Virus record (IMG/VR): IMGVR_UViG_3300005542_000007
Span: 64,001 to 128,000 of that record
Reading direction: 5' to 3' (one strand)
Source of the DNA: a virus
Length of the DNA stretch: 64,000 bases
Shown here: piece by piece, positions 1 to 64,000 of the stretch
Numbering within the stretch: the stretch's first letter is position 1
Layout: every line of letters starts with the position of its first letter
The notes under the pieces: generated by a model
Told to the model about the DNA's origin: nothing
Databases searched by the model: none
Seen by the model: the letters and a program-made list of their open reading frames with translations, nothing else
Position numbers and translations under genes: made by a program

Positions 1-153
1 TTTTATTTAATACAGGTCTAGCTTTACATGTGACAGATTATCTAAATAGACAGATACAAGAACAAATGCTTTTAATGGCAGAGGCTAATTTATTATCCAC
101 AGAATTAGCACGAGAAAAAACAAGCAGGTATAATTTTAAGGAGATACGCTAAA

Positions 154-807
154 ATGCTATCAGAAATTAGAACAGGTGTAATTGTAACATCGAACGGAGC
201 CGTAAACCCATCAAGAAGTGACAAAACAGGCGCATTGGTTGTGACAGATGGACATGGGCATTGGTCAGAAGCGGCCTCACAGCAAAAATTGTTTACTGCA
301 ATTCTTTCTCAAGGGACCACCACTGTCGCAGCGGGTAACATTGTAGGCGCAGCGGCAGCAGCTTCTACTCAATTTGCTGTTTGGAATCCTTTGGGGTCTT
401 CTGTAAACTTAGTGCTTCAAAAGCTAAGAATTCAGCAATACTCGGGAACTCCCACAGCCGGAGGTTTGACACTTTCTTATTTTAATGCTTCTGGTGTTGC
501 TACATTTTTATCTACTTCTGGAGCCGTTCACAGTAATTACATTAATGGACCTTTGGGGCAAGGTGTATGTTTGGCCTCTGCTGCGGGTGCAGCATTGACT
601 GGCGGATCAGCACTAACGACACTTTTAAATACAGGTTGGTCATCTTCTGCAACAGCATTAGCGTCTCCTGCTGGTATTGGATATGTGGAAAACTTCGATG
701 GTGAAGTTGTTGTTCCTCCTGGTTTTGGCGTAGTGCCTACATGGGCAGGAGCAGGAACTACTTATCTCGTTGGTTATAGTTTAACATGGGAAGAAGTTAA
801 TTTTTAA
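154..807 (+). CDS. Virion-associated beta-rich hypothetical protein
   Basis: 217-aa G/A/S/T-rich ORF with AAGGAG RBS; ends LTWEEVNF, similar to the W-x-EE ends of the next two ORFs. Confidence 0.55.
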   Translation: MLSEIRTGVIVTSNGAVNPSRSDKTGALVVTDGHGHWSEAASQQKLFTAILSQGTTTVAAGNIVGAAAAASTQFAVWNPLGSSVNLVLQKLRIQQYSGTPTAGGLTLSYFNASGVATFLSTSGAVHSNYINGPLGQGVCLASAAGAALTGGSALTTLLNTGWSSSATALASPAGIGYVENFDGEVVVPPGFGVVPTWAGAGTTYLVGYSLTWEEVNF

Positions 808-823
808 TGGAGGTTAATTTCTA

Positions 824-1426
824 ATGGGTGGACCTTTAGATCCTGAATTTTCTGCCATAACAGATAATAATGGAGATGTTTTAAATGTTAACCCTAACGG
901 GTCCATTTCTAGCTCTCCTCTTGATGGAACTAAAAATACATATTCTTTATGTACCTCCGCCATAAGTCCCCCAACCACTGCTACAGATATTTTTCTAATT
1001 CAGGGGAGTAAAACGAAAGTAATTAGGGTTTTACGAATTGAAGTTACTGGCACACAAACTACGGCAGGACAAGTGCTACTCATATTGATAAAGAGGCTCA
1101 TTGCAAATACTGGAGGTACTGCTTCTACTTATCTTAATTGGCCTGGACACGATAGTGAAAATCCTCCAGCAACTGCTACGGTATTACAATATTCGGCTAA
1201 CCCAGTAATCACTGCTGGCGCTTTTTTGTTTGTAAGACAAAATACAACATTTATTCCAGCAGCACTTTCTGTTGCTGCTACTGTTCCTACGGTATGGACT
1301 TTTGGAGATAGGCCAGGACAAGCTATAGTGCTCCGAGGCGTAAATGAGCAGTTGGCTATAAATTTAAATTCTGTAACTATTACTGGTGGATCATTTCTAG
1401 TTAGTGTTGAATGGACAGAGGAATAA
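824..1426 (+). CDS. Virion structural protein, paralog of the C-terminal domain of 1430..2713
   Basis: PPTTATDIFLIQGSKTKVIRVLRIEV...IVLRG...VEWTEE aligns with PPSTPTDVAIITGSATKTIRITRLEL...IVLRG...FEWSEE. Confidence 0.6.
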   Translation: MGGPLDPEFSAITDNNGDVLNVNPNGSISSSPLDGTKNTYSLCTSAISPPTTATDIFLIQGSKTKVIRVLRIEVTGTQTTAGQVLLILIKRLIANTGGTASTYLNWPGHDSENPPATATVLQYSANPVITAGAFLFVRQNTTFIPAALSVAATVPTVWTFGDRPGQAIVLRGVNEQLAINLNSVTITGGSFLVSVEWTEE

Positions 1427-1429
1427 TAT

Positions 1430-2713
1430 ATGAAAGAAGTTGGCGTTGACTATTCAACATTTAAATCTCTAGTAACTAATAAAGGATTATTGACACAATA
1501 TGTTGATAATGGCAATCAATATTTTATTTTTGCCGCAGAAGCTGATATATCGTGGGAAACAGTTGTACAGAAAGATGGTGGAGCGAATCAAACCGATTTT
1601 GAAACTAATTACAAATCTACTGCCAACAAAGCTTTTGGTACGACAAAAAATAATACTGGAACTATAACGTCTTTGAATGGAACAGTCATAGCTCCAGTAC
1701 AGGGCAGTTCCACTATAGTTTTTAATGTTACAGGTACATGGTCTGCGACTCTTGGATTACAAGCAACAACAGATGGTATAAATTGGTTTAGTATATCTGG
1801 CTATGTTCCAACAAGTCAAGCTATTACATCATCGTTTTCGGTAAATCAGCCTGTCATCGTTAATTGTGGTGGATTTTATCAAGTTCAATTAATAGCTACT
1901 GCTTTTACATCTGGAACCATATCTGTTAATTGGGTTGCTAGTTCTGGCGATAATTCTTTACAAGTATATAGTACATCGGCACAGACGTTTATTGTTTGGG
2001 CACAATTGAAAGATGGGGTTGGGAATAATATTACTTCCCAAGTAAATGGAACCAAACAAGCTCTTGATGTAGGCATTGATGTGGCTGGTACGCAGATTGA
2101 TCCAAGATTGGTGGAAGGAGCCGTTACTACAAATCCACCTACCTACGCGACAGCCACCAATCAACCGCTATCTTTAAGTACTACTGGTGCGTTACGTACT
2201 GAACAACTTTTAAGTTCTAAACAATATTATGGAGTAAGTACTGGAGCCTTTACTCCTCCTTCTACCCCAACTGATGTAGCTATTATTACAGGCAGCGCCA
2301 CGAAAACTATTAGAATTACAAGATTGGAATTATCTACTACTCAAAGCACTGCTGGAATAAACACATGGTTCATTGTTGTTCGGTCGTCAGCAAATAGTGG
2401 AGGAACTTCAGCAACTCCAACTATAGTTCCGTTAGATTCTACTAATAATGCAGCAACCGCCGTAGTTAGGAGTTATACAGCAAATCCAAGTTCGCTTGGT
2501 TCGGCTGTTGGTACATTAAGGACCTCTAGGATTTTGTCTGACACTACCACTACTGTTTCCCAGCCAGCATATGTTTTTGATTTTACGAATTCTGGAATTA
2601 GCTCAGGAATTGTACTTCGTGGCACATCCCAGGTATTGGCTTTAAATTTTAATGGAGCGACCTTACCCCTTGGGTTGAGTGTTGCTTGCAATTTTGAATG
2701 GTCCGAAGAATAA
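1430..2713 (+). CDS. Multi-domain virion structural/decoration protein
   Basis: 427-aa T/S-rich ORF; C-terminal domain paralogous to 824..1426. Confidence 0.6.
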   Translation: MKEVGVDYSTFKSLVTNKGLLTQYVDNGNQYFIFAAEADISWETVVQKDGGANQTDFETNYKSTANKAFGTTKNNTGTITSLNGTVIAPVQGSSTIVFNVTGTWSATLGLQATTDGINWFSISGYVPTSQAITSSFSVNQPVIVNCGGFYQVQLIATAFTSGTISVNWVASSGDNSLQVYSTSAQTFIVWAQLKDGVGNNITSQVNGTKQALDVGIDVAGTQIDPRLVEGAVTTNPPTYATATNQPLSLSTTGALRTEQLLSSKQYYGVSTGAFTPPSTPTDVAIITGSATKTIRITRLELSTTQSTAGINTWFIVVRSSANSGGTSATPTIVPLDSTNNAATAVVRSYTANPSSLGSAVGTLRTSRILSDTTTTVSQPAYVFDFTNSGISSGIVLRGTSQVLALNFNGATLPLGLSVACNFEWSEE

Positions 2714-2736
2714 AATTATATTGAAGGAGAAATATT

Positions 2737-3087
2737 GTGGCCGACCCAACGACTAATTTACATACAGGTACAGAAACTGCAAGTGGAACTAGCATTGCCT
2801 TTGGTCTTCCTACCAACCAAATAGTAGGAGTATTTGTAAATGTCTCTGCTGTTTCTGGTGTTTTACCAACTCTTGCTATTTCTGTAGAGCAGTCTCCCAA
2901 TGGAACTGATTGGTATAATATTCCAAATGCTTCAGGCACTGTTTCTTTTGCGGGTATTAATACTGTTGCACTTTTTAGCGTATTTCCTCCAACTGGTCAA
3001 CCCTGCTGTGATACTATACGATGTGCCTGGACGATTGGTGGAGTAAATCCAAGTTTTACTTTTACCGTGGATATTGTTAACTATTAA
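2737..3087 (+). CDS. Small beta-sandwich hypothetical protein
   Basis: GTG start after GAAGGAG RBS; VEQSPNGTDWY motif typical of phage structural beta-sandwiches. Confidence 0.5.
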   Translation: MADPTTNLHTGTETASGTSIAFGLPTNQIVGVFVNVSAVSGVLPTLAISVEQSPNGTDWYNIPNASGTVSFAGINTVALFSVFPPTGQPCCDTIRCAWTIGGVNPSFTFTVDIVNY

Positions 3088-3108
3088 TTTTATATAGGAT
3101 AAAAAATT

Positions 3109-3360
3109 ATGCAATTACAAATGTTGTCCCTCGCTTACGATCAATGGAAACAAATGCGAACTTTTTTAGCTGTTAATACCTATTACATAAAAGACAATAA
3201 AGAATATCGCCTTTTATTAATAGATTTTGGGCGTGGTTTTATTGCCACTTCTAATATTTCTTCGGCGGTAGACATAGTAGATTTTGAAGCGAATATAAAA
3301 AGTACGGCTATTTCATCGATTTCGGTAGATGCTGCGATAGCGGCTCAAATAATTGGATGA
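3109..3360 (+). CDS. Hypothetical protein
   Basis: 83-aa ORF in operon. Confidence 0.5.
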   Translation: MQLQMLSLAYDQWKQMRTFLAVNTYYIKDNKEYRLLLIDFGRGFIATSNISSAVDIVDFEANIKSTAISSISVDAAIAAQIIG

Positions 3361-3862
3361 GCTAATGGTTACACAAGAAGACCTTCATCCTGGAGATTTA
3401 CTTTTATTTAAAGTGAAATCTTCTTCGTCTTTGGTCTCCAAATTCATCGGATGGGGACAAAAAGTTTTAGGACATGCACCAACAAAGAGCGAGTATTGCC
3501 ACGTTGCTTTAGTAGCTTTTGATCCAACGTATCTTATGGAAGCAAGATGGCCAAAAACAAGAATTTGGAAAATTGATTGGTCGTACCTAAATAAAGAATA
3601 TGATGTTCAATTGTTCAGAGTTAAAAATGTAACTCCAAGACAGCAATTAGATGCGATTCATTGGGCTGAAGATCATTTAGGTGAATGGTATGATTTGCCT
3701 GAATTGTTGGGTGGTTGGATAGCTTTTAAACATGCCCAAATATGCAGTACTTATGTTACCCAAGCAGAAAAGGCGGCGGGAATAATTTTTAAAACAGAAG
3801 AGAATGGGTTTATTACCCCAGATGAAGTAGCAGCAGATCCTCTAATTTGGAGAGTGAAATGA
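3353..3862 (+). CDS. Permuted papain-like (YiiX/YebB, permuted NlpC/P60) enzyme
   Basis: PGDLLLF...HVAL (His) ...LGEWYD...ICSTYV (Cys) ...ITPDEV: His-before-Cys order of permuted NlpC/P60. Confidence 0.75.
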   Translation: MDELMVTQEDLHPGDLLLFKVKSSSSLVSKFIGWGQKVLGHAPTKSEYCHVALVAFDPTYLMEARWPKTRIWKIDWSYLNKEYDVQLFRVKNVTPRQQLDAIHWAEDHLGEWYDLPELLGGWIAFKHAQICSTYVTQAEKAAGIIFKTEENGFITPDEVAADPLIWRVK

Positions 3863-4107
3863 TTAGAAAAGAACATGAAACAAAGAACGTCGAAGTAATC
3901 AAAGATGTTCTGTGTAATAAATGTGGTGCTAGTTGCAAGGCAATAGATTGTGATAATTTTAATTGTGCAGAACTGAAAGTTCATTGGGGATATGGAAGTA
4001 CCTACCACGATGGAGAAATTCACGAAGCTCATTTGTGCGAACAATGTTGGGAAGGTATTGTTAAAGAATTTAAGATACCAGATTTAGTGGTAGAGAATCA
4101 ATATTAA
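3859..4107 (+). CDS. Small Zn-finger protein
   Basis: CNKCG...LCEQCW; ATG overlaps the upstream stop. Confidence 0.55.
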   Translation: MIRKEHETKNVEVIKDVLCNKCGASCKAIDCDNFNCAELKVHWGYGSTYHDGEIHEAHLCEQCWEGIVKEFKIPDLVVENQY

Positions 4108-4118
4108 AGGAGTAAACA

Positions 4119-4382
4119 ATGGCAAATATTCAGATTTACAATTTAACATGGACCGAATGGGCAGCTAAAGGCGGTACCGCTTATTATATTGATTACGGAA
4201 CTTCCTATCAACTCTATAAGGTTGATAGCACTCTCGCCAATCAAATACTTTGGGCCACGCATATTTTTTATGCTCCACCATTGACTTCTACGCAGCAGAT
4301 TGATTTGACAGCTTTTCTAGCTATTAAAGCCGGGTCTACTCAAGTTGATAGCGTTGACGAGGTTGTGTCAGCGAATTTCTAA
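4119..4382 (+). CDS. Hypothetical protein
   Basis: AAGGAG RBS, 87 aa. Confidence 0.55.
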   Translation: MANIQIYNLTWTEWAAKGGTAYYIDYGTSYQLYKVDSTLANQILWATHIFYAPPLTSTQQIDLTAFLAIKAGSTQVDSVDEVVSANF

Positions 4383-4394
4383 TAAGGATCTAAC

Positions 4395-5207
4395 ATGTCT
4401 TTAAATCTTCCAATAGCTCCTATCATTAGTGGGATTTCTCCAACAACATTTACAGTATCTACTGGAAATGATGGGAATCCTCCTGGGACATTTTATAGCT
4501 TTCGTGTAATCACGAACGGTCTTATTAATTATGTAACTAGTGCTGGCATTTTATCCTCGGCTAATATGTACAACAATCTCCAGACTATCACGGTTGTTAA
4601 CGTTGCACCATCTACACAGTTCATGCTTTCTGCTTCTGCGGCTCAAGATGCCCAGGGAACAAATTCTACGGCGTATGGACCGTTTACTACATTTGTTACT
4701 TTACCTGCCGGAGTAGCAACATCTGGACCTTTTACACCACAGCAGCAAATTATTATTGAACAAAGCAGATTGTTGATGCCGCAGAAGTTTAGTGTTAATT
4801 GTAGTGATGAACGTATTCTTGCATTTGCTGAGGTTGTATTGGCAGATATTAATTTATTTCCGCCTCTTCAAGGATTTACGACAGATACTTTAACCCCGGC
4901 AGCGCTGCCTCTTCTGTATTTTGGGATTAGCTTGATGGCAGAGTTGTTCTTTCAAATGTCGGCCACACTCCAAGACTTTAATTACAATGATAATGGACTT
5001 TCATTGAATATTGACCAAACCGGAAAAATTGCTCAGAGTTACCAAAATATGTTAGAGTTTTACCGCCACATGATTACCAATTTTAAGAAGACACAGATTT
5101 TTGCACAAGGAGCCTTTGGTATTTCAAGCCCCAGGTATCAATCGCAAATTGGGCAGTTTTTGAAAATTTCATTAGGTTCCAGTTTCAATTGGAATTCACC
5201 GTCGTAA
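4395..5207 (+). CDS. Putative head-tail adaptor/neck protein with N-terminal FN3-like domain
   Basis: C-terminal half (ADINLFPP...FNYNDNGLSLNID...) resembles myovirus neck proteins; N-terminus paralogous to 5785..6939. Confidence 0.5.
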   Translation: MSLNLPIAPIISGISPTTFTVSTGNDGNPPGTFYSFRVITNGLINYVTSAGILSSANMYNNLQTITVVNVAPSTQFMLSASAAQDAQGTNSTAYGPFTTFVTLPAGVATSGPFTPQQQIIIEQSRLLMPQKFSVNCSDERILAFAEVVLADINLFPPLQGFTTDTLTPAALPLLYFGISLMAELFFQMSATLQDFNYNDNGLSLNIDQTGKIAQSYQNMLEFYRHMITNFKKTQIFAQGAFGISSPRYQSQIGQFLKISLGSSFNWNSPS

Positions 5208-5230
5208 CATCCCAAACCCAGGAGTTGTCT

Positions 5231-5785
5231 ATGAACGATAAACTACCATTCAGTGAGGCCAGCGGCAAAAAGCCGTTACATGGCACTTACAAAGTATCTT
5301 TTACGATTAATATAGATGTGGAAGATAGGATTCTCGCTTCTGATTTTGGGTATTTTATTACCGATGGTTTTGGGGAAAATCTTGTGGAGAAAGTGGCCTC
5401 GCTTGACGTGGAGAAAATTTATAAAGTAGCTAAGGTGGAACTTAAACCTGGGGATTTAGTTTACTTAAGTCGAGATATTTCTGTTACAGCCACAGTTGTA
5501 AAAGATAATGGTGGTATTTATTGTGTGGGATCTGTTGGCCAACCAGTTTGTGAGAAATACACTTTGAACTTGCCTCGTGGTATTGTGGCAGAAGTGAATA
5601 AAGTAGCTGAAGGTCAAGCAGAACTTTTGGGCTTCGACAATGTTATTGAAGCGGCGTTTATCAATCCTGAAACAGATGAGCCTTTTTGGGAGAATGTACG
5701 AATTGATTTAATAGCTGTAGATTTAGATGCGGTAGAGAAGATTGAAAATACTCCGAAGCCTGTGGATGACGGGGAGGTAGCCTAA
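5231..5785 (+). CDS. Hypothetical protein
   Basis: ORF 5189..5785; AGGAG RBS favours the ATG at 5231. Confidence 0.5.
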   Translation: MNDKLPFSEASGKKPLHGTYKVSFTINIDVEDRILASDFGYFITDGFGENLVEKVASLDVEKIYKVAKVELKPGDLVYLSRDISVTATVVKDNGGIYCVGSVGQPVCEKYTLNLPRGIVAEVNKVAEGQAELLGFDNVIEAAFINPETDEPFWENVRIDLIAVDLDAVEKIENTPKPVDDGEVA

Positions 5786-6939
5786 TGCCTTTAAATACTC
5801 CCGTAGCGCCAACAATTTCTGCTATAACCTCGTCTGGTTTTACTGCAACTAGAAATCCAGATGGAAATCCTGGAGGTACCTATTACCTTTGGATGATTTC
5901 ATATAATACTTCCACGTTTTATGCAGATGGAAGTGGAGGATTAAGCAGTACGCCAATTTTTCTCTTGGGGTCGTCCCAAAATGTATCAAGTATTCCTCCA
6001 AACACAACAGCTTCCGTTGCTTTAGAAGCTGCTCTTGATTCAAGTGGAGGAGGGCATACTGGTTTTGGTCCGGCAGTGGGTCCAACTACTTTGGCTACCG
6101 CACCTATAGCACAGCCTTACCAAGCTATTTTTTCAACAACCGTTACAGCCTTTTGGCTACCAAATGGTAATCCCAATGGGACACAATTTGATGTCCAATT
6201 GTCAACAGACCCAAGTTTTTCAATTGGAGTACTTGATTCTGGCTGGATTACAGCACCGACACATGAATTTACAAATCTTCTTCCCAGCACTATTTATTAC
6301 GGTCAGGTAAAAGCTCGAAATTCAATACTTGTAGAAACCTCCTTTACATCTTTAGGGCCAGTTACGACTCTTACTGGGCCCTCCAATGTTAGAGCTTTAC
6401 AAGTAACAAACCTGCTTGATAACAGAGGTTTCTTATTGCAATGGGCTCCAAATATTGAAAACAATATTGTCGCTTACAAAGTATACAGAAGCAGTTCTCC
6501 CACGGACATAAGTAGTTTTTCTTTAATTAATAGCACACCCGCGAATGTCACGTCATATATCGATAACGTTTCATTTACCTTTGGGTTGGTGTATTACTAC
6601 ATTGTAACTGCTTTGGACAACGGAGGAAACGAATCTTCTCTAGACACAGCCAATCCCACTCAGGATATGTCTTTTCATTCGTTCGAGGAACAGCCATTTC
6701 CTACTGTTATACTGTCTTCGGATGTAATTAACAATGAAACGCCAAGTGGGTTAGTGAACGGAGCGAATACTTTATTTACTACAGCATATCCGTACAAAAA
6801 TCAAACGCTTTCGGTTTATCTAAACGGAGTTAAATTAATGCTTACTGTGGATTATATTTTAACTCCTCCTCAGCAGTTTACTCTTTTAGCGGCTCCCCTT
6901 TCTACAGATTTTCTTCGTATTGAATACGTAAGATATTAA
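5785..6939 (+). CDS. Fibronectin type III repeat virion protein
   Basis: FN3 hallmarks (NLLPSTIYYGQVKARN; YKVYRS...YYYIVTALDNGGNES); C-terminal VYLNGVKL...DY module. Confidence 0.7.
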   Translation: MPLNTPVAPTISAITSSGFTATRNPDGNPGGTYYLWMISYNTSTFYADGSGGLSSTPIFLLGSSQNVSSIPPNTTASVALEAALDSSGGGHTGFGPAVGPTTLATAPIAQPYQAIFSTTVTAFWLPNGNPNGTQFDVQLSTDPSFSIGVLDSGWITAPTHEFTNLLPSTIYYGQVKARNSILVETSFTSLGPVTTLTGPSNVRALQVTNLLDNRGFLLQWAPNIENNIVAYKVYRSSSPTDISSFSLINSTPANVTSYIDNVSFTFGLVYYYIVTALDNGGNESSLDTANPTQDMSFHSFEEQPFPTVILSSDVINNETPSGLVNGANTLFTTAYPYKNQTLSVYLNGVKLMLTVDYILTPPQQFTLLAAPLSTDFLRIEYVRY

Positions 6940-6948
6940 GAGGTAATT

Positions 6949-7824
6949 ATGACAGCCAATTTTAAACATATTAATGCGGGAGAACAAATATTTGATGGGT
7001 CTATTACAGCATCTCTTTTAGCTCCTAATGCAGCCGTTTTATCTGTGAATGCAGATAGCAATCCTAATTTAACCGGAACCATTCAATTCGTTTCTGGAAC
7101 CCATGTCACTCTTTCTCAAGTGGGGCAAGTTATCACAGTTAATGCAACAGGTGAACTTTCTACAACCCTAACATCTTCTCATATCTTTGTAGGGAATGCT
7201 TCAAATATTGCCACGGATACCGCCTTATCTGGGGATGCTACTCTATCTAATACTGGAGTATTAACGTTAGCCAATACAGCCGTAATCCCTACCTCTTATA
7301 CGAATGCTAATATTACTGTAGATAGTAAAGGTAGAATTACAGCCGCTTCTAATGGTGTATCTAGCGGCATAACACAATTGACCGCAGATGTTACGGCAGG
7401 ACCGGGAAGTGGTTCTCAAGCCGCTACCGTTGTTAGTGTTGGTGGAAGTAGCGCAGTCAATATACATAGTGCTGAGTTGGCCGCAAATGCCGCTACAGCA
7501 TTAAATACGCCTTCAACTATAGTGAAACGTGATGGCAGCGGAAATTTTGCAGCGGGAATTATTACAGCGTCATTAACAGGTCATGCCAGTCTTGATTTAG
7601 CTCTAACAGGCGGTACCTTAACGGGCGCTCTTGGAATTGGTGAGTCACCAATTGCAAGTGCTATTTTAGATGTAGCTTCGACCACACAAGGTTTCCTTCC
7701 TCCAAGAATGACAACAACTCAAAGAACGTCTATTAGTAGTCCTGCTGAGGGTTTACAAGTTTATGATTTGACGGATCATCAATTATATCAGTGGAATGGA
7801 AGTAGCTGGGTTATTTTAGGATAA
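6949..7824 (+). CDS. Fibre-like virion protein
   Basis: YTNANITVDSKGRITAASNG fibre motif; C-terminal GFLPPRMTTTQR...WNGSSW motif shared with 26394..28808. Confidence 0.65.
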   Translation: MTANFKHINAGEQIFDGSITASLLAPNAAVLSVNADSNPNLTGTIQFVSGTHVTLSQVGQVITVNATGELSTTLTSSHIFVGNASNIATDTALSGDATLSNTGVLTLANTAVIPTSYTNANITVDSKGRITAASNGVSSGITQLTADVTAGPGSGSQAATVVSVGGSSAVNIHSAELAANAATALNTPSTIVKRDGSGNFAAGIITASLTGHASLDLALTGGTLTGALGIGESPIASAILDVASTTQGFLPPRMTTTQRTSISSPAEGLQVYDLTDHQLYQWNGSSWVILG

Positions 7825-7838
7825 AAATAGAAAGGTAG

Positions 7839-7867
7839 TTGTAATTCTTGATAAGACCTGATATAGT
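7839..7867 (+). promoter_or_regulatory. Putative sigma70-type promoter
   Basis: TTGTAA-17 nt-TATAGT with TG extended -10. Confidence 0.4.
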
Positions 7868-7906
7868 ATGTACAGGCAGTAAAATAACTCTAGGAGAGAA
7901 AAGAAA

Positions 7907-8167
7907 ATGAATGAGAATGACAAAGTACAAGATGCACAAGTAGTGGAGAGGCCCGTTGCTCATAAAGATACACTTGCGTTAGAAGCACTTCGTACCCAGG
8001 TTACAAATGCGCGAGATGATTTCAAGAAGCAATTAGCTAATGTTAAGGACGCAATCGAAACCCGCGAAGAAGAGCTTAAGAATTTAAATATTAAGAAGCT
8101 CAAACTTCAAGGTGCGATTGAAGCTTCAGATATTTATCTAAAGCCAGCCACCCCTGCTTCTAAGTAA
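7907..8167 (+). CDS. Small coiled-coil protein
   Basis: AGGAG RBS; heptad-rich K/E/L sequence. Confidence 0.6.
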   Translation: MNENDKVQDAQVVERPVAHKDTLALEALRTQVTNARDDFKKQLANVKDAIETREEELKNLNIKKLKLQGAIEASDIYLKPATPASK

Positions 8168-8193
8168 TTAATCTTCCATAGAAATTAAGAAAT

Positions 8194-8233
8194 CCTTCGC
8201 TGTTTAAAACAGCGAAAGGTTTCCTTTTGTTTT
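8194..8233 (+). terminator. Intrinsic terminator
   Basis: TTCGCTGTT/AACAGCGAA stem followed by T-rich tract. Confidence 0.55.
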
Positions 8234-8271
8234 GTAATACAAACAATACATTAAGTTTTTAGAGGTTTTAA

Positions 8272-10785
8272 ATGCCTTCTCCCACTTGGACATTTACTGG
8301 TTCTTTACCCAACACACCTAGATCGGGATTTGGATACTCTGTTCTACAAAATGGAAAAGTATTGATTGCTGGAGGAGATTCTCCTTTTTCTTCTCCAACC
8401 GCTTTACCCAATGCTACTCTATATGATCCCATGACGGGAATATGGACAGACACCGGATTTTTAAATACGGCTAGACGAGATGTAATGTCAGTTACTTTAC
8501 AAAATGGTAAAGTACTTATTGTGAGTGGAGCAGATACTTCAAATACTCCTTTAACTTCCTGTGAACTATACGATCCTACCGCCGCTACTTGGACATTTAC
8601 TGGTTCATTAAGTGTTCCAAGACAGGGTATTATACCAGTTTTATTGTCCAATGGAAAAGTATTAGTTACTTGTGGAAATGATGGTGGTTCTGTTCTTTCA
8701 ACTGCGGAAATCTACGATCCTGTAGCAGGTACGTGGAGTATTACTACTGGCGCTCCAATTCATTCACGATCAGGGTATAGCGCAGTTGTATTGGGCAATG
8801 GTAAAGTACTTATTGCTGGTGGAGAATCTCCTATAGGCACAAGTCTTTCAACTTGTGAACTATATGATCCAACGACTGATACTTTTTCCACGACGGGAAG
8901 TATGGCATTCCCACATGCAAATTTAGAAGTGGGCGATAACGATTGTTGTTTATTGCAGGATGGTACTGCATTGTGGGCAGGTGGTATTTCATCTGCTGGA
9001 ACTACTGCTGCGAAAACATCAGAAGTGTATGATCCAGTAGCAGGTACATGGGGACATACCGCGCTCATGGCCTCAATGCATGATGGTAGTATTCCTATAG
9101 TTTTGGGAAATGGGTTGGTTTTATTAGCAACTGGACATTCGTATCCACCCGTTTCCACTACAGAGTTGTATGATCCAATTGCAGTATCGTGGTCTATCAC
9201 TACCTCACCAAATACCCCACGAGTGTACGCAGCGTTTATTAGATTATCATCCAATATTGTTTTGATGGCTGCTGGAGATAATGCATTTTCTAGCGATTTA
9301 GTTACAGCCGAGTTATTTAATTATGGAGGAGTTATTATGGGAACACTTTATTCAGTCGATGGAACAACAGGAAATATAGTTACAGCAGGAAGTATAACTG
9401 CTGCTGGTGGAATTACTTCAAATACTACAACATCTGGTTTTCTTCTTCCACGATTAACCACTACGCAAAGAAATGCTATAGTTTCTCCCACTACGGGGTT
9501 AGAGATTTTCAATACAACAACTAATGAAATTGAATTTTATAATGGGACAATTTGGACAGCGGTGGGTGGCGGAACGCCAGGATCTACTAGTGGAGCAGTG
9601 CAATTTAATGCGTCTGGTTCTCTTGGTGGCGATGCAGCTAAGTTTTTCTGGGATGACACAAATTTTAGACTTGGGATTGGTACCAATACTCCAGCAGTAT
9701 CTTTGGATGTGGTCGGGGATATTTCTACTACCACAAAGCTTAATACGAATGAAGTAAAAGGTAAAACTACTGGATCTTTAGCATTACAGCCTTTTGACAA
9801 TTCTTCTTTTGTAAAAGTTCAAACATCAGATGGAACTGTGGATATTATTTCAATAAATTCCTCAGACAGCAATCCAGTAGTAAAACTTAATAGTGTTCCT
9901 TCTGTTACATTGGATGTTCCTGTCATCACTAGTACTGGTGATAACCTTAATATTAATGCGGGGCTTGCACATATATTCATAAAAGATAGTGTAAATAATA
10001 CGGTTATTACTGTTAATGTCGGCGGTTCCCTAGGTTCTCCAGTACCAGTTATTTTTAATACTGCTCTAGATATGAGTACCAGCAATAAAATTATTCATCT
10101 TGCTGATCCTACAGCAGCACAAGATGCCGCCACAAAGAATTATGTTGACACAAATTTCTTGATGCTTACTGGCGGTACACTAACGGGAAATTTAACACTT
10201 GCTAATGAACACGCGGTTTTATTTCAAGATACTGGATCTAATACGGTCACTTTAGAAGCTCCTACTACTATTACTTCCTCATATACTCTTAAATTGCCCA
10301 TTGCTCAAAGCAGTGGATCGCAAGTTCTAACAAATGATGGTTCTGGTAATTTAAGTTGGACAACTAGTGGCGGGAGCAGTTCACTCAATTTAGTTTATGC
10401 TAATGCTACTGGCGAGGTAATTGTTTCGACTGGAACAGATACATTCATTGATCTTCAAGCTACAATTACTCCTTCATCAAACACTAAGAAAGTATTGGTC
10501 CGAGCCGTGGTTATGTGCGCTATTATCGATGCTGGGGCTGTTTACTTCGATTTCAAAATATCGAGAGATGGTGGTGTCACATTTGTGTATGTTGCTGATA
10601 GGATTATTGGTGATGTAGCTTCTACTGGTCAAATCGCAAATACGGCTGTAATTGAATGGCTCGATTCTCCGGCTACATCTTCTCCAGTCACTTACGGTAT
10701 TTATGCTAGGTCAGAGGGTAGTGGCATAAGATTGGATATTAATAGTGGAAATAATGCCAGCAGTATCACATTGATGGAAGTATAA
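8272..10785 (+). CDS. Kelch beta-propeller fused to a fibre-like virion protein
   Basis: Six repeats of the type L.NGKVLI.GG...ELYDP..GTW; then fibre motifs (LPRLTTTQRNAI, ADPTAAQDAATKNYVD). Confidence 0.8.
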   Translation: MPSPTWTFTGSLPNTPRSGFGYSVLQNGKVLIAGGDSPFSSPTALPNATLYDPMTGIWTDTGFLNTARRDVMSVTLQNGKVLIVSGADTSNTPLTSCELYDPTAATWTFTGSLSVPRQGIIPVLLSNGKVLVTCGNDGGSVLSTAEIYDPVAGTWSITTGAPIHSRSGYSAVVLGNGKVLIAGGESPIGTSLSTCELYDPTTDTFSTTGSMAFPHANLEVGDNDCCLLQDGTALWAGGISSAGTTAAKTSEVYDPVAGTWGHTALMASMHDGSIPIVLGNGLVLLATGHSYPPVSTTELYDPIAVSWSITTSPNTPRVYAAFIRLSSNIVLMAAGDNAFSSDLVTAELFNYGGVIMGTLYSVDGTTGNIVTAGSITAAGGITSNTTTSGFLLPRLTTTQRNAIVSPTTGLEIFNTTTNEIEFYNGTIWTAVGGGTPGSTSGAVQFNASGSLGGDAAKFFWDDTNFRLGIGTNTPAVSLDVVGDISTTTKLNTNEVKGKTTGSLALQPFDNSSFVKVQTSDGTVDIISINSSDSNPVVKLNSVPSVTLDVPVITSTGDNLNINAGLAHIFIKDSVNNTVITVNVGGSLGSPVPVIFNTALDMSTSNKIIHLADPTAAQDAATKNYVDTNFLMLTGGTLTGNLTLANEHAVLFQDTGSNTVTLEAPTTITSSYTLKLPIAQSSGSQVLTNDGSGNLSWTTSGGSSSLNLVYANATGEVIVSTGTDTFIDLQATITPSSNTKKVLVRAVVMCAIIDAGAVYFDFKISRDGGVTFVYVADRIIGDVASTGQIANTAVIEWLDSPATSSPVTYGIYARSEGSGIRLDINSGNNASSITLMEV

Positions 10786-10826
10786 AATAAGTTTATTAAG
10801 AGAGGTATATTCCAATCGGACACATA

Positions 10827-11414
10827 ATGGAAATTTTGCCTGACGTTACTAACAATGGGCCAACCAATTTTGAATATTATTTTACTTCTATTCGAGATAG
10901 GTTGAAATGGTTGAGTGCTGCTGGACACGAAAGAGTATTGCTTTTGAAACGTAGATATGATGGTCAGCTTTGTCCATTTACCTCTACTGTTCGGCATTCC
11001 AGTCAGCAACACGTTCAAGATACTATTTGCTACGGGACAAATTTTATCAATCCAAATGTGAACTTGGCAAATACTCCAGGATTTAATTCTGCCAGTGCTA
11101 CGTCAGTAGCTCTTCCAGATGGCTTGGGTGGGTATTATCATTCCATAGAAATTACTGCAAGTTTGATGGCTGGCGGATACAATAATGTGAATGATAAAGA
11201 TGTAGGTTGGAAACGAGAATACACACCCAGGTCTTGGACACTTTGGGAACCCACATTGGAAAAGGGTGATGTAATTGTTCGTCGAAATGGACAAAGATTT
11301 ATGATTACCCAAGTGGATCAGTGTAGGTGGAGACATTTTGTTACCCACCAAAAGTTTGATATCACGCTTTTAGAAACTAATCATCCAGTTTATCAACTTC
11401 CTTTAGGATTATAA
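10827..11414 (+). CDS. Putative neck/head-closure protein
   Basis: WTLWEPTLEKGDVIVRRNGQRFMITQV motif; position before terminator and sheath. Confidence 0.55.
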   Translation: MEILPDVTNNGPTNFEYYFTSIRDRLKWLSAAGHERVLLLKRRYDGQLCPFTSTVRHSSQQHVQDTICYGTNFINPNVNLANTPGFNSASATSVALPDGLGGYYHSIEITASLMAGGYNNVNDKDVGWKREYTPRSWTLWEPTLEKGDVIVRRNGQRFMITQVDQCRWRHFVTHQKFDITLLETNHPVYQLPLGL

Positions 11415-11415
11415 A

Positions 11416-12414
11416 ATGGGATACACGCCCGACTATGTTGTAAGGTCACAGATTATCACGAAGATTCGTGATCAAGTTATTAATAACATTCGTAGGCTTC
11501 TCTCTACGGACCCAAAATATACTTACGTAGAACTTCCTAGTGGAGAGTATGATTTTACCAACACAAAAGTAATTATCTCGGATATTTTTCCCCAGGATCA
11601 TGCATTTTATCCTGCTATTGTTGTTGAAAATATAAGTGGCGCTGAAACTCGTTATTTGGGCCCAGAATCGGAATATATACCAAAAAGCTTGCCTCCTTCA
11701 GCAGAAGATAATACAACGTCCACACCTTTCAATGTCACAGCGGTGATAGATTCCACACATTTAGGTGTTAGTTCGTTGACAGGTCTTAATATTGGCGATG
11801 TTATTATGCAAGGAATAAATACCACAACCATTGCTTTTGTAGGTCTGCCCATTACGATTTCAAGTGTGCCGGATTCCACTCATATAGTTGTTTCTTCTAT
11901 AGCAGGAATTAAAATTGGAGATACAATTGTTCAAGGCGTACATACCACGACCGTTCAAGCCGTAGGAACAAATTCGGGCCCAAATTATGTACAGGTGGCA
12001 AGCTCTTCTGGTTTTGTGGTGGGAACCGCGTATGATACAAATGTTCCTCAGATTACAGTTGGTAGCACATCTGGATGGGCAGTAACAACAACCAATCTAG
12101 CCGGAAATGAATTGTTGTTTTCTAGCATTGTTTCAACCGTAACAATCAATATTTATACAATCGATGATTCGATCCAGAGAGATGAAATTACTGATTTGCT
12201 TTACAACAATTTTAAATACACTACAACGGATTTAGCTAATTTTGGTATAGAAATAATCAAAACGTCATTCCCAACATTCGCTTCTGCGTACAATGAGGGG
12301 AGATGGTTCTTTTCAGGTAAGCTTGTAATGGATGTTTACAGTGAGTGGAATGGTGTGGTAGCACCCGCTGTGAATATAACAGCTAACAATGTTTCTGTAA
12401 GTTTAAGTGAATAA
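11416..12414 (+). CDS. Putative tail terminator/completion protein with inserted beta modules
   Basis: YPAIVV...TINIYT.DD..QRDEITDLL; directly upstream of sheath. Confidence 0.55.
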   Translation: MGYTPDYVVRSQIITKIRDQVINNIRRLLSTDPKYTYVELPSGEYDFTNTKVIISDIFPQDHAFYPAIVVENISGAETRYLGPESEYIPKSLPPSAEDNTTSTPFNVTAVIDSTHLGVSSLTGLNIGDVIMQGINTTTIAFVGLPITISSVPDSTHIVVSSIAGIKIGDTIVQGVHTTTVQAVGTNSGPNYVQVASSSGFVVGTAYDTNVPQITVGSTSGWAVTTTNLAGNELLFSSIVSTVTINIYTIDDSIQRDEITDLLYNNFKYTTTDLANFGIEIIKTSFPTFASAYNEGRWFFSGKLVMDVYSEWNGVVAPAVNITANNVSVSLSE

Positions 12415-12420
12415 AAAACC

Positions 12421-12465
12421 CCTTAAAAATATAATAAATTGTGGTATTATTAGGGAGTACCATAC
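12421..12465 (+). promoter_or_regulatory. 45-nt element upstream of sheath gene, repeated at 59782
   Basis: CCTTAAAAATATAATAAATTGTGGTATTATTAGGGAGTACCATAC, 40/45 identical to 59782-59826; contains TGnTATTAT. Confidence 0.6.
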
Positions 12466-12527
12466 CTACGTAATTTTACACAGTATTAAACTCGATTTAA
12501 GTAATTTAAGTTAAGGAGATTACCCAA

Positions 12528-15458
12528 ATGCCTTCTATCAATAATCAACCAGTTTTACCCGGAGTATTCACGCAGGTACAACAGCAATTGCTCCCCTCAG
12601 TTACGGGCGGAATTCGTGTAGCCGCTTATATTGGAACTGGGCGTTTAACAAATTTAGTAACAGGTGAAGCCGTTACTCGCGGTAGCGGAAATGACGACGC
12701 TCTTTCTCATACCGCAGTTGCATTAGATGGAACAACCATTACAGATCAAAATTTCGCCACGTATGAATCAGGTGTGGATTATTCCTCAACCCCGGTTTCT
12801 GGTGGAATGGCATGGCTTACTGGTGTTACTTCTTTAACAGGTACCACACATGATCCTTATGCAAGTCTTAGTGGATTAAATTTTCAATTGCGTATTGCTA
12901 ATGGGGCTATTCAAACCATTCCTTTTACCACAGAAACTACAGCAGCGCAAGTCGCGGCAACTTTGAATTCATCTATGACTGGAGCCGTTGCTTCAACCAC
13001 TCCATCTACTCATGCTACTGGAATCGTTACAGTTGTAGATTATACAAAATTATCTTTAGCTTCCGCTAAAGGTACAGCCACAGTCGTAGATTATACAATG
13101 CTTGCTGGGGCTGTTCTTACAATTCATGGCCACGCTCTAACCGAAGGTGTTGAATGGACAGCAGCTACAAGTAATTCAGCTACTGCTACAAGTTTAGCAT
13201 CTGCTATTACTACGGCCACAGCAACAACTCTTTCTACTGGATCTGCTTTAGGAGCCGTAGTTACAATTACGGCCAATACCGCTGGTGCAGTAGGAAATAC
13301 AATTACTTTGACTACATCCGATGCGGTCCATCTTCCAGTTTCTGGAGCAACTTTAACTGGTGGACAAAATAATGCAATTTTAACGGTTAATGGTATTTCT
13401 CTTACCCAAGGAACACAATGGACAGCGGCTACGAATAATAACGCCACTGCTACTTCATTAGCAAATGCTATTACAACTGCTACGGCCACAACTCTTTCTA
13501 CTGGATCTGCTGTTGGCAATGTTATTACAGTAACCGCAAATGCAGCAGGGCCTTCTGGAGATAATATTACTTTAACCACATCTAATTCTACTTATCTTCC
13601 AGTTTCTGGTGTTAGTTCTTCTAATCCATATCTTGCTACATCAGCAACGTATGCCGTTCTAGGAGATACTGCCGTTACAAACACAGGAAACACAGTACTT
13701 ACTGGAGACTTGGGCGTTTCTCCTGGAAGTAGCATTACGGGTTTTCCTCCAGGTACATTTTCTGGTTCTCTTCATCAAGGTGATGCTGCTGCTGCACAAG
13801 CTCATACTGATGCTACTTCTGCTGCAACTACGTTGCAAGCAACAGGTCCAGGAACTGATATTACTTCAACAGACTTAGGTGGTTTTGTTGCAACACCTGG
13901 AACGTATTCAGCAGCCGCAGCAGGAACATGGTCTGCCGGAAACCTTACACTCAATGGTGCAGGTACTTATATATTCTTGTTTGGTACAAGTCTTACAATG
14001 CCAGCCGCCGCAAGTGTAATATTAGAAAATGGTGCCACTGCTAATAACGTTTACTTCGTAACAGGTACAACCTTTACATTTGGTGCCAATGATACCGTTA
14101 ATGGAACTATTCTAGCAGGTACATCCATTACTTTTGCAGCTTCTTCAGTATTGAATGGTAGAGCTTTAGTTTATGGTCCCAGTGGAACAACCGTTACATT
14201 TCCAAGTGCTGGTACTGTTACTGTTCCGGCCAGTTCGACTTTATCAGGTGGAGATAATTCACTTGTAATTACAACAACTGCTTCATTTAATTCTTCTATT
14301 TCAATTGAAAACGGAACGGCAAATTCTATTCTTGGATTTGTTGCGGGTTCATTAGTTTCTACTCCACAACGTCCAGCCCTAGGTGTTGTTTACTTTGTAA
14401 ATTATGAATGGGCTAAGGCTGTAGGTGATGGACAGAATTCTTTTGAGCCACAGTTTTTCTTTCTACAGAATTTTAGTTCAGTTACAAATGCTGTGGGAAC
14501 TGTTGGCGGAGGAGATTCTCAGACAGCTAATATGGGAGGCGCTTGGACTCTTCCAATTGCTGCTCAATTGGCACAAGAAAACGGAGCAAGCATTGTATGT
14601 TTAATGCAAATGAATCCTGTTGATGGTGCCAATGCTTCTCAGGTTCGTGCAGCCCTTACGAAGCTTCTAATTCCAAATATTAATATTGTTGTTTCTTTGG
14701 ATGCAGCAGACAATGCAATGCTAATTCCAGATATTACGAACCACGTCATTACTGCCTCAAGCACAATTAATCGATTAGAGAGAACGGCATTTATTGGTTT
14801 TTCTCGCCTATCAAATCCTAGCGATACAACAATGCTTGGATATGCAACGGCAGCTTCCAGCAATCGTGTTGTTGTTGTGAATCAAACGAATACAACTTAT
14901 TCCATGTTCATTGGGACAAACACAACAGCTTCAACTGTAGATGGTACAATGATGGCTTCTGCACTTGCTGCTCTTCGAACAAATCCAGCATTTGACGTTG
15001 CCCAGCCTCTTACTCGTGAAGTGGTTTCAGGAATTGCAACAACTAATACTTTGGCACAATCTGAAAAAGTTATTCTTTCCAATAACGGCGTACTGATTGT
15101 GGATAATATTTCTGGTTCGCCAAAGGTTGTATTTGGTACAACAACGGCATTTGATACTATTCTAAATCAACTTTATCAGGTGACAGAGATTGCAGATTAT
15201 TGTACTCAAACTATTCGTGGTCTTCTAGATCCTATTTTTATCGGACAGAAATTGCTGGCAAATACACCTTCACAGGTTGAAACTGTGACTTCCGCAATTT
15301 TGTCAGATATTGAATCTAGTAACATCATTGAATCATTTACACAACCAATCGCAACAGTAAACCCACTACAACCAACACAGATTTTGGTGAATGTGGGCGT
15401 ACAGCCCGTATTGGAATTGGATACAATCTTAATCACATTAGGTTTGAATTTAGCCTAA
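12528..15458 (+). CDS. Contractile tail sheath protein with inserted DUF3494 ice-binding-like domain
   Basis: N-terminal PGVFTQ and C-terminal sheath motifs (IADY...FIGQK...VGVQPVLELDTILITL); DUF3494 signature at ~13623-14228. Confidence 0.85.
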   Translation: MPSINNQPVLPGVFTQVQQQLLPSVTGGIRVAAYIGTGRLTNLVTGEAVTRGSGNDDALSHTAVALDGTTITDQNFATYESGVDYSSTPVSGGMAWLTGVTSLTGTTHDPYASLSGLNFQLRIANGAIQTIPFTTETTAAQVAATLNSSMTGAVASTTPSTHATGIVTVVDYTKLSLASAKGTATVVDYTMLAGAVLTIHGHALTEGVEWTAATSNSATATSLASAITTATATTLSTGSALGAVVTITANTAGAVGNTITLTTSDAVHLPVSGATLTGGQNNAILTVNGISLTQGTQWTAATNNNATATSLANAITTATATTLSTGSAVGNVITVTANAAGPSGDNITLTTSNSTYLPVSGVSSSNPYLATSATYAVLGDTAVTNTGNTVLTGDLGVSPGSSITGFPPGTFSGSLHQGDAAAAQAHTDATSAATTLQATGPGTDITSTDLGGFVATPGTYSAAAAGTWSAGNLTLNGAGTYIFLFGTSLTMPAAASVILENGATANNVYFVTGTTFTFGANDTVNGTILAGTSITFAASSVLNGRALVYGPSGTTVTFPSAGTVTVPASSTLSGGDNSLVITTTASFNSSISIENGTANSILGFVAGSLVSTPQRPALGVVYFVNYEWAKAVGDGQNSFEPQFFFLQNFSSVTNAVGTVGGGDSQTANMGGAWTLPIAAQLAQENGASIVCLMQMNPVDGANASQVRAALTKLLIPNINIVVSLDAADNAMLIPDITNHVITASSTINRLERTAFIGFSRLSNPSDTTMLGYATAASSNRVVVVNQTNTTYSMFIGTNTTASTVDGTMMASALAALRTNPAFDVAQPLTREVVSGIATTNTLAQSEKVILSNNGVLIVDNISGSPKVVFGTTTAFDTILNQLYQVTEIADYCTQTIRGLLDPIFIGQKLLANTPSQVETVTSAILSDIESSNIIESFTQPIATVNPLQPTQILVNVGVQPVLELDTILITLGLNLA
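13623..14228 (+). repeat. DUF3494 ice-binding-like domain, copy 1 (in sheath)
   Basis: YAVLGDTAVTNTGNTVLTGDLGVSPGSSITGFPPG...NVYF...GTILAGTSIT...NGRAL. Confidence 0.85.
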
Positions 15459-15499
15459 TAATAGATAGAATTTAACAAAGAAATTTAAGGAGAATCACA

Positions 15500-16030
15500 A
15501 TGGCCCAGCTAGGTGATACACAAGCACGATTAAGTACATCAGTTTCACTTTTTCTTTTACCACAGAGTTTAAATGCTACCACATTAAATAATCCTGCGGC
15601 TCTTCTTTCATTGGCGCAGCAATCTACTAAGATTGGTGCTGTGCAATCATTTACCCAAACTCAACGTCGAAATACAGATTTTCGATTTGAGTTGGATTCT
15701 GATCAGCAAGGCAAGCCCGTTGAAAGATTGCCTCGTACAGTGGATGAATACAGCCTTCACGCGGATCGTGTGATGTTGTATTTGTCAGATGCTCTGGAAG
15801 AGTTGGGAATTTCTGGTGACGACATTGTAAACAACAATGCTCCAATTGGTATTTTGAAACAGGAAATTGCACCCGCAGGTTCAACGGCTCCTACAAAGAG
15901 TACGATATTCACTGGTGTTTGGATTCATTCCGTTTCTGCCACATACAACATTGCTGGTGGAGACCTAAGAGTTCTAGAGGGCGTTGATTTCGGATACACT
16001 TCGTCCACAGTCGTTGGAGAGCCAGCCTAA
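15500..16030 (+). CDS. Tail tube protein
   Basis: 176 aa immediately after sheath; IGAVQSF...R...FEL...FTGVWI pattern. Confidence 0.7.
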   Translation: MAQLGDTQARLSTSVSLFLLPQSLNATTLNNPAALLSLAQQSTKIGAVQSFTQTQRRNTDFRFELDSDQQGKPVERLPRTVDEYSLHADRVMLYLSDALEELGISGDDIVNNNAPIGILKQEIAPAGSTAPTKSTIFTGVWIHSVSATYNIAGGDLRVLEGVDFGYTSSTVVGEPA

Positions 16031-16056
16031 GAAGCATCAGCAACAAGAGGATAATA

Positions 16057-16263
16057 ATGTCTAAAGAAATACAGTATTGTTTAAACTGTGATGGATATAC
16101 CCTTCTTGAAGAAGATGATTACGATTTTTGTAAGAAGTGTCAAATTGAGACATTGCAAAATAGAGTGAACATTAATAAACAATTAGCGGATTACCTCATA
16201 CAACAAATTCCAGAATCTAATCGAGAGCAGGTTGCAAAAGCAGCGTGGGCCAGCATTAAGTAA
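16057..16263 (+). CDS. Small Zn-finger protein
   Basis: CLNC...CKKC; GAGGA RBS. Confidence 0.5.
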   Translation: MSKEIQYCLNCDGYTLLEEDDYDFCKKCQIETLQNRVNINKQLADYLIQQIPESNREQVAKAAWASIK

Positions 16264-16292
16264 AAAAGATAAGAGAGTAAAGGAGTCATAAA

Positions 16293-16646
16293 ATGGACTT
16301 GAAAAGTTTCTCAGCATTGAATCGTATTGAGAAAGAATTTGAGATTGTAAAAGACTTGAAAGTATCGATGCATACACTTTCGGTATTGCAACAGCAGCAA
16401 GCATTGTCTGAATTGATTGTTTCTCCAGCCGGACAAGATCCAGCACTTCGCGCTGTGGTTCTTCAGCAAGCTTTACTTGTTTATGCCTTGGATACAATCA
16501 ACGGTGTAAAAGTTACGTTGCAAGAAGCAAAAGACTTTATTCAAAATTTACAAGCTCCAGTTTTCAATGAAATTTATAATTGTTATGATTTGATGGCCCA
16601 AGAACAAGACGCCATCCTAACCGAACTTAAAAAAAAACTTCCCTAA
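16293..16646 (+). CDS. Tail assembly chaperone (G-type)
   Basis: Lies between tube and tape measure; ends in an A9 slippery run. Confidence 0.7.
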   Translation: MDLKSFSALNRIEKEFEIVKDLKVSMHTLSVLQQQQALSELIVSPAGQDPALRAVVLQQALLVYALDTINGVKVTLQEAKDFIQNLQAPVFNEIYNCYDLMAQEQDAILTELKKKLP

Positions 16647-17002
16647 CCGAGTCAGTTCCCTTCCGTGAGCTTTGGGTCGTATCCAAAGCTCTGCATGTAT
16701 CTCCCTTCTCTGAAACCATCTCGAATCTCTCTCAAGCCGAATTTATGTGGGTTTTAATGAACCATCTCCGTGATGAAAAGGAAGAATGGGAAAAACAGGA
16801 ACTTCTCTGTACGTTCATCAATCCCCAGGTCGCTTCTGCCTTATTTGGCAAGAAAGACGTGGAAACGACCGTGAGCACCGAAGATGTGATATTTACGCAA
16901 ATTAGCGAGGATTTGAGGGGTAAATACACGCCTGAAGAGCTTGCTGAGATAATGAAGAACCCCAAACACTACAGTGAATTAGATAGAATTGAGAAGGTTT
17001 AA
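16293..17002 (+). CDS. Tail assembly chaperone GT-type -1 frameshift product
   Basis: -1 frame is open from 16631 (KKTSLTESVPFRELWVV...AEFMWVLMNH...) to the stop at 17002. Confidence 0.75.
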
Positions 17003-17034
17003 ATTCGACTCTATTTTTAGAGCAAAAATAGCCC

Positions 17035-17063
17035 TTGACAAACTCCTCCACTTCTGTTACACT
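17035..17063 (+). promoter_or_regulatory. sigma70-type promoter
   Basis: TTGACA-17 nt-TACACT. Confidence 0.7.
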
Positions 17064-17088
17064 AATAATGAAAGGGAGGTATAATCAA

Positions 17089-17244
17089 ATGATCGCGCTA
17101 GTAATTTTAATCGTAGCTTGTGCGTTTGTTTTTGGCAGTATCGGAAGTTTACTTAATTTAGATAGCCGTGATATAAGTACGTTAATGACATGGGGCTCAA
17201 CAATAGTTATTTGCTCTTTACTTATCTATCTTGGTTTTAATTAA
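17089..17244 (+). CDS. Small two-helix membrane protein (moron-like)
   Basis: GGGAGGT RBS, ATG 17089, two hydrophobic segments, own promoter. Confidence 0.6.
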   Translation: MIALVILIVACAFVFGSIGSLLNLDSRDISTLMTWGSTIVICSLLIYLGFN

Positions 17245-17329
17245 AATAAATAGTAATTTTGTATTGAAGTTTTTATAGCAGCCACTTTGTAGTTCCAACC
17301 TAACGTAGTATAATTCCGAGGATATTCCA

Positions 17330-19084
17330 TTGGTAGACCCAATATTGGGCCCTTCTGGGCAACCATTACCACCATCTAATCCGCTCCTTTCTCAGCAACC
17401 TGGGAACCTAAGTGCTACGGCAACTGTAAGCACAGGTTCTGCTCAGAGGGCTTTCGCTGAATTGCAGAAGGTTTTAGACAACATTATGAAGTCTTTTAGT
17501 GGGAATTGGGAAAAGGCTTCTAATGATAGTTTGAAAGCCCAGGAAAGATTTTATAGGTACGTTGGGGACAAAGACAATGAAAGAAGGGCCGCTTTAAAAC
17601 GTTATAGTAATGAAGCTATAGCGGCTATAGATGAGGAAACAAAAGCTAAACTAGAAGCTTTAGATTTCGAATTACAGGCTAAAAAGAAAACTCATGAAGA
17701 AGGCGAAAGAGAAAAAACTAAAATAACCACAGAAGCTTCTAGACTCAGGTCCAATATTGAACGAGATGCTCTTCGTAAAGAAGTAGATTCTAAGAAAATT
17801 TTAAATAGAATAGGCGGTGGAATTTCGTCTGTTGGAAGCCAAATAGGAGGTCCAATAGGTGGTCTGGTTTCGGGAGTAGGAAATTTCCTTACCAACCCAG
17901 CAGAGCTTATTCCAGCCGCCATTGCTGGGTCCATTATAGAAATGATGAATACCAGGGCTGCTTTCACAGCAACTGGAGCAAGATTGGCTGGTGCTGGTTT
18001 TGGTGTTGGTGCTGGAGCAGGTGCTGGATTAGATTTTACAACTGGACTTTTTGGCGGTCCCATTAGCCCATTTGGTCGTTCTTTATCGCAGTCGCAGCAA
18101 CGAGATATTATAAGTAATATGGCTGGGTCGCGTACAATGATTGACCAAGCCAGAGCCGCTGGTGGAATGGATGTTCTCAGAGGAAATCTTGGACTTTTTG
18201 CCAACATTCTTCCCGACGCTTCCAAAGAGATGGAGTTGTTTACTGATGCTACGAAGACCTTGGGAATGTCCCAAAAGGATATTTCTGGTACGTTCATGTC
18301 TTCTCGTGTAAATGCAGAAAGATTAAAAATAACACAACTCGATGCAATCTCAACGCAGATAGAAATGCAGAGAGCCCTTCGTAATATTACAAATGATGGG
18401 ACTGTCGCTGCAAGTGTTTTATTTAATGTTGGTGGGTTTTTAAAGGGTATTGGTACTTCTGAAGCAGAACGTCAACGCATAACTCTTGGTATTGCTCAGG
18501 CTGGAGCTAATCTTTCTCTTCCACAAATAGCTGGTATGCTTGCTTTCACCAGAGGAATGAGTCCAACTGGTCAGGGTATGGAACGTGCCATTTTTGGAAC
18601 CAATGGTGCTGGTGGAATGTTGGGCAATAAAGGTACTGGCGTATTTGGGTTGATGGGAGAGTTTTTCAATAAAGTTGGTGGACAAGCAAAAGATCCTATG
18701 CAGCGCTTGTTTATCGCAGATGCCATGAATCGGCAATTTGGGCTCGGACTTCGTACTCAGGATATTCCACAATTTTTCAATCTGTCTGAAAGACTAAGAA
18801 CAGGTGGAATGAATGAAAGGGAATATTCTAAACAGGTAGAATCTTTAACAAAACAAGCCAAAGCGATTACAATTGAAGGTATGGATAAACTGGTAAATGT
18901 TGTTAATCCCATAACACAACTTGAGAATGTATTCACAAATTTTTGGACAAAGATGGATCAACTTCTTTCTAAATATTTTGGAGATGCGACACATCCAAAA
19001 AATTATTTGCACAACGCCCCTAGAAAAAGTACTGATCGTAAACCTACTGCTGGACATGGGTTTGATGTGTATAAGGGGTTCTAA
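17330..19084 (+). CDS. Tape measure protein
   Basis: 584-aa helical A/G-rich ORF after chaperones; TTG start after GAGGA. Confidence 0.7.
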   Translation: MVDPILGPSGQPLPPSNPLLSQQPGNLSATATVSTGSAQRAFAELQKVLDNIMKSFSGNWEKASNDSLKAQERFYRYVGDKDNERRAALKRYSNEAIAAIDEETKAKLEALDFELQAKKKTHEEGEREKTKITTEASRLRSNIERDALRKEVDSKKILNRIGGGISSVGSQIGGPIGGLVSGVGNFLTNPAELIPAAIAGSIIEMMNTRAAFTATGARLAGAGFGVGAGAGAGLDFTTGLFGGPISPFGRSLSQSQQRDIISNMAGSRTMIDQARAAGGMDVLRGNLGLFANILPDASKEMELFTDATKTLGMSQKDISGTFMSSRVNAERLKITQLDAISTQIEMQRALRNITNDGTVAASVLFNVGGFLKGIGTSEAERQRITLGIAQAGANLSLPQIAGMLAFTRGMSPTGQGMERAIFGTNGAGGMLGNKGTGVFGLMGEFFNKVGGQAKDPMQRLFIADAMNRQFGLGLRTQDIPQFFNLSERLRTGGMNEREYSKQVESLTKQAKAITIEGMDKLVNVVNPITQLENVFTNFWTKMDQLLSKYFGDATHPKNYLHNAPRKSTDRKPTAGHGFDVYKGF

Positions 19085-19088
19085 TTAA

Positions 19089-19586
19089 ATGGCACAAATA
19101 TATCCCGTTAGAATCAATAATTTAAATTTCTTTGTAAATCCTCGAAATATGAAGATTACAAAAAATGTTTCGTATGGTACTCTTCCAACTCAGGGTGGAG
19201 TTCAATATCAAATTTGGTACAATACTCCAGAAACACTTGTTATTACTGGAGCCTCCGCTGGACAGACTGCGTATCAGGAACTTTTGTTCCTTAAGCAGCA
19301 ATTTGAGATGAACAATAAACTTTCCACCCTATTTTATAAAACGCAAGTTTATCAGGGTTTTATTACGCTGTTGGATGTGGAAGCTTCTACAGGACATTTG
19401 AATGAGTTTACATATACAATAAATTTTCAGCTTCTCTTTGGGCAACAATTTGCTATTGAAGATTTTTCAATTTCTACAACGAACAACGGATTAATTCAAG
19501 GTGCTATTGGTCGATTACAAACTATCTTAAATATTCCGCTAAATAAGGCTAGTGCGAATATCACGAATTTATTGAATAAATTTTAA
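19089..19586 (+). CDS. Baseplate tube-initiator-like protein
   Basis: FFVNPRNMKI...T.GG...W motif after TMP. Confidence 0.55.
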   Translation: MAQIYPVRINNLNFFVNPRNMKITKNVSYGTLPTQGGVQYQIWYNTPETLVITGASAGQTAYQELLFLKQQFEMNNKLSTLFYKTQVYQGFITLLDVEASTGHLNEFTYTINFQLLFGQQFAIEDFSISTTNNGLIQGAIGRLQTILNIPLNKASANITNLLNKF

Positions 19587-19588
19587 CC

Positions 19589-21889
19589 ATGGCAACAAAC
19601 GATCAGGTAAGCCAAGAGTATTTATTAATAAAGTGCTTTCTCTATAAATATACGCCCCCTTTTTCACAGGTGACGGTGCCTCCATCTGTATCCAGTAATT
19701 TTTCTCTTTCAACTTTTACACCCTATTCTGTACCGCTCGATGACACACAGTATTTTACAAAATATGACATTTCCAGATTTGTTACCGACTATACATTTGA
19801 ACAAAATATAGATGAAACAACTTATTCGTGGTCCGTGGAATTACAAGATTTGGCTTTGAGTTTTGGAACGATTAACAATAGCCTGAAAGTTACCCCAATA
19901 GCTGGAAACACTCTTAAGAATGGGCTTTCCTTTTCCCAAAGTACAGACTCACTTTCTTTGTTATCTGAGTATGAAACTGGGGCCAACACTTTCAATAATA
20001 ACAATCCAGCAACTGGAGAGTTGCCAATTTTAGGAGCAAAATCCAATCGTGGGTTAACTCCAGGACCTTTGACAGTACAAAATACAAACCTTAATTCAGC
20101 ATTATCGACAGTTCATGGATTGCGACTTAGTGATTTGATTCAAGAGTACGATTTTATTTCGGTGTTTCTTTATAAGAATCAAACTCCTATTACAGATATT
20201 TGGGGAGTATTCACTGTTGATGATTCTATAGCAAATAACCCGTTGCAGATTTTTACATACAAAGTTACTTCAAATACGACACCAGCATTTCAAAATTTTC
20301 AGAATCCTGTTGACCCATTTTTGCAGCAGGAATCCGTACTTTTAACAAAGATGCCAAATGGACAAACCCTCTTTTCCAATGAATTAAATGGGTTTGTTAT
20401 TAAAAAAAATGCAACAAGCTCCATCAACCAAGTAGATAGAGTTGTGGTAAGTGGAAATGGTTGGAGCAGATTATTCGGTTCAACCAGACGTGCCATAAAA
20501 ACTTCGTTATTTGCTAACGCTTTGTATCAAGCTGGACAAGTAACTGGTTTGAATGACGTGACTCCATATGAAAATATATATGCGGGTCAACCCATATCGA
20601 ATATTATCCAGGATTTATTTGATACGGTTTATAGGATTGATTTTAATACAACAACCAGCACCGCTGTTTCCGCTGCCGCGACACCCATAAATCCTTTAAA
20701 TTCTACCAATTTGGATACTTCTACGCAGGTACAGACAAACTTTTTTGCAAGTCCATTGGGACCATCGGGAACCACTTCTGCATCTGTATTTTCAGGACCG
20801 TCTCTTCCCCCACTTGGGTCAAGCTTTTATAATATTACGTCCTTGATTGTGGGAAATTCGTACCCAGCAAATTTATTTACTCTGCCTCAATATCTGTTAT
20901 CAACGGCAATGAAGTTCAGGCCGTTTGCTTATATTGAGCCAATCAATGTTCCAGCTTCCGCTTCTTTTATAAGTGGAGCCACATCAGCCGCTTTAAGTTT
21001 GGCTGGCGCTGGTTCTACTGGACAAATTTCACCAGCAATATTTCAGCAAGCGATTCAGAACTTTGATACGAGTGAACAGGTTATAAATTATGGCAGCACA
21101 AGTCCTGTATTTGTAGACCCAACTGTACAGAACCTAAAGGCGTATTTTCAATTTTTAGATACTGTCTTTTTACCTTACAGCCCTGAATTGCAAACACCCT
21201 ACGAGATTTTGGATCAGATTCGAGCTATTACATTTGTCGAAATTTATGAACAGCCCAACGGTCAATTTATTGTTCGTTCTCCTCAGTACAACAATTTTGC
21301 AGCTTCTGTTCCTGGACGATCTGATATAGGACTCATTCGCAGTAGCAATTTAGGTATCGTTTCTACTAATTATATGGAAACCGTAGAGAATTTGGTGAGC
21401 AAGCTTCTTACAGGCTATTCTCCAAATATTACACCCATTGATACATTGCAGCAATTTGGATACTGTGATGGAAAGCTTCTTATTCAAAACGGTTTATTAG
21501 AAATGGAGACAGCAGCAAATCCAAATGCAGCAACCGCCTCTTTATCCAACACGACAACCAATAACAGCAAGACAACTGGGATTTTTGGATGGGCAGAGTA
21601 TTTGATGGAACTATCAAACGCCAAATTGAAAACAGGCGCAATTGTTTGTGATTTGGATAACACAGTTCAGGTAGGACAAACTTTCATTGATGAGACAAAG
21701 TTTAAGTTTGGATATGTTATTGGGATAAGCAAACATGTATCTGTTACTGGTACAGCAACAATGACTCTCTCGTTATCCTATGTTAGAGATGCAGTTCCTG
21801 TATACAACGTTGATAATTCTATTCGAACTATTAATACAGACTTGCTTCCAGTTTTGACAGATATTGAAAATTCGTTTGCGAGTACTTAA
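19589..21889 (+). CDS. Baseplate hub-like protein
   Basis: 766 aa; EIYEQPNGQFIVRSPQYN and C-terminal GYVIGISKHV...TLSLSYVR motifs; synteny. Confidence 0.6.
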   Translation: MATNDQVSQEYLLIKCFLYKYTPPFSQVTVPPSVSSNFSLSTFTPYSVPLDDTQYFTKYDISRFVTDYTFEQNIDETTYSWSVELQDLALSFGTINNSLKVTPIAGNTLKNGLSFSQSTDSLSLLSEYETGANTFNNNNPATGELPILGAKSNRGLTPGPLTVQNTNLNSALSTVHGLRLSDLIQEYDFISVFLYKNQTPITDIWGVFTVDDSIANNPLQIFTYKVTSNTTPAFQNFQNPVDPFLQQESVLLTKMPNGQTLFSNELNGFVIKKNATSSINQVDRVVVSGNGWSRLFGSTRRAIKTSLFANALYQAGQVTGLNDVTPYENIYAGQPISNIIQDLFDTVYRIDFNTTTSTAVSAAATPINPLNSTNLDTSTQVQTNFFASPLGPSGTTSASVFSGPSLPPLGSSFYNITSLIVGNSYPANLFTLPQYLLSTAMKFRPFAYIEPINVPASASFISGATSAALSLAGAGSTGQISPAIFQQAIQNFDTSEQVINYGSTSPVFVDPTVQNLKAYFQFLDTVFLPYSPELQTPYEILDQIRAITFVEIYEQPNGQFIVRSPQYNNFAASVPGRSDIGLIRSSNLGIVSTNYMETVENLVSKLLTGYSPNITPIDTLQQFGYCDGKLLIQNGLLEMETAANPNAATASLSNTTTNNSKTTGIFGWAEYLMELSNAKLKTGAIVCDLDNTVQVGQTFIDETKFKFGYVIGISKHVSVTGTATMTLSLSYVRDAVPVYNVDNSIRTINTDLLPVLTDIENSFAST

Positions 21890-21890
21890 T

Positions 21891-22505
21891 ATGACTAAAA
21901 AATATGCAAAAAAATACAATAGAGAATATTATCAACTACATAAAGAAGAAATTAAAGAAGCTAGAAAAAATTATTATGAATTAAATAAAGATAAAATTAA
22001 AGAGTATCAAGCTGAGAATAAGGAAAAAATTAGAGAATATAAACACGAATATGATATCAAATATAATAAATTACATAAAGAAGAAAATGCTGCTCGTTGC
22101 AAAGAATATCAAGCAATACACAGAGAAGAAATTAGACAGTATAAAAATGAGTATCAAGATAATAGAAGAAAGACAGATCCTCTTTTTAAACTAGCTTGTA
22201 ATTTGAGAAAGAGAATACGTGCAGCGATTAAACAAAATAACAAAACTGGTTCTGCTGTTAAAGATTTAGGTTGTACCATTGAATTTCTAAAGAAATATAT
22301 TGAATCTAAATTCTACGGTGATATGACATGGGATAATTGGGGTACAGTTTGGGAACTAGACCACATAGTTCCGTTATTTAAATTTGATTTGATGGATAAA
22401 AAGCAGTTTAAGAGGGCTGTCAATTACAAAAATCTTCAGCCATTGACCAAAAAGGATCATAGAAAGAAAACGAATAGAGAAGTAAGTGAATGGAGTAATC
22501 ATTAA
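21891..22505 (+). mobile_element. Free-standing HNH-type homing endonuclease
   Basis: K/E/Y-rich N-terminus; LGCTIEFLKKYIESKF..MTWDNWG..WELDHIVP...NYKNLQPL; inserted between baseplate genes. Confidence 0.8.
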
Positions 22506-22509
22506 TTAT

Positions 22510-23532
22510 ATGGCAGATTATCGTATATTCCAGGCTCAAATTTTAGCCAAAGACCCAACGACCCCAAGGCAGTATTCGGTTGTTGAGATTCCAAATGGAC
22601 AGAAACTAGTTGGTGTTCAGCTTGGAAATGCCCTTAAAGACCAAAGTGCTCCGTTGCTTGGAAGTATTGTTTTGGTTTTGCAATTGGACGCCTATCGCTC
22701 TTATATTTTGATGGTGTTGCGAGAACCATTTAATTTTCTCACTACCAATACTCAATACCGTGGATTTATTCCAGCTACTGGAAATGTCAGTCAAGATATC
22801 GCAATTGGTGCAAACCCAGTACAAGATGGTGAAATTTTTATGGAAGCAACTGGTCCTGCTTCCCCCACCGGAGAAGGCATTCCAGGATTTGGTGCTCATC
22901 TATACTTGGGTAACAATGGAGTAGCACAGATTGAATCGGGCTCCATGGGAGAAAAGCTTATTATTGGTGGTGAAGGTTCTTCAGATGATCACGAAGTTAT
23001 TCTTTCAGCCGATAATGGGTTTATTGAAGGAAATCCAAACGATATAACTCAGATCCAAAGCACCTTTAATTGGGACAGTTTAAATAATTTGCAGTTTGGG
23101 AATGTGATTGCCAACCCAGTTACTTCCATTACAATTCCCCTAAGTGAATTGATGATGGATGCAATTGGGAACATTACTCTTCGAAATACTACCATAGGAA
23201 CTGGGGTGAGTTTGGCTTCTTTGAATATGGACCCCATTGGAGATATTTCGTTAACGGGAACTACAATTTCATTGAACAATGGTACTGAAGGCGTTGCTCG
23301 ATTGAACGATTTGACCACTTCCAATTTGGCAATCGATCCCCTATACTGGAAATTCGTTACTGCTATTCAGGCATTCTTTACAGCTTTATCTGCATTCCAA
23401 GGCGGTAATCCGGTTCTTCAATCTCAACTTGGAGTATTGGGGTCAACCTTTTTAGCCCAAGTTCCTATAGCACCCACTTCTTTAACGAGCAAGATTTCTA
23501 CGTCATCTATTACTGTAACGGCAGGTAACTAA
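22510..23532 (+). CDS. Baseplate central spike (gpV/gp5-like)
   Basis: N-terminal OB-like region (PLLGSIVLV), beta-helix-like middle, GVARLND near C-terminus; synteny. Confidence 0.55.
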   Translation: MADYRIFQAQILAKDPTTPRQYSVVEIPNGQKLVGVQLGNALKDQSAPLLGSIVLVLQLDAYRSYILMVLREPFNFLTTNTQYRGFIPATGNVSQDIAIGANPVQDGEIFMEATGPASPTGEGIPGFGAHLYLGNNGVAQIESGSMGEKLIIGGEGSSDDHEVILSADNGFIEGNPNDITQIQSTFNWDSLNNLQFGNVIANPVTSITIPLSELMMDAIGNITLRNTTIGTGVSLASLNMDPIGDISLTGTTISLNNGTEGVARLNDLTTSNLAIDPLYWKFVTAIQAFFTALSAFQGGNPVLQSQLGVLGSTFLAQVPIAPTSLTSKISTSSITVTAGN

Positions 23533-23533
23533 A

Positions 23534-24013
23534 ATGCCAAATCCAGCAACAACTCTTGGTCTTTGTGCAGTACAGTTCATTAGGGCTGTACTTTGTGGCA
23601 ACCCAACACTTAAAAGTACATTTAAAACTTTTCTAAATAGCCAGATTTTAGCTGCTGATGCTGAGATAGCAATTTTGGGGGCACAGGTTGCTAGACTTGA
23701 TATTTTAAATGAATTTGCTAATTTAGAAATTCAAACCTTAGCAGCAGTACAGAATAAAATTCAAGCTGATCTTAATGTGGTTCTTGGTCCTATGCAAGGT
23801 TCCGCAGCATGTCCAGTCATTAGTCAATTTATGCAGCAAGCGCAAAGCGGCTCTACTTTGAAAGCTCTTGCTGGAATTCAGAATCTAATTTATTCTTATA
23901 ACAGACGTGCATACGTAGCAAATGCAATTTCTAATCAAGTTAAAAGTTTGCAGAATTTTGTAAATACCGCCCAACAATTTTTAAATTTAATTGATCAAGT
24001 TTGTAGTTCTTAA
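23534..24013 (+). CDS. Hypothetical helical baseplate-region protein
   Basis: 159-aa ORF in operon. Confidence 0.5.
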   Translation: MPNPATTLGLCAVQFIRAVLCGNPTLKSTFKTFLNSQILAADAEIAILGAQVARLDILNEFANLEIQTLAAVQNKIQADLNVVLGPMQGSAACPVISQFMQQAQSGSTLKALAGIQNLIYSYNRRAYVANAISNQVKSLQNFVNTAQQFLNLIDQVCSS

Positions 24014-24024
24014 GGAGAAACTAA

Positions 24025-24501
24025 GTGAGCGATTTATTTTTATCGACAGCTAATACACCGGGACAACCACAATATCCACCTCAACAAGGAAGTCCACAAT
24101 TTTACTTTGGAGAACAGACTAATGATCTTCAGATAGGTACAGATAATGATTTTACTTTAGTAAGTGGAGTCGAAGAAACAACACAAGACGTACAGAAAAT
24201 TCTTATTACGGAACAGGGAGATAATACATTGTTTCCATTATATGGAACATTGCTTCAGAGTCTCATTGGAAATAAAATAAATCCAAATACAATTTCTGGT
24301 TCTGTGCAGCAAGAGATTGTGCAAGCTTTACAAGTACTCTTTTTACTTACACAGAATAGATCAAATCCAGCAGAGATTGTACAAACTTTATACTCTCTAC
24401 AAACTACATTACAGAGCGATACTAATATAGCAGCATTGCTTACGGTTATTGCAGCCTCCGGGCAAGAAATTACTACGGGTATTCAAATAGGTAATATCTA
24501 A
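24025..24501 (+). CDS. gp25/GPW-like baseplate wedge protein
   Basis: DL...DFTLVSG...Q...KILITEQG...FPLYGT motif. Confidence 0.7.
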   Translation: MSDLFLSTANTPGQPQYPPQQGSPQFYFGEQTNDLQIGTDNDFTLVSGVEETTQDVQKILITEQGDNTLFPLYGTLLQSLIGNKINPNTISGSVQQEIVQALQVLFLLTQNRSNPAEIVQTLYSLQTTLQSDTNIAALLTVIAASGQEITTGIQIGNI

Positions 24502-24512
24502 GGATTAAAATT

Positions 24513-26381
24513 ATGGCACTTCCTACATTTTCACAAATCGTTAGTTCGATGCTCTCCTTTTTGCAAGCAGAAAGGCCGGATATTAATACAAATACAGGAA
24601 CCGTAGTAAATGACGTAGTTGTATCTACAGTAGCGAATCAATTATCGGCTGAGAATGGTACATCTCCAAGCGTTTATTCTTCTATACAATATGTCCAAGA
24701 TGTTCAAGCCTTCGTTGATAATGCTGCTATTTTAGTTCCAACAGATTTAGACGCAATAGGTACAAACTATGGATTGGTAAGAAATCCAGGAACTCAAGCT
24801 ACGGGAATTATCACATTCCGTATTCGAAATTATACGCCTTCGAGCCCTATTGTTACTGTTCCATCGGGCACCGTAGTTTCTACATTAGCAACATCTCAAG
24901 CTCCCGCTGTTTCATTTTCTACTACGGCTACGGTAACTTTTACCCCCTCTCTCGCTCCTTCTTATTACAATCCTGTCACTGGTTTTTATGAGCAAAGTAC
25001 CACAATTGTCTGTCAGACAATTGGCACTGTTGGGAATGTTGGGGCTGCAACCATTGTTTCTCTTGTCGGTCCTACTATAGGAATTGATGCTGTAACTAAT
25101 ACAACAGCTACTACTGGAGGCACAAACGTAGAGAGTAATGTAGCCTTTGCAGGACGTATTCAAATTAAATTGGAAGGAAATAATGTTGGTACTCCAAATG
25201 GAATTATCAGTTTGATGGAAACCAACCCAAACGTTATCCAATCTCTTATTGTAGGGCCCAATGATCCTGAGATGATACGGGATCAATTTGGTGGAAGTGT
25301 GGATGTTTATATTAGAGGTCAGATTCCTGTAACGACAACCGATACTCCTACTTATACCACGACAGGATCTCAACAATTTGTCTTAGTTAATCAACCCGCT
25401 TTGTCTGTTGGGTCCGTTACAGGTATTGTTGGTGGTAATCCTTATACATTCGTCCCCAATACTGATTATAGTTTTGTGGAGAACCCAAATATTCTCTTTT
25501 CTGGAAGTATAGATGCAGCTAGTTATATTGTTTTTGGTACCAAAACATTTTTTAATATTGTAACCGTCGGTCTTCCGTTCACAGTAACTTCGGTAACAGA
25601 CGGTACCCATTTGTTGGTGAACAGTGTTACGGGAATGAGTCCCAGTGATACAATTGTTCAAGGAAGTAATACTACTACTATTACGGCAATCAACCCCATA
25701 GGATTTCCACCAAATACAATCGCCGTGGGAAGCACTATTGGTTGGATTGGTGGGGGAACGGCTGCGGCTGACATTTCAGTGTCACAATTAGTTGTTAACA
25801 CGACAAATGGTATGAATCCCGGCGACATAATTGTTCAGGGAGCCTTTTCTACTACGGTTAGTTCAGTTACAAATTCAACTACAGTAGTTGTTGGAAGCGT
25901 GTCTGGTTTTTCAGTAGGAACAGCCCATTTTACTGGGTTTTCACCCGACAATAATACAGTTATTACAATTACCTACACTTATGATAGTTTGATAGCAACA
26001 CTCCAAGCCCTTATTAATAATAACTCCAATCATATTGTTGCTTCCGATGTTTTAGTGCGGGAAGCAATCCAAGCATTGATTAATATAACGGCTGGAATTC
26101 TAATTGTTCCTGGATTTGTTCCATCCACGGTAGTGGCTAATGTAGAAACCGCACTTACCGATAATATCAACGCTCTTGGACTTGGAGCAGTACTTATTCT
26201 AAGTGAAATAGTTGCTATTATACAAGATGTACCAGGAGTGGATGAAGTCGATCTCACTAGTTTAGTTATTCAATCTACAGAAGGCATTGTTACTACCACC
26301 ATTCCCCCAGGGCAGCAAATTTCCGTAGGCAAAAATGCCTATACCGTTACAAACAATTTGACTATAACAGTAGAGTCATAA
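24513..26381 (+). CDS. Baseplate J-like wedge protein
   Basis: DLDAIG.NYGLVR..G..ATG, GTVGNVGA..I, GG.N.ES..AF..RI, GGSVDVYI, IQDVPGVDEV. Confidence 0.85.
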   Translation: MALPTFSQIVSSMLSFLQAERPDINTNTGTVVNDVVVSTVANQLSAENGTSPSVYSSIQYVQDVQAFVDNAAILVPTDLDAIGTNYGLVRNPGTQATGIITFRIRNYTPSSPIVTVPSGTVVSTLATSQAPAVSFSTTATVTFTPSLAPSYYNPVTGFYEQSTTIVCQTIGTVGNVGAATIVSLVGPTIGIDAVTNTTATTGGTNVESNVAFAGRIQIKLEGNNVGTPNGIISLMETNPNVIQSLIVGPNDPEMIRDQFGGSVDVYIRGQIPVTTTDTPTYTTTGSQQFVLVNQPALSVGSVTGIVGGNPYTFVPNTDYSFVENPNILFSGSIDAASYIVFGTKTFFNIVTVGLPFTVTSVTDGTHLLVNSVTGMSPSDTIVQGSNTTTITAINPIGFPPNTIAVGSTIGWIGGGTAAADISVSQLVVNTTNGMNPGDIIVQGAFSTTVSSVTNSTTVVVGSVSGFSVGTAHFTGFSPDNNTVITITYTYDSLIATLQALINNNSNHIVASDVLVREAIQALINITAGILIVPGFVPSTVVANVETALTDNINALGLGAVLILSEIVAIIQDVPGVDEVDLTSLVIQSTEGIVTTTIPPGQQISVGKNAYTVTNNLTITVES

Positions 26382-26393
26382 GAGGATAAAAAT

Positions 26394-28808
26394 ATGATAC
26401 CCTATTCCGTAAAAATTAATGAAAGATTAAGTGCCGCCCCAATTTCTGGAGAATCACATATAATTGGTATAGTTGGGGTTGCAACTTATGCTCCTGGATT
26501 AATTCGTTTAGTTGAAGTACCACAAGGTCCGGCACCTGCGGTAACTATTCCTGGGTATATTGAAATCACAAGTGGGTCTCCATCAGGCACACAATTTTTA
26601 GTTAATTATACAACAGGGGTTGTAACTTTTAATACATCACAGGATGGAATCACCATTTCAGTATCCTATAATGGACTTGGATCAGAAATTTCAGCCGAAG
26701 ATATAAATGAACTTCAAGAACCTCTTGGAACTGGCAATGGTGAAATTGCGAATTTATCAATTACCTATAACTGGCCAGCCGCTCCAACTGTTACGTGGTC
26801 TTTAGCTCCAGGCATCGTATCAAATACTAATGTTTCCCCTTCTGCTGCCATTTCTTTGACAAAACTTCAAACATTGAATCCTAATATTGTTCCAGTAACC
26901 AATGGTTCTGGTATATTAGTTTCTTCCGCTACTACAGCAACAGAACTGAGTTTCTTAGATGCTACATCTTCGATTCAAACTCAATTAAACTTAAAACAAA
27001 CATCTGGTAATTTTATTACCGCTTTGACTGGCGATGTTACTACCAGTTTATTTAATCTTCTTAATACAGCATCTACTTATGCAGTTCTAGGCGCTACAAC
27101 GGTTACAAATACGGCAACTCCTACTATGTTAACTGGAGACCTTGGTTTAAATCCAGGTACCTCAATCACAGGGTTTCCTCCTGGGACATTTACTGGTACT
27201 GAACGTATTGCAAATAGTTTTGCAGCCCAAGCTCAGACGGACGCTTCTTCGGCATATACACTTCTAGCTGCTCTTCCCTTTACAACTGATTTAACTGGAC
27301 AAGTTTTAGGTACGGGGGGAGTTGTACCAACACTTACTGCTGGCGTTTACAAATTCTCTTCCTCAGCCCAGTTAACTGGTACCTTAACATTAGATGCTCA
27401 GAATAATCCCAATGCCCAATTCATTTTTCAAATTGGTTCTACATTAACTACTGCATCGGCTTCTTCCGTCATAATAATTAATGGAGGAAATGCTAATAAT
27501 ATTTACTGGTTGTGTGGAACTTCAGCCACGTTGGGCACAACTACAAATTTCCAAGGAACTATTATTGCTTCTGCAAGCATTACAGCTAATACGAGCGCTT
27601 CAGTTAGTGGCCGTTTAATTGCTCTAACAGGCGCGGTAACATTGGACGATAATGCTATTACTGTTACAATTGGTCCTGTTGGATTAGAAATTGCTACACT
27701 TTCCCCTACAGCGGCTGTTTTATCCATACATGCTGATTCTAGTCCCAATCTCACTGGGAATGTACAATTAGTTTCAGGTACTAATGTTACTCTTTCCCAG
27801 GTTGGTCAAGCTATTACAATTAATGCCGCTAGTGGAAGTAGTGGTATTACACAATTAACGGGAGATGTTACTACCAGTCCTCCTAATCCATATCTTGCTA
27901 CAGCAGCAACTTATGCTGTTTTGGGTGATACTGCTGTAACAAATACTGGATTTACAGTCTTAACAGGGGATCTTGGTATTTACCCTGGTACCTCAATTAC
28001 AGGATTCCCTCCAGGTACATTTTCTGGAACTGAACATATTGCAGATGCGGCAGCACATCAAGCTCATAATGATGCTACTTCTGCGGTAGCAACATTAGAT
28101 GCAACTCCTGTTACAATGGATATTACTTCAACAGACTTAGGTGGTTTTGTTGCAACACCTGGGCATTATGATTCCTCTTCGGCAGGAATCTGGTCTGCTG
28201 GAAACCTCACACTCAATGGTGCAGGTACTTATATCTTTACGTTTGATACCTCTCTTACAATGCCAGCAAGTGCAAACGTAGTTCTAACGGGTGGAGCAAT
28301 TGCTGATGATGTTTATTTTATTACTGGAACAACATTCACCTTTGGTGCCAATGATACTGTTAATGGTACAATTCTAGCAGGTACATCCATTACTTTTGCA
28401 GCTTCTTCAGTATTGAATGGTAGAGCTTTAGTTTATGGCCCTAGTGGAACGACAGTTACATTCCCAAGTGCAGGTACTGTTACTGTTCCTCCAGGTTCTG
28501 GTGGTACACAATTTGCTACTATTGCAAATGGTGTAATCACTCCTTCGATGATTACGACTTCGGCAACCGCCGATTTTACATTTCCACGCGATGTTTTTGT
28601 CACTAGAAATCTTGGTGTTGGAACGAGTTCAGTAGTTGCAAGTGCAATTGTAGAAATAGATTCTACAACCAAAGGCTTTCTTCCACCAAGAATGACAACA
28701 ACTCAGCGCAATGCTATTTCTTCTCCTGCTGAGGGGTTAATTGTTTATGATATCACAGATCATCAATGGTATGGATGGAATAATAGTTCTTGGGTTATTT
28801 TAGGCTAA
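26394..28808 (+). CDS. Baseplate/fibre protein with two DUF3494 ice-binding-like domains
   Basis: DUF3494 at ~27057-27668 (canonical SSAQLTGTLTLDAQ.NPNA.FIFQIGSTLTTAS) and ~27884-28490; C-terminal GFLPPRMTTTQR motif. Confidence 0.8.
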   Translation: MIPYSVKINERLSAAPISGESHIIGIVGVATYAPGLIRLVEVPQGPAPAVTIPGYIEITSGSPSGTQFLVNYTTGVVTFNTSQDGITISVSYNGLGSEISAEDINELQEPLGTGNGEIANLSITYNWPAAPTVTWSLAPGIVSNTNVSPSAAISLTKLQTLNPNIVPVTNGSGILVSSATTATELSFLDATSSIQTQLNLKQTSGNFITALTGDVTTSLFNLLNTASTYAVLGATTVTNTATPTMLTGDLGLNPGTSITGFPPGTFTGTERIANSFAAQAQTDASSAYTLLAALPFTTDLTGQVLGTGGVVPTLTAGVYKFSSSAQLTGTLTLDAQNNPNAQFIFQIGSTLTTASASSVIIINGGNANNIYWLCGTSATLGTTTNFQGTIIASASITANTSASVSGRLIALTGAVTLDDNAITVTIGPVGLEIATLSPTAAVLSIHADSSPNLTGNVQLVSGTNVTLSQVGQAITINAASGSSGITQLTGDVTTSPPNPYLATAATYAVLGDTAVTNTGFTVLTGDLGIYPGTSITGFPPGTFSGTEHIADAAAHQAHNDATSAVATLDATPVTMDITSTDLGGFVATPGHYDSSSAGIWSAGNLTLNGAGTYIFTFDTSLTMPASANVVLTGGAIADDVYFITGTTFTFGANDTVNGTILAGTSITFAASSVLNGRALVYGPSGTTVTFPSAGTVTVPPGSGGTQFATIANGVITPSMITTSATADFTFPRDVFVTRNLGVGTSSVVASAIVEIDSTTKGFLPPRMTTTQRNAISSPAEGLIVYDITDHQWYGWNNSSWVILG

Positions 28809-28818
28809 GGTAAAAATT

Positions 28819-30873
28819 ATGGCATTTTATGGTGCTGGCATATTTTATAATTCTGGAGCTTTCTACACAGGAGCGGTAACTTCTCCTGCACAAGGTATTC
28901 CTATTGATCTCCGTTTTTATAGAACGTCTCAGGATGGAATTTATGTTTTCTGGTGGGGGTTTGACCCAGCATTTATTACTCCTGCGTTAGCGTTAGCGGG
29001 TTTCGATTTAGAGTTGGATACTAGTCCTTTATTCGATTCCCCAAATTTGGCTACTTTTACACAGCTTACGGCGATTACTTTTCAAAATGGAAATGTCCGA
29101 AAAGGATTTGCTGTCCCAGTGGCTGCTCGTATTAATGCCACCGTACAGACTTGGTACGCAAGAGTAAGAACGCATACTGTTTCATTCACATCTGATTGGT
29201 CATCTACATTGATATGGACTATTCCTCAATCTGTACAACAATCTACGGCTGAAGCTTTAATGGAATCATTGCCCGATTTTCATGTTTATGGTAAAGGCGA
29301 TTTATTAAAACCAGTAGATCAACGTAAGACAAATTTGTGGCTTGTGGAAGATATGTATGGGAATCAATTTGATCAGATCTACTATGCTGATTTTCTTACT
29401 CAAACGAATAACTATGTAGATTTATGTGTCGATGAGGATTTATTTCAAAATTTTGGTGTGTTGTTTAATTTTCCTAAACCAGCAAATATGCAGTTTGTAG
29501 ATTATCGCTGGATTTTGATGAATTTGTATTTAGCTTCTTTGGTAGGCAGTACAAACGAAGCTATTATTTTAACTATCCAAGCTTTTACCGGGGTCCCTCC
29601 CCAAATTACCAATGTTAGGGATGAAGATGATTTCTTTCTGGTTACGATTCAAGATCCACCAGTTGTTCCTAGCGGGCCGCAAACCGTTTTTCATACATCG
29701 CAACCTTATATTGACTCAACTTTAAGGATAGAAGATATTACAACAGGACTTTTTGTACCAAGTAGTGCTTATACAACAGATGGGGCATTAGGAACTTGGA
29801 CAATGAACGTAGCAACAACAGATACATTACAAGCCATGTTTGATGTTGGAAATCCTAATGATCCTGCTCCAGTAATATTCGATGCTTTGTCCGGCGCTAC
29901 TGCTTTAACTGGACTTGTAACTTTTACAAATGGCAGTAACAATATTGTTGGGAATAATGCTGTTGTTAGCCCCTCTCTCCTTCTTTCAGCATCTACCTTT
30001 GCTGTTCTAGGAGATACAGCAGTTACCAATACAGGATTTACAGTACTTACAGGAGATCTAGGCGTTTCGCCAGGATCTTCAGTCACTGGTTTCCCTCCAG
30101 GTACCTTTACAGGCTCTTTGCATCAAGGAGATGCGGTAGCAGCCCAAGCTCATACTGATGCAACATCTGCTGCTGCTGTTCTATTAGCTCGTACTCCGGT
30201 CACTGATATTTCTTCAACTGACTTAAATGGTGCTACTCTTACAGCAGGTAATTATCACGCTACTTCAACAGGCACATTCACTGCTACTGGAACACTTACT
30301 CTAGATGGTGGCGGAGACCCAAATTCTATATTTGTACTTTCTTTTGGTACAAGCATGACTCTTGGTGCCAATGATAATGTGGTTTTAATTAATGGTGCAA
30401 ACGCCAATAATGTTTATTGGATAACAGGTACAACCTTTACATTTGGTGCCAATGATACTGTTAATGGTACAATTCTAGCAGGTACATCCATTACATTTGC
30501 TTCCAATAGCGTTCTTAATGGAAGGGCTCTTTGTTATGGCCCTTCAGGAACAACCGTTACATTTCCAAGTGCTGGTACTGTTACTGTTCCACCTCCTTCT
30601 ATTATTAGTGGTACATTATTTTTATCTCAATTAAGTGTTGGACAGGAAATTACAGATCCCAATGGTATTTTTATAGGAGAAATAAGTCAAATAACCGACA
30701 ATACTCATGCCACTTTATTAAATCCTTGGGCAGGACCTACTGAAGTTGTTACTGCGTATAGATTACTTTATACAGATTTGCAACTTCCCCCTCCAATTCT
30801 TTGGGATAAATCTACACTAGCTTTTGGAGTCATCATCACTATTTTTAACCCAGGAAATTTTATCCTGAACTAA
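28819..30873 (+). CDS. Baseplate wedge (gpI-like) protein with inserted DUF3494 domain
   Basis: LFQNFG...DYRWIL...GST.EAI...IQAFTG wedge motif; DUF3494 at ~29974-30590. Confidence 0.7.
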   Translation: MAFYGAGIFYNSGAFYTGAVTSPAQGIPIDLRFYRTSQDGIYVFWWGFDPAFITPALALAGFDLELDTSPLFDSPNLATFTQLTAITFQNGNVRKGFAVPVAARINATVQTWYARVRTHTVSFTSDWSSTLIWTIPQSVQQSTAEALMESLPDFHVYGKGDLLKPVDQRKTNLWLVEDMYGNQFDQIYYADFLTQTNNYVDLCVDEDLFQNFGVLFNFPKPANMQFVDYRWILMNLYLASLVGSTNEAIILTIQAFTGVPPQITNVRDEDDFFLVTIQDPPVVPSGPQTVFHTSQPYIDSTLRIEDITTGLFVPSSAYTTDGALGTWTMNVATTDTLQAMFDVGNPNDPAPVIFDALSGATALTGLVTFTNGSNNIVGNNAVVSPSLLLSASTFAVLGDTAVTNTGFTVLTGDLGVSPGSSVTGFPPGTFTGSLHQGDAVAAQAHTDATSAAAVLLARTPVTDISSTDLNGATLTAGNYHATSTGTFTATGTLTLDGGGDPNSIFVLSFGTSMTLGANDNVVLINGANANNVYWITGTTFTFGANDTVNGTILAGTSITFASNSVLNGRALCYGPSGTTVTFPSAGTVTVPPPSIISGTLFLSQLSVGQEITDPNGIFIGEISQITDNTHATLLNPWAGPTEVVTAYRLLYTDLQLPPPILWDKSTLAFGVIITIFNPGNFILN

Positions 30874-30896
30874 GGAATACTATTAGGAGAACTATT

Positions 30897-31361
30897 ATGT
30901 CAGAATTGAATGAAACGCTTAAATTAAAAGGAACGGTTACATTGAAAATGTACGATGCCGATGGAAAATTAATCCATGAGCAATGTAATCCGAACCTGAT
31001 AGTCACAGTAGGTAAATCTTATTTAGCTACTTGGCTTGCTGCTGCATCGCAAGCTGGTAAATTTATGTCTTATATTGCACTTGGAACTGGGTCAGCATCT
31101 CCTACAGTGGGAGATACCTCGCTTCAAAGTGAGTTTTCAGGTGGTGGATATTCAAGACAACAGGGGACTCTAACAGGCTCTTCAAACGTTTGGCAAAATG
31201 TTGCCACATTTCCCGCTGGAAATGGTACAGGTGCAATTACTGAAGCGGGGTTATTTTCGGCAGTTACTTCTGGTACAATGTTTGCTCGTCAAGTTTTTGC
31301 TGTTGTAAATAAAGCTTCTGGAAATACTGTTATTATAACTTGGCAAGTGTCGTTTTCATAA
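30897..31361 (+). CDS. Tail fibre attachment/collar-fibre-like protein
   Basis: NLIVTVG...YIALGTG...DTSL..E...ITEAGLF...MFAR...V.K...ITW.V.F motif. Confidence 0.7.
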   Translation: MSELNETLKLKGTVTLKMYDADGKLIHEQCNPNLIVTVGKSYLATWLAAASQAGKFMSYIALGTGSASPTVGDTSLQSEFSGGGYSRQQGTLTGSSNVWQNVATFPAGNGTGAITEAGLFSAVTSGTMFARQVFAVVNKASGNTVIITWQVSFS

Positions 31362-31381
31362 AATTACAAAGGATAATTTAG

Positions 31382-33703
31382 ATGCCTTCTCCCTCATGGT
31401 CATTTACTGGATCATTACCTAATACTCCAAGACGTGATATTCCCTGTGTTATTTTACAAAATGGGAAGGCACTCATAGCTGGAGGAGATGGTTCTTCTCC
31501 TACGAATACTGTAAGTACTCTCTATGATCCTGGGACAGGGATTTGGACAGATACCGGATCTTTAAATACCGCGAGATCAAATGCTCCTGCAATCGTTTTG
31601 CAAAATGGGAAAGTTTTAATTGCTGGTGGTGGTGATGCCGTAGGTCCTATTACATCCTGTGAATTATATGATCCAGGTACAGGATTATGGACACCTACTG
31701 GTTCATTAAATACTGCTAGATCTATAGCAATACTCATTTTGTTAAATGATGGAACAGTTTTACTTGCAGGTGGATTTTTTAGTGGAGGAAATGCTACAGC
31801 TACTGCTGAAATATACGATCCTGTAGCCGCAACATGGTCTTTTACTACAGGACCTTTGAATCAATCTAGAGCGTCATATGGGGCGGTTAAATTAAATAAT
31901 GGAAAAGTTCTTTTTGCAGGTGGAGAATCACCTGTTCATAGTCCTCTTAGTAGTAGTGAACTTTATGATCCTGTTACTAAAACATTTTCATTTACAGGAT
32001 CACTTAGTTCTACTCATACAGCAGATGAATCAGTAAATAATTTATGTTGTTTATTGAATGACGGAACTGTATTGTTAGCTAGTGGTAATTCTTCTACAAC
32101 TTCAGAAGTTTATGATCCTGTGGCTGGAACCTGGGGTCATACTGCTACTTTGTCCTCTGTGCATTTTGGAACAACACCACAGGTGTTAAGAGACGGCAAA
32201 GTAATACTTCCTGGAGGTGCTGATATAAGTGGGCTATCAACAACTGTTGTAGATTTATATAATCCTGATACAGTTTCATGGACACCCACGGCCAGTCTTA
32301 ATACGTCTCGTGCTAATTTTGGTATTGCAACATTATCTAATGGAACGGTTATAGTTGTAGGAGGAGTAAATAGCCATGTTCCCGTTGATTTATCTTCCGC
32401 CGAACTATACAATTATCCATTCATCAATGATCATTGGATTGCTACAACTGGGCAACTTAATGTTGCAAGAGGTGGTGGTTCATCTTTAGTTAAGTTGAAT
32501 AATGGAAAGATACTACTTATTGGTGGAGAAAATTCTACATTTACGGATACTTTAACTTCTTGTGAATTATTTGACCCAATTGCCCAAACTTGGTCTGTGA
32601 CTGGAAGTTTAATCCAAAAAAAGAGACTCGCTGGTGCAGTTCTACTGACAATTGGACCTAACGCGGGAAAAGTATTAAGCATTGGTGGATTAGCTGGTAG
32701 TCCTTTATCCGATTGTGAGATCTACGATCCAACCGCAGGAACTTGGTCCAGTACAGGTTCGATGGCCAATCCAAGGTGGGGCTTTGCTTCTTTCACTCTT
32801 CCATCTGGTAAAATTCTTGTAGTATGTGGAGTTGGGGCTACTGGACAATGTGAAATTTATGATCCTGTAGCTGGAACTTGGAGTACTGCTGCGGCATATC
32901 CACAGGGAAACATGTTTACGTTCATGGGCTTCGCAACATTAAACGATGGGCGTCCAATTGTTATAGGCGGCGCATCAGTTATTGGGGGGTCCTTTGCGAA
33001 TGTTAATATTTACAATGAAGGTAGTGATACATGGGCCGCACAAACGTCTTACCCTTTGATAGTCGAAGATCAGGGTATAGCGAATTTTGTTATAACGCTT
33101 TTATCAGGAAAAGTTTTAGTTGTAGGTGGATTTGATGCCACTTCTACATATTATACAGCATGTAATATTTTTGACCCTGTGGCGAATACTTGGAGTGTGG
33201 CTGCATCTTTGCCCTTCACTGCGAAGGTTCCAGGAGCGCTTTATTTGTTGGTGGATGGTACCGTACTTTGTGCTGGGGGATATGATGGAGCTTCTCTTTC
33301 TGATAGCGAGATTTATGATCCAGTTGCTAATACCTGGACTCCTACCGGAAGTTTATTGGAAGCGTCATTTCTTGGAAATTCCAGCCAACCCCAAGGTATT
33401 GTTTTAAATAATCCTAGTTACCCTTTATGGGCGGGTCAGGGTGTATCACCTTTTACTAGATCAGAAGTTTTTCAAACACCAATACTTTCTATATTTTTAT
33501 CTGATTCTATAACGATGTCAGATTCACAAACCGAAGCACTTGCTATTCCTTTGGCAGATTCAATATCTTTAACAGACACATTCCCAAATTCATTTTCAGT
33601 CGAAAGCAATGCCGTAACACCAGTAAATATTCCAATAGTAGAAAATTTAGTAAATCAGCTTGTACCTGCGGATGTAAAGACATATTTTAAAATAGAGGAA
33701 TAA
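31382..33703 (+). CDS. Double Kelch beta-propeller virion protein
   Basis: About 12 Kelch repeats; N-terminus MPSPSWSFTGSLPNTPR nearly identical to 8272..10785. Confidence 0.8.
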   Translation: MPSPSWSFTGSLPNTPRRDIPCVILQNGKALIAGGDGSSPTNTVSTLYDPGTGIWTDTGSLNTARSNAPAIVLQNGKVLIAGGGDAVGPITSCELYDPGTGLWTPTGSLNTARSIAILILLNDGTVLLAGGFFSGGNATATAEIYDPVAATWSFTTGPLNQSRASYGAVKLNNGKVLFAGGESPVHSPLSSSELYDPVTKTFSFTGSLSSTHTADESVNNLCCLLNDGTVLLASGNSSTTSEVYDPVAGTWGHTATLSSVHFGTTPQVLRDGKVILPGGADISGLSTTVVDLYNPDTVSWTPTASLNTSRANFGIATLSNGTVIVVGGVNSHVPVDLSSAELYNYPFINDHWIATTGQLNVARGGGSSLVKLNNGKILLIGGENSTFTDTLTSCELFDPIAQTWSVTGSLIQKKRLAGAVLLTIGPNAGKVLSIGGLAGSPLSDCEIYDPTAGTWSSTGSMANPRWGFASFTLPSGKILVVCGVGATGQCEIYDPVAGTWSTAAAYPQGNMFTFMGFATLNDGRPIVIGGASVIGGSFANVNIYNEGSDTWAAQTSYPLIVEDQGIANFVITLLSGKVLVVGGFDATSTYYTACNIFDPVANTWSVAASLPFTAKVPGALYLLVDGTVLCAGGYDGASLSDSEIYDPVANTWTPTGSLLEASFLGNSSQPQGIVLNNPSYPLWAGQGVSPFTRSEVFQTPILSIFLSDSITMSDSQTEALAIPLADSISLTDTFPNSFSVESNAVTPVNIPIVENLVNQLVPADVKTYFKIEE

Positions 33704-33727
33704 GGATAAGATTTAAAGGAGATTCAT

Positions 33728-35584
33728 ATGTCATCAGTTATTTTTAGCAATGCCCAGCGCATAATTGCACAAATTTTTGAATGGTTACAGACAAGTAATC
33801 AAGGTCAAACAACTAATCTAATTACAGATACTTTCTCGGCTGGAATAGACAATGCTACTACCTCGGGAGAAGGATTTCTTGTTGTCCCTGGCACCAATAA
33901 TACTCCAGCTAATCCTTCAGTTAATGTTACATTGGGTGGGATAGCATATGACCCACGAGGGGCGAGAATCTTTATTTCTCCTTCTGATGCTCTCCTCTAC
34001 AACCCAACAAATACTACTGCTACTACAAATGACGGTTTAGGAAATTTTCTCAGCACACCTCAAAGTACTGGAGTTGTAAATATCCCCGTAACTCAATCAT
34101 CACAAAATTATCTTTGGATTAATTATCTTGCTACTATCGATACTACTGCGTTTACTTTAAATGCTGAAACAAATGCTAAAATTTTTTATAAACAAACAGA
34201 TGGGTATAATATTCGAGTAACAGTTACCAATGTTCCTCCTGATGCCAATGCTATTTTCTTAGCAGCAGTGAATATGGTGGGAGGTGGAGCAGTAGCTTCA
34301 TCTAATATTTCACAGGTAGGACGTACATTTTATCACATTCTTCCAAATATTGTTCCTATAACTACACCCTTTAATGATGGATCAAATCGGACACCTTCAT
34401 ACAATCAAAATTCAACATATACGCTTGATGCCCATATAAAAAGTATTGGTACTGGAACAGGTATTAGTCCTTTCAATCCTCATAACATGTCATTGGCAGA
34501 TTTAGGTGTCGCTGCATTGGATACGGTAGTTGGTCGCACTCAAATCGAAGGTAATAATAATGTTATTATTGCAGGAACTCCTGGGAATCCTTTTCCTTCT
34601 ACCTCTGCTATGGCAACCAGTATCAATATTGTAAATCCTGGAAGCGATACAATTAACGTTTTTCAACTCCTCTCCTCTGAATTTGCCATCGTCAATGGTA
34701 CTGCATATAATGTTAATGCAATTTTTGGAGCTTCTCCTACTAACGCTACTGTTATATTTCCCGATGCTTCTGGCACTTATAATGTTTATTGGGATTCTGT
34801 TACCAAATCTTTTGCAGTTACGACAATTAGTATTGCGTCGGATATGACAAAACTTTGGCTTGCTACCGTTACGTATACATTTGTTGGGCACGGCGTTTCG
34901 GATCACAATGCTTTATCGGGTTTAGTGGATCATAGATTCATCGGAGGTACGACTAATTTATTGCAACGTTGGACTACCGCATCCAGACCTACAAATCCAG
35001 TAGTGGGAGAATTTGGTTTTAATGTCACGCTAAATTCATTCGAATTTTGGGATGGAAGTAGTTGGCAACAGACAGTTACTGGGACAGCTAACGGAGCCGT
35101 TCCTACAGGTACCATTCTTGAATTCGCAGGATCTTCCGCACCTACTGGATTCTTAATGGCGAATGGATCTTCTCAATCCACAGCAGCGTTCCCCGCATTG
35201 TTTGCAGTTATTGGATATACTTATGGTGGAGCGGGACCTAGTTTTAATGTTCCAAATAGAATAAACGTTGTAGGTGTTGGAGCGGGAGGAAGTATTGTTC
35301 CTACTCTCGGAAGTACCGCAGGGTCTACTACCCAAACTCCTACTCAAAATCCACACCAACACAAAGAAAATATAGTTGCTGATAGTGGTGTGGGACGTGG
35401 TGTTAATGATGTTGCGGAATTTGGTACTGCTCCAGAATCGGGAACTAGGACGGTGGGTACTTTTGCAAGTGCTAGTCCTCTTACCGCAGCTAGTATTTAT
35501 TTAACATCTGCTGAAACGGCTACAAATAATCCAGTGAGTGTTGTACAGCCTAGCATTGGGTTGAACTACATCATAAAAACATAA
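33728..35584 (+). CDS. Tail fibre protein with tail-collar domain
   Basis: VPTGTILEFAGSSAPTGFLMANG...FPALFAVIG.TYGG...FNVP...QPSIGLNYIIK. Confidence 0.85.
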   Translation: MSSVIFSNAQRIIAQIFEWLQTSNQGQTTNLITDTFSAGIDNATTSGEGFLVVPGTNNTPANPSVNVTLGGIAYDPRGARIFISPSDALLYNPTNTTATTNDGLGNFLSTPQSTGVVNIPVTQSSQNYLWINYLATIDTTAFTLNAETNAKIFYKQTDGYNIRVTVTNVPPDANAIFLAAVNMVGGGAVASSNISQVGRTFYHILPNIVPITTPFNDGSNRTPSYNQNSTYTLDAHIKSIGTGTGISPFNPHNMSLADLGVAALDTVVGRTQIEGNNNVIIAGTPGNPFPSTSAMATSINIVNPGSDTINVFQLLSSEFAIVNGTAYNVNAIFGASPTNATVIFPDASGTYNVYWDSVTKSFAVTTISIASDMTKLWLATVTYTFVGHGVSDHNALSGLVDHRFIGGTTNLLQRWTTASRPTNPVVGEFGFNVTLNSFEFWDGSSWQQTVTGTANGAVPTGTILEFAGSSAPTGFLMANGSSQSTAAFPALFAVIGYTYGGAGPSFNVPNRINVVGVGAGGSIVPTLGSTAGSTTQTPTQNPHQHKENIVADSGVGRGVNDVAEFGTAPESGTRTVGTFASASPLTAASIYLTSAETATNNPVSVVQPSIGLNYIIKT

Positions 35585-35604
35585 TATCGAAAAAGAGGAA
35601 CAAT

Positions 35605-35862
35605 ATGAGTGATTCTATTACGAGTTGTACGTTACGTAAAAATTCTGATGGCACAATTCAGATATATGATGTTACTTTTTCATTTGATAACATGAATATT
35701 CCACTTGCTTTAAATACTGTAAGCGTTGAAAGTTCACTGTTGTCTAACCCAAATGATTTAAACGAAGTGAAACTTCTAGCTTGTCAGCAAGCAAAAGCAA
35801 TTAAAGAATCCTATTCAAACGTAGTTGTAATTACTGATTTGACTGGTCCTGTAACGCTATAA
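35605..35862 (+). CDS. Putative fibre assembly/accessory protein
   Basis: 85 aa directly after fibre gene; GAGGA RBS. Confidence 0.45.
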   Translation: MSDSITSCTLRKNSDGTIQIYDVTFSFDNMNIPLALNTVSVESSLLSNPNDLNEVKLLACQQAKAIKESYSNVVVITDLTGPVTL

Positions 35863-35911
35863 GGACTTGTTGTTTTAAGCAAAACCAGTTATACTAAAGA
35901 TAAGAAAAGCG

Positions 35912-36502
35912 ATGAATCTATTCTTCGAATTATTTTATAAGCCCTGGGTTTCTATGGCATTTTATCCCATGCCTGTGGAACACTGGGCTTTTTTTAATGA
36001 AGCCCTAGCTTCTTTTCCTACAATTGAACTGCTTCCTGGATACCCTTCATCTTCTCGCCGCACTAAAAAAATTCAACTTGTTGTGCTCCACCATACTGGA
36101 AGCCTTGACGTTTCCAAAGCACTTAAATGGTTTAATAATCCCAACAATTATGCTTCGACGCATTGGCTTGTTGATTTGGATGGACATGTGCAGCAACTTG
36201 TATCTGAAGAGAATGCATCGCTTAATATTCAAAATGCCAAATATAAGAATTCCAGACTCGTTGCAGAAATGAGTTTGGGAATACATTTGGTTGGGAATGG
36301 ATTTACGCCTTTTACAGAAGCTCAATACGAGGCCGTTGCTATGCTTTGCTCTTATATACAAAGAAAGTATGGACTGAAGAATGAGGAGATTTTTAAACAC
36401 GCTGAGGTTGAGACAGTGAATTCAGTTGCTCCTGCCAACGACCCCGCACCATGGGATAAAGAAAAGTTCCAAACATTGCTTGCACAATTTAAAGGAATCT
36501 GA
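35912..36502 (+). CDS. N-acetylmuramoyl-L-alanine amidase (Amidase_2 fold), atypical active site
   Basis: VVLHHTG, ASTHWLVD.DG...QLV, FTEAQY, KH...DP. Confidence 0.8.
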   Translation: MNLFFELFYKPWVSMAFYPMPVEHWAFFNEALASFPTIELLPGYPSSSRRTKKIQLVVLHHTGSLDVSKALKWFNNPNNYASTHWLVDLDGHVQQLVSEENASLNIQNAKYKNSRLVAEMSLGIHLVGNGFTPFTEAQYEAVAMLCSYIQRKYGLKNEEIFKHAEVETVNSVAPANDPAPWDKEKFQTLLAQFKGI

Positions 36503-36508
36503 TATAAT
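36480..36508 (+). promoter_or_regulatory. sigma70-type promoter, probable leaderless transcript
   Basis: TTGCAC-17-TATAAT, TG extension, ATG 6 nt downstream with no SD. Confidence 0.6.
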
Positions 36509-36514
36509 AGTGGT

Positions 36515-37276
36515 ATGACGATTTTCCTTAAAACAGAAGAACATTTGCAACACATAAGAAGGGCAGGTAAGATTGCTTCCACAGTCTTGTCTGCCCTTCC
36601 TCATTTTATAATTCCGGGAGCGACAACCAAATACATTGATGGAGTTGTTGAGCAGATGACACGAGAGCTTGAGGGAATTCCAGCTTGCAAAGGATATAAA
36701 GAATTCCCAGCCGCAACTTGTATTTCGGTTAATGATGAAGCGGTTCATTGTATTCCAAGCGAAAGGGTAATTAAAGAAGGCGACGTAGTAAAGGTGGATT
36801 TTGTGGTGGATGTTAATGGTTGGAAGGCTGATACCGCTCGAACCTACCTCGTGCCGCCTATCAAACCTGAAATCCAAACTTTTGCCGAGACCTGCTACCT
36901 TGCAATGTATGAAGGAATTAAGAAAGCAATTGATGGAAATCGAGTAAGTGATATAAGCAAAGCAATTGAAGAGTTTGTTAAGCCCAGGGGTTATGGAATC
37001 GTAAAAGCGTTCGTCGGCCATGGGATAGGAAAGAGTATTCACGAAGACCCACAAATACCCAATTATTTTGTTAAGGAGAAAGACTCGCTCCTTTGTTCTG
37101 GAATGACAATTTGTATTGAGCCAATTTTAACGCTTAATTCAGACCCTACCGTAGAAATTACAGGATGGAACACAAAAGCCAAATCCGTTGTAGCCCATTT
37201 CGAACATACCCTGTTAATCACCCCCACCAAGCCAGAAATCATTACCCTCCGAAAAGAAGAGTTAAATTTCCTCTAG
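36515..37276 (+). CDS. map: Methionine aminopeptidase type I
   Basis: CISVND..VHCIP, GDVVKVD, ADTART, GHGIG..IHEDP, CIEP, AHFEHT all intact. Confidence 0.95.
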   Translation: MTIFLKTEEHLQHIRRAGKIASTVLSALPHFIIPGATTKYIDGVVEQMTRELEGIPACKGYKEFPAATCISVNDEAVHCIPSERVIKEGDVVKVDFVVDVNGWKADTARTYLVPPIKPEIQTFAETCYLAMYEGIKKAIDGNRVSDISKAIEEFVKPRGYGIVKAFVGHGIGKSIHEDPQIPNYFVKEKDSLLCSGMTICIEPILTLNSDPTVEITGWNTKAKSVVAHFEHTLLITPTKPEIITLRKEELNFL

Positions 37277-37297
37277 AAATCATATCAAACTTTCCTA

Positions 37298-37326
37298 TTG
37301 ACAAACCCCGGTTTTGGGGCTATACT
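37298..37326 (+). promoter_or_regulatory. sigma70-type early promoter
   Basis: TTGACA-17-TATACT followed by GGGAGG RBS. Confidence 0.8.
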
Positions 37327-37343
37327 TAATTAGGGAGGGAATA

Positions 37344-37835
37344 ATGAATCTACCACAAGCTGAATTTCTTGCTACGGAACTTATGCGTCAGCATGGATTG
37401 TGGGAGCAGCGTTGGAGTTTTAAATTTGATCGTTCTGTAAGGCGGCTTGGAAATTGTAATTATGGGAAGAAGATTATTTCTTTAGGGCAACACGCTACTT
37501 TGGTAAACGATGAGGCAACTGTTCGTAATACAATCCTTCATGAAATTGCTCACGCTCTTTGTGGGTATGACGCTGGACATGGACCCATTTGGAGGGCAAA
37601 AGCAGTTGAGATTGGGTGTGATGGGCAGCGTCTTGGAAACATTGCAAAGAAGGCTCCTCACAAATATCAAATGTATTGTATGGATTGCAATCACACTTGG
37701 ATGTATTATCGAAGGCCAAAGCTGGGTCCTTGCTACATTCATAAATGCGAAAAATTGTTAAACAGAATCGGATATACACATGATACACCTTGGGTTCCTG
37801 TTGCTTCTAATTTGAAAGTGGAGGTATTAGCGTGA
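37344..37835 (+). CDS. SprT-like zinc metalloprotease
   Basis: RLGNC...TILHEIAHAL...GHGPIW...IG; C-terminal CxxC. Confidence 0.85.
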   Translation: MNLPQAEFLATELMRQHGLWEQRWSFKFDRSVRRLGNCNYGKKIISLGQHATLVNDEATVRNTILHEIAHALCGYDAGHGPIWRAKAVEIGCDGQRLGNIAKKAPHKYQMYCMDCNHTWMYYRRPKLGPCYIHKCEKLLNRIGYTHDTPWVPVASNLKVEVLA

Positions 37836-38008
37836 GCTTAAATGAATATCAAAAGAAACCCACACTTACCGCAGACGGTCTTCCATGGGTACAGCAATGT
37901 TTATATTGTGGCACGTCTGTAAATTTTATTAAGGACCCGAAGAGCAGTTGGCTTAGGGTAGGGGAATTTGTTCGCCATAAAAAATGCGATCCTCCCCCAG
38001 CGAAGTGA
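37832..38008 (+). CDS. Small Cys/His protein (not in ORF track)
   Basis: GGAGG RBS, GTG overlapping the SprT stop; CLYCG...RHKKC. Confidence 0.5.
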   Translation: MSLNEYQKKPTLTADGLPWVQQCLYCGTSVNFIKDPKSSWLRVGEFVRHKKCDPPPAK

Positions 38009-38199
38009 AATACAAAGATTCAGATATTTGTGTTTGTGGCCACCGCTTTGACGACCACGATTGTCACACGGATGGATATTGTTTGGAATGTCTATTCTCC
38101 GATGGTATTTATGGAGATGGCGTTGATGAATGTCAAGGTTTTAAGTTGGATAATTTAAAATACGTTGAAGACAAAGCGAAGAAAAGAAAGTTGCTATGA
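38005..38199 (+). CDS. DNL-tail Cys/His family member 1
   Basis: CVCGH..DH...DNLKYVEDKAKKRKLL; stop overlaps thyX ATG. Confidence 0.7.
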   Translation: MKYKDSDICVCGHRFDDHDCHTDGYCLECLFSDGIYGDGVDECQGFKLDNLKYVEDKAKKRKLL

Positions 38200-38843
38200 A
38201 ACCAGTTTTGGATAAAGGATTTGTGGAGTTGGTTGATTCAATGGGGTCGGACCTTTCCATTGTCAGAGCCGCCAGAGTATCTTACGGCAAAACTTCTTCA
38301 GATCCTGAGAAGGATAAGAAGCTGATTAAATTCCTTTTGGCTAACGACCATGGCACCCCCTTTGAGCACGTTGCCCTCACGTTCCATGTAAAAGCTCCAA
38401 TCTTTGTTGTTCGACAGTGGATGAGACACAGGATTGGAAATTCCTTCAACGAGATCAGCGGTCGGTATACAGAGATGAAAGAAGAATTTTATATTCCAAA
38501 GCAGCTTCGTACCCAGGTGGGAAAGAATTACCAGTACGAAGCTTTGATGGATAGTGTGAATTCTATTGAGAAGATTGAAGCTCATTACGAAGACACATTC
38601 AAATTATATAAGGAGCTTCTAGAATTGGGTGTGGCCAAAGAGCAAGCTCGTGCTATCCTTCCCTTGGGGCTCTATACAGAATTTTATTGGACTGTGAATG
38701 CCCGTTCTTTGATGCACTTTATATCTTTGCGTCTTGATCCTCATGCCCAGGAAGAGATTAGAGATTACGCTGTCGCTTTGCTCGAATATTTTAAAGAGGT
38801 TCTGCCTTGGACAGCAGAAGCATTTTTGGAGAAGAATAAGTGA
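38196..38843 (+). CDS. thyX: FAD-dependent thymidylate synthase
   Basis: AARVSY, HGTPFEH, RQWMRHR..SFNEISGRY, EQARAILP, HAQ.EIR. Confidence 0.97.
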   Translation: MKPVLDKGFVELVDSMGSDLSIVRAARVSYGKTSSDPEKDKKLIKFLLANDHGTPFEHVALTFHVKAPIFVVRQWMRHRIGNSFNEISGRYTEMKEEFYIPKQLRTQVGKNYQYEALMDSVNSIEKIEAHYEDTFKLYKELLELGVAKEQARAILPLGLYTEFYWTVNARSLMHFISLRLDPHAQEEIRDYAVALLEYFKEVLPWTAEAFLEKNK

Positions 38844-39070
38844 TGGAACTTCTGTGCAAATGTGGACACAGAGATACAATGCATTCTACATTAGAAGATG
38901 CACTTAAGTACCGCCAGAATATTGGTAGGTTATGCACTGAATATGCAGACTATCCTAATTACGATGCTCCTTATTTACACGCAACAGAAGAAATTTGTAT
39001 ATGTGATAACTTTATAGCAGATAATTTATTGTCGATTGAACGAGAAGTAAAGAAGAGAAATTTGGTATGA
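38840..39070 (+). CDS. DNL-tail Cys/His family member 2
   Basis: CKCGH...H...CIC...DNLLSIEREVKKRNLV. Confidence 0.7.
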   Translation: MMELLCKCGHRDTMHSTLEDALKYRQNIGRLCTEYADYPNYDAPYLHATEEICICDNFIADNLLSIEREVKKRNLV

Positions 39071-39255
39071 TGTGTTGGCGATGTGGGCATCAAAAGAGAG
39101 GACACGAAGCAGAACCAATAACTGAGTATAAGGAAGTATGTTGGGATTGTTGGTTTGATAAAGATACACTTGAAAAACGTTTAAAAGCTTGGTATAAATT
39201 TGAAGATAACTTGAGTTATATAGAACGCAAAGCTAAGGAAAAGAAACTGATTTGA
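39067..39255 (+). CDS. DNL-tail Cys/His family member 3
   Basis: CWRCGH...H...CWDC...DNLSYIERKAKEKKLI. Confidence 0.7.
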   Translation: MMCWRCGHQKRGHEAEPITEYKEVCWDCWFDKDTLEKRLKAWYKFEDNLSYIERKAKEKKLI

Positions 39256-39264
39256 GATTCATTC

Positions 39265-39336
39265 GCTCTCATGGTGTAACGGTTAGCACGGTACCCTGTC
39301 AAGGTATTAGCACGAGTTCGATTCTCGTTGGGAGCG
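39265..39336 (+). tRNA. tRNA-Asp(GTC)
   Basis: GCTCTCA/TGGGAGC acceptor, GTACC-CTGTCAA-GGTAT anticodon arm, TTCGATT T-loop; no encoded CCA. Confidence 0.9.
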
Positions 39337-39350
39337 GAAGAATCTTTAGA

Positions 39351-39425
39351 TGCTCCATAGCACAATGGTAGTGCAATCCCCTGTTAAGGGAAAGGTTCTA
39401 GGTTCGAATCCTAGTGGAGCAGCCA
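39351..39425 (+). tRNA. tRNA-Asn(GTT)
   Basis: TGCTCCA/TGGAGCA acceptor, CTGTTAA loop, TTCGAAT T-loop, GCCA end. Confidence 0.92.
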
Positions 39426-39443
39426 AGGATTTGGAAGATGATA

Positions 39444-39516
39444 GCCCGGATAGCTCAACTGGTAGAGCAACCCCTTTGTAAGGGGAAGGTTGTAGGTTCG
39501 ATTCCTATTCTGGGCT
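39444..39516 (+). tRNA. tRNA-Thr(TGT)
   Basis: GCCCGGA/TCTGGGC acceptor, GCTC/GAGC D-stem, TTTGTAA loop, TTCGATT T-loop. Confidence 0.88.
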
Positions 39517-39526
39517 GTGATCTTCT

Positions 39527-40921
39527 ATGATTAAAATCAATATCGAAAACGTTAAGTCGAATCTCGAAGGGGATCTTGACCCAAAAGTAATTTCTGCTAT
39601 ATATAATAAATTGGCAGCAGAGGTTCAGGGTTCTTTTTATGCCCGAAAACAAAACCCCTGGTGGGACGGAAAGAAACATTTCTTCACTAAGGTTGGTAAG
39701 GCTTTTATGACAGGTTTGATTTGGATGGTGCGTGAAACTCTAGACAAACACCACGTTCAGTACGAATATAACGACCTTAGAATAAAGCCCAACCCAAAGA
39801 AAGAATTGCCTTTGCACAACGTTACCCTTCGTGCCTACCAGCAATCCATTGTTGATGAGGCAGTAAAGAAAGAGCGAGGTGTGATTCGTGTTTCAACAGG
39901 TGGCGGTAAGACAACCATCATTGCAGCTTTAGTTGGGAAACTTAATTTCACAACCCTCATCCTGATTCATCGCCAGGAAATTATGGCGCAGATTAAAGAG
40001 ACACTTGAACGCATCCTTCAAATTCCCATTGGAACCGTCGGCGCTGGTACAGTCGATATTCAGCGTGTTACAATTGCTATGGTTCAAAGTGCCCATGAGT
40101 TGAAAGAGTTTCTACCCACTGTTGATGTTTTGATTGGAGATGAAGGACACCATGCTCCTGCTGAAACTTATTGGCAGGTTGCAGAAGCTTGTCCAAATGC
40201 GTATTACCGATATCTTTTTACTGGAAGTGACTGGCGGGAAGATAATATGGATATAATGTTGGATGGATTCGCCGCCAAGAAGTTCGTTGATATCAACGCT
40301 TCCAAGTTAATCGATGATGGTTGGTTGGTTCCACCAACAATTTACTTGTATGATTTTCAGCATGAACGTAAGAACCGCAAAGGGGTTCGTTATCCTAAAA
40401 TTTACAATGAAGAGGTGACGAACAATTTAAAAAGGAACCAGCTTGTTGTGGACCTTGCGATGAGGTCGGTGGAGGCTGGTAAGAGTACATTAATTTTAAT
40501 AAATTACATCGAACATGGGGAGAACCTTTTAACCCTTTTAAAAGCGGTTTACCCAGATATCGAGTTCATCCATGGGAGTACGGAAGTTGGAAAGAGACAG
40601 AAGGTGCTCCAGGAGTTCAAGGAAGGCACCAGGAAGCTCCTTTTAGCGTCAAATATCCTTGGAGAGGGTGTGGACATCCCAAAGCTGGAAGTACTCATTA
40701 CAGCAAGGGCTGAAGCCTCTACAATTGCAGCCTACCAAGCATTGGGAAGAACGCTCAGGCCGTCAGAGGGTAAAACCAAAGCAATTATAATTGATCTTTT
40801 CGATTCTGATTGTAAGTATTTAGAAAGTCATGCTTCAGCGCGTTTAAAAATCTACGCTTCGGAACCCAGGTATAAAATTGTTCCAGTGAGTGATTTGAAT
40901 GGGGTAAAATTCGATGCTTGA
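39527..40921 (+). CDS. SF2 DEAD/DEAH-box helicase (UvsW-like)
   Basis: LRAYQ, TGGGKT, DEGHH, EGVDIP, QALGRTLR. Confidence 0.9.
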   Translation: MIKINIENVKSNLEGDLDPKVISAIYNKLAAEVQGSFYARKQNPWWDGKKHFFTKVGKAFMTGLIWMVRETLDKHHVQYEYNDLRIKPNPKKELPLHNVTLRAYQQSIVDEAVKKERGVIRVSTGGGKTTIIAALVGKLNFTTLILIHRQEIMAQIKETLERILQIPIGTVGAGTVDIQRVTIAMVQSAHELKEFLPTVDVLIGDEGHHAPAETYWQVAEACPNAYYRYLFTGSDWREDNMDIMLDGFAAKKFVDINASKLIDDGWLVPPTIYLYDFQHERKNRKGVRYPKIYNEEVTNNLKRNQLVVDLAMRSVEAGKSTLILINYIEHGENLLTLLKAVYPDIEFIHGSTEVGKRQKVLQEFKEGTRKLLLASNILGEGVDIPKLEVLITARAEASTIAAYQALGRTLRPSEGKTKAIIIDLFDSDCKYLESHASARLKIYASEPRYKIVPVSDLNGVKFDA

Positions 40922-41273
40922 TCCAAAAGATGTGGAGAGTGTAGTAAATAAATCTGATATGGTTTTGGATGTTTTAAATAAGCGTAGCAAAGTGGTTTTT
41001 AAAGTTCCTCTGGTAAGAATCAGAGTAGCTTTTTTTGGGTACCAATATGTTTGGGGAGAACTGAATCGAGCTAAACTGACATCCGAACTTTTGGATTTGG
41101 GATTCGACAATCTTACCCTTACTTTAATTATTGAAGGTATTATTCATTTAAAAAGAAAAGTAACACAATGGAAGGAAAGTCCCAAACGTATAACCGATCC
41201 TCTTGAATTGGCAAGAATGGAAACACAAGTAAAAAAGCGTGTTCGTTTTAATACCGCTAGAGGTAAATTTTAA
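40914..41273 (+). CDS. Hypothetical protein
   Basis: 119-aa ORF coupled to helicase. Confidence 0.5.
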   Translation: MLDPKDVESVVNKSDMVLDVLNKRSKVVFKVPLVRIRVAFFGYQYVWGELNRAKLTSELLDLGFDNLTLTLIIEGIIHLKRKVTQWKESPKRITDPLELARMETQVKKRVRFNTARGKF

Positions 41274-41458
41274 TGGTTGAGTATTGCACCTGTGGGCATA
41301 CGAAAGAATGCCACGCAATACTTCATGGTCCTCACGGTATTAAGAATTTGGCGTTGTGTTTAAACTGTGTAAATAAAAATGAGATCGCCTCCCATTCTTT
41401 TAAACTTGACAATCTTAAATTAATCGAAGACTTAGCCAAAGAGAAAGGATTAGTATGA
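41273..41458 (+). CDS. DNL-tail Cys/His family member 4
   Basis: CTCGH...H...CLNC...DNLKLIEDLAKEKGLV. Confidence 0.7.
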   Translation: MVEYCTCGHTKECHAILHGPHGIKNLALCLNCVNKNEIASHSFKLDNLKLIEDLAKEKGLV

Positions 41459-42123
41459 TAAAAATAGTGGCTATTTCCGATACCCATCTTTCGCACAACC
41501 AATTAGAAATTCCTGAGTGCGACCTTTTGATCCATTCAGGAGATTTTTCATTTGTAGGAAAAATGGTTGATGTGCTAGACGTGAACCAATGGTTTGGGAA
41601 GTTGAAAGCAAGTGGTAAGGTAAAAGAGATTGTAGCAATCGCTGGCAATCATGATTGGATAGGACAGACAAACCCCAGTTGGACAAAAGAAGCTTTTACC
41701 AATTGTATTTACTTGGATGAAGAACCTTGTGAAGTGTTTGGGTTCAAAGTGTTTGGGTCGGCATGGAGTCCAGAATTTAATAATTGGGCGTTCAATGCAA
41801 AACGAGGAAAAGAGATAGCTCGACACTGGAGTAAGATTCCCGATGATACGGAAATCCTCGTAACGCATGGACCGCCTATGGGAATCTTGGATATTAACAC
41901 AGAAGAGATTTACAGCAAACCTTTGGGCCCGGAACATTTGGGATGTGAGGAGCTTAGGAAGCGAGTGAAGAAATTGAAAGAGTTAAAGCTGCATGTTTTC
42001 GGCCACATACATTCTTCCAATGGAATGGATACGGTCGATGGTGTTCAGTTTGTTAATGCCTCAGTCTTAAACGAATCCTACGAAGTAGTTTACCCACCTA
42101 GAGTAATTCACCTCGAAAAATAG
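41455..42123 (+). CDS. Metallophosphoesterase (calcineurin-like)
   Basis: ISDTH, HSGDF, AGNHD, THGPP, FGHIH. Confidence 0.92.
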   Translation: MIKIVAISDTHLSHNQLEIPECDLLIHSGDFSFVGKMVDVLDVNQWFGKLKASGKVKEIVAIAGNHDWIGQTNPSWTKEAFTNCIYLDEEPCEVFGFKVFGSAWSPEFNNWAFNAKRGKEIARHWSKIPDDTEILVTHGPPMGILDINTEEIYSKPLGPEHLGCEELRKRVKKLKELKLHVFGHIHSSNGMDTVDGVQFVNASVLNESYEVVYPPRVIHLEK

Positions 42124-42137
42124 CATCAAATTACCTC

Positions 42138-42166
42138 TTGACAAAATACCCTTTTCCTGCTAAACT
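42138..42166 (+). promoter_or_regulatory. sigma70-type early promoter, probable leaderless transcript
   Basis: TTGACA-17-TAAACT; GTG start 5 nt downstream. Confidence 0.7.
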
Positions 42167-42171
42167 AAAGC

Positions 42172-42333
42172 GTGGAAGAAAAGCTCTGCGAATTCTGCAA
42201 GCATAAAGCAAGTGATCACATCCTGGCGAATGCTGGTGCTTGTGGTGATGCAGAATGTTGCGGAAGTGAATACGAATTTTGCTATGAATGTGGAGAACGT
42301 TGCAGTGGCTTTGATTTAAAGTGGAGGTATTGA
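42172..42333 (+). CDS. Small Cys-rich protein (not in ORF track)
   Basis: MEEKLCEFCKHKASDH...CYECGERCSGF; related N-terminus to DNL family but no DNL tail. Confidence 0.5.
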   Translation: MEEKLCEFCKHKASDHILANAGACGDAECCGSEYEFCYECGERCSGFDLKWRY

Positions 42334-42335
42334 AA

Positions 42336-42509
42336 ATGAATCAGAAAGAAGCTTTGAAAAGAGTTATGGCTTTGGTAGAACACGAGGATCGAAAAGAAGT
42401 ACTCTTTCTTCTAAAAAGATGCCGTAAGCATCTTGTGAAACAATGGGGAGAAGATGATGGATTTATCCAACGGCTTGATACAGCTATCGCGCAAATGGAG
42501 GGAAAATAG
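42336..42509 (+). CDS. Hypothetical protein
   Basis: GGAGG RBS before ATG 42336. Confidence 0.5.
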   Translation: MNQKEALKRVMALVEHEDRKEVLFLLKRCRKHLVKQWGEDDGFIQRLDTAIAQMEGK

Positions 42510-42510
42510 C

Positions 42511-42717
42511 ATGGAAAGACAATTGACCGAATTCCAAAATGCAATTATAAGCGTAGTTCATACTGAGCCCGATTATAGTTTTGTACAAGTGGAGAGAAAA
42601 GCTATTCTAAGAATGGCTCAACGAGGATTGGTAAAGCTTAAAACAAATTCGAATGGACTTACTGGAGCCACGGTTACAGCCAAAGGTGAAAAGCTTTATG
42701 GTTGGAAAGTGGCATGA
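42511..42717 (+). CDS. Small winged-helix-like protein
   Basis: GGAGGG RBS; ...QRGLV...TVTAKG pattern. Confidence 0.4.
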   Translation: MERQLTEFQNAIISVVHTEPDYSFVQVERKAILRMAQRGLVKLKTNSNGLTGATVTAKGEKLYGWKVA

Positions 42718-42847
42718 ATATTCCTATTATTTCCAAATGGTTGAAGTCTCGTGAGAATAAAAAAGTTGTTGCGGCTTTCCTTAAATTGGAAATGAGAAAA
42801 GCTAGGATCATTGATTATAAAAGAAAATACAATATTAAAGATCCCAA

Positions 42848-43828
42848 ATGAACAAAATCCTCGAAGTTAAATTTGGCAGTCACCTCTATGGAACGGATAC
42901 CCCCGAAAGCGATCTCGATTTTAAAGGTATTTATTTACCAGACGCTCATCAAATTGTTTTGGGCAGAGCCAGTAAGAATGTCAGCACAAGCCGTTCAAAG
43001 CAAGAGTTTGAGAAGAATAGTAAAGATGATGTAGACCGAGAAACTTTCAGTCTCAAGGAATATTTGAAGCTCCTTTGTGAGGGACAAACTGTTGCTCTGG
43101 ACATGCTTTTCTCTCCCGAATCCTTTCATGTATTTAAAGGGGAAAATACTTACGTTTTGTTTCAATACATTTATCAGAATAAAGATAAAATCCTTTCCAA
43201 AGGTATTTTGAGTTTTGTCGGATACGCACAAAAACAAGCTTCGAAATACGGTATTAAAGGTTCTCGTGTTCGAGCAGTGAAAGATACAATTGAGTTTTTG
43301 AATGGCATTAAAGACGAGCAATCGCTGTTGAAAGAGATTCGAGTAGTACTAGATTCTTTTGTTGCCAGGGGCGATGAGTTCATCAAATACGTTGAGATGA
43401 CAGATCCCAACAATGTTCTGGTTACTTATTTTGAAGTGTGTAACCGTAAATTTCAAATGACGAACTCTGTTAAATATGTGTTGTCCATCCTAAATAGAAT
43501 TTACAATGAATATGGACAACGGGCAAAGTTGGCTGAAGTTAACGATGGGATTGATTGGAAGGCGCTGAGTCATGCCGTGCGCGTAAATTTTGAAGGACAG
43601 GAATTGTTAAAGACTGGGTTCATTACTTTTCCCTGCCCGGAGAGAAAGCTCCTTCTGGATATCAAAACAGGCAAGGTACCGTATAAAGAAGTAGAGGTAT
43701 TAATTGAGACTGGATTGCAGGATTTAGAAACAGCACAGAAAGCTTCTAAGCTGCCAGAGAAGCCCGATTTGGAATGGGCTGATAATTTCTTATACGATGT
43801 TTACAGCGATATTGTGAAACGAGGATAA
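42848..43828 (+). CDS. Predicted nucleotidyltransferase (Pol-beta superfamily)
   Basis: FGSHLYGT.TP.SD.DFKGIYLP; DWKALSHAVR; SKLPEKPD. Confidence 0.85.
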   Translation: MNKILEVKFGSHLYGTDTPESDLDFKGIYLPDAHQIVLGRASKNVSTSRSKQEFEKNSKDDVDRETFSLKEYLKLLCEGQTVALDMLFSPESFHVFKGENTYVLFQYIYQNKDKILSKGILSFVGYAQKQASKYGIKGSRVRAVKDTIEFLNGIKDEQSLLKEIRVVLDSFVARGDEFIKYVEMTDPNNVLVTYFEVCNRKFQMTNSVKYVLSILNRIYNEYGQRAKLAEVNDGIDWKALSHAVRVNFEGQELLKTGFITFPCPERKLLLDIKTGKVPYKEVEVLIETGLQDLETAQKASKLPEKPDLEWADNFLYDVYSDIVKRG

Positions 43829-43831
43829 AGA

Positions 43832-44155
43832 ATGAATACAATAACACGTCAAGAAGCTACAGAAGAGCAACTAGAAGAAATTCATCACCATATTCACGCT
43901 TACATGGATTCTCTCGCAGAGTGTTTAGAGGGCGTTGATGTCGCAGGTATCCCGGTGGCTGACGGCATTAAAATGATCCTGGGAGTGGGGGTGAAGGCAG
44001 GGGCTTTGGGTAAGTTTGAGAACTTAAATATTACGGATTCTGAGGTGTCTTTTGACGCTTGGATCAGAATTGGAATGAACAATCCTGGGCTTTATTACAA
44101 GTTAAAAACAGTCATAAATATAGACGAAAAACGAGCTAGTGTAATTGAGTATTAA
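43832..44155 (+). CDS. Hypothetical protein
   Basis: 107-aa ORF with GAGGA RBS. Confidence 0.5.
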   Translation: MNTITRQEATEEQLEEIHHHIHAYMDSLAECLEGVDVAGIPVADGIKMILGVGVKAGALGKFENLNITDSEVSFDAWIRIGMNNPGLYYKLKTVINIDEKRASVIEY

Positions 44156-44163
44156 AATAACCC

Positions 44164-44192
44164 TTGACAAACGTAAAATTATCTGCTAAACT
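44164..44192 (+). promoter_or_regulatory. sigma70-type early promoter
   Basis: TTGACA-17-TAAACT followed by AGGAGGG RBS. Confidence 0.8.
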
Positions 44193-44357
44193 ATACTAGG
44201 AGGGAATGAAAATGGACTACAGAAATCTGAAAATTCTTCTGCTTGGAATATTGCTTGGAGCGATGCTCTTAGCAGGTGGGATGGTATTCAACGCGCTATC
44301 GAATATGTTCCACAATCTTCAAGTTAAATACACTGAACAAGGAGTGCTTTTAAAACT

Positions 44358-44573
44358 ATGAGTTTACTAAAATGTGTGCATTGTAAAGTGTTTTTAATTC
44401 ACAGTCAAGATGAGCTTAAAAGGCATGAAGCTAAATATCACGATTACCAAGTTTCTAATTATGAGCCGCACCATCATCGTCCTTTGAGCAAAGAAGAATT
44501 CAAAGCGATTGTGGTTCGTGGAGAAGAGAAGTTTAAACACGCTATTATTACAACGCCTGATTTAGTAAAGTAG
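44358..44573 (+). CDS. Small C2H2-like protein
   Basis: CVHC...RHEAKYH; AAGGAG RBS. Confidence 0.5.
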   Translation: MSLLKCVHCKVFLIHSQDELKRHEAKYHDYQVSNYEPHHHRPLSKEEFKAIVVRGEEKFKHAIITTPDLVK

Positions 44574-44624
44574 TAGATGTACTGGCTAAGGCCAGCAATG
44601 ACAACACGAAAGGAAGAAATTAAC

Positions 44625-45932
44625 ATGAAGAAGCTACTAGTTACAATCGCTTTGGTTATGAGTGTTGCCACTCTAGGCCGAACAGCGAACGTCACAGATA
44701 CAGGTCCAGGAACAACGGGAGATGTTCTTTACTTCACAGGTCAGGCGGGAAATGATCAAGGAACTTGGAGCAACTTGCCAAGTTTGGTTCAAACTATCAT
44801 CAACAACAACACTGTTGTTCCTGCCACAGTCGGTACGAGCCTTAACAGCAGTGCAGTGAGTACAGTTGGTAACGTTGATATTACTGGTTCAGGAATCACC
44901 CAAACAGTTACAGGTTCTGGAGCAACAGGAACGTCAAGTTATAACTTCAACAACTTGTCAACTACTGAAGGACAGACGAACGCGACCAACATCAGCAATC
45001 TGTCAAGCACTGTTGGTGGAAATACAACTCAAATCAACCAGAATACTTCGGACATCAGCAACATTCAGAACTTGTCCGATAATAGTCTGTTGACGCAGAC
45101 CGTTAATAACCACACGAGCCAAATCAGCACGTTGAATTCAAATGTTGCGTCAATTAACAACATGAGTGATCCAACCACGGTTCTCAATCAAACGGTGAAT
45201 GGCAATACGGCTGGTATTTCTGCTATTAATAACATGTCTGACCCAAGCACGGTCTTGAATCAGACTGTTAATGGAAACACGACGGCAATTGCAAATGAAA
45301 CAACTCGTGCCACTGGCGCGGAAACTACCTTGTCGAATGGTTTGTCAAATGAGGCCGCTACACGAGCTTCTGCTGATACAACCCTTCAAAACAACATTAA
45401 CAATGAAGCTACGACCCGCGCTTCTGCGGATCAGGCGTTGCAGAACCAAATCAACAACGTTAATGCTCAGGCGCAAGACAATACAAACCGCATTGATCGT
45501 TTGGAGCAAACAAAATACCTGTTGGAGCCTACCGTTCGACTTTACGACGATAAGCATTTCCAGGTTCAGGCGTTTGATTCTTACGATGTTCGCCACTCGA
45601 TGAACTTTGCGGCTGGCTTGCGGGTTATGTTCAAGGTTGGTCCTTCCTATGAAGAGAAGCTACTTAAGAAGACCAATCCTGAGATTGCTCGTCTGCTGTC
45701 GGCTAACGTTAATCACGATATTGTGGAACGTGATGAAATTCGCAAACAGCTTGCTGAGGATCGTGCTCTTATCGCAGAACAATCTGCATTGCTTAAGCAA
45801 TTGAGTGCAAAGGGTGACAACGTGGTTCTGAATGCCTCTGCCCCATCGAAGGCTGAAGCTAAGTTTGTGAATGGTGGAGATGATGATCTTCTGAAGGCCA
45901 TGGAAGACCGTAACGAGAAGTTTGGAAAGTAA
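44625..45932 (+). CDS. Secreted adhesin-like coiled-coil protein with putative beta anchor
   Basis: Signal peptide MKKLLVTIALVMSVATLG; N/T-rich stalk repeats (INNMSDP..VLNQTVNGNT, NEATTRASAD..LQ); C-terminal domain shared with 46012..46524. Confidence 0.65.
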   Translation: MKKLLVTIALVMSVATLGRTANVTDTGPGTTGDVLYFTGQAGNDQGTWSNLPSLVQTIINNNTVVPATVGTSLNSSAVSTVGNVDITGSGITQTVTGSGATGTSSYNFNNLSTTEGQTNATNISNLSSTVGGNTTQINQNTSDISNIQNLSDNSLLTQTVNNHTSQISTLNSNVASINNMSDPTTVLNQTVNGNTAGISAINNMSDPSTVLNQTVNGNTTAIANETTRATGAETTLSNGLSNEAATRASADTTLQNNINNEATTRASADQALQNQINNVNAQAQDNTNRIDRLEQTKYLLEPTVRLYDDKHFQVQAFDSYDVRHSMNFAAGLRVMFKVGPSYEEKLLKKTNPEIARLLSANVNHDIVERDEIRKQLAEDRALIAEQSALLKQLSAKGDNVVLNASAPSKAEAKFVNGGDDDLLKAMEDRNEKFGK

Positions 45933-45947
45933 TTAAAGCTAAACTGT

Positions 45948-45983
45948 AAAGCCCTGAGAAATCGGGGCTTTCAGTGTAGTTTT
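45948..45983 (+). terminator. Stem-loop/terminator
   Basis: AAAGCCCTGA-GAAA-TCGGGGCTTT, extendable stem, T-rich tail. Confidence 0.55.
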
Positions 45984-46011
45984 AAATAAAGACACGAAAG
46001 GATAAGAATAA

Positions 46012-46524
46012 ATGAACAAGAAAACAGTAATGGCCATTCTGTTTACAAGTTTATTTGTTGCTTCTTTGGCTTCTGCCAATTGCGGCAGCAATGGTAATGG
46101 AAACGGAAACGGTTGTGGTGGTAGTACAGGTTCTGGATCACAAGGTCCCGCAGGTCCTCAAGGACCGCAGGGAAATTCTGGAAGCAACGGAACTAATGGT
46201 GCAAATGGTTTAAACGGAGTGGCTGGAGCAAATGGAACTAACGGAATAAATGGCATTAACGGAGTTGATGCTGTAAATCAATCTCGCCTACTTGGTGAGT
46301 TGGACCTTCGAATCTGGGATACAAAGCGCACGTCTTTCTATGCCTTTGATTCTTATGGGTTCGATGACGCTCCTGGACACGATGTATTATTGGATGGCCG
46401 TAATGCCTTTTATGGCGCTAAGTTTGTTGTTAAGCTTGGCTCCTCATATGAGGAACGAATGTTGGATAAGCAAGCGGCTCAGATTAAGGCGCTTGAAGCA
46501 GCCCTAGAAAAGTTGTCCAAGTAG
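46012..46524 (+). CDS. Secreted collagen-like repeat protein
   Basis: Signal peptide; GPAGPQGPQG and G-x-N triplets; C-terminal RIWD...YAFDSY...KLGSSYEE domain. Confidence 0.7.
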   Translation: MNKKTVMAILFTSLFVASLASANCGSNGNGNGNGCGGSTGSGSQGPAGPQGPQGNSGSNGTNGANGLNGVAGANGTNGINGINGVDAVNQSRLLGELDLRIWDTKRTSFYAFDSYGFDDAPGHDVLLDGRNAFYGAKFVVKLGSSYEERMLDKQAAQIKALEAALEKLSK

Positions 46525-46748
46525 ACTTTCCTCCGTTCCTGGGGTGCTTCCTCCCCGATGGTGGTTAGCATCGAGCGGGAACGGGGATGAAGTCTTAAAA
46601 TAGAAAGGAATAAAATGGAAATTATAAGAGATTACGAAGAAGTATTGAGTATGGCGATGCCACATCCAATGGAATCAGTTATGGGACGATTGGTTACAAA
46701 AGGAATTGTTCCTGAAGAAGCCGCCCGAAGATTCTTGTTGGAAACGAA

Positions 46749-47012
46749 ATGAAAATCCTTCCCCTCTTGTTCTTGAGTAGTACGGTGCTTGCCTACGACC
46801 AGCCAAGGGTTGAAGATCCACATACCGTACTGTCAAAGCTCGACCACATCATTTCTTTGAAAAACACCAACGTCAGCTTGCGCGGAGTAAATGATGTGAA
46901 CCTAACCCACAAGCTTGTTGGGTCTTCTCGATTGAATTTTGAAGGATACGGCAGGTACAATTTAACACGGCATGATTCTGAAAGTGGCGTACACTTCAAA
47001 TTCAAATGGTAA
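46749..47012 (+). CDS. Small secreted protein with outer-membrane beta-signal-like end
   Basis: Signal peptide MKILPLLFLSSTVLA; ends GVHFKFKW. Confidence 0.5.
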   Translation: MKILPLLFLSSTVLAYDQPRVEDPHTVLSKLDHIISLKNTNVSLRGVNDVNLTHKLVGSSRLNFEGYGRYNLTRHDSESGVHFKFKW

Positions 47013-47239
47013 AATTAGCAATACATCGAGGCAGCAAATTTGTAGCCAAAAACACCTTCTTCGAAAATGTCGATCAAGTTGTTATTTTTGAGGGAATACA
47101 AAAGACAGGATTTGCTGATTTTCCAGATTTCCCAATCTACACTCTCACAAGGAAAGTAGATAGTCACCCAGAAGGAAGTACCATCTCTCGCATGGAATTA
47201 AAGAAGTATGGGTACGTTTTGCCAGAAGAGGCTCCTTAG
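47006..47239 (+). CDS. Hypothetical protein
   Basis: 77-aa ORF. Confidence 0.45.
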   Translation: MVKLAIHRGSKFVAKNTFFENVDQVVIFEGIQKTGFADFPDFPIYTLTRKVDSHPEGSTISRMELKKYGYVLPEEAP

Positions 47240-47372
47240 AGTGGAACCCAAAATTGTTAATTTGATTTGTCCTAAGTGCCGTCTGACCTGGATGTGCAAA
47301 AATGGTAGTGATAAATTTTACTTTTGTTACGCCTGTTCGTTTATTTTATTCGATAAGCAGGTTGAAGGCGGC

Positions 47373-47401
47373 TTGACAAACAACAAAGGGTCTGGTATAA
47401 T
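47373..47401 (+). promoter_or_regulatory. Consensus sigma70 promoter, probable leaderless transcript
   Basis: TTGACA-17-TATAAT with TG extension; ATG at 47409. Confidence 0.8.
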
Positions 47402-47408
47402 GAAATGT

Positions 47409-47555
47409 ATGAGAACCAAACTATACAATTTTTTCAATAGCCCTTGGGTTGCCTTCCCATTGATGATCCTTCTTGTGGCCGCACTTTTTGTTGTAGCAAT
47501 AAAATGTCAGTCCTGGCATTTCCTAAAACTTTCATGTTTGGAGAGAGCGTTATGA
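47409..47555 (+). CDS. Small membrane protein
   Basis: Single hydrophobic helix WVAFPLMILLVAALFVVAI. Confidence 0.5.
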   Translation: MRTKLYNFFNSPWVAFPLMILLVAALFVVAIKCQSWHFLKLSCLERAL

Positions 47556-47775
47556 AACACGTTAATAAACGAGCTTTGGTTTTGGCGTTGTTAGATTTGA
47601 TTGCAGTTATTCTTTTGCTTTTGGTGAGGTAACGGTATGGAAAATAACGGCCACAAATACAAGCACCATTGCAAGGCACAAGCTGGGAATTGTCCTTGGT
47701 GTACCAAATGTGAGAATTGTGGAGAGATTTGGATTAACTGTTCGTATAAAGAATGTTTAAAAAAAGGATAATTAA

Positions 47776-48180
47776 ATGGCTTCAAAAGAATATATGCGTA
47801 ATTGGTACTTAAAAAATAGGGAAAGAAATTTGGAGAAGGCCAAAATTTATCGTCAATCTTATCCAGGGGCTCAACGAATGAGAGAAAAACGTTTACGTGG
47901 GCAGACATTTATAAATGAAGCAAAAAATAAACCTTGTATGGATTGTGGTGTTCGTTATGCTTCTTGGATAATGCAGTTTGACCACAGAGATCCAACACAA
48001 AAGAGATTTACAATTTCATCTTCTACTTCCCGTTCCTTTGTAGATTTACAAATTGAAATGGATAAATGCGATGTTGTATGTGCTAATTGTCATGCAGAAA
48101 GAACGCATAAATTAGGTAAATTGTTTAGACCAGGAAGACCAGTCGCGGAACGGAAATATACTAAAAGGAGTCCAAAGTGA
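47776..48180 (+). mobile_element. HNH endonuclease
   Basis: PCMDCG...MQFDHRDP...KCDVVCANCH. Confidence 0.88.
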
Positions 48181-48803
48181 ATATTATCCCCACTGTGGTA
48201 GAAAAAATGACCGGAGCGGGGTCAATGGTTTCCTACGACCTCCTTTCCCGTTTGATGCAAGATAGAATTTTATTCGTAGGTGGCAATCACGGAGCCATAA
48301 GTTTGGACGATGCTAATATCCTAATTTCGCAGCTTCTTTATTTGGATTCGATTGACCCAGGTAAGAAAATTGAAATGTACATCAATTCTCCAGGTGGGGA
48401 GGTTTCAGCGGGCCTTGCTATTCTGGATACAATGAATCACATCCAAAGTCCTATCACGACAATCTGTTTAGGAATGGCAATGTCTTTTGGGGCTGTTCTA
48501 TTGAGTGCTGGGGAACCGGGAAAACGTTTTGCTCTTCCAAATGCCCGTATCATGATTCACCAACCATTGATTTCTGGAGGTGGGATATCGGGTCAGGCGA
48601 CTGACATTGAAATTGAAGCAAAGGAAATGACTCATTGCAAAACATCCCTTACAAAAATCCTCGCAGCCAACTGCAATCAGAAATACGAGAAGGTTTTGAA
48701 GGATTGCGAACGCAATTTTTATATGTCAGCAGAGGAAGCAAAAGAGTATGGGTTGATTGATAACGTGATTGTTCCGCACAGGAAATTGGATAAACACGTT
48801 TAG
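48177..48803 (+). CDS. clpP: ClpP protease proteolytic subunit
   Basis: YDLLSRL..DRIL, YINSPGG, GMAMSFG (Ser), RIMIHQP (His), GQATDI, MSAEEAKEYGLID; ERN replaces the usual ERD at the triad Asp. Confidence 0.93.
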   Translation: MNIIPTVVEKMTGAGSMVSYDLLSRLMQDRILFVGGNHGAISLDDANILISQLLYLDSIDPGKKIEMYINSPGGEVSAGLAILDTMNHIQSPITTICLGMAMSFGAVLLSAGEPGKRFALPNARIMIHQPLISGGGISGQATDIEIEAKEMTHCKTSLTKILAANCNQKYEKVLKDCERNFYMSAEEAKEYGLIDNVIVPHRKLDKHV

Positions 48804-48967
48804 AAAATGAGAAACAAGAAAAAAGCAAAACGGATAAAGAAAGCACCTAGGAAAAAGTTGGCGGTTAAACCAGCGGTAGATTGTGTCTGCCCTGAAAATG
48901 ATTGGGAAACTTCTGATGAACAAAGCTTCTTTGGAAGTGGCGACTTCCTTTACGATGATCTTCTTTA

Positions 48968-49156
48968 ATGAAAACGTTGCGTAAACCAGCCATACCTTGC
49001 ATTTGTGGACACAGCCGGACATCTCATAAAGGTTGGGGACATTGGAAAGTATGTATGGACCCGCTTATTGATTTTGAAGAGTGTGAATGCGATAAATATG
49101 TTCCAGACAATCTCTCTTACATAGAGAAGCTTGCAAAAAAGAAAAAGCTAGTATGA
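48968..49156 (+). CDS. DNL-tail Cys/His family member 5
   Basis: CICGH...H...CEC...DNLSYIEKLAKKKKLV. Confidence 0.7.
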   Translation: MKTLRKPAIPCICGHSRTSHKGWGHWKVCMDPLIDFEECECDKYVPDNLSYIEKLAKKKKLV

Positions 49157-49929
49157 TAAAATTAAACGGCAGAACAATTACTCCGACCGTATTTCCCGAC
49201 CACTCTTCCCAGGTGTGGAAGGTGCCGGAAGAGTGTTTCCATGTACCAGGGAATGTCATTACTTGGGAATTTGAGAACGAGGCTGAATTTTTACACGTCG
49301 CACAACTCAAGGACCTTATCCACAGCGTGGTGGGATATGGGGAAGTGATTTTGGACCTTCCCTACCTTCCTTACGCAAGACAGGATAAAGAAGTTTCAAA
49401 TAAATCGACCTTTGCACTGCATACGTTTGCAAGGTTGTTAAATTCATTGGAATTTACGAAGGTTGTGGTTTTTGACGCACACAACTACTCTTTGTCGTAT
49501 GAGTTGATTAATTGTCTCGACATTGTTATCCCGGACATCGAACCTCTTGCCAAAGAATTAAATGCTACGGTTGTATACCCAGATTCTGGTGCCGGGACAC
49601 GCTACCAAGATTCTTCAGTTGGGGACGTTATCATTTGTGAGAAAGAAAGAGATCCCTTGACAGGTGAAATCAAAGGTCTTTTAATCAACGATAACATTGA
49701 AGCCGGAACTTATTTGATTGCGGATGACATTTGCGACGGTGGCAGGACGTTCATTGAAGTGGCTAAGAAGCTTTACAAATTCGGAGCTACAGAAGTGCAT
49801 TTGTATGTGTCACATGGGATTTTTTCAAAAGGGCTGCAAGTATTACGAGATGCTGGAATCAAACGAATCTTTACACGAAAAGGAGAAGTACATGAGCAAC
49901 GATTATTTGCCAGCGACACTACTGTGTGA
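49153..49929 (+). CDS. Ribose-phosphate pyrophosphokinase-like enzyme (candidate Adps)
   Basis: FPD, LPYLPYARQD, D.H, YPD.GA, IADDICDGGRTF, VSHGIFS. Confidence 0.88.
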   Translation: MIKLNGRTITPTVFPDHSSQVWKVPEECFHVPGNVITWEFENEAEFLHVAQLKDLIHSVVGYGEVILDLPYLPYARQDKEVSNKSTFALHTFARLLNSLEFTKVVVFDAHNYSLSYELINCLDIVIPDIEPLAKELNATVVYPDSGAGTRYQDSSVGDVIICEKERDPLTGEIKGLLINDNIEAGTYLIADDICDGGRTFIEVAKKLYKFGATEVHLYVSHGIFSKGLQVLRDAGIKRIFTRKGEVHEQRLFASDTTV

Positions 49930-51403
49930 TTTCTACAAGGTCAGCCACCGCGCCCAGTATCCAAAAGGGACGGAAGTGGTGTATTCAACGTGGACGCCAA
50001 GAACATCTCGTTTACTCGACGTTCAGGAAGTGGTTCACTTTGGTGCCCAGGCATTCATCAAAGAATTCCTGATTGAATTCTTCAACAAGAATTTCTTTGA
50101 GCGAGAGCAGGAAGATGTTGTGAACGAATACAAACGAGTGATTCAGTATGCTTTGGGTGATTCTGCTCCCGCCTTTGAGCACATTATTGAATTGCACAAT
50201 TTGGGTTACTTACCGCTTAAAATTAAATCGTTGCCAGAAGGCTCCGTGGTTCCTCTTAGGGTTCCTACATTAACAGTTCAAAATACCCATCCTAAGTTTT
50301 TCTGGCTCACCAACTATATTGAAACTCTCCTTTCTGCCGAGATGTGGCAAGCTTCCACTTCCGCCACAATTGCCAGAGAGTATCGAAGAGTGTTTGAAAA
50401 GTACGCTTTGGAAACGGCTGGCGGTATTGATTTCGTTCAGTTTCAAGGCCACGACTTCTCTATGCGTGGTATGGGAACAGTAGCATCTGCCATAAAGAGC
50501 GGCATGGGACATCTGCTTTCTTTTGCAGGAACGGATACAATTCCAGCAATTCTGGGCTTGGAGCATTACTACAACGCCAACATTGAAAAGGAATTGGTTG
50601 GTACTTCAATCCCTGCTACAGAGCATTCTGTGATGTGTGCTAATGGTCGTGATGAATTCGCCGCTTATAAACGAATTATTACAGAGGTATACCCCAAGGG
50701 ATTTGTATCTATTGTGTCGGATACTTGGGATTTGTGGGAAGTGTTGGATAAAGTAGTTCGTCCTTTGAAGGACACAATCCTTGCTCGTGAAGGCAAAGTA
50801 GTTATTCGTCCAGATAGCGGAGACCCAGTTAAGATTGTTACGGGCGACCCAGAAGGAAAGACAGAGGCAGCACGTAAAGGCGTAATTGAAATCCTGTGGG
50901 ATATTTTTGGCGGCACGTATAACATTGTATGGGACGGTGAGAAAAATGTTGGATACAGGCAACTCGACCCACACATTGGTTGTATTTATGGGGATGCTAT
51001 TACTCGAACTCGTGCTCAGGATATTTGTGAAAGGCTAAAGGCAAAAGGCTTTGCCTCGACCAATATGGTATACGGCATTGGCTCTTATACATACCAGTAT
51101 AATACTCGTGATACTTTTGGGTATGCTATGAAGAGTACCCTTTGTGTTATTAACGGGCAAGAAGTTCAAATCTTCAAAGATCCTGTTACAGATAACGGAG
51201 TAAAAAAGTCACAGAAAGGTGGAGTAAGAGTATTCGAACATAATGGAGAATTAGTATATTTGGATCAATTTTCCTTGGCCGAATCTAATGAAAACACACT
51301 GCTAAGGGATGTATTCGTCGATGGTAAACTATTGGTGGATGAGAAGTTTTCAGATATCAAGGCAAGAGTTCTTCAATCGTTGGAACAAAAAGCTTCTGTA
51401 TGA
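49892..51403 (+). CDS. Nicotinamide phosphoribosyltransferase-like enzyme (candidate Namat)
   Basis: DFYKVSHR.QYP, HDFSMRG, SIPATEHSVM, SIVSDTWD, VIRPDSGDP, IYGDAIT, KDP.TD; AAGGAG RBS before ATG 49892. Confidence 0.92.
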   Translation: MSNDYLPATLLCDFYKVSHRAQYPKGTEVVYSTWTPRTSRLLDVQEVVHFGAQAFIKEFLIEFFNKNFFEREQEDVVNEYKRVIQYALGDSAPAFEHIIELHNLGYLPLKIKSLPEGSVVPLRVPTLTVQNTHPKFFWLTNYIETLLSAEMWQASTSATIAREYRRVFEKYALETAGGIDFVQFQGHDFSMRGMGTVASAIKSGMGHLLSFAGTDTIPAILGLEHYYNANIEKELVGTSIPATEHSVMCANGRDEFAAYKRIITEVYPKGFVSIVSDTWDLWEVLDKVVRPLKDTILAREGKVVIRPDSGDPVKIVTGDPEGKTEAARKGVIEILWDIFGGTYNIVWDGEKNVGYRQLDPHIGCIYGDAITRTRAQDICERLKAKGFASTNMVYGIGSYTYQYNTRDTFGYAMKSTLCVINGQEVQIFKDPVTDNGVKKSQKGGVRVFEHNGELVYLDQFSLAESNENTLLRDVFVDGKLLVDEKFSDIKARVLQSLEQKASV

Positions 51404-51592
51404 AAGGGCGAAAAACTTGAGTAATTGTGGTTCTTGTGGAATTGAAGTTCCTGAAGGGCAGCGCCATTGTTCAATGTGTTACGGCGATCCCTACTATGGG
51501 AGTGATGGATATTATTTGGCGTGGTTAGAAGACGCATATCGACAGGAACAAGAGAAGCCGCAATATGAAGAAGGGCCACAGCAGGAGCCCCA

Positions 51593-51790
51593 ATGAACAA
51601 GCGTGTTGCTTACCTCTACATTCTCACAGTATTCTTTGTTGTGGGATTTTATCTGTTTGGTAAGGGTGAAGTATTTGGAATAGAAAGATACAAACACAGC
51701 AAAAATATGTATGGAGCCCTCAAAGCAGCTTATCGAATGGGATACGAAGATGCTAAAGCAGGGCGTTCTATGGACTGGGATGGGGAATAA
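51593..51790 (+). CDS. Small membrane protein
   Basis: AGGAG RBS; N-terminal TM helix. Confidence 0.55.
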   Translation: MNKRVAYLYILTVFFVVGFYLFGKGEVFGIERYKHSKNMYGALKAAYRMGYEDAKAGRSMDWDGE

Positions 51791-52713
51791 TGAAAGACCT
51801 TATTATGTCGGATGACATTCCTCCCAAACCCATAGGAATTACGAATGGGACTATTACGCTAATGGAAGATGCTTCAGGACTTGCTAGTAAATTGGTTGTT
51901 CAATATCATTACAGCCATAAAACTACTCCCAATCATTTTTTAAGTTTTCTCGTTAATAAGGACCAGGGCGCTTTACAGTTGGGGTATGGTATTCGTCCTG
52001 CTATGAAGCATACCATTTCCAAAGATATTGTAAAGGGTAACTATTGCGAGTTTGATAGGATGTGGTTAAGTGATGTGATGCCAAAGAATAGTGAAAGCCA
52101 AGTTATCGCCTTGTTGTTGAGTTACTTAAAACAAGTACACCCGAGAATTAAATTCGTTATTACTTATGCGGATGAAAGTGTGGGTAATAAAGGTACAATT
52201 TATCAAGCTACCAATGCTATAGAACTTCCCAGTGTTCCAACGGATTTTTACTTGCTTCCTTCTGGTGAACGTATTCATCCTGTAACAATGTGGCATAGGC
52301 ACAAAACCAGAGCAAAAGCTTTTGTAGAGAAACAGTATCCCGGTATTAAACACATTAAAGGAACGTATAAACAACGACGTTATTTATACATTCTTAATAA
52401 CGGTTTGCGGAGAAAGTTTCAAGAGCGAAACGATGTGCTTCCAGCACATAAGGCGAAGTGCGATTCTTCGGCTCCGCTCCAATTTAAGCAAACTAAAAGT
52501 GACGTTATTTTTAAAGAGGTGTTTGATATGAAAAAATTCAATGAAGAATACCCAAAAGTGGTAGAAGGACTGCGGTTATTTTTAGGCGAAATTTACCTTG
52601 CCTTGGAAGAGGGCAAAACCATTTCTAAGGATAATTTTGCCGAGGGTTGCAAAATGCATTTAGGAAACTTAAAACAGTTTATTAGCGACAATGAAACCCA
52701 ACGCCCTAACTAA
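51790..52713 (+). CDS. mom: Mom-family (GNAT-like) DNA adenine modification enzyme
   Basis: YHYSH, CEFDRMWL....PKNSES, ITYAD...G..GTIYQATN: Mom family motifs. Confidence 0.82.
   Translation: MKDLIMSDDIPPKPIGITNGTITLMEDASGLASKLVVQYHYSHKTTPNHFLSFLVNKDQGALQLGYGIRPAMKHTISKDIVKGNYCEFDRMWLSDVMPKNSESQVIALLLSYLKQVHPRIKFVITYADESVGNKGTIYQATNAIELPSVPTDFYLLPSGERIHPVTMWHRHKTRAKAFVEKQYPGIKHIKGTYKQRRYLYILNNGLRRKFQERNDVLPAHKAKCDSSAPLQFKQTKSDVIFKEVFDMKKFNEEYPKVVEGLRLFLGEIYLALEEGKTISKDNFAEGCKMHLGNLKQFISDNETQRPN
52407..52481 (+). tRNA. Non-canonical tRNA-Gly(TCC)-like element embedded in mom CDS
   Basis: GCGGAG/CTCCGC acceptor + T73 + CCA; GTTT/AAAC D-stem; ATGTG-CTTCCAG-CACAT anticodon arm; CGAAG-TGCGATT-CTTCG T-arm. 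Confidence 0.8.
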
Positions 52714-52864
52714 TTGCCAGAGTAAGAAAGCTTTCAAAACTCGCCAGGAAGCTGAGAGTGTAGCTTTGTCCCTTTGGTTTGACCACGAAGTTTACGTGGA
52801 TGTTTATAGCTGTCCAATCTGTGAAAATTACCATTTCACTTCTGGAGATAAAAATGACAGATAA
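52691..52864 (+). CDS. Small Zn-binding protein (not in ORF track)
   Basis: C.SKKAF.T..EA...VYSCPIC..YHFT. Confidence 0.55.
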   Translation: MKPNALTNCQSKKAFKTRQEAESVALSLWFDHEVYVDVYSCPICENYHFTSGDKNDR

Positions 52865-53015
52865 CTGTGTTCATCGAATCCTTGTCCACAAATACGATGT
52901 AGACGAGGCAATGCCGCGCATGATAGTTTACGTTTGTATGGATCGTACCTGCAACAAAGAATTTACAATTGTGATTGAAGACGAAACATATTTTGATGTG
53001 CAGGATCAAGTATGA
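52854..53015 (+). CDS. Hypothetical protein
   Basis: GGAG RBS before ATG 52854. Confidence 0.45.
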   Translation: MTDNCVHRILVHKYDVDEAMPRMIVYVCMDRTCNKEFTIVIEDETYFDVQDQV

Positions 53016-53365
53016 CAGATAAAGAACTTGAGCAGTTGAATGTCAAGATAGCTCGAAAGCTTGGTTGGAGAAAGTTTCGTTTAGAACGAACCCCAGAACC
53101 TATGAAAACCCAACGTATGACTGGAATCTCTTCAGGAAACTTTAGGCACCAATTTGTTCCGGCGTATACAAACAATCTTTCTTACGCTCTTCAAATTGTT
53201 GATTGGGCGAATCGGCATGGGTATGATTTTACATTGGGGAAATGTGCGGCTGGCGGTGCTGTATATATCGCGCATTTCAATAAACAATTCATTCCAAAAA
53301 GATATACAGGAAGAGGCACCCTTCCATCAATGGCAATTTGCATGGCATTTTTAAATATTAAGTGA
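53012..53365 (+). CDS. Phage ABA-sandwich-like domain protein
   Basis: LN.KIA..LGW...P.YT.N...A.QIV...P.MAIC.AFL. Confidence 0.6.
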   Translation: MTDKELEQLNVKIARKLGWRKFRLERTPEPMKTQRMTGISSGNFRHQFVPAYTNNLSYALQIVDWANRHGYDFTLGKCAAGGAVYIAHFNKQFIPKRYTGRGTLPSMAICMAFLNIK

Positions 53366-53562
53366 GATATTTTTTAGCTAGTTTGTTCCTCCTATCAGGC
53401 TGTTCTATGTCCAATTTTTATGTATACGGCAACAAGCCGTATTGTTTGGTCCATTATAAAAGTAAATTTGTTGAGTGTTCCTTTGACAGTATGAATGAAT
53501 GCCGGAATAGATATCGAGACCGCGAAGCAACTCTTTGTTATCCATTGAAAAATATTAAATAG
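53362..53562 (+). CDS. Small lipoprotein
   Basis: Lipobox LLSGC after hydrophobic leader. Confidence 0.6.
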   Translation: MRYFLASLFLLSGCSMSNFYVYGNKPYCLVHYKSKFVECSFDSMNECRNRYRDREATLCYPLKNIK

Positions 53563-53568
53563 GTTCAT

Positions 53569-54741
53569 TTGCGATCCCTCTACCTTTTAGCAATTCTCAT
53601 TTTCTTTAACCAGGGCATTGGCTCTCTTGCTGCCCAACCTCTCTACTACTTCCTTCGGGAAACACTTGGAATTGGCATTCCCACAATTATGATGCTTGGG
53701 GCACTTGCCAATCTTCCCTGGCTGATTAAACCCGTATGGGGATTCCTCAGTGATTCATTCAGCATTTTTGGATATCGTAGGAAGAGTTACATTATTTTGT
53801 TTTCTCTTTTAGGGACGGTTTCTTTTCTTCTTATCGGTCTTTCACCGTTTATTTCCCTTCCCGTTCTTGTCGGTCTGATGATTTTAGGGTCGATTGGAGA
53901 AGCGGGCGGGAATGTAGCCGTAAATGGTATGGGGGTAGAAGAGGGAAACAAGGATGGAACGACAGGTAAGTTTCAGAGTGTTTGTTGGGGAGCATTGGGT
54001 GTGGGTTCCGTTCTTACTGGAGTTACGGGCGGTTACATAGCGGAAAAAGCCTCATACCACCTTGCTTTCGTTATATTGGCTCTTTTCCCTATCCTGATTG
54101 CTGTAATGGCCCTCCGGCATCCAGAGCAGAAAGCAGAAGCTTCACATAAAGCTGTAGGACCCATAATTAAAGACTTTCTAATAAAATTAAAAAATAAGCA
54201 GATTTTCCTTTGCAGCTTGTTTTTATTTTTCCTTTGGTTCAGCCCCTCTTTTGGAACACCCCTTTTGGACAGGATGCGAACAGTGCTCCACATGTCAAAA
54301 GTATGGATTGGCTGGCTTGACACGATTGGGTCTGCTTGCGGAATTGTCGGAGCTATGGTATACTTTAAAGTGAGTAAGAGTATAAACATGAAGCGTTGGT
54401 TGTACTACGGAACGGTCTTAAGTGCTTTGGCTACGTTTGCGTATTTGTACCTGACACCCACCACTTTGTTTTGGTACACAATAGTGTTTGGGGTAGCTTC
54501 ACAGTTCATTCATTTGTTGATGCTGAATCTTATGGCGATGACTTGTCCAGAGGGAACGGAAGCAACCACGTATGCTTTGCTGTGTTCCCTTGTTAATTGT
54601 GCATCTTTCTTTTCTAATTTGGTTGGAGCTAAATGCTTCGCTCTATTTGGGTATAACGGGTTGATTATTATTTCAGGAGTGACAACGCTCATGTGTTTGG
54701 GATTCATTCCGTATCTTGAGGTAAACAAAAATGTCTTGTAA
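53569..54741 (+). CDS. MFS transporter, folate-biopterin (BT1/FBT) family
   Basis: About 12 TM segments; LPWLIKPVWGFLSD...FGYRRKSY, FQS.CWG, CPEG.EAT.YALL signatures. Confidence 0.85.
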   Translation: MRSLYLLAILIFFNQGIGSLAAQPLYYFLRETLGIGIPTIMMLGALANLPWLIKPVWGFLSDSFSIFGYRRKSYIILFSLLGTVSFLLIGLSPFISLPVLVGLMILGSIGEAGGNVAVNGMGVEEGNKDGTTGKFQSVCWGALGVGSVLTGVTGGYIAEKASYHLAFVILALFPILIAVMALRHPEQKAEASHKAVGPIIKDFLIKLKNKQIFLCSLFLFFLWFSPSFGTPLLDRMRTVLHMSKVWIGWLDTIGSACGIVGAMVYFKVSKSINMKRWLYYGTVLSALATFAYLYLTPTTLFWYTIVFGVASQFIHLLMLNLMAMTCPEGTEATTYALLCSLVNCASFFSNLVGAKCFALFGYNGLIIISGVTTLMCLGFIPYLEVNKNVL

Positions 54742-55023
54742 CTGTTACGATTGTCAGTATAAAGAAGAGCTTTATTTATTGAAAGCTTCGCAGGTAGCAC
54801 GACAACAACGGCTTGATATGGTCCTTCAAGAATTAGAAAAGGATCATTGGAGATTTGAAAAATATGCAAAATAGAAAGTGTGATTTTCCTCAGACCCCGG
54901 AATTTACACAATGTTCTAAAGGTGAATTGCGTAAGTTGAAAATTCTAGGAAATACCATTGGAGTATTTTGTCAGCTTCACTATCATGTAATGCAATTAAT
55001 CGTATGGCTGAAAATGAAAAAAC

Positions 55024-56415
55024 ATGCAAAATAAAGAACTCGAATATAATTTTCTGAAGCACGTTCTTACCGATCCCAAATGTGTCCTGAAGGTGCAGGA
55101 ACGTGGAGTTGACGAGAGCTTCTTCGATATACCGACAGTCTCTAAGCTCTTTGGAATCACCATCCGGTATTTCCAAGCTTACAGCGTACTTCCAACCTCT
55201 GCCGATGTTGAGTTGGTCCTTTCTTCCAGCAAATATACAGCAAACTTAGGCGATGATTTTAAAAAACAAATCGCGGTCCTCTTCTCCGAAGTGTCAATCC
55301 TTTCCAATCCTCCAAATTTTGATCTTCTCCTCGACGAGTTGATTCAGTACCACAAAACTAATTTGTTCCAGCAATCCTTGTTTGCTGCTACTGAAGCTCT
55401 CACCAACAACAGTACGGATAAAGCGATTGAAGCGGTTAAGAAGTCGCTTGCCTCCATCGATAAGATTTTTGCTTCCAATTATGATTTGAACGGCAGCATC
55501 GAAGATAATGCGAAACCCCTTTGGGACCAGTTTTTGGATGCAGAGCAACATCCAGAAAAGTACAAGGGAATCAACGTAGGGTTTGATGGATTTGACAAAC
55601 TCACTGGTGGATTGGTTGGTGGGACAGTTACGTTAATTATCGGCGGATGGAAAAGTGCAAAATCCGTTCTCTCAATGAATATGGCGCACAACGTTGCGAC
55701 AAGTGATTTTGCAACTAAGAGGGTTGGCAAGCGAGTGTTGTACCATGTTAACGAGGGGCGGTTCGAGTTGAACCAAGCTCGTCTTGCCTCCTGCGCCACT
55801 GGAATCAATTATACCAGATTGAGCAGAGCTTTGAGGGGCCGCGTTATCTTTACCCAGGCAGAAAGAGATTTGTACGAAAAGTATTTAAAGGGAGATGAAT
55901 TTAAAGAGTTGCGTCACAACCTCATTATCGATTCAGCACCTCCTATCGTTAGTTCCGCTCGTTATGTTGGAGCAAAGATTAAAGAACACAAACCAGAGTT
56001 TGTTATCATCGACTACTTGGGGCTTTTAGGAACGGACCAGAGAGTGAAAGACGATAATGAGAAATTGGGTAAAGTGTCATCTGAAATTGTAGGGTTGGCA
56101 ATTGAACACAACGTACCTATTATCCTGATTGCTCACGTCAATAGGAAAGCGAAACAAGCAGCCGATAAAAATAACGAGGATTATGACAGCGAAGATATGG
56201 GATTGAGTATCGAACCGATTAAGAACGTGGACGCTGTTGTATCCTGGAGGATTGAAGACCCGGAACAATTTAAGCAAACACACAAGGGCATTGGAACGTT
56301 GGCAATTAGAGATGCCAGGAACGTAGAGACAGGAACGTGTCAGCTTTTGGTTGACACAAATTCGATGAGTATAAAGAACATCATTTATGGTGGGATGGGT
56401 GGGCAGCAGCCGTGA
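55024..56415 (+). CDS. Replicative helicase, DnaB-like
   Basis: GF.GFDKLTGGL..G...IIGG...AKS, VIIDYLGLL, IAHVNR, I..VD.V. Confidence 0.82.
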   Translation: MQNKELEYNFLKHVLTDPKCVLKVQERGVDESFFDIPTVSKLFGITIRYFQAYSVLPTSADVELVLSSSKYTANLGDDFKKQIAVLFSEVSILSNPPNFDLLLDELIQYHKTNLFQQSLFAATEALTNNSTDKAIEAVKKSLASIDKIFASNYDLNGSIEDNAKPLWDQFLDAEQHPEKYKGINVGFDGFDKLTGGLVGGTVTLIIGGWKSAKSVLSMNMAHNVATSDFATKRVGKRVLYHVNEGRFELNQARLASCATGINYTRLSRALRGRVIFTQAERDLYEKYLKGDEFKELRHNLIIDSAPPIVSSARYVGAKIKEHKPEFVIIDYLGLLGTDQRVKDDNEKLGKVSSEIVGLAIEHNVPIILIAHVNRKAKQAADKNNEDYDSEDMGLSIEPIKNVDAVVSWRIEDPEQFKQTHKGIGTLAIRDARNVETGTCQLLVDTNSMSIKNIIYGGMGGQQP

Positions 56416-56573
56416 GTGATAAAGACAGACCCTGCAAAAACTGTGGAAGACCTGGATATTACCCCGTACATGACATTGTAGGTAGATGCCCAAATCGCAA
56501 TTTTTCATATTACGCACCAAAAGACAATCTCGATTACGTCGAGTGGCTTGCAGAGAAGAGAGGATTGGTATGA
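56412..56573 (+). CDS. DNL-tail Cys/His family member 6 (not in ORF track)
   Basis: MSDKDRPCKNCG...H...C...DNLDYVEWLAEKRGLV, 53 aa. Confidence 0.7.
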   Translation: MSDKDRPCKNCGRPGYYPVHDIVGRCPNRNFSYYAPKDNLDYVEWLAEKRGLV

Positions 56574-56686
56574 AGTTTAAATGCCCAAAAGGACATGCAA
56601 GAATGGAGTTGGTTATGGGTGTTGCTGGTGCTTATTGTGGCATCTGTGATAGGATTTACAGTTTTGCACAATTAAAAAAGGATTAA
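56570..56686 (+). CDS. Tiny Zn-ribbon protein
   Basis: MKFKCPKGH...YCGICD; ATG overlaps member 6 stop. Confidence 0.45.
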   Translation: MKFKCPKGHARMELVMGVAGAYCGICDRIYSFAQLKKD

Positions 56687-56690
56687 TAGA

Positions 56691-57482
56691 ATGAGTTTAC
56701 TTAAACACATTTACAATTGGCGTAGGGATCTTCCAGACTGGAGAGATAAACGATACAGGGAGCATCGTTTGCTTGGAGCGTTGCCTCCCCCACCTCCAAT
56801 AGTGGATTTGCGTCAACAATGCAGCCCAGTGGAAGACCAAGGACAATTGGGTTCCTGTACATCCTTTGCTTGGGCAGGAATGCTTGAGTTTCTTGAATTG
56901 CAAGCTTTAAATAATAAAGTTGCTTCTCCTGAAATCCTCACCCCAACTTATACGCCCTTCTCCCATCTTTTCATTTATTACAATGAACGCTTTATTGATG
57001 GGGATGTGAGTCAAGATGGTGGATCACAATTGAGGACAGGAGCACAGGCTGTTGCAACTTATGGAGACTGTAGTGAACCCACTTGGCCGTATCAGATTGA
57101 ACAGGTATTTGTTAAACCCTCTGATGTTGCTTTTGCTGAAGCAGCTAATCACAAAATCAGCGTCTACTCCAGGCTGGAATCGGCTGAGGATTACAAAGCG
57201 TGTTTAGCTGAAGGATTTCCTTTTGTATTTGGTGCGACCTTATACGAGAGTTTTGAAAGTGGAGTTATAGCTTCCACAGGTATTGTTCCAATGCCTTCAA
57301 TGAACGAAAGTGACATTGGTGGACACGCAATCCTTTGTGTTGGGTACGATGAAACAAAGCAGCATTATATTGTGCGTAATTCTTGGGGAACGGGCTGGGG
57401 CGATAAAGGGTATTGTTACTTTCCAATGGAATATATGGAAAACCCAGACCTTTGTTCAGATATGTGGACGGCAAGGAAATAG
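56691..57482 (+). CDS. C1A papain-family cysteine peptidase
   Basis: VEDQGQLGSCTSF, GGHAILCVGY, RNSWG..WG.KGY. Confidence 0.93.
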   Translation: MSLLKHIYNWRRDLPDWRDKRYREHRLLGALPPPPPIVDLRQQCSPVEDQGQLGSCTSFAWAGMLEFLELQALNNKVASPEILTPTYTPFSHLFIYYNERFIDGDVSQDGGSQLRTGAQAVATYGDCSEPTWPYQIEQVFVKPSDVAFAEAANHKISVYSRLESAEDYKACLAEGFPFVFGATLYESFESGVIASTGIVPMPSMNESDIGGHAILCVGYDETKQHYIVRNSWGTGWGDKGYCYFPMEYMENPDLCSDMWTARK

Positions 57483-57483
57483 A

Positions 57484-57681
57484 ATGGAAGATTGGAAACT
57501 TCCTTGCACTTGTAAGCACAATAAAAATGCCCACCGAGGATTTCGTAGTATATATGGAGAATTTCATCGTACAGGTTGTAGACACAAATATTCTGATTTT
57601 TCAAGTTGCATTTGTTTTGGATTCAAACTCGACAACCTCAAACTAATAGAAGACTTAGCGAAAGAAAAAGGTTTGGTATGA
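57484..57681 (+). CDS. DNL-tail Cys/His family member 7
   Basis: PCTCKH...H...CIC...DNLKLIEDLAKEKGLV. Confidence 0.7.
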   Translation: MEDWKLPCTCKHNKNAHRGFRSIYGEFHRTGCRHKYSDFSSCICFGFKLDNLKLIEDLAKEKGLV

Positions 57682-57842
57682 CCGATTATTGCATGTGTGG
57701 GCACATGCAGTACAAACATCAAAAAGCTGAACGTTTTAACACAAATGGATTGTTTTATTGTTTTGATTGCGACTGTATGAAGTACAAACTCGACAATCTA
57801 AGATTTATTGAAGACGAAGCGAAAGAACGAGGGCTTGTATGA
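57678..57842 (+). CDS. DNL-tail Cys/His family member 8
   Basis: CMCGH...H...CDC...DNLRFIEDEAKERGLV. Confidence 0.7.
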   Translation: MTDYCMCGHMQYKHQKAERFNTNGLFYCFDCDCMKYKLDNLRFIEDEAKERGLV

Positions 57843-58357
57843 AAACCTGCCTTGAAGTAATTGAAGAATATGGAATCGAACTTAAAGATTTGGGAAAAGA
57901 CTTAGCTCGTGGATACTGTAAAATCCATAATGACGTTGCTAGTGGAAAGCCTCAGTTCACCTACTATAAAAATAACGATTCTTGGTTCTGCTTCCGTTGT
58001 GGGATAGGTGGAGATGCAATACGACTTGTTGCCGAGATGGAACACATTTCGTATGCCGAAGCCAAGAAACGATTAGTAGGAACAGAAGCCGAACAATTAG
58101 AAGAGTTGAGGGAGACGCTTGATAGTTTGGATGTTGACATCAGCCAAAGCTACAACCTCCAGCTTAATTTAACTCTCCGTCCTAAGTTCCGTGATCTTCT
58201 TTATAAATACCCAGAGCATCAGCAAGATATTTTAAACGCGATGAAAGCTCTCGATGAAGAGTTGAAGAATAAAATTAATTTTACTAAGATGGGCGAATTA
58301 TTTGAACGATTTAAATTATTCAGTGAGCAGATAGTTGCAGAATCAAGCAGGGTATGA
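57839..58357 (+). CDS. CHC2 zinc-finger protein (primase Zn-binding domain-like)
   Basis: GYCKIH.D...P.F...WFCFRCG.GGDAI..V...E..S..EA. Confidence 0.85.
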   Translation: MKTCLEVIEEYGIELKDLGKDLARGYCKIHNDVASGKPQFTYYKNNDSWFCFRCGIGGDAIRLVAEMEHISYAEAKKRLVGTEAEQLEELRETLDSLDVDISQSYNLQLNLTLRPKFRDLLYKYPEHQQDILNAMKALDEELKNKINFTKMGELFERFKLFSEQIVAESSRV

Positions 58358-58363
58358 TATAGT
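58335..58363 (+). promoter_or_regulatory. Putative sigma70 promoter, leaderless
   Basis: TTGCAG-17-TATAGT with TG extension; ATG 6 nt downstream. Confidence 0.55.
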
Positions 58364-58369
58364 TGGTGT

Positions 58370-58573
58370 ATGGAAGAATTAGGTAGAAGAGATTGGGAAC
58401 TTCCTTGTATTTGTGGGCATATAAATAAAGAGCATCGACATATGAACAGGGAAGCAGATCGATGGAAATATACAACTAAAGTTTGTTGGAGCAAGTATTG
58501 TATTTGCTTTGAATTCAAACTCGATAATCTCGCATATGTCGAGCAGGTAGCCAGAGCTAGAGGATTGGTATGA
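58370..58573 (+). CDS. DNL-tail Cys/His family member 9
   Basis: PCICGH...H...CIC...DNLAYVEQVARARGLV. Confidence 0.7.
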   Translation: MEELGRRDWELPCICGHINKEHRHMNREADRWKYTTKVCWSKYCICFEFKLDNLAYVEQVARARGLV

Positions 58574-58767
58574 AAGAATTTAAGATTCAAAAACGCTACA
58601 ATAAAAGCGTGAAGCTTTCTGACGGCTCCTACCACAGTTTTGGAACAGAGCTTGAAACGACTGTGAATGTATCCAGTGGTGAAGAGCTTTTAGCTGAAAG
58701 CAATAAGCTGTTTGGACAATGCAAGTTTCTTGTTGAAGAAGATATTAAAAATACATTGGGACAATAA
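58570..58767 (+). CDS. Hypothetical protein
   Basis: 65 aa, coupled to member 9. Confidence 0.5.
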   Translation: MKEFKIQKRYNKSVKLSDGSYHSFGTELETTVNVSSGEELLAESNKLFGQCKFLVEEDIKNTLGQ

Positions 58768-59067
58768 ATGTCGAACCTTAAAAAGTGGACACAGAAAGAC
58801 GGTACGAAGATTCGAATCAAAGATATGACGGATAAGCATTTGGTTAACGCCGCGAAGATGCTTTTAAGAATGGCAGAAGCAGAAAAGAATGAAACATTGG
58901 GTTACTATCCATCTTTTAATCCAGATTCAATGGCAGCATATTACTCAGAACAATCATGGGATAATTTAAATGAGATGGATATCCAAGAGTATGCCGAAAT
59001 GGAATACCCAATATTTAACGATTTGCTATGGGAAGTGTATAGGAGAAAATTGGAGAATAAAATATGA
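58768..59067 (+). CDS. Conserved phage hypothetical protein
   Basis: W..KDG..I.IKDM...HL.NA motif. Confidence 0.55.
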   Translation: MSNLKKWTQKDGTKIRIKDMTDKHLVNAAKMLLRMAEAEKNETLGYYPSFNPDSMAAYYSEQSWDNLNEMDIQEYAEMEYPIFNDLLWEVYRRKLENKI

Positions 59068-59594
59068 AACTTTTAACTGAAGCTGAAATGCAGGAACGTC
59101 TTGGAGAAGTGGCTACGTCCAGGGTTGCCCTTGACCCAGACCCAACAGTTAATGGCGTACTTTCACTCAATAAGAAGCTGGCTGAAATTCAATTGTTTAA
59201 AGACCGTTTAAGCTATTTGATTACGGAAGCGTTGCACAATTCAAATACAGCCGAGGTGTTATTTGAAGAGCTTAAGGGCGAACACGACCGCGCCTTGGAA
59301 GTACTTCTCGCAACTGATTCGACCGTGCAAGCTCAAAAATCTGCCGAGATGCGAAACGCCACCGCGAAGCAAAAGATCGCTGAACAGGTTCTCAGACTTC
59401 ATCACGCTGAAATTGATTTGCTTAAAGCTCAGGGATATTTGAAAGTTCTCCAGTCAATTCATTTGAATCTGGAAAGTTGCAACTCTAATTTGTCAAGGCA
59501 AATTACCGTGATCCAGCTTGCGACTGGAATGGGCGAAATACAAAGATCTGCAAACGGAATACAACCAGCAGGACAGATAACAAAAACGTATTAA
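59064..59594 (+). CDS. Coiled-coil protein (possibly recombination mediator)
   Basis: All-helical 176 aa upstream of SSB-like and recA genes. Confidence 0.45.
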   Translation: MKLLTEAEMQERLGEVATSRVALDPDPTVNGVLSLNKKLAEIQLFKDRLSYLITEALHNSNTAEVLFEELKGEHDRALEVLLATDSTVQAQKSAEMRNATAKQKIAEQVLRLHHAEIDLLKAQGYLKVLQSIHLNLESCNSNLSRQITVIQLATGMGEIQRSANGIQPAGQITKTY

Positions 59595-59595
59595 G

Positions 59596-59787
59596 ATGCC
59601 AAGGCTAAAAGGTAGCAAAGATAAGAAACCGAGAAAGAGTAGAGGTAAAGATAAGTTGTGCTCAAAAGGACACGATATATCTGTTGTAGGGCGTAACTCA
59701 AGTGGGCATTGTAATGAATGCCATAAGGAATATTACCAGAAACGTTGGGAATTTATTAAGCAGAATTTTAATGAAAAGCAACCTTAA
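59596..59787 (+). CDS. Small basic Zn-binding protein
   Basis: PRLKGSKDKKPRK; CSKGH...CNEC. Confidence 0.5.
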   Translation: MPRLKGSKDKKPRKSRGKDKLCSKGHDISVVGRNSSGHCNECHKEYYQKRWEFIKQNFNEKQP

Positions 59788-59826
59788 AAGTATAATAAAA
59801 TGTGGTATTATTAGGACGTACTATAC
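59782..59826 (+). promoter_or_regulatory. Second copy of the 45-nt element
   Basis: 40/45 identity to 12421-12465. Confidence 0.6.
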
Positions 59827-59858
59827 GTCCCACTATTATAATTTTAAGGAGAACTAAA

Positions 59859-60701
59859 ATGGGTATGTTATTAAATATGGTTGGACAAAGATACGTTAGA
59901 TTGGCAGTTAAAGCTTTCAGTCATTTGGATGATAATGGCAATTCATACTGGCTTTGCAGGTGTAATTGTGGAACAGAAAAGATTATTCAGCGTAGTAATT
60001 TGTTGGTTGGTAACGCCAAATCCTGTGGGTGTTTAGGCCGAGAAATCCATTCCAAACTTCACAAAGTCCATGGAATGTCTCACACGCCAGAACACAAGGC
60101 TTGGGGTTCTATGATTGAACGTTGTTATGATGTAAATAATCCACGGTATAAGGATTACGGTGGAAGAGGAATTACAATTTGTAAAAAGTGGTTGGAGCCG
60201 CAAGGAATTGGATTTATGAACTTTTACGAAGACATTGGGCCTAAGCCGTCAAAAAGACATAGTTTGGATAGGAAAGATAACGAGGGTAACTACGAACCTG
60301 GGAATGTTAAATGGTCAACTCCAAAACAACAAGCTAGAAATACACGAATGTCTACACAAACCAAAAATAAAGCGGAGCATAAGTATCAGAGAAGTCGTTT
60401 AATGTCGTTTTTAAATAAGTTGGTAAGTGAAAAAGTGTTTCCTCAATTGTTTGAAGAAAACTTTGGAATTTCGGTAAGCGGGTTCAAACAATACATCGAA
60501 TCCAAATTTCAACCAGGAATGACTTGGAAGAATCATGGTAGAGGTGTTGGAAAATGGCAGTTCGATCACATCATCGGTTGTAACAATTTTGATTTGAGCA
60601 AAGAAGAAGATCGTAAGACTTGTTTCAATTATACAAATTTCCAGCCCTTGTGGTGGGAAGAACACAAACATAAAAATAAGAAATTACTTAAAATACAATA
60701 A
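59859..60701 (+). mobile_element. Homing endonuclease with two HNH-type domains
   Basis: AAGGAG RBS; WLCRCNCG, YGGRGI, SLDRKDN.GNYEPGN; then YIESKF..MTW.N.G..WQFDHI...NYTNFQPLW. Confidence 0.82.
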
Positions 60702-60719
60702 CTAAGGAGAACAACAGTC

Positions 60720-61370
60720 ATGCTTTCAACAATTACAAAAGGTGAGTATAAGAACGATCCAATTCCCGACAATGTTTATTTGGCGAAGCTTTTAAACGTT
60801 AAGGAGAAGCCAGCCCCGGAAGCGCACCCAGATTGGTACCCTTCTTTAAGCTGGACATTCGAAATCCTTCAAGACCCATTCAAGAAACGCCGAGCGTGGG
60901 GCAAAACGCCGACCTCATGGATTGCCGGAAAGAAACTTGACAATTGGTTGGTTACATGTGGAATTAACGTGGCCAAAGGTACAAGCCTTAAGATTGAAGA
61001 TCTGAAAGACATTTACGTGAAGATCTTGGTTAAAAGCAAACCATACGATGATCCACAAACGAAAGAGAAGAAAACGTTCCAATCAGTAATTGAGCTTCTT
61101 CCTTTGGATAGTTTGGATCAGATTAAGATCAGAGAGTTGGCAATGACAGCACCTCCTTCCGCTGTAGGAATGCAGCCAGTTGCTTCACAGCAACCTACTA
61201 TTCCTGTGTCCCAGACCACAACAGGATTTGTGGTTCCAATGACAACCTCTTCCCCCGTATCTAATGTTGTTCCTGGGCCAGTAAGTGCTCCGGCTACTTT
61301 TTCACCACAACCGACATTTACACCAGCGCCCCAGGTTACAGGTACGCCGAGTAGAACGATACCGTTCTAA
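60720..61370 (+). CDS. Putative single-stranded DNA-binding protein
   Basis: OB-like N-domain (IPDNVYLAKL...WTFEI), low-complexity tail ending IPF. Confidence 0.6.
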   Translation: MLSTITKGEYKNDPIPDNVYLAKLLNVKEKPAPEAHPDWYPSLSWTFEILQDPFKKRRAWGKTPTSWIAGKKLDNWLVTCGINVAKGTSLKIEDLKDIYVKILVKSKPYDDPQTKEKKTFQSVIELLPLDSLDQIKIRELAMTAPPSAVGMQPVASQQPTIPVSQTTTGFVVPMTTSSPVSNVVPGPVSAPATFSPQPTFTPAPQVTGTPSRTIPF

Positions 61371-61373
61371 CGA

Positions 61374-61541
61374 ATGGAAGAGAAGTGCATTTGTAAGCAT
61401 TTAAGAAGCAGCCATTGGTGGCATTACAAAGAAGACGGTAGAACGAAAAAGCCTTGCTTATCTTGGTGTCCTTGCAAAGGATTTGCTTTAGATAACTTGG
61501 AATATATTGAACGATTAGCCAAGGAGCATAATTTAATATGA
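61374..61541 (+). CDS. DNL-tail Cys/His family member 10 (not in ORF track)
   Basis: MEEKCICKH...H...CPC...DNLEYIERLAKEHNLI, 55 aa; stop overlaps recA ATG. Confidence 0.7.
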   Translation: MEEKCICKHLRSSHWWHYKEDGRTKKPCLSWCPCKGFALDNLEYIERLAKEHNLI

Positions 61542-62509
61542 GTGAACAAGCCGACCTTAAAAAGTTTTTAGCCGCACTCTCCAAAACCCATGAAATAATT
61601 ATCAGTCAGATCAAGGATATGGAAAGACCCGTTATTGAAGCCCTTCCCAGTGGATCTTTCACAATCGATCACGCTATGGGAATTGGTGGGTATCCTCGTG
61701 GCCGTATTATTGAAATCTTTGGTCAACCTTCTGGCGGGAAGACAACTGTATCGTTGCTGGCGATTGCGGAGACACAGAAGAATGGTGGGACTTGTGCATT
61801 CATTGATGTGGAGCACTCTTTGGACTTGGATTGGGCAGCAAAGCTGGGCGTTGATGTTCCCAAGCTTATTTTTACCCAGCCAGATTCAGGTGAACAAGCC
61901 CTTAATGTGGTAGAAGAGTTGGCAGGTAGCGGGTTGGTTGATTTGATTGTTTTGGACTCCGTAGCGGCCCTTACACCACAATCAGAAATTGATGGAGAGA
62001 TTGGCGACCAGCAAATGGCAGTGATGGCTAGGATGATGGGGCAAGCGTTGCGTAAGTTGGTTCCCGTTGTCAGTAAATCTAAGAGTGCTTTAGTGTTCAT
62101 CAATCAGGTTAGGGAAGGTTTAAATCCCTATGGAGAGAAAGAAGTTACCCCAGGTGGTAAGGCTCTAAAATTCTTCAGTAGTATTCGCTTGTCAGTTAAG
62201 AAGATGAGTGGGTCAGACATTAAAGATGGTGAGAGGATTGTTGGGCACAGGATTGAAATTAGCGTGAAGAAGAACAAAGTAGCTCCTCCATTTCAGAAGG
62301 CAGAACTTACATTGAACTTCCTTAGTGGGATTGATAGAGTTGACGAGTTGTGTACCCTCGGGTTAATGACAGAAGTTATTACGCAAGCAGGGCCCATGTA
62401 TAGAGTTGGACGGGTTACTGCTAAGGGGTATGACGATCTCGTTGGGCAGGTTCGTCCAGATTTAGAATTGCAGAAAGAGATTTGGAAAGCGATTAAGGAG
62501 AAGAAATAA
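61538..62509 (+). CDS. recA: RecA recombinase
   Basis: GGYPRGRIIEIFG.PSGGKTT, DSVAAL, FINQVRE, PGGKALKF, KNKVAPPF. Confidence 0.97.
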   Translation: MSEQADLKKFLAALSKTHEIIISQIKDMERPVIEALPSGSFTIDHAMGIGGYPRGRIIEIFGQPSGGKTTVSLLAIAETQKNGGTCAFIDVEHSLDLDWAAKLGVDVPKLIFTQPDSGEQALNVVEELAGSGLVDLIVLDSVAALTPQSEIDGEIGDQQMAVMARMMGQALRKLVPVVSKSKSALVFINQVREGLNPYGEKEVTPGGKALKFFSSIRLSVKKMSGSDIKDGERIVGHRIEISVKKNKVAPPFQKAELTLNFLSGIDRVDELCTLGLMTEVITQAGPMYRVGRVTAKGYDDLVGQVRPDLELQKEIWKAIKEKK

Positions 62510-62510
62510 C

Positions 62511-63842
62511 ATGTCTGAATCCAAACTAATTAAAGATGTAGTTGCAAAGATAAAAAAGATTTCTGAGGACTTGGGGTTGGAGCATCCCTCTCTTCTTCCA
62601 AAAGCACAGTTCCTTGAACTGTCCAAGTTGGGAGAATGGGAACTTCGCAAGATTGGCGGGTACAATTCAATTTTGAATACGTACTTCCCATACACAGAAA
62701 AGGAATTAGCTTCGATACAGCTTGTGGATGATCGCAAAGCTTATGTAAATAAGTTGGAAAAGAAATACGGATCGTGGGAACTTTTTAAAGAGAACCTTAC
62801 AGAATCTCTCACAAAAGAATTGAGTAAAATTAAAGTAGAGCCGTTAATCCTTGATAAGAAAGCTACGGAGAAGTATTTGCACGATCACATCGTCCCTTCA
62901 CCCAGTGGGGATAAGAATAAAAGAACTATTGTGAGTGTATGGAGCGACCAGCACTTTGGCACAAATGTGGATAAGGCAGAGCTTGGTGGGTTGAATGAGT
63001 TTAACTGGGTAATCGGAGCGAGACGTTTAGGAATGCTTTGTGAGCAGATTGCTTCTTATAAAGTAGAACGTCGCAATCTTCATGAGCAGCTTGTTATTAT
63101 GTTGGCGGGAGATAACATTGGTGGAATCATTCATAATCAGGAAGGACCGGATTACGATTTAATTACACACCAAGTAAACGGTACGTTGTGCTACTACGTT
63201 CAAGCTATTCAGTACCTTACAAATTACTTCCCTTCGGTTCGTGTTCTTTGCCAGCCTGGAAATCATGGACGTGTGATGCATAAGCGTTCTCAGGATAGGG
63301 CGTTGTCGCAGAAGTATGATAGTTTTGAGAATATTATGTTTTATTCCCTTTCGTCTGTGTTTGCTAAAGACCCAAAGGTAACTATCGAAACAAGTAAGGC
63401 TCCTTTCATCGATGCAACAATTCAGGGACACCGCATTTGGATGTCGCATGGAGATACAGTGTTTGCAGTGGGCAATGTCGGAAAAAATATTAAGTTGGAG
63501 AAGATTGAAGGACAGATTCATCGACGTAATGCAGAAGCATTGGCCAAAGGCGAAAAGCCATTTGAATTGTTTGTTTCTGGCCACGTTCATCATCCTGTTA
63601 TTACCCAAGTTGGTCCTGGAGTGAGAGTTGTTATCAATGGATGTTTGATTGGCACAGATTCATTTGCTCAGAGCGTTGGAATCTTTTCTTCTGTCCCTAC
63701 GCAGGTTATTTGGGAAACAACAAAGAAGCATGTGATGGGAGATAGTAGGCAAATCTTCGTAGCAGAGGCAGACCAAAATAAACATTTTGATACGATCATT
63801 AAACCTTTCAATTATCAGTTGTCAGCACCAAAAGCACTTTAA
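62511..63842 (+). CDS. Large metallophosphoesterase/nuclease
   Basis: SDQHFG, GD, PGNHGR, HGD, GHVHH motifs after an N-terminal helical region. Confidence 0.8.
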   Translation: MSESKLIKDVVAKIKKISEDLGLEHPSLLPKAQFLELSKLGEWELRKIGGYNSILNTYFPYTEKELASIQLVDDRKAYVNKLEKKYGSWELFKENLTESLTKELSKIKVEPLILDKKATEKYLHDHIVPSPSGDKNKRTIVSVWSDQHFGTNVDKAELGGLNEFNWVIGARRLGMLCEQIASYKVERRNLHEQLVIMLAGDNIGGIIHNQEGPDYDLITHQVNGTLCYYVQAIQYLTNYFPSVRVLCQPGNHGRVMHKRSQDRALSQKYDSFENIMFYSLSSVFAKDPKVTIETSKAPFIDATIQGHRIWMSHGDTVFAVGNVGKNIKLEKIEGQIHRRNAEALAKGEKPFELFVSGHVHHPVITQVGPGVRVVINGCLIGTDSFAQSVGIFSSVPTQVIWETTKKHVMGDSRQIFVAEADQNKHFDTIIKPFNYQLSAPKAL

Positions 63843-63851
63843 GGAGCTATC

Positions 63852-64000
63852 ATGGCAAGAACCCCACGACCACCAAATACAACTTCTAACAATTTGGATA
63901 TCCCCCTTCCCCCTAAATCCTCTGCTGATTTGACGGATGCAGATTGGAAGAGGGTTTTGAAGGAATCCAAATGGAATGGTAATTACAACACGTTCGTTTA
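63852..64000 (+). CDS. Partial ORF running off the window
   Basis: AAGGAG RBS then ATG GCA AGA... Confidence 0.5.
   Translation, partial: MARTPRPPNTTSNNLDIPLPPKSSADLTDADWKRVLKESKWNGNYNTFV

Follow-up and report, generated by a model that had tools for sequence, protein, structure and literature searches.

Contractile-tail sheaths with variable outer domains are already known, and DUF3494 is a well-studied fold. T4 Hoc and the Ig-like domains of phage tail proteins are dispensable, surface-exposed modules shuffled among head, tail and fiber proteins, and they are thought to mediate weak multivalent adherence to polysaccharide-rich surfaces. The DUF3494 domain is treated as ice-binding and also as substrate-binding (PMC12337378), and a T-A/G-x-T/N repeat is cited for FfIBP (PMC7277481). 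SfIBP_1 of Shewanella frigidimarina (PDB code 6BG8) joins a DUF3494 domain to tandem β-sandwich domains and is proposed to serve as an ice adhesin on the cell surface (Vance et al. 2018, as cited in PMC11645318). PF11999 genes on Arctic viral contigs are reported as auxiliary metabolic genes for host cryoprotection, with Synechococcus phage S-SKS1 as the main viral assignment of the PF11999 homologues (PMC11515562); a profile scan of the S-SKS1 record gives no PF11999 match. In the literature no paper was found with DUF3494 as a structural component of the phage particle, the viral reports found being only those on host cryoprotection, and the preliminary description of this locus was right to regard its architecture as one for which no published account is found.

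The window analyzed here is a stretch of 64,000 nucleotides from a large uncultured phage, and its features are collected in Table 1. The ORF of P0001 is a contractile-tail sheath gene, as the preliminary description had proposed. Its C-terminal ~360 amino acids match annotated tail sheaths in tblastn (Tunturiibacter phage Tunturi_5, 9e-14; Bacillus phage G, 2e-10; cluster-C mycobacteriophages), the nearest cultured phages, phage G and Tunturi_5, being very distant at 23-28% identity. The model of P0001 matches known sheath structures (Foldseek E 2e-13), with phage G gp178 as the top BFVD match (E 1e-21), and superposition of the core (aa 23-152 and 575-976) gives VIA Z scores of 29.6 for the phage 812 sheath, 26.4 for the pyocin R2 sheath and 25.8 for the Streptomyces CIS. 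In the Pfam profile search no sheath model is matched by P0001 itself; its homologues P0067 and P0079 carry PF17482. In the AlphaFold model of the monomer aa 31-150 are well defined (pLDDT 83-94), and confidence is low at both ends (aa 1-27 and aa 964-976), as would be the case for arms. The gene lies in a tail module with gp25-like (a match below the cut-off) and baseplate J genes downstream and with tube and tape measure genes assigned by position or composition. The candidate tube has no Pfam, PHROG or PDB match, and the candidate tape measure has no family match.

Table 1. Features of the sheath gene and of the surrounding tail module, in window coordinates
Feature	Position	Strand	Evidence
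Tail sheath gene P0001, 976 aa	12528..15458	+	ORF; tblastn to annotated sheaths; structural match; 66 homologues
N-terminal arm (aa 1-27) and N-terminal conserved core (aa 28-152, last helix 139-152)	12528..12983	+	AlphaFold; conservation in all homologues
Add-on module 1 (aa 165-281), alpha/beta, sheath outer-domain / flagellin-FliD outer-domain type	13020..13370	+	Separate refold, structure match
Add-on module 2 (aa 282-369), second copy of the ~90-aa module	13371..13634	+	Sequence repeat; same secondary-structure pattern in model
Complete DUF3494 / IBP-1 β-solenoid, type 2 (aa 370-569)	13635..14234	+	PF11999; Z 31.2 to AnpIBP 7bwx; phage-only clade
C-terminal sheath core (aa 575-963), then C-terminal arm (aa 964-976)	14250..15416	+	tblastn; pLDDT 80-93
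Candidate tail tube gene, 176 aa	15500..16030	+	Position only, directly 3' of sheath
Candidate tape measure, 584 aa	17330..19084	+	Glycine-rich hydrophobic stretches; position between tube and baseplate genes
Sheath initiator, gp25-like	24025-24501	+	PF10934 E 9e-7, 29.3 bits, below Pfam cut-off 32.9
Baseplate J-like protein	24513-26381	+	PF04865 E 2e-17
804-aa fiber-like protein (p804), two DUF3494 domains and C-terminal knob	26394..28808	+	PF11999 E 7.8e-87, two stretches
p804 DUF3494 domains	27069-27674 (type 1); 27906-28490 (type 2)	+	Domain typing
684-aa protein, one type-2 DUF3494 domain (29989-30591)	28819..30873	+	PF11999 E 9.7e-43

The two halves of the sheath core are separated by a 430-aa cassette, amounting to 44% of the protein, which is composed of two ~90-aa modules of the sheath outer-domain type followed by the DUF3494 solenoid. 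In the whole-protein model aa 153-366 have pLDDT of about 30, and this stretch was then folded with its own alignment; module 1 refolded alone reaches pLDDT 93 and superposes onto residues 92-184 of the cyanophage A-1(L) sheath (Z 12.2, rmsd 1.7 Å, 87 aa). Outer domains of the PhiTE sheath (Z 9.8), Mu (Z 8.5) and FliC (Z 8.0) also match the ~90-aa module, which resembles the outer domains of solved sheaths, and those of flagellin and FliD, in both fold and topological position. Copies of it are present in about 50 sheath and fiber proteins of phages. The DUF3494 domain is an insertion, since 51 of the 66 sheath homologues are without it, their hypervariable site holding other modules or nearly nothing, and the bare 565-aa forms are 80-89% identical to P0001 over the parts in common. 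The IMG/VR records encoding a DUF3494 sheath bear the UViG prefixes 3300028563, 3300028666, 3300028800, 3300028653, 3300028654, 3300029908, 3300029986, 3300030004, 3300014838, 3300031902, 3300037184, 3300037563, 3300044797 and 3300050138, and those of the bare-sheath relatives 3300020123, 3300006028, 3300035696, 3300022222, 3300015360, 3300036766 and 3300021432. Bare sheaths are encoded on about ten contigs of 140-190 kb (P0015, P0016, P0030, P0031, P0042, P0046, P0065, P0066 and P0079). A 26,559-bp contig of a relative has the other module in its sheath (P0056) as well as in a fiber protein (P0096), so the paired decoration of sheath and fiber recurs with a different module. The solenoid is thus placed, as had been noted, in the variable outer region, at the hypervariable site where other sheaths such as A-1(L) bear a surface domain, and on that ground multivalent display can be soundly inferred; the monomer model has a pTM of 0.51, leaving the inter-domain orientation, and so the outward exposure of the flat B face, uncertain.

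The solenoid itself is complete. PF11999 (Ice_binding) aligns to aa 377-548 with E 4.2e-37 and 128.3 bits over profile positions 1-195 of 208, far above the Pfam gathering score of 28.7 bits, and this search upholds the earlier proposal of a complete domain of ~200 aa, whose span of 13623-14228 (aa 366-567) was correct. The best solved relatives are EfcIBP (PDB code 6eio, E 5.8e-28) and AnpIBP (PDB code 7bwx, E 1.5e-20). Residues 365-569 are modeled with pLDDT 80-94 as a triangular β-solenoid with one long helix (420-438) alongside the stacked strands, and 198 of the 203 residues of 7bwx are superposed with an rmsd of 1.5 Å. The domain is colinear with 7bwx residues 1-203 and with the profile, with no circular permutation.

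Five DUF3494 domains are present in four virion-module proteins of the phage, namely the sheath, the two proteins whose genes follow baseplate J, and a 326-aa head-proximal protein whose gene lies beside that of the major head protein (phrog_2522, E 1.5e-35), on its downstream side. The domain of the 684-aa protein has 76% amino acid identity to that of the sheath. A more distant viral contig also encodes a DUF3494 protein directly 3' of its capsid gene. The three relatives having a DUF3494 sheath carry 3-4 DUF3494 domains each, and the two with the bare 565-aa sheath carry none; this all-or-none pattern is drawn from only five records, of which two are negative, and CheckV puts four of these records at 56-94% completeness, so that missing sequence may account for an absence. 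The sheath domain falls in a phage-only clade with its own fiber and head paralogues (100/100 support). Wherever the sheath of a sampled relative has the domain it is of type 1, compared with type 2 in P0001, and a cassette swap has therefore replaced type 1 by type 2 in this sheath. The nearest cellular domains have 41-52% identity and are scattered over many soil phyla, and tblastn with type-1 and type-2 queries against 50,697 deposited phage genome records gives no DUF3494 match, with a low-complexity filter that may hide weak matches.

The DUF3494 paralogues are under purifying selection. Among the four type-2 copies dS is 0.7-1.0 with dN/dS of 0.20-0.26, and between the sheath domain and the second domain of p804 the last 56 codons contain no non-synonymous change at a pS of 0.32. 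Recent gene conversion between the copies is rejected overall, the nucleotide identity (69-77%) being not above the amino acid identity (70-83%) at dS of 0.7-1.0; in the last third dS is lower (0.2-0.6) and an older partial exchange is possible. Conservation among the paralogues is concentrated in the last three, C-terminal, coils on all faces, and selective conservation of the B face relative to the other strands is not significant (17% versus 35% variable positions, p = 0.07). The rungs of the B face in the sheath solenoid, at aa 381-386, 471-476, 487-492, 514-519, 532-537 and 554-559, are TAVTNT, TTVTFP, TSITFA, TTFTFG, TSLTMP and GNLTLN.

The sheath cassette is best explained as part of a virion-wide, non-enzymatic multivalent adhesion coat, a reading to which we assign a probability of about 55%. 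The sheath subunit, read as functional, carries the three-module cassette at a probably surface-facing insertion site, and polymerization to about 22-23 hexameric rings would array roughly 130-140 solenoids outside the tail, so that the tail probably presents one flat binding face in well over a hundred copies. An earlier figure on the order of a hundred copies is reasonable, the value of about 130-140 following by analogy with T4 from the candidate tape measure. With the same type of solenoid in both proteins whose genes follow baseplate J and in the head-proximal protein, these domains would constitute one coat in which many weak contacts through one conserved flat face would keep the particle attached to a surface that is extended and repetitive, most likely a host-associated polysaccharide, slime or the cell envelope, with ice as a possibility, and the coat would act passively, without enzymatic activity, in the manner proposed for the Ig-like Hoc-type decorations.

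Were the sheath, fiber and head-proximal domains instead to bind ice through the B face, the particles could be anchored within frozen soil, in its liquid veins, or could inhibit ice recrystallization around themselves, giving protection during freeze-thaw. The solenoid shares its fold with proteins of proven ice-binding activity (Z about 31 for AnpIBP and EfcIBP), AnpIBP residues S153 and T156, functionally essential there, align with threonines in P0001 (T514 and T517), five T-[ATS]-x-T rungs on the B face are akin to the FfIBP repeat (PMC7277481), and display across the whole virion suits a physical substrate over a single host receptor. However, an [ST][ST]xT ladder is also found in about 90 cellular homologues including those of Streptomyces, Kitasatospora, Nocardia and Nonomuraea, which are mesophilic soil actinomycetes, and a threonine ladder that is family-wide cannot discriminate ice binders and is rejected as evidence for ice. 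The nearest cellular relatives in the soil phyla (41-52%) are closer than any characterized ice-binding protein (35-36%), and the encoding of DUF3494 proteins right after baseplate J, at positions usual for host contact, suggests that the host is what they touch. The specific link to ice made in the preliminary description is not supported. An ice-binding virion is unlikely, and slightly more so in the fuller form of a helical lattice of about 130-140 sheath IBP-1 domains together with fiber-like and head-proximal copies, perhaps templating ice.

The cassette might also be an inert structural decoration with no external ligand, stiffening or shielding the lattice by lateral contacts or masking the tail from defenses or proteases. 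The outer domains of solved phage sheaths often contact neighboring subunits, the insertion site accepts many unrelated modules, and the conserved C-terminal three coils are alike on every face rather than on the B face only. Such a role is nevertheless improbable given that the bare 565-aa sheaths are evidently functional without the cassette, and it leaves unexplained the solenoids in the fiber-like and head-proximal proteins as well as their all-or-none co-occurrence in the relatives. Domain shuffling alone, with a cassette mobile among structural genes and functionless in the sheath, could account for the change of the sheath insert from type 1 to type 2 and for the passage of modules between sheath and fiber genes, but a dN/dS of 0.2-0.26 at dS of 0.7-1.0 means that each copy has long been preserved by selection, all five copies are free of stops and frameshifts, and a neutral by-product is very improbable indeed.

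If the adhesion coat is the correct reading, the solenoid would be a further fold among the accessory decorations, Ig-like domains for instance, that are believed to help phages adhere to surfaces, and the close relatives with bare sheaths offer a natural internal control. Ice binding, if real, would make the tail an ordered and highly multivalent scaffold relevant to viral persistence in frozen soils and to ice-active materials; it would be the first case of an ice-binding protein carried as a structural part of a virion, and the reading of viral PF11999 genes as "auxiliary metabolic genes" would be mistaken. Under either reading PF11999 matches on viral contigs are not to be presumed auxiliary metabolic genes. 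Viral PF11999 genes are read in the Arctic study (PMC11515562) as cryoprotection genes expressed to the benefit of the host, whereas here the PF11999 domains belong to structural proteins of the virion.

The closest counterparts of the solenoid are AnpIBP (PDB codes 7BWX and 7BWY) and EfcIBP (PDB code 6EIO), with Z scores of 31.2 and 30.5, rmsd of 1.5-1.6 Å over about 200 residues and 35-36% identity; the chains are colinear, the long helix lies beside the triangular β-solenoid and the B-face rungs align. Both proteins are secreted in free form by cold-adapted organisms, and their ice activity has been measured; the phage domain, by contrast, is an internal insert of a virion structural protein with no signal peptide. 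SfIBP_1 (Z 26.4) is similar in that its DUF3494 domain is shown on a biological surface by means of other domains, with adhesion proposed over soluble antifreeze action; it is anchored on a bacterial cell, whereas the phage domain would be held in an ordered helical tail lattice and is repeated in the fiber-like and head-proximal proteins. The decorated sheaths of 812, A-1(L), PhiTE, Mu and T4 (gp18) share the core of P0001 (Z 23-30) with their extra domains nested between the core halves. The 430-aa cassette exceeds the outer parts of all of these sheaths, and no IBP-1 solenoid is reported in the matched chains, the solenoid fold matching stand-alone ice-binding proteins only. The Ig-like decorations are built as a β-sandwich, whereas the DUF3494 module is a flat-faced solenoid.

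The tail sheath under study (P0001) gives one Pfam match in all, to PF11999 (Ice_binding, the DUF3494 family) at aa 377-548 (E 4.2e-37; 128 bits, the Pfam gathering score being 28.7 bits), and its search against PDB sequences returned DUF3494 ice-binding proteins only, headed by EfcIBP (PDB code 6eio, E 5.8e-28) and AnpIBP (PDB code 7bwx, E 1.5e-20). The AlphaFold model, calculated from an alignment of 57 homologues, is confident at aa 28-152, 370-568, and 575-963. Superposition of aa 365-569 onto AnpIBP (Z 31.2, rmsd 1.5 Å, 198/203 residues) shows an identical order of elements in the two solenoids, with no circular permutation. Given these matches, the complete DUF3494 domain that the preliminary description placed at 13623-14228 is real and far beyond chance.

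The same description had called the open reading frame a tail sheath, and this assignment holds. The C-terminal ~360 aa match annotated sheaths of Tunturiibacter phage Tunturi_5, Bacillus phage G, and ~200 mycobacteriophages (tblastn), and the N- and C-terminal parts of the model superpose on the solved sheaths of phage 812 (Z 29.6), pyocin R2 (Z 26.4), the Streptomyces CIS (Z 25.8), and T4 gp18 (Z 22.9). The tail genes located 3' of the sheath gene include one with a gp25-like sheath-initiator match (PF10934, E 9e-7, sub-threshold for Pfam) and one for a baseplate J protein (PF04865). Two large Kelch-repeat β-propeller proteins, a domain type not expected in a phage structural region, also lie within the tail/fibre module (837 aa at 8272-10785, Kelch_1 E 1e-23; 773 aa at 31382-33703, E 1e-52).

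A database search gave 66 sheath homologues, with PF11999 present in 15 including P0001 and absent in 51, most of the latter having 561-570 aa and 80-89% identity to P0001 across the shared parts. The alignment reveals a single main site of hypervariability, bounded by helix 139-152 and strand 579-583 (P0001 numbering). It is filled by ~35 residues in the bare sheaths; the others have DUF3494 or different modules there. The DUF3494 domain of P0001 is an insert in the sheath, and the whole insert spans aa 153-575 (44% of the protein). Residues 165-372, unresolved in the first model, reach pLDDT 93 once folded with their own alignment, as two ~90-aa α/β modules. In structural comparison this module comes closest to the cyanophage A-1(L) sheath, at that protein's outer domain (residues 92-184; Z 12.2, rmsd 1.7 Å). 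Ranked behind it are the sheaths of PhiTE and Mu, nozzle proteins of podophages, and flagellin and FliD outer domains; Foldseek on its own was weak here. The cassette thus comprises two sheath-outer-domain modules and then the solenoid, and it occupies the topological position of the surface domain in solved sheaths, which supports its predicted outward display. Four relatives (P0005, P0007, P0010, and P0014) carry tandem ~30-aa 'VTDGTHLVV..STTG' mini-modules in the N-terminal part of the alignment, entering at three further points after about aa 53, 88, and 107 of P0001, so the sheath has several decoration hot spots, not one.

The IMG/VR record of the phage (141,877 bp, 74% complete) encodes five PF11999 domains in four proteins, listed below with associated features.

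Coordinates of the DUF3494 proteins and associated features (window positions unless prefixed; G000, the phage's own record; L161, its stretch upstream of the window)
Feature	Position	Strand	Remarks
Tail sheath P0001, 976 aa	12528-15458	+	One PF11999 domain
Candidate tape measure, 584 aa	17330-19084		Tape-measure-like composition and position; no family match
Fibre-like protein, 804 aa	26394-28808		Two PF11999 domains; directly after baseplate J
684-aa protein	28819-30873		PF11999; likewise directly after baseplate J
326-aa DUF3494 protein	G000:C1:55528-56508 = L161:5029-6009		8.5 kb upstream of window
Fibrous protein, 548 aa	L161:6117-7763		Next after the 326-aa protein

The major head gene (phrog_2522, E 1.5e-35) lies ~700 nt 5' of the gene for the 326-aa protein, and because they follow it so closely the 326-aa and 548-aa proteins may be head fibres or decorations with one attachment domain. 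The two have a ~45-aa N terminus in common (MSLLIRSVTN/MTLIIRSVTN). A 'GFLPPRMTTTQRNAI' knob motif ends both the 548-aa protein and the 804-aa tail protein. On a more distant viral contig (L148:390-2895, IMGVR_UViG_3300029999_000008) the gene of a PF11999 protein (518 aa, E 5e-53) begins 8 nt past a capsid gene (PF25209), so DUF3494 beside a capsid gene recurs outside this lineage.

Four of the five domains form one sequence type (type 2, 70-83% amino-acid identity); the fifth, domain 1 of the 804-aa protein, belongs to type 1 (~45% identity). Pairwise dS of 0.7-1.0 and dN/dS of 0.20-0.26 identify the type-2 copies as old duplicates held intact by selection, and this dS rules out fresh gene conversion between them. 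Codon comparison of the sheath domain with domain 2 of the 804-aa protein (13644-14228 and 27906-28490) gives a dS of 0.2-0.6 in the last third, below the 0.8-1.5 of the remainder. Over the last 56 codons the peptides are identical and about one-third of synonymous sites differ; together these values point to very strong constraint or an older partial exchange. In the tree, the type-2 domains form a clade confined to phages (support 100/100); alongside the P0001 domain it includes those of fibre and head-proximal proteins from this phage and three of its relatives. The nine other relatives' sheath inserts in the tree are all type 1 and group with cellular homologues, so P0001 and its near-twin P0011 have traded the sheath cassette for one drawn from the phage's own set of paralogues.

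In the records of five relatives, DUF3494 domains number 3-4 wherever the sheath has one (three records) and zero in the two bare-sheath records (151 and 180 kb), an all-or-none pattern in which absence may partly reflect missing sequence (n = 5, four being incomplete at 56-94% by CheckV). Matched decoration of sheath and fibre, whatever the module, seems to be the rule of this phage group. A 26,559-bp contig of a relative without DUF3494 bears the ~90-aa module on sheath P0056 and fibre protein P0096 alike.

The preliminary description had read the sheath as a multivalent ice- or surface-binding lattice. Multivalent display of the solenoid is likely; binding of ice is unsupported and, in our estimate, improbable. 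The putative ice-binding B face, mapped from the HMMER alignment to 7bwx and the published AnpIBP site (PMC7277481), has the rungs TAVTNT, TTVTFP, TSITFA, TTFTFG, TSLTMP, and GNLTLN, and T514 and T517 align with S153 and T156, which are essential in AnpIBP (PMC7277481). The [ST][ST]xT ladder also occurs in ~90 cellular homologues, including those of Streptomyces, Kitasatospora, Nocardia, and Nonomuraea, which voids this ice-like feature as an argument for ice. Those homologues, from soil phyla, are the cellular proteins closest to the domain (41-52% identity), ahead of any characterized ice binder. The B-face segments vary less among the paralogues than does the remaining domain sequence (p = 0.003); against the other strands the difference is not significant (p = 0.07). 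We favor a virion-wide coat for passive adhesion, with a probability of roughly 0.55.

In line with the suggestion that this architecture was previously undescribed, no publication in the literature searched joins DUF3494 to phage structural proteins. A study of Arctic viromes reports PF11999 in three "auxiliary metabolic genes" and gives Synechococcus phage S-SKS1 as the main viral assignment for its ice-binding-like homologues (PMC11515562). A six-frame PF11999 scan of the entire S-SKS1 record (NC_020851.1) gave no match, nor did tblastn of the type-1 and type-2 domains against 50,697 phage records. Among the matches listed in BFVD, the sole viral DUF3494-fold proteins are two from Hyperionvirus. 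The sheath of T4 has 138 subunits and its tape measure 590 aa; since the candidate tape measure here is of 584 aa, a fair estimate by this comparison would be ~130-140 sheath subunits.

Follow-up and report, generated by a model that had tools for sequence, protein, structure and literature searches.

Cys/His microprotein genes of the window

The analysed window is a stretch of 64,000 nucleotides (positions 64,001 to 128,000) from IMG/VR virus record IMGVR_UViG_3300005542_000007. The record spans 141,877 bp, or 74% of the phage genome, and gene absences were judged on that part. Ten short ORFs on the + strand of the window were identified as real genes of a large unannotated family of Cys/His microproteins of 50-75 residues. 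These genes and the features discussed with them are as follows.

38005..38199, + strand: member 1, 64 aa; GTG start overlaps the upstream stop (ATG at 37984 is an alternative start); tail encoded by the final 16 codons; TGA overlaps the thyX ATG at 38196
38840..39070, + strand: member 2, 76 aa; TGA overlaps the member 3 ATG
39067..39255, + strand: member 3, 62 aa; first Cys pair is a CWRC variant
41273..41458, + strand: member 4, 61 aa; TGA overlaps the start (ATG at 41455) of a metallophosphatase gene
47373..47401, + strand: perfect promoter TTGACA-17-TATAAT with TGn, preceding the HNH, ClpP and member 5 genes
48177..48803, + strand: canonical ClpP, 208 aa; candidate part of the reader machinery
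48968..49156, + strand: member 5, 62 aa; follows the ClpP gene; TGA overlaps the start (ATG at 49153) of a phosphoribosyltransferase-like gene
56412..56573, + strand: member 6, 53 aa; GTG start overlaps the stop of a DnaB-like helicase gene
57484..57681, + strand: member 7, 65 aa; shares its last 19 residues with member 4
57678..57842, + strand: member 8, 54 aa; structure predicted; TGA overlaps the start (ATG at 57839) of a primase zinc-ribbon gene
58370..58573, + strand: member 9, 67 aa; ortholog in the close relative L062 has an identical 17-residue tail
61374..61541, + strand: member 10, 55 aa; TGA overlaps the ATG of a UvsX-like recombinase gene at 61538
63852..64000, + strand: start of a classic-clade AAA ATPase gene, running off the window (whole gene L005:852-2249, 465 aa)

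All ten ORFs translate as predicted and end in DNLxx[IV]Exx[AV]xxxxL[VIL]-stop, with exactly 16 residues from the Asp to the stop in each, as described in the first-pass annotation. When the ten are aligned, the columns C, C, C, D, N, L, E and L are invariant. The ligands are arranged as C-x(1-2)-C-x-H-x(3-4)-H followed by a second Cys pair, with a hypervariable middle and a C-terminal amphipathic helix, and the microproteins probably bind zinc. Each head contains a median of 8 Cys plus His; member 6 has a reduced set (3 Cys and 1 His) and is eroded in L062. The pI of the family proteins ranges from 4.6 to 9.2, so that head chemistry is varied. Tail genes sit in the non-structural arms, amid replication and nucleotide-metabolism genes. 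tRNA-Asp, -Asn and -Thr come after member 3.

A scan of the whole record for the core motif returned 33 ORFs, all on the + strand, with one short match on the - strand and 0-2 matches in each of 20 shuffled records, far above what chance would give. The sister phage G001 contained 34 motif ORFs, again all on the + strand. In these unbiased scans the distance from Asp to stop was exactly 16 residues in 26 of the 33 record ORFs and 20 of the 34 in G001; the remaining tails had 13-27 residues or the motif was internal. The fixed length first reported for the ten is thus invariable among them and elsewhere a rule only. The initial count of ten was likewise sound for those members but too low, the record encoding 21 Zn-type (Cys/His) members and ∼12 tail bearers with other heads. 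Tails are encoded by ∼1 in 7 genes (∼15%) of this uncultured ∼180-kb soil phage.

The tail consensus is aromatic-x-L/P followed by DNLxYIExLAKx(R/K)xL(I/V)-COOH. Across 288 non-redundant 16-residue tails, conservation was 98% for A10, 81% for K11, 97% for R/K13, 96% for L15 and 90% for I/V16, and the free positions (4, 8 and 12) lie on one helix face. The family forms at least 1,265 clusters in metagenomes, with no match in cultured phages or bacterial genomes, and belongs to a clade of uncultured soil phages of ∼180 kb. No characterised domain matched it: with members and consensus-like relatives nothing was better than E 0.14 in Pfam, 0.038 in PHROGs or 0.059 in NCBIfam, a profile search of PDB sequences gave a best E of 0.32, and Foldseek returned nothing at E ≤ 0.001. 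No earlier description of this shared 16-residue helix was found.

Hypervariable heads on a portable helix

The heads diverge fast. Best reciprocal matches to G001 were 51.5% identical for tail genes (n = 15), below other genes (71.6%, n = 117) and other small genes (71.0%, n = 27); Zn heads alone had a median identity of 35%, and tails were 69% identical. The early description of the heads as Cys/His-rich and hypervariable is supported. Since some of the best reciprocal matches are non-syntenic, part of the head divergence may stem from paralogs having replaced one another and not from orthologs that evolve fast. Copy number of the family also differs among close relatives.

Selection on the tail acts on the peptide, as had been argued from members 4 and 7, whose shared last 19 residues differ at 10 synonymous positions when compared by codon table. 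Member 9 and its ortholog in L062 retain 17 identical tail residues despite ∼10 synonymous changes, while their flanks are ∼90% identical and the middle of the head is unalignable. At the D, N, L, I/V, E and A codons of the tail, positions 1 and 2 carry ∼2 bits, and position 3 is nearly free (0.1-0.5 bits at L3, I/V6 and A10).

Other bearers of the same tail are an all-helical family of ∼100 aa, a second family of ∼100-150 aa whose ending is related, and several singletons, among them a protein whose head has 279 aa. Orthologs of the non-zinc bearers retain the tail. An AlphaFold2 model of one 103-aa non-zinc bearer shows a confident helical head, a Pro-rich linker at lower confidence (∼60-66), one further helix and then the tail helix; in the non-zinc bearers generally, a Pro/Gly/Ser-rich stretch with pLDDT of ∼60 lies between the helical head and the tail region. 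The helix is portable and self-contained, and the modular architecture proposed at the outset stands as one helix on unrelated heads. As the same residues are conserved whatever the head, they point to an outside partner or to self-association and not to packing on the head.

The preferred explanation, to which we give slightly less than an even chance, is that the tail helix is a docking handle read by one shared phage or host partner. Such a reader, a conserved phage or host machine, would grip the conserved helix faces and so engage all bearers. These probably include early proteins; early expression would be consistent with two consensus promoters, that at 47373, whose pattern also matches in G001, and a perfect host-type consensus immediately upstream of another family member (L001:8162). 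The variable heads would choose different targets in host takeover or counter-defence.

The strongest competing explanation, itself unlikely, is that the helix is a structural or self-association element which completes the zinc fold or pairs the proteins, with no outside reader. In the zinc microproteins the second Cys pair lies ∼5 residues ahead of the tail, and the predicted model of member 8 is compact (pTM 0.55) and confident, its helical tail being the most confident part (pLDDT 93); because of this proximity and this model, the tail helix may belong to the zinc fold itself. Most helix positions are conserved, amounting to about three quarters of the helix surface. A simple peptide that binds in a groove would need less, and such conservation would also fit a helix that is buried or self-associates. 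Hydrophobic residues at positions -2, 0, 3, 6, 10, 15 and 16 could make a small core, and in the non-zinc bearer model the tail is paired with the preceding helix. The same residues are nevertheless kept on unrelated folds, in one case via the low-confidence Pro-rich linker. The invariant polar residues D1, N2, E7, K11 and R/K13 would be unneeded by a simple hydrophobic core or coiled coil, and stable coiled coils are usually built from helices longer than these ∼12 residues.

Candidate readers and the end of the tail

Of the possible components of a reader for the docking handle, the phage ClpP suggested as a hub in the first-pass annotation is indeed a canonical ClpP, 63-66% identical to cellular ClpPs, but the peptidase adjoining members 6-8 is papain-like (Pfam Peptidase_C1) and is a different enzyme from ClpP. 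The AAA ATPase is a speculative reader candidate; its N-domain of ∼190 aa belongs to no known family and it has no aromatic pore loop. Peptide reading by a vWA-MoxR pair was not supported: PF13519 was unmatched in the record (74% complete), and the only AAA_5 match was below cut-off and inside the classic AAA (PF00004) protein.

That the tail is instead a built-in degradation tag, by which a Clp-type protease (phage ClpP with a host unfoldase) clears its bearers together and times host takeover, is improbable. The ssrA tag and the C-terminal RRKKAI degron of MuA are recognition tags for ClpXP (PMC8138137). Like these, which a single protease machine reads, the phage tails are short C-terminal peptides on unrelated proteins, and their ending (basic-basic-x-L-I/V, two non-polar residues after basic ones) resembles RRKKAI. 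The phage encodes ClpP, the ClpP and member 5 genes lie behind the same consensus promoter, and both phage clades with the family also carry ClpP. Known ClpX tags, however, require few terminal residues and no 16-residue capped helix; degrons of the ssrA or MuA class have their determinants in the last 3-6 residues and a free non-polar C-terminus. In the phage motif the core is a capped helix that lies 10-16 residues before the C-terminus. The C-terminal residues (L15, I/V16 and the K/R before them) are kept in this clade, but related clades keep the helix start only (DNLxYLE): in phages further removed that share the gene order, the tails read DN[LI]xYL[E/Q]xKYE... and end in varied polar sequences. 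Even within this clade, where extensions run to 1-9 residues overall, some tails have 7-9 further charged residues after L-I. A search of the record, which covers 74% of the genome, found no ATPase of the ClpX type. Conservation of the helix start, and not of the extreme C-terminus, is better explained by a docking helix than by a classical C-terminal degron.

The 3' end of the tail gene has a second role, which the first-pass annotation did not mention. All 26 fixed-length tails in the record stop at a TGA within [A/G/T]TGA, the overlapping start of the next ORF, and in 24 of the 26 this start opens an ORF of at least 38 aa. A stop/start overlap of this type was present in only 21 of 168 other + strand genes, which stop at TAA (104), TGA (45) or TAG (19). 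The codons for R13-G14 supply GAGG or AGGA 5-6 bases before the next start, so the end of the tail coding sequence would provide both a ribosome-binding site and an overlapping start codon. The tail end is dual coding: its last codons specify a conserved peptide and also hold the signals that start translation of the following gene. This overlap partly explains why the length is fixed, why TGA is universal and why Gly is preferred at position 14, and the overlapping signals can account for the fixed end and for some of the conservation at positions 12-16.

It is very improbable that the whole tail originates in this gene junction, its DNA serving only the next gene's ribosome-binding site and start or its nascent peptide acting in the ribosome at the stop. 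The overlap speaks for such an origin. Against it, the codons of the most conserved residues are free in their third position, which places the constraint on amino acids, and the D, N, L, I and E codons, 30-48 bases ahead of the start, are too distant to form part of a ribosome-binding site. At metagenome loci, 24 of 117 fixed-length tails end in TAA or TAG, and extended tails and internal motif copies occur. A ribosome-arrest or termination-control peptide of the TnaC or SecM type was rejected on the same stops, extensions and internal copies, although the distance is fixed in most copies.

A signal for packaging into the capsid and injection with the DNA, as for the internal proteins of T4, is likewise very improbable: one 85-aa motif protein, conserved in relatives, does lie in the head module beside a ClpP-like prohead protease, but the T4 capsid-targeting signal is N-terminal, sits on late-expressed proteins and is cleaved off by the prohead protease, the tail is C-terminal with no cleavage motif seen before it, and the genes occupy non-structural arms behind host-type consensus promoters, so a T4-type targeting sequence was rejected.

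Comparison with known systems

If the tail is a docking handle, ∼15% of the phage genes would form one functional system missed by annotation pipelines, with a compact natural design of variable binder and constant handle in bacterial viruses, and identification of the reader would give a role to dozens of orphan genes together.

By size, by ∼8 Cys/His ligands and by predicted beta-hairpins with one helix, the microproteins are similar to the cross-brace domains of RING, U-box and PHD type, a fold with two metal sites. The 10 best matches in VIA-align were all RING, SP-RING or U-box domains with Z of only 2.1-2.5, and the C-x-C-x-H-x3-4-H ligand spacing differs from that of RING, to which there is no sequence match.

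Portable peptides that join unrelated proteins to one hub are known from the clamp-binding C-termini of T4 (gp43, gp33 and gp55) and the bacterial beta-clamp motif QL[SD]LF. N-L-x-Y-I of the tail loosely echoes Q-L-x-L-F. A clamp-binding peptide (QL[SD]LF or (S/T)LDFL(F/Y)) was nonetheless rejected, as an invariant Asn takes the place of the required Gln, and the clamp motif is extended while the tail segment has a helical prediction. Neither PF00712 nor PF02916 matched the record (74% complete).

In the Vps4 MIT/MIM1 and p97 N-domain/VIM pairs, many different proteins use one amphipathic helix, frequently their extreme C-terminus, to dock on a classic AAA ATPase by way of its N-domain. The phage likewise encodes a classic AAA ATPase with an uncharacterised N-domain; the sequence of the tail motif differs and the phage enzyme lacks the aromatic pore loop. 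The adaptor SspB carries a tethered C-terminal tail that binds ClpX, at the N-domain of this unfoldase, and a flexible linker of this type before the tail is predicted in the non-zinc bearers; the zinc microproteins, with their last Cys pair ∼5 residues from the tail, lack one.

A docking handle would have a parallel in the ankyrin-repeat proteins of poxviruses, in which a C-terminal PRANC/F-box-like domain of ∼40-50 residues binds host Skp1 in eukaryotes. A rather unlikely extension of the docking explanation is that the phage holds a library of 20-30 hypervariable zinc-finger binders, plugged by the constant tail into a single machine such as a protease or AAA remodeller, with each head handing over a different host or defence protein; this would be the bacterial-virus counterpart of the poxvirus ankyrin/F-box receptors. 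The phage module differs in being a 16-residue helix on tiny Cys/His heads in a bacterial host. Common to both are a large DNA virus, dozens of paralogs and a constant C-terminal module, which in the poxvirus proteins brings variable target-binding heads into one machine.

Composition and distribution of the tail family

All ten small Cys/His ORFs of the window (members 1-10 in order, 38005-61541, + strand) translate as described, each with a head followed by a 16-residue C-terminal tail with the family consensus DNLxYIExLAKx(R/K)xL(I/V), in which D1 is the first residue. The invariant columns of their alignment are C, C, C, D, N, L, E and L. Translation and alignment bore out the ten Cys/His ORFs of the first-pass annotation, and the family count for the window is exactly ten. 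An HMM built from the ten members was run against the whole IMG/VR virus record (linear, 141,877 bp, about 74% complete), of which the window is bases 64001-128000, and returned 21 full-length members together with larger ORFs matching by the tail alone. A scan of the record for the core motif found 33 ORFs on the + strand and one short, chance-like match on the - strand; 20 shuffles gave 0-2. The distance from D1 to the stop was exactly 16 residues in 26/33 of these ORFs, the others having a tail of 17-27 residues or the motif internal to a 161-aa protein, and in 20/34 motif ORFs of the sister phage G001, both figures coming from unbiased whole-record scans. The fixed length of 16 residues, claimed for the family, therefore holds for all ten members but not throughout either record.

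Motif genes lie in two non-structural arms (genome 3-22 kb and 102-134 kb), which flank the structural block at 20-100 kb. An 85-aa head-module protein (L002:1721-1978, another stretch of the same record; genome 21721-21978) adjoins the ClpP-like prohead protease and carries the motif with an extension, …ARGLGAQVKPSQP; G001 has this protein at 71% identity, and other relatives encode it too.

A family profile was searched exhaustively against 1.84 billion representative proteins, giving 1,265 matches at E <= 0.001, of which 116 reached E <= 1e-10. Among 183 fetched sequences, C-x(1-2)-C-x-H-x(3-4)-H was present in 178 and a second Cys pair in 173, with a median of 8 Cys+His per head. A 16-residue tail was present in 173/183, a biased figure, since tails of this kind went into the profile. 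The first-pass reading had been made to depend on the lack of a match to a characterised domain; no family in Pfam, PHROGs or NCBIfam matched the tail proteins, no solved structure matched by sequence, and Foldseek of the model against the PDB gave nothing at E <= 0.001. A wide VIA-align search gave a best Z of 2.5 or less, and only unnamed viral clusters of the ESM Atlas were matched, by features and by shape. Cultured phages gave no match by megablast of 24 kb or tblastn of member 4, nor did the tail pattern match representative genomes of 185,579 prokaryote species. A literature search for a description of such a family found nothing relevant. Related loci were sought in IMG/VR and metagenome contigs by an IUPAC pattern scan of the tail, which was carried by 3 IMG/VR contigs and 61 metagenome-contig stretches. 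One sequencing run containing the phage DNA was listed, a DNA run labelled soil metagenome that may be its origin; no RNA run was listed. The original observation is confirmed and extended; from the sequences, we infer a docking function for the tail and a common partner, or reader, that would grip it.

A portable helix under selection as a peptide

The tail ending is also carried by two all-helical proteins, both about 100 aa long and beginning M(S)NLHKLF, by several single other proteins of the genome and by many more in the metagenome loci, one with a head of 279 aa. A related ending, DNLxYIExLxxLKxY, closes a family of about 100-150 aa whose members are not Cys/His microproteins. Orthologs of the non-zinc bearers in related phages retain the tail. 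The modular architecture proposed at first reading, a constant tail on varied heads, is supported by these unrelated heads. In the AlphaFold2 model of member 8 (131-sequence alignment; mean pLDDT 82.5) the tail is helical with a pLDDT of 93. The model of a 103-aa non-zinc bearer begins with a helical head predicted with confidence (residues 1-59); next come a Pro-rich linker with lower pLDDT (about 60-66), one further helix and the tail helix.

Across 288 non-redundant tails the only free positions were 4, 8 and 12, which form one helix face. A10, K11, R/K13, L15 and I/V16 were conserved at 81-98%, an aromatic residue occurred at -2 in 83%, and L or P at position 0 in 74%. This pattern would fit a short helix capped at both ends, with D1 as the N-cap and Gly, Asn or Lys at position 14. 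The sequence makes a membrane-targeting helix unlikely: polar residues occupy the invariant positions, the hydrophobic face is small and the charges nearly cancel out.

The claim that selection acts on the tail peptide held at the codon level. At D, N, L, I/V, E and A the first and second codon positions hardly vary, and the third holds just 0.1-0.5 bits at L3, I/V6 and A10. Members 4 and 7 have 19 terminal residues in common with 10 synonymous differences. Member 9 and its counterpart in the close relative L062 (helicase 95%, ClpP 97% identical) agree in 17 tail residues despite some 10 synonymous changes; their heads are unalignable in the middle, and the flanks share about 90% identity. The free third codon positions rule out conservation of the tail as a DNA or RNA element.

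The heads diverge fast. In best reciprocal matches to G001, tail genes were 51.5% identical (n=15) versus 71.6% for other genes (n=117) and 71.0% for other genes of 110 aa or less (n=27); for the zinc type, heads alone were 35% identical and tails 69%. Some of these matches are non-syntenic, so part of the head divergence may reflect paralog turnover. Copy number at a site also varies between close relatives: the primase gene is preceded by two members in this phage and by a single one in L062, where member 6 is eroded. The predicted pI of the members spans 4.6 to 9.2, which makes generic DNA-binding proteins unlikely.

Genomic setting and overlap with downstream genes

The neighbours of the tail genes belong to replication and nucleotide metabolism, and include two helicases, thyX, NAMPT, a nucleotidyltransferase, a Mom-like protein, a primase zinc ribbon, UvsX, SbcCD-like proteins and a family A polymerase.

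Features in and near the tail-gene arms (L001 and L005 are other stretches of the same record)
L001:8162-8190, + strand: perfect sigma-70-type promoter, TTGACA-17-TGnTATAAT, nine bases upstream of a member
window 39264-39517: tRNA-Asp(GTC), tRNA-Asn(GTT) and tRNA-Thr(TGT), directly after member 3
window 47373-47401, + strand: perfect sigma-70-type promoter, TTGACA-17-TGnTATAAT, ahead of the HNH, ClpP and member 5 genes
window 48177-48803: canonical ClpP
window 51790-52713: Mom-like gene
window 56691-57482: papain-family (Peptidase_C1) cysteine protease, between the DnaB-like helicase and the primase
window 63852-64000, continuing L005:852-2249: classic-clade AAA ATPase, 465 aa, in the recombination module

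The exact promoter pattern has a chance expectation of 0.07 in the window and also has 2 matches in G001; these consensus matches are consistent with early transcription by the host polymerase.

The fixed-length tails overlap the start of the next gene. Their TGA stop lies within [A/G/T]TGA in 26/26, and in 24/26 the start codon that overlaps it begins a reading frame of at least 38 aa, among them thyX, a metallophosphatase, the primase zinc ribbon, a UvsX-like recombinase and another member. Stops of other + strand genes were TAA in 104, TGA in 45 and TAG in 19, and such an overlap occurred in only 21/168. The R13-G14 codons supply GAGG or AGGA 5-6 bases ahead of the next start, and Gly14, and perhaps the fixed end of the tail, are therefore partly shaped by translation signals. 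Such signals cannot account for the residues D, N, L, I and E: their codons are 30-48 bases upstream, and the third positions there are free. The TGA overlap is not obligatory, the stop being TAA or TAG in 24/117 such tails of the metagenome loci and in 3/20 in G001.

Several further features of the arms were recorded. thyX is probably present as two paralogs, at L001:13740-14363 and window 38196-38843, either of which is 27-29% identical to relatives of the other. Both have a gene with the tail immediately ahead of them, its TGA overlapping the start of thyX. ARAGORN found only the three clustered tRNAs in the whole window, with none inside the Mom-like gene; Asp and Asn are also the (near-)invariant first two tail residues, on about 33 genes, which may be coincidence. 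A 390-aa gene (window 53569-54741), 83-89% identical in relatives, has an identical Logan contig copy recorded with MFS_1 and BT1 (folate-biopterin transporter) Pfam matches; the replication arm of a phage is an unusual place for a membrane transporter. A 170-aa ORF of the replication arm (window 46012-46524) matches collagen-like repeat regions of tail-fibre PHROGs and is probably a low-complexity Gly-X-Y repeat.

Candidate readers and distant relatives

The phage ClpP had been named as a possible hub. The phage does encode a canonical ClpP (48177-48803), and its head module contains a second gene resembling ClpP. The peptidase encoded between members 6 and 7 is of the papain type. Co-folding member 8 with two phage ClpP copies, with alignments supplied for both proteins, gave no answer (score 0.00) and weighs neither way. 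ClpX-type AAA_2, T4 clamp, beta clamp and vWA proteins were not found in the record, which is about 74% complete. The papain-like peptidase is 56% identical in L062, where its neighbour genes are 87-95% identical; it was set aside as a reader, being absent from the corresponding place in the distant relatives L081 and L082.

The AAA ATPase is a lead only, drawn by analogy with the MIT-MIM and p97-VIM helices. Its Cdc48/AFG2-like module (E 1e-41) has Walker and arginine-finger motifs; the N-domain, about 190 aa long, matches no family and is common to only 18 proteins, all from this phage group. It is conserved alongside the tail family in both clades. Two points speak against it as a reader: it has no aromatic pore loop 1, and its C-terminus, FDLDNLDRW, echoes the tail start in this phage only and is not kept in relatives.

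The two more distant phages keep the gene order, with ClpP 68-71% and the AAA ATPase N-domain 34-36% identical. Their zinc family bears another tail, DN[LI]xYL[E/Q]xKYE..., of variable length. A mixed variant of the tail occurs in L057. Since these tails keep the helix start, the universal core would be the helix start and not the protein end, a point against a classical C-terminal degron and in favour of docking through the helix. Beyond the helix start the tail is uniform within a clade and different between clades, as expected if it tracked a reader that likewise changes between clades. In L081 and L082 the same replication core is surrounded by Thg1-like, RF-1-domain, PTH2, Macro and pyrophosphatase genes, a translation and RNA-repair set absent from the corresponding part of the window.

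The closest analogies to the tail family are viral families in which the heads vary and one C-terminal module stays constant, and, in bacterial proteolysis, tags and tethered tails.

Follow-up and report, generated by a model that had tools for sequence, protein, structure and literature searches.

A conserved tRNA-Gly-like RNA coupled to Mom-family genes of phages, a probable glycyl donor for DNA hypermodification

Introduction

The locus described here raises the question of what an RNA with the shape and identity of a glycine tRNA does at the 3' end of a phage gene for a Mom-family DNA-modifying enzyme. Mom of Mu transfers glycine from Gly-tRNAGly; all three E. coli tRNAGly isoacceptors serve it but Gly-tRNAAla does not, and recognition is probably at the acceptor end of the tRNA (Silva et al., 2026, Nat Commun 17:4787, PMC13219725). 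Beyond Mu Mom, Gly-tRNAGly-dependent formation of N6-carbamoylmethyl-adenine in dsDNA has been demonstrated only for a small number of mined homologues, and phage-encoded or embedded tRNAs are not mentioned in that report (PMC13219725). A tRNA-Gly-like "pseudo-tRNA" in a mom homologue was described earlier from the ssrA genomic islands of Dehalococcoides (McMurdie et al., 2011, BMC Genomics 12:287, PMC3146451), and the non-proteogenic tRNAGly NP1-NP3 of staphylococci serve FmhB, FemA and FemB (Rietmeyer et al., 2020, NAR 49:684, PMC7826273).

The window analysed, that is, the whole stretch of 64,000 nt, covers positions 64,001-128,000 of IMG/VR record IMGVR_UViG_3300005542_000007. The original prediction for this DNA was that a mom gene carries its own tRNA-Gly, and that enzyme and RNA form a two-component system with a private donor.

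Results

The mom gene and its downstream surroundings

The features of the locus are listed in Table 1. The mom ORF matched Pfam PF25680 (Mom) over aa 31-213 (E 2.2e-40; 139 bits, with a cut-off of 27.1), PHROG 1384, and the structure of Mu Mom (PDB 8BV8; E 2e-20). Residues R90 and S103 aligned with R111 and S124 of Mu and were invariant in 25 homologues, and with a score above the gathering threshold and the catalytic Arg and Ser in place, the product belongs to the Mom family.

Table 1. Features of the mom locus, in positions of the window
Feature	Position	Strand	Remarks
Mom-family DNA adenine-modifying enzyme, conserved core	51790..52404	+	Codons 1-205 of the 307-codon ORF 51790-52713
Tail of the mom ORF, read-through and not conserved	52405..52527	+	Codons 206-246, translated from tRNA and spacer
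tRNA-Gly-like RNA gene	52407..52481	+	72-nt body plus encoded CCA; fold, covariance model, family covariation
Shine-Dalgarno-like AAAGAGG	52513..52519	+	8 nt 5' of the ATG at 52528; read from the sequence
Separate small downstream gene, 61 aa	52528..52713	+	Own Shine-Dalgarno and ATG

The 5' end of the RNA element fell on a third codon base, at about codon 205. Its predicted location inside the coding sequence was right in that the 307-aa ORF reads through it, but the overlap involved only the 3' end of mom, with a tail that is not conserved. The 61-aa gene is in frame with mom because the tRNA and the spacer are free of stops; it had no Pfam or PHROG family, lay beside mom in none of the related loci, and was rejected on both grounds as a part of the system. 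A hairpin immediately 5' of the tRNA (52361-52393) was likewise rejected, as it is not a feature of the family; the corresponding 60 nt folded at a mean energy of -4.85 in loci with the tRNA versus -4.45 in loci without it. Promoter-like sites were no commoner than in shuffled sequences, and the terminator scan returned none downstream of the tRNA.

Structure and detection of the element

The acceptor stem of the element comprised six pairs (G1-C72, C2-G71, G3-C70, G4-C69, A5-U68 and G6-C67) and an A7.G66 mismatch, and was followed by A8 and A9. The D stem was GUUU/AAAC with the D loop CAAGAGCG, the anticodon stem AUGUG/CACAU with the 7-nt loop CUUCCAG (anticodon UCC at 52440-52442), the variable loop AAGG (4 nt), and the T stem CGAAG/CUUCG with the T loop UGCGAUU. 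The discriminator was U73, and CCA was encoded (52479-52481). The minimum free energy (MFE) structure was exactly this cloverleaf (-26.8 kcal/mol), and MFE fold, covariance models and RNAalifold concurred on its four arms. Fold energy alone was only modestly unusual (z -2.3; equalled by 6 of 200 shuffles), and the excess over chance lies in the comparative evidence. The predicted 75-nt cloverleaf with CCA, glycyl-tRNA synthetase (GlyRS) elements and UCC was thus borne out by the reread sequence and the MFE fold; of the GG said to be missing from the D loop, G18 was replaced by A and G19 was kept.

General tRNA detectors did not reach threshold on the element: ARAGORN did not call it, and the Rfam tRNA model (RF00005) did not match it at E ≤ 10. 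A leave-one-out covariance model built from 32 relatives, with the window copy excluded, had the element as its sole match in the 64-kb window (82.1 bits, E 1.4e-19) and left the three ordinary tRNAs of the window unmatched. Those three, at 39.3-39.5 kb, had canonical GG D loops and GTTCGA T loops, as had been predicted. The element occurred once in the phage record of 141,877 bp, which encodes four other tRNAs, and was located apart from the cluster at 39.3-39.5 kb.

Conservation and covariation

More than 60 phage loci from metagenomes had the same RNA beside a Mom gene, those numbered L001-L113 being from freshwater and groundwater samples. A covariance search with the family model gave 51 full-length matches (55-95 bits) among 89 Mom loci, every one of them on the mom strand. 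Stem cells were paired in 99.3% of cases, 16 of the 20 pairs had changes on both sides, and 264 cells were compensatory. The covariation score was 0.714, versus 0.157 for shuffles and 0.07-0.12 for slid controls, and an independent alignment with MAFFT and RNAalifold returned the identical cloverleaf (15 of 21 pairs compensatory). Conservation of the cloverleaf with covariation beside other mom homologues, the check named beforehand for the prediction, was therefore passed strongly.

The reading frame through the element varied among relatives (frame 2, RRKFQERN; frame 0, AVEVSREI; or frame 1), the mom ORF stopped anywhere from +6 to +304 nt from the tRNA start, and the read-through tails of relatives did not align as protein. 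The three frames and the scattered stops indicate that the RNA, rather than the protein tail, is under selection. The window hence encodes a genuine, conserved, tRNA-shaped RNA of glycine identity that is genetically coupled to a Mom-family enzyme.

Weak matches of the R1 model 5' of mom in three loci (L080-L082; 22 bits) were not counted as family members. A candidate in Methylophilales phage Melnitz (R1, 40.8 bits, 1 kb upstream of a Mom-like gene) was rejected as an ordinary tRNA-Trp, with a CCA anticodon, A1-U72, G73 and canonical loops.

Linkage to Mom genes and distribution

The element overlapped the 3' end of mom in most loci, was directly upstream of mom in three (L099, L126 and L139), and lay between two Mom domains in two (L007 and L013). 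It also adjoined Moms only about 30% identical to that of the window (L128, L129 and L141-L144), and was unlinked to mom, 2-30 kb away in the same genome, in G006-G008. Between L130 and L131 the RNA was 98% identical, and the neighbouring mom gene body was swapped for a divergent Mom. The reciprocal scan of IMG/VR, with the RNA pattern searched first, found 22 contigs positive with the model, and a Mom gene was present on at least 17 of them. Three RNA-positive contigs were Mom-less, two of which were only 3% and 17% complete; the third (L122; 73 kb, 51% complete) had the RNA beside a DNA methylase and a 306-aa ORF without assigned function.

Nearly half of the distinct close Mom relatives (46 of 93) had no RNA in the flanks searched, and no second, unlinked copy was found in five RNA-less Mom phage genomes, three of which were at least 90% complete. 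Mom-like matches occurred in 136 of 50,697 phage records. The best of them (51% identity) was an unannotated faecal contig without the element and the rest were below 36%, and no cultured phage in these records had a Mom of the window clade.

Glycine identity and decoding features

Bacterial GlyRS recognises G1-C72, C2-G71, G3-C70, U73, C35 and C36. The full set was present in the window copy and nearly invariant among 43 distinct copies, both in the acceptor (G1 in 41, C2 in 43, G3 in 43, C70 in 43, G71 in 43 and C72 in 38) and elsewhere (U73 in 39, C35 in 42 and C36 in 41); the predicted identity elements were in fact the best-conserved positions of the family. ARAGORN called tRNA-Gly (UCC, ACC or CCC) in 11 relatives, about a quarter, and only 3 of 20 relatives reached the threshold of the Rfam tRNA model (29 bits).

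The core of an elongator tRNA (U8-A14, G18G19, T54-Psi55-C56, U33 and a 7-nt anticodon loop) was not retained. The window copy had A8, C14, A18 and G55, and kept U33, G19 and C56. Across the family, A8 (43/43) and C14 (42/43) replaced U8 and A14, U33 was found in only 27/43, several anticodon loops had 5 nt, and the wobble position 34 was U in 20, A in 18, C in 2 and G in 1. Contacts of the L shape were conserved or co-varied: G19-C56 was kept in 39/43, positions 18/55 were G-U in 13 and A-G in 29, and positions 54/58 were U-A in 20 and G-G in 21. The T-stem pairs 49-65, 50-64 and 51-63, on which EF-Tu affinity depends, varied freely and were not consistently weak, so that the argument of the original prediction from a weak T stem to poor EF-Tu binding does not hold as a family trait, and exclusion from translation is to be read from other positions only.

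A nearly invariant identity set together with lost decoding features argues for a tRNA that can be charged and does not decode. Some copies might decode too, given the ordinary 7-nt loop, U33 and UCC of the window copy and the relatives callable by ARAGORN.

Discussion

Since Mu Mom takes its glycine from Gly-tRNAGly, the best reading of the element, by analogy, is that of a phage-supplied glycyl donor for DNA hypermodification by Mom, and this reading is considered probable. The donor chemistry on which the prediction had drawn is established for Mu (PMC13219725). The element would be co-transcribed with mom and then freed by host tRNA-processing enzymes. Host GlyRS would charge it, and such charging is proposed as the reason why G1-C72, C2-G71, G3-C70, U73, C35 and C36 are kept. 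Mom would then take the glycyl group from the element for N6-adenine hypermodification of phage DNA, a chemistry established for Mu and predicted here. With a core and an anticodon loop that have drifted from ribosomal needs, the element probably provides Mom with glycine and does not compete in translation.

Host tRNAs suffice for Mu Mom, and the element is thus not required for Mom activity; as many sister Mom genes are without the RNA, it would be an accessory that acts as a booster, not an obligatory subunit. The predicted enzyme with a private, probably non-translating donor tRNA stands as the best-supported reading, but the RNA is optional, about half of the close relatives lacking it.

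The likeness to non-proteogenic tRNAGly is one of working and not of membership, the element being outside the staphylococcal NP lineage. The staphylococcal RNAs are charged by the normal GlyRS and diverted from translation to an aminoacyl-tRNA-dependent transferase (PMC7826273), and the element is analogous to them in the role proposed for it. The NP tRNAGly and the window copy have in common a T loop with UGC in place of UUC, along with altered D and T regions; the weak A-U pairs in the T stem of the former (PMC7826273) are no conserved trait of the present family, so that of the NP-like changes originally listed, the T loop of the window copy stood and the weak stem did not. The NP tRNAGly are a separate lineage reported only in staphylococci, with a peptidoglycan precursor and not DNA as acceptor, and their poor binding to EF-Tu and the ribosome was measured (PMC7826273), whereas for the window family poor binding is predicted from sequence.

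The RNA class itself was already described in 2011 (PMC3146451), and no published functional link was found. As in the window family, the Dehalococcoides copies are conserved tRNA-Gly-like cloverleaves of about 76 nt with an apparent anticodon DCC, within a Mom-family gene, and the locus is usually missed or flagged "pseudo" by annotation (PMC3146451). They lie near the 5' end of mom, within its first 150 bp, in bacterial integrative islands (PMC3146451), whereas the window element is at the mom 3' end, in a large lytic-type phage and many metagenomic phages. The window family, with a conserved cloverleaf and an NCC anticodon, is mom-embedded and tRNA-Gly-like in the same sense, a likeness drawn from the description of the Dehalococcoides copies. 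The 2011 report proposed no function, Mom then being thought to act by "methylation" (PMC3146451). Mu Mom and the enzyme encoded in the window belong to one family and share the catalytic Arg and Ser (PDB 8BV8), but Mu relies on host tRNAs, and a search of the Mu mom locus found no tRNA-like element.

Aminoacylatable tRNA-like structures are also carried at the 3' ends of plant-virus RNAs (e.g., TYMV). These mimics are 3'-terminal and pseudoknotted, belong to RNA genomes, and are used in replication and translation. They share with the window element a tRNA mimic within a longer protein-coding transcript, recognised by host tRNA enzymes; the element differs in being a true four-arm cloverleaf of a DNA phage, in a family that also has stand-alone genes.

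Among the other explanations, an element acting in cis on the mom transcript, whether as a signal for processing by RNase P/RNase Z, as a stabiliser of the 3' end, or as a decoy that mimics the substrate and by which Mom limits its own synthesis, is improbable, though it ranks first of them. Same-strand overlap with the mom ORF in most loci agrees with it, as does the fact that cleavage at the 5' end of the element would strip the mom mRNA of its stop codon. Mu Mom is toxic and tightly controlled, and Mu mom is annotated as being under elaborate translational control through Com. The RNA is, however, also found upstream of mom (L099, L126 and L139) and at 2-30 kb from it (G006-G008), out of reach for action in cis on the mom mRNA, and the nearly invariant C35, C36 and U73 are needless for a processing signal or a decoy. 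A regulatory side-effect of processing can be compatible with the donor role. A reading that joins both, in which the RNA is an orthogonal, translation-insulated donor and RNase P cleavage of the mom message sets enzyme-or-donor dosage, is tentative and rather unlikely. GlyRS would charge the RNA and EF-Tu and the ribosome would ignore it; with its release by RNase P, the mom message would be cut ahead of any stop codon, a given transcript would yield either enzyme or donor, and the dosage of a toxic DNA modifier would be limited via non-stop mRNA rescue.

An ordinary translational phage tRNA-Gly that merely adjoins mom, for codon supplementation or in place of toxin-attacked host tRNAGly, is clearly less likely still. 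Phages often carry tRNAs, the present genome having four others, and the loop of the window copy and the 11 relatives accepted by ARAGORN are what such a tRNA would present; yet the linkage to Mom recurs in varied arrangements, including with Moms only 30% identical, U33 is lost in 16/43 and A34 present in 18/43, some loops are of 5 nt, U8 and A14 are replaced, Rfam scores are low or absent, and the element is sited away from the tRNA cluster. It is very improbable that the RNA serves a different partner, either as a decoy for toxins that target tRNAGly, which are known (10.1101/2024.07.05.602228), or as a donor for another aminoacyl-tRNA-dependent enzyme, with the linkage to Mom secondary. 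The RNA of L122, with no Mom in 73 kb, would fit this, but Mom was present, mostly adjacent, in at least 17 of the 22 RNA-positive contigs, and the rarity of Mom-like matches among phage records makes chance co-occurrence very unlikely. Hardly credible is a decayed tRNA or attachment-site remnant, presently functionless: tRNA fragments are common in integrative elements and detection programs miss the window element, but a remnant would resemble a canonical host tRNA and decay, not co-vary, and here compensatory changes at 16 of 20 pairs maintain a full cloverleaf over more than 40 distinct sequences.

If the element is a true glycyl donor for Mom, it would be the first tRNA encoded by a virus for a dedicated reaction outside the ribosome and the first one dedicated to DNA hypermodification. 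Non-proteogenic tRNAs would gain only their second natural class, the first being that of the staphylococcal Fem system, and the donor role would explain the orphan "pseudo-tRNA" reported in mom in 2011. It would also mean that standard tRNA finders miss such RNAs and that gene callers yield fused ORFs, such as the 307-aa ORF of this locus and, in L007, a double Mom of 515 aa. Enzyme and RNA would provide a compact two-part cassette with which tRNA-dependent DNA modification could be studied or engineered, and the variation within the family (free wobble base, loss of U33, the G54-G58/A18-G55 elbow and 1:72 mismatches) would be a ready mutational map of the needs of GlyRS and Mom versus those of the ribosome.

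Genomic Context and Mom Reading Frame

The IMG/VR source record of the window comprised 141,877 bp (40% G+C; approximately 74% complete), and its gene content, which included a baseplate wedge, helicases, an exonuclease and a UvsX-like recombinase, was that usually seen in large tailed phages. The two overlapping phosphoribosyltransferase genes in the table are a probable NAD-salvage auxiliary pair. The 95-aa ORF, located two genes upstream of mom, was without a Pfam match and carried a zinc-ribbon-like CxxC-(10)-CxxC motif; its location was reminiscent of that of Com, the zinc-finger protein that activates mom translation in Mu.

Positions of mom, the tRNA-Gly-like RNA and other features of the window
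Feature	Position	Strand	Remarks
mom ORF, 307 codons	51790-52713	+	Pfam, PHROG and structure match
tRNA-Gly-like cloverleaf, 75 nt	52407-52481	+	begins at third base of codon 205
Long imperfect hairpin	52361-52393		in last conserved mom codons
95-aa ORF	51309-51596		zinc-ribbon-like motif
Phosphoribosyltransferase-domain gene overlapping nicotinamide/nicotinate phosphoribosyltransferase gene (NAMPT_N + NAPRTase)	49153-51403
BT1/MFS (folate-biopterin type) transporter, phage-encoded	53569-54741
ClpP protease, phage-encoded	48177-48803
Papain-family cysteine peptidase, phage-encoded	56691-57482
RlaP-type (RNA-repair pathway) nucleotidyltransferase, phage-encoded	42848-43828

Residues 31-213 of the mom ORF matched Pfam Mom PF25680 (139 bits, E 2.2e-40), and the protein also belonged to PHROG 1384. 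Its core matched the Mu Mom crystal structure 8BV8 (E 2e-20), with the alignment to Mu Mom stopping at residue 203. Residues R90 and S103, which aligned with Mu R111 and S124, both essential for catalysis (PMC13219725), were invariant in 25 homologues. Close homologues were mostly 204-266 aa long, and their C-terminal tails aligned poorly as protein but had odd fixed strings in common. There was no stop within the RNA in the window frame, and the ORF continued into the next small gene, which has a separate Shine-Dalgarno and ATG (52513-52530) and for which no conservation beside mom was found in related loci; the 307-aa "protein" is thus an artefact in which gene calling fused the two. The Pfam match (window 51790-52428) reached residue 213, or profile position 196 of 202, and its last eight residues (RRKFQERN) were the translated acceptor and D arm of the tRNA. 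Part of the C-terminal end of the PF25680 profile may come from tRNA sequence read as protein.

Cloverleaf in the Window and Its Relatives

Sequence and computed fold agreed with the cloverleaf of the original prediction. The acceptor stem had 6 bp plus an A7.G66 mismatch, the D stem (GUUU/AAAC) enclosed the loop CAAGAGCG, and the anticodon arm had a five-pair stem and the loop CUUCCAG, with UCC at 52440-52442. A variable loop of 4 nt, a T stem CGAAG/CUUCG with T loop UGCGAUU, and U73 followed by an encoded CCA completed the structure. Folding energy alone was only mildly exceptional (z -2.3), and the window copy was neither called by ARAGORN nor reported by the Rfam tRNA model. The hairpin 14 nt upstream of the tRNA was the origin of a spurious mir-889 match; it was not conserved in relatives and was rejected as part of the system.

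Relatives were fetched from 31 viral, 80 metagenomic and 2 genome loci, all encoding Mom relatives; independently, ARAGORN called a tRNA-Gly (UCC, ACC or CCC) at the equivalent site in 11 of them. A covariance model of five copies, scanned against 89 sources, gave 51 full-length matches (55-95 bits) and two clipped by contig ends, all on the same strand as mom. In an alignment of 46 distinct rows, pairing held in 99.3% of stem cells, and the covariation score reached 0.714; column shuffles gave 0.157 and slid partners 0.07-0.12. The conservation and covariation next to other mom homologues anticipated by the original prediction were thus found, with both-side changes in 16 of 20 pairs (264 compensatory cells). 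Model-free alignment (MAFFT and RNAalifold) returned an identical cloverleaf, in which compensatory changes were seen at 15 of 21 pairs. A second model, built on 32 relatives with the window copy left out, had a single match in the 64 kb of the window, the cloverleaf itself (82.1 bits, E 1.4e-19); the three ordinary tRNAs of the window were not matched. The whole phage record contained one copy. A candidate in Methylophilales phage Melnitz (L116:170-243; MZ577097.1 68570-68643; 40.8 bits with model R1, used to scan Mom loci) was rejected as a family member for its tRNA-Trp identity features; this tRNA-Trp (CCA), with A8, lay 1 kb upstream of a Mom-like gene, within an annotated hypothetical CDS.

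Conserved and Relaxed Positions

Among 43 distinct full-length copies, C2, G3, C70 and G71 were invariant (43/43 each), and G1 (41/43), C72 (38/43), U73 (39/43), C35 (42/43), C36 (41/43) and A37 (40/43) nearly so; apart from A37, these positions are the identity set of bacterial GlyRS. The family was likewise fixed for A8 (43/43), C14 (42/43), G10, U11, U13, A44 and G53-C61. Decoding features were relaxed: U33 occurred in just 27 copies, position 34 was free (U 20, A 18, C 2, G 1), the anticodon loop had 5 nt in five or six copies, and positions 32/38 were Watson-Crick complementary in 30 of 38. The elbow was upheld by co-variation, with G19-C56 in 39/43, 18/55 as G-U (13) or A-G (29), and 54/58 as U-A (20) or G-G (21); the window copy combined A18/G55 with U54/A58. 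Only 3 of 20 relatives passed the Rfam tRNA threshold. Such a pattern would be expected of an L-shaped RNA recognised by GlyRS and tRNA-end processing enzymes and freed from decoding selection.

The same RNA nucleotides were translated in different frames in different loci, as RRKFQERN in frame 2 (window included), as AVEVSREI or AEQVSKKTR in frame 0, and in frame 1 by one locus. The mom stop fell between +6 and +304 nt from the tRNA start. As judged from these readings, constraint acts on the RNA and not on the protein.

In L007 (1501-3818; also L013, L031, L091, L092 and L137), three successive Mom-family domains were observed: a window-type mom (233 aa) and then a 515-aa ORF in which Pfam recognised two Mom stretches (E 4e-76). 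Between these two domains lay the tRNA-Gly-like gene, at 3006-3080 and with anticodon ACC; it was read through in frame, so that the 515-aa ORF is likewise a fusion.

Linkage to Mom

Of the 93 distinct Mom cores compared, 45 had the RNA and 46 lacked it. In a quick maximum-likelihood phylogeny of these cores its presence was clustered, with approximately 11 changes needed and at least 5-6 forced by well-supported branches. Five phage genomes (three at least 90% complete) with a sister Mom and no adjacent RNA had no copy elsewhere, and no such RNA was found in the Mu mom locus; because of these absences the RNA is, by its distribution, an accessory to Mom.

A scan of IMG/VR for the conserved 5' motif, with Mom ignored, gave 25 loci, 22 of them model-positive. 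The RNA lay at the 3' end of mom genes whose products shared only ~30% identity with the window Mom (L128, L129, L135, L141-L144), ended 4 nt ahead of the Mom ATG in L126 and L139 (compare the intergenic upstream copy in L099), or lay 2.2 kb (G008), 11.5 kb (G007) or 26-30 kb (G006) from Mom in the same phage genome. Both G006 (a 216-kb complete phage; L125, L147, L151) and G008 (a large phage; L140, L149, L150) had two Mom-family genes and one unlinked tRNA-Gly-like gene. Mom-like matches occurred in just 136 of 50,697 phage records, and the co-occurrence of RNA and Mom is therefore not chance. Between L130 and L131 (IMG/VR 3300030382_000915 and 3300011252_000161), both flanks were >90% and a 110-bp tRNA block 98% identical, and the mom bodies were unalignable (68% identity to the window Mom in one phage; a divergent Mom, 62 bits to Pfam, in the other), which looks like a cassette swap of mom with the tRNA retained.

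No Mom was found in three RNA-positive contigs (3%, 17% and 51% complete). In the last of these (L122:5145-7807), searched throughout its 73 kb, the family member had an anticodon loop of 5 nt and was preceded by a gene for an N6/N4 DNA methylase and by an ORF of 306 aa without Pfam family; this could reflect a different partner enzyme or merely an incomplete genome.

Discussion

Mu Mom moves glycine from Gly-tRNAGly onto adenine N6 in dsDNA (Silva et al., Nat Commun 2026, PMC13219725), and an on-base rearrangement follows. All three E. coli tRNAGly isoacceptors served as donors but Gly-tRNAAla did not, and the authors suspected acceptor-end recognition (PMC13219725). Combined with the conservation pattern of the RNA, this chemistry makes a GlyRS-charged donor for Mom, mostly apart from translation, appear the most economical reading. 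The phage would co-express the RNA with Mom, presumably by transcription with mom; the RNA would be processed out of the transcript and charged with glycine by host GlyRS, Mom would take it as glycyl donor, and exclusion from ribosomes would keep most of it out of the pool used for translation. Functionally, the nearest precedent is staphylococcal non-proteogenic tRNAGly, charged normally, with poor EF-Tu and ribosome binding and a T-loop UGC replacing UUC, and preferred by FmhB; such tRNAs were stated as known in staphylococci only (PMC7826273).

That the RNA is a decayed tRNA or att remnant is excluded, because its stems co-vary. A role as an ordinary tRNA in translation is unlikely, since U33, U8 and A14 have been lost, short loops occur and the RNA is linked to Mom; the window copy nevertheless keeps a regular anticodon loop, and some decoding by certain copies is therefore possible. 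Copies that lie upstream of mom or unlinked to it weaken a purely cis-regulatory explanation, as does the conservation of the identity bases in the anticodon. As RNase P cleavage would leave the mom mRNA stopless, a regulatory by-product of RNA processing is possible. As a whole, the original prediction is partly supported. Its core, a private glycyl-donor tRNA, is well supported comparatively: sequence evidence establishes that the RNA exists, what shape it has, that it carries the identity elements for glycine, that its decoding features are relaxed and that it is genetically coupled to Mom, with a donor role as the proposed function. Some details were corrected. The argument from a weak T-stem (A51-U63) failed to generalise because the three pairs tuning EF-Tu affinity (49-65, 50-64, 51-63) vary freely in the family.

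In 2011, McMurdie et al. described a conserved tRNA-Gly-like locus of 76 bp, whose apparent anticodon is DCC and which lies within the initial 150 bp of a mom homologue in Dehalococcoides ssrA islands and a deep-sea fosmid; annotation pipelines tag it "pseudo-tRNA", and no function was put forward (PMC3146451). The 2026 Mom paper was silent on this locus and on any phage-encoded tRNA (PMC13219725), and the literature search found no paper connecting it with Mom's use of Gly-tRNA. Unlike that 5' location, the RNA of the window phage overlaps the 3' end of mom. The present case contributes this 3' overlap, seen in a large phage, together with a family that numbers >50 distinct copies, the argument from three reading frames, co-variation at the elbow, a reciprocal test that started from the RNA, and evidence for the RNA as an exchangeable accessory.
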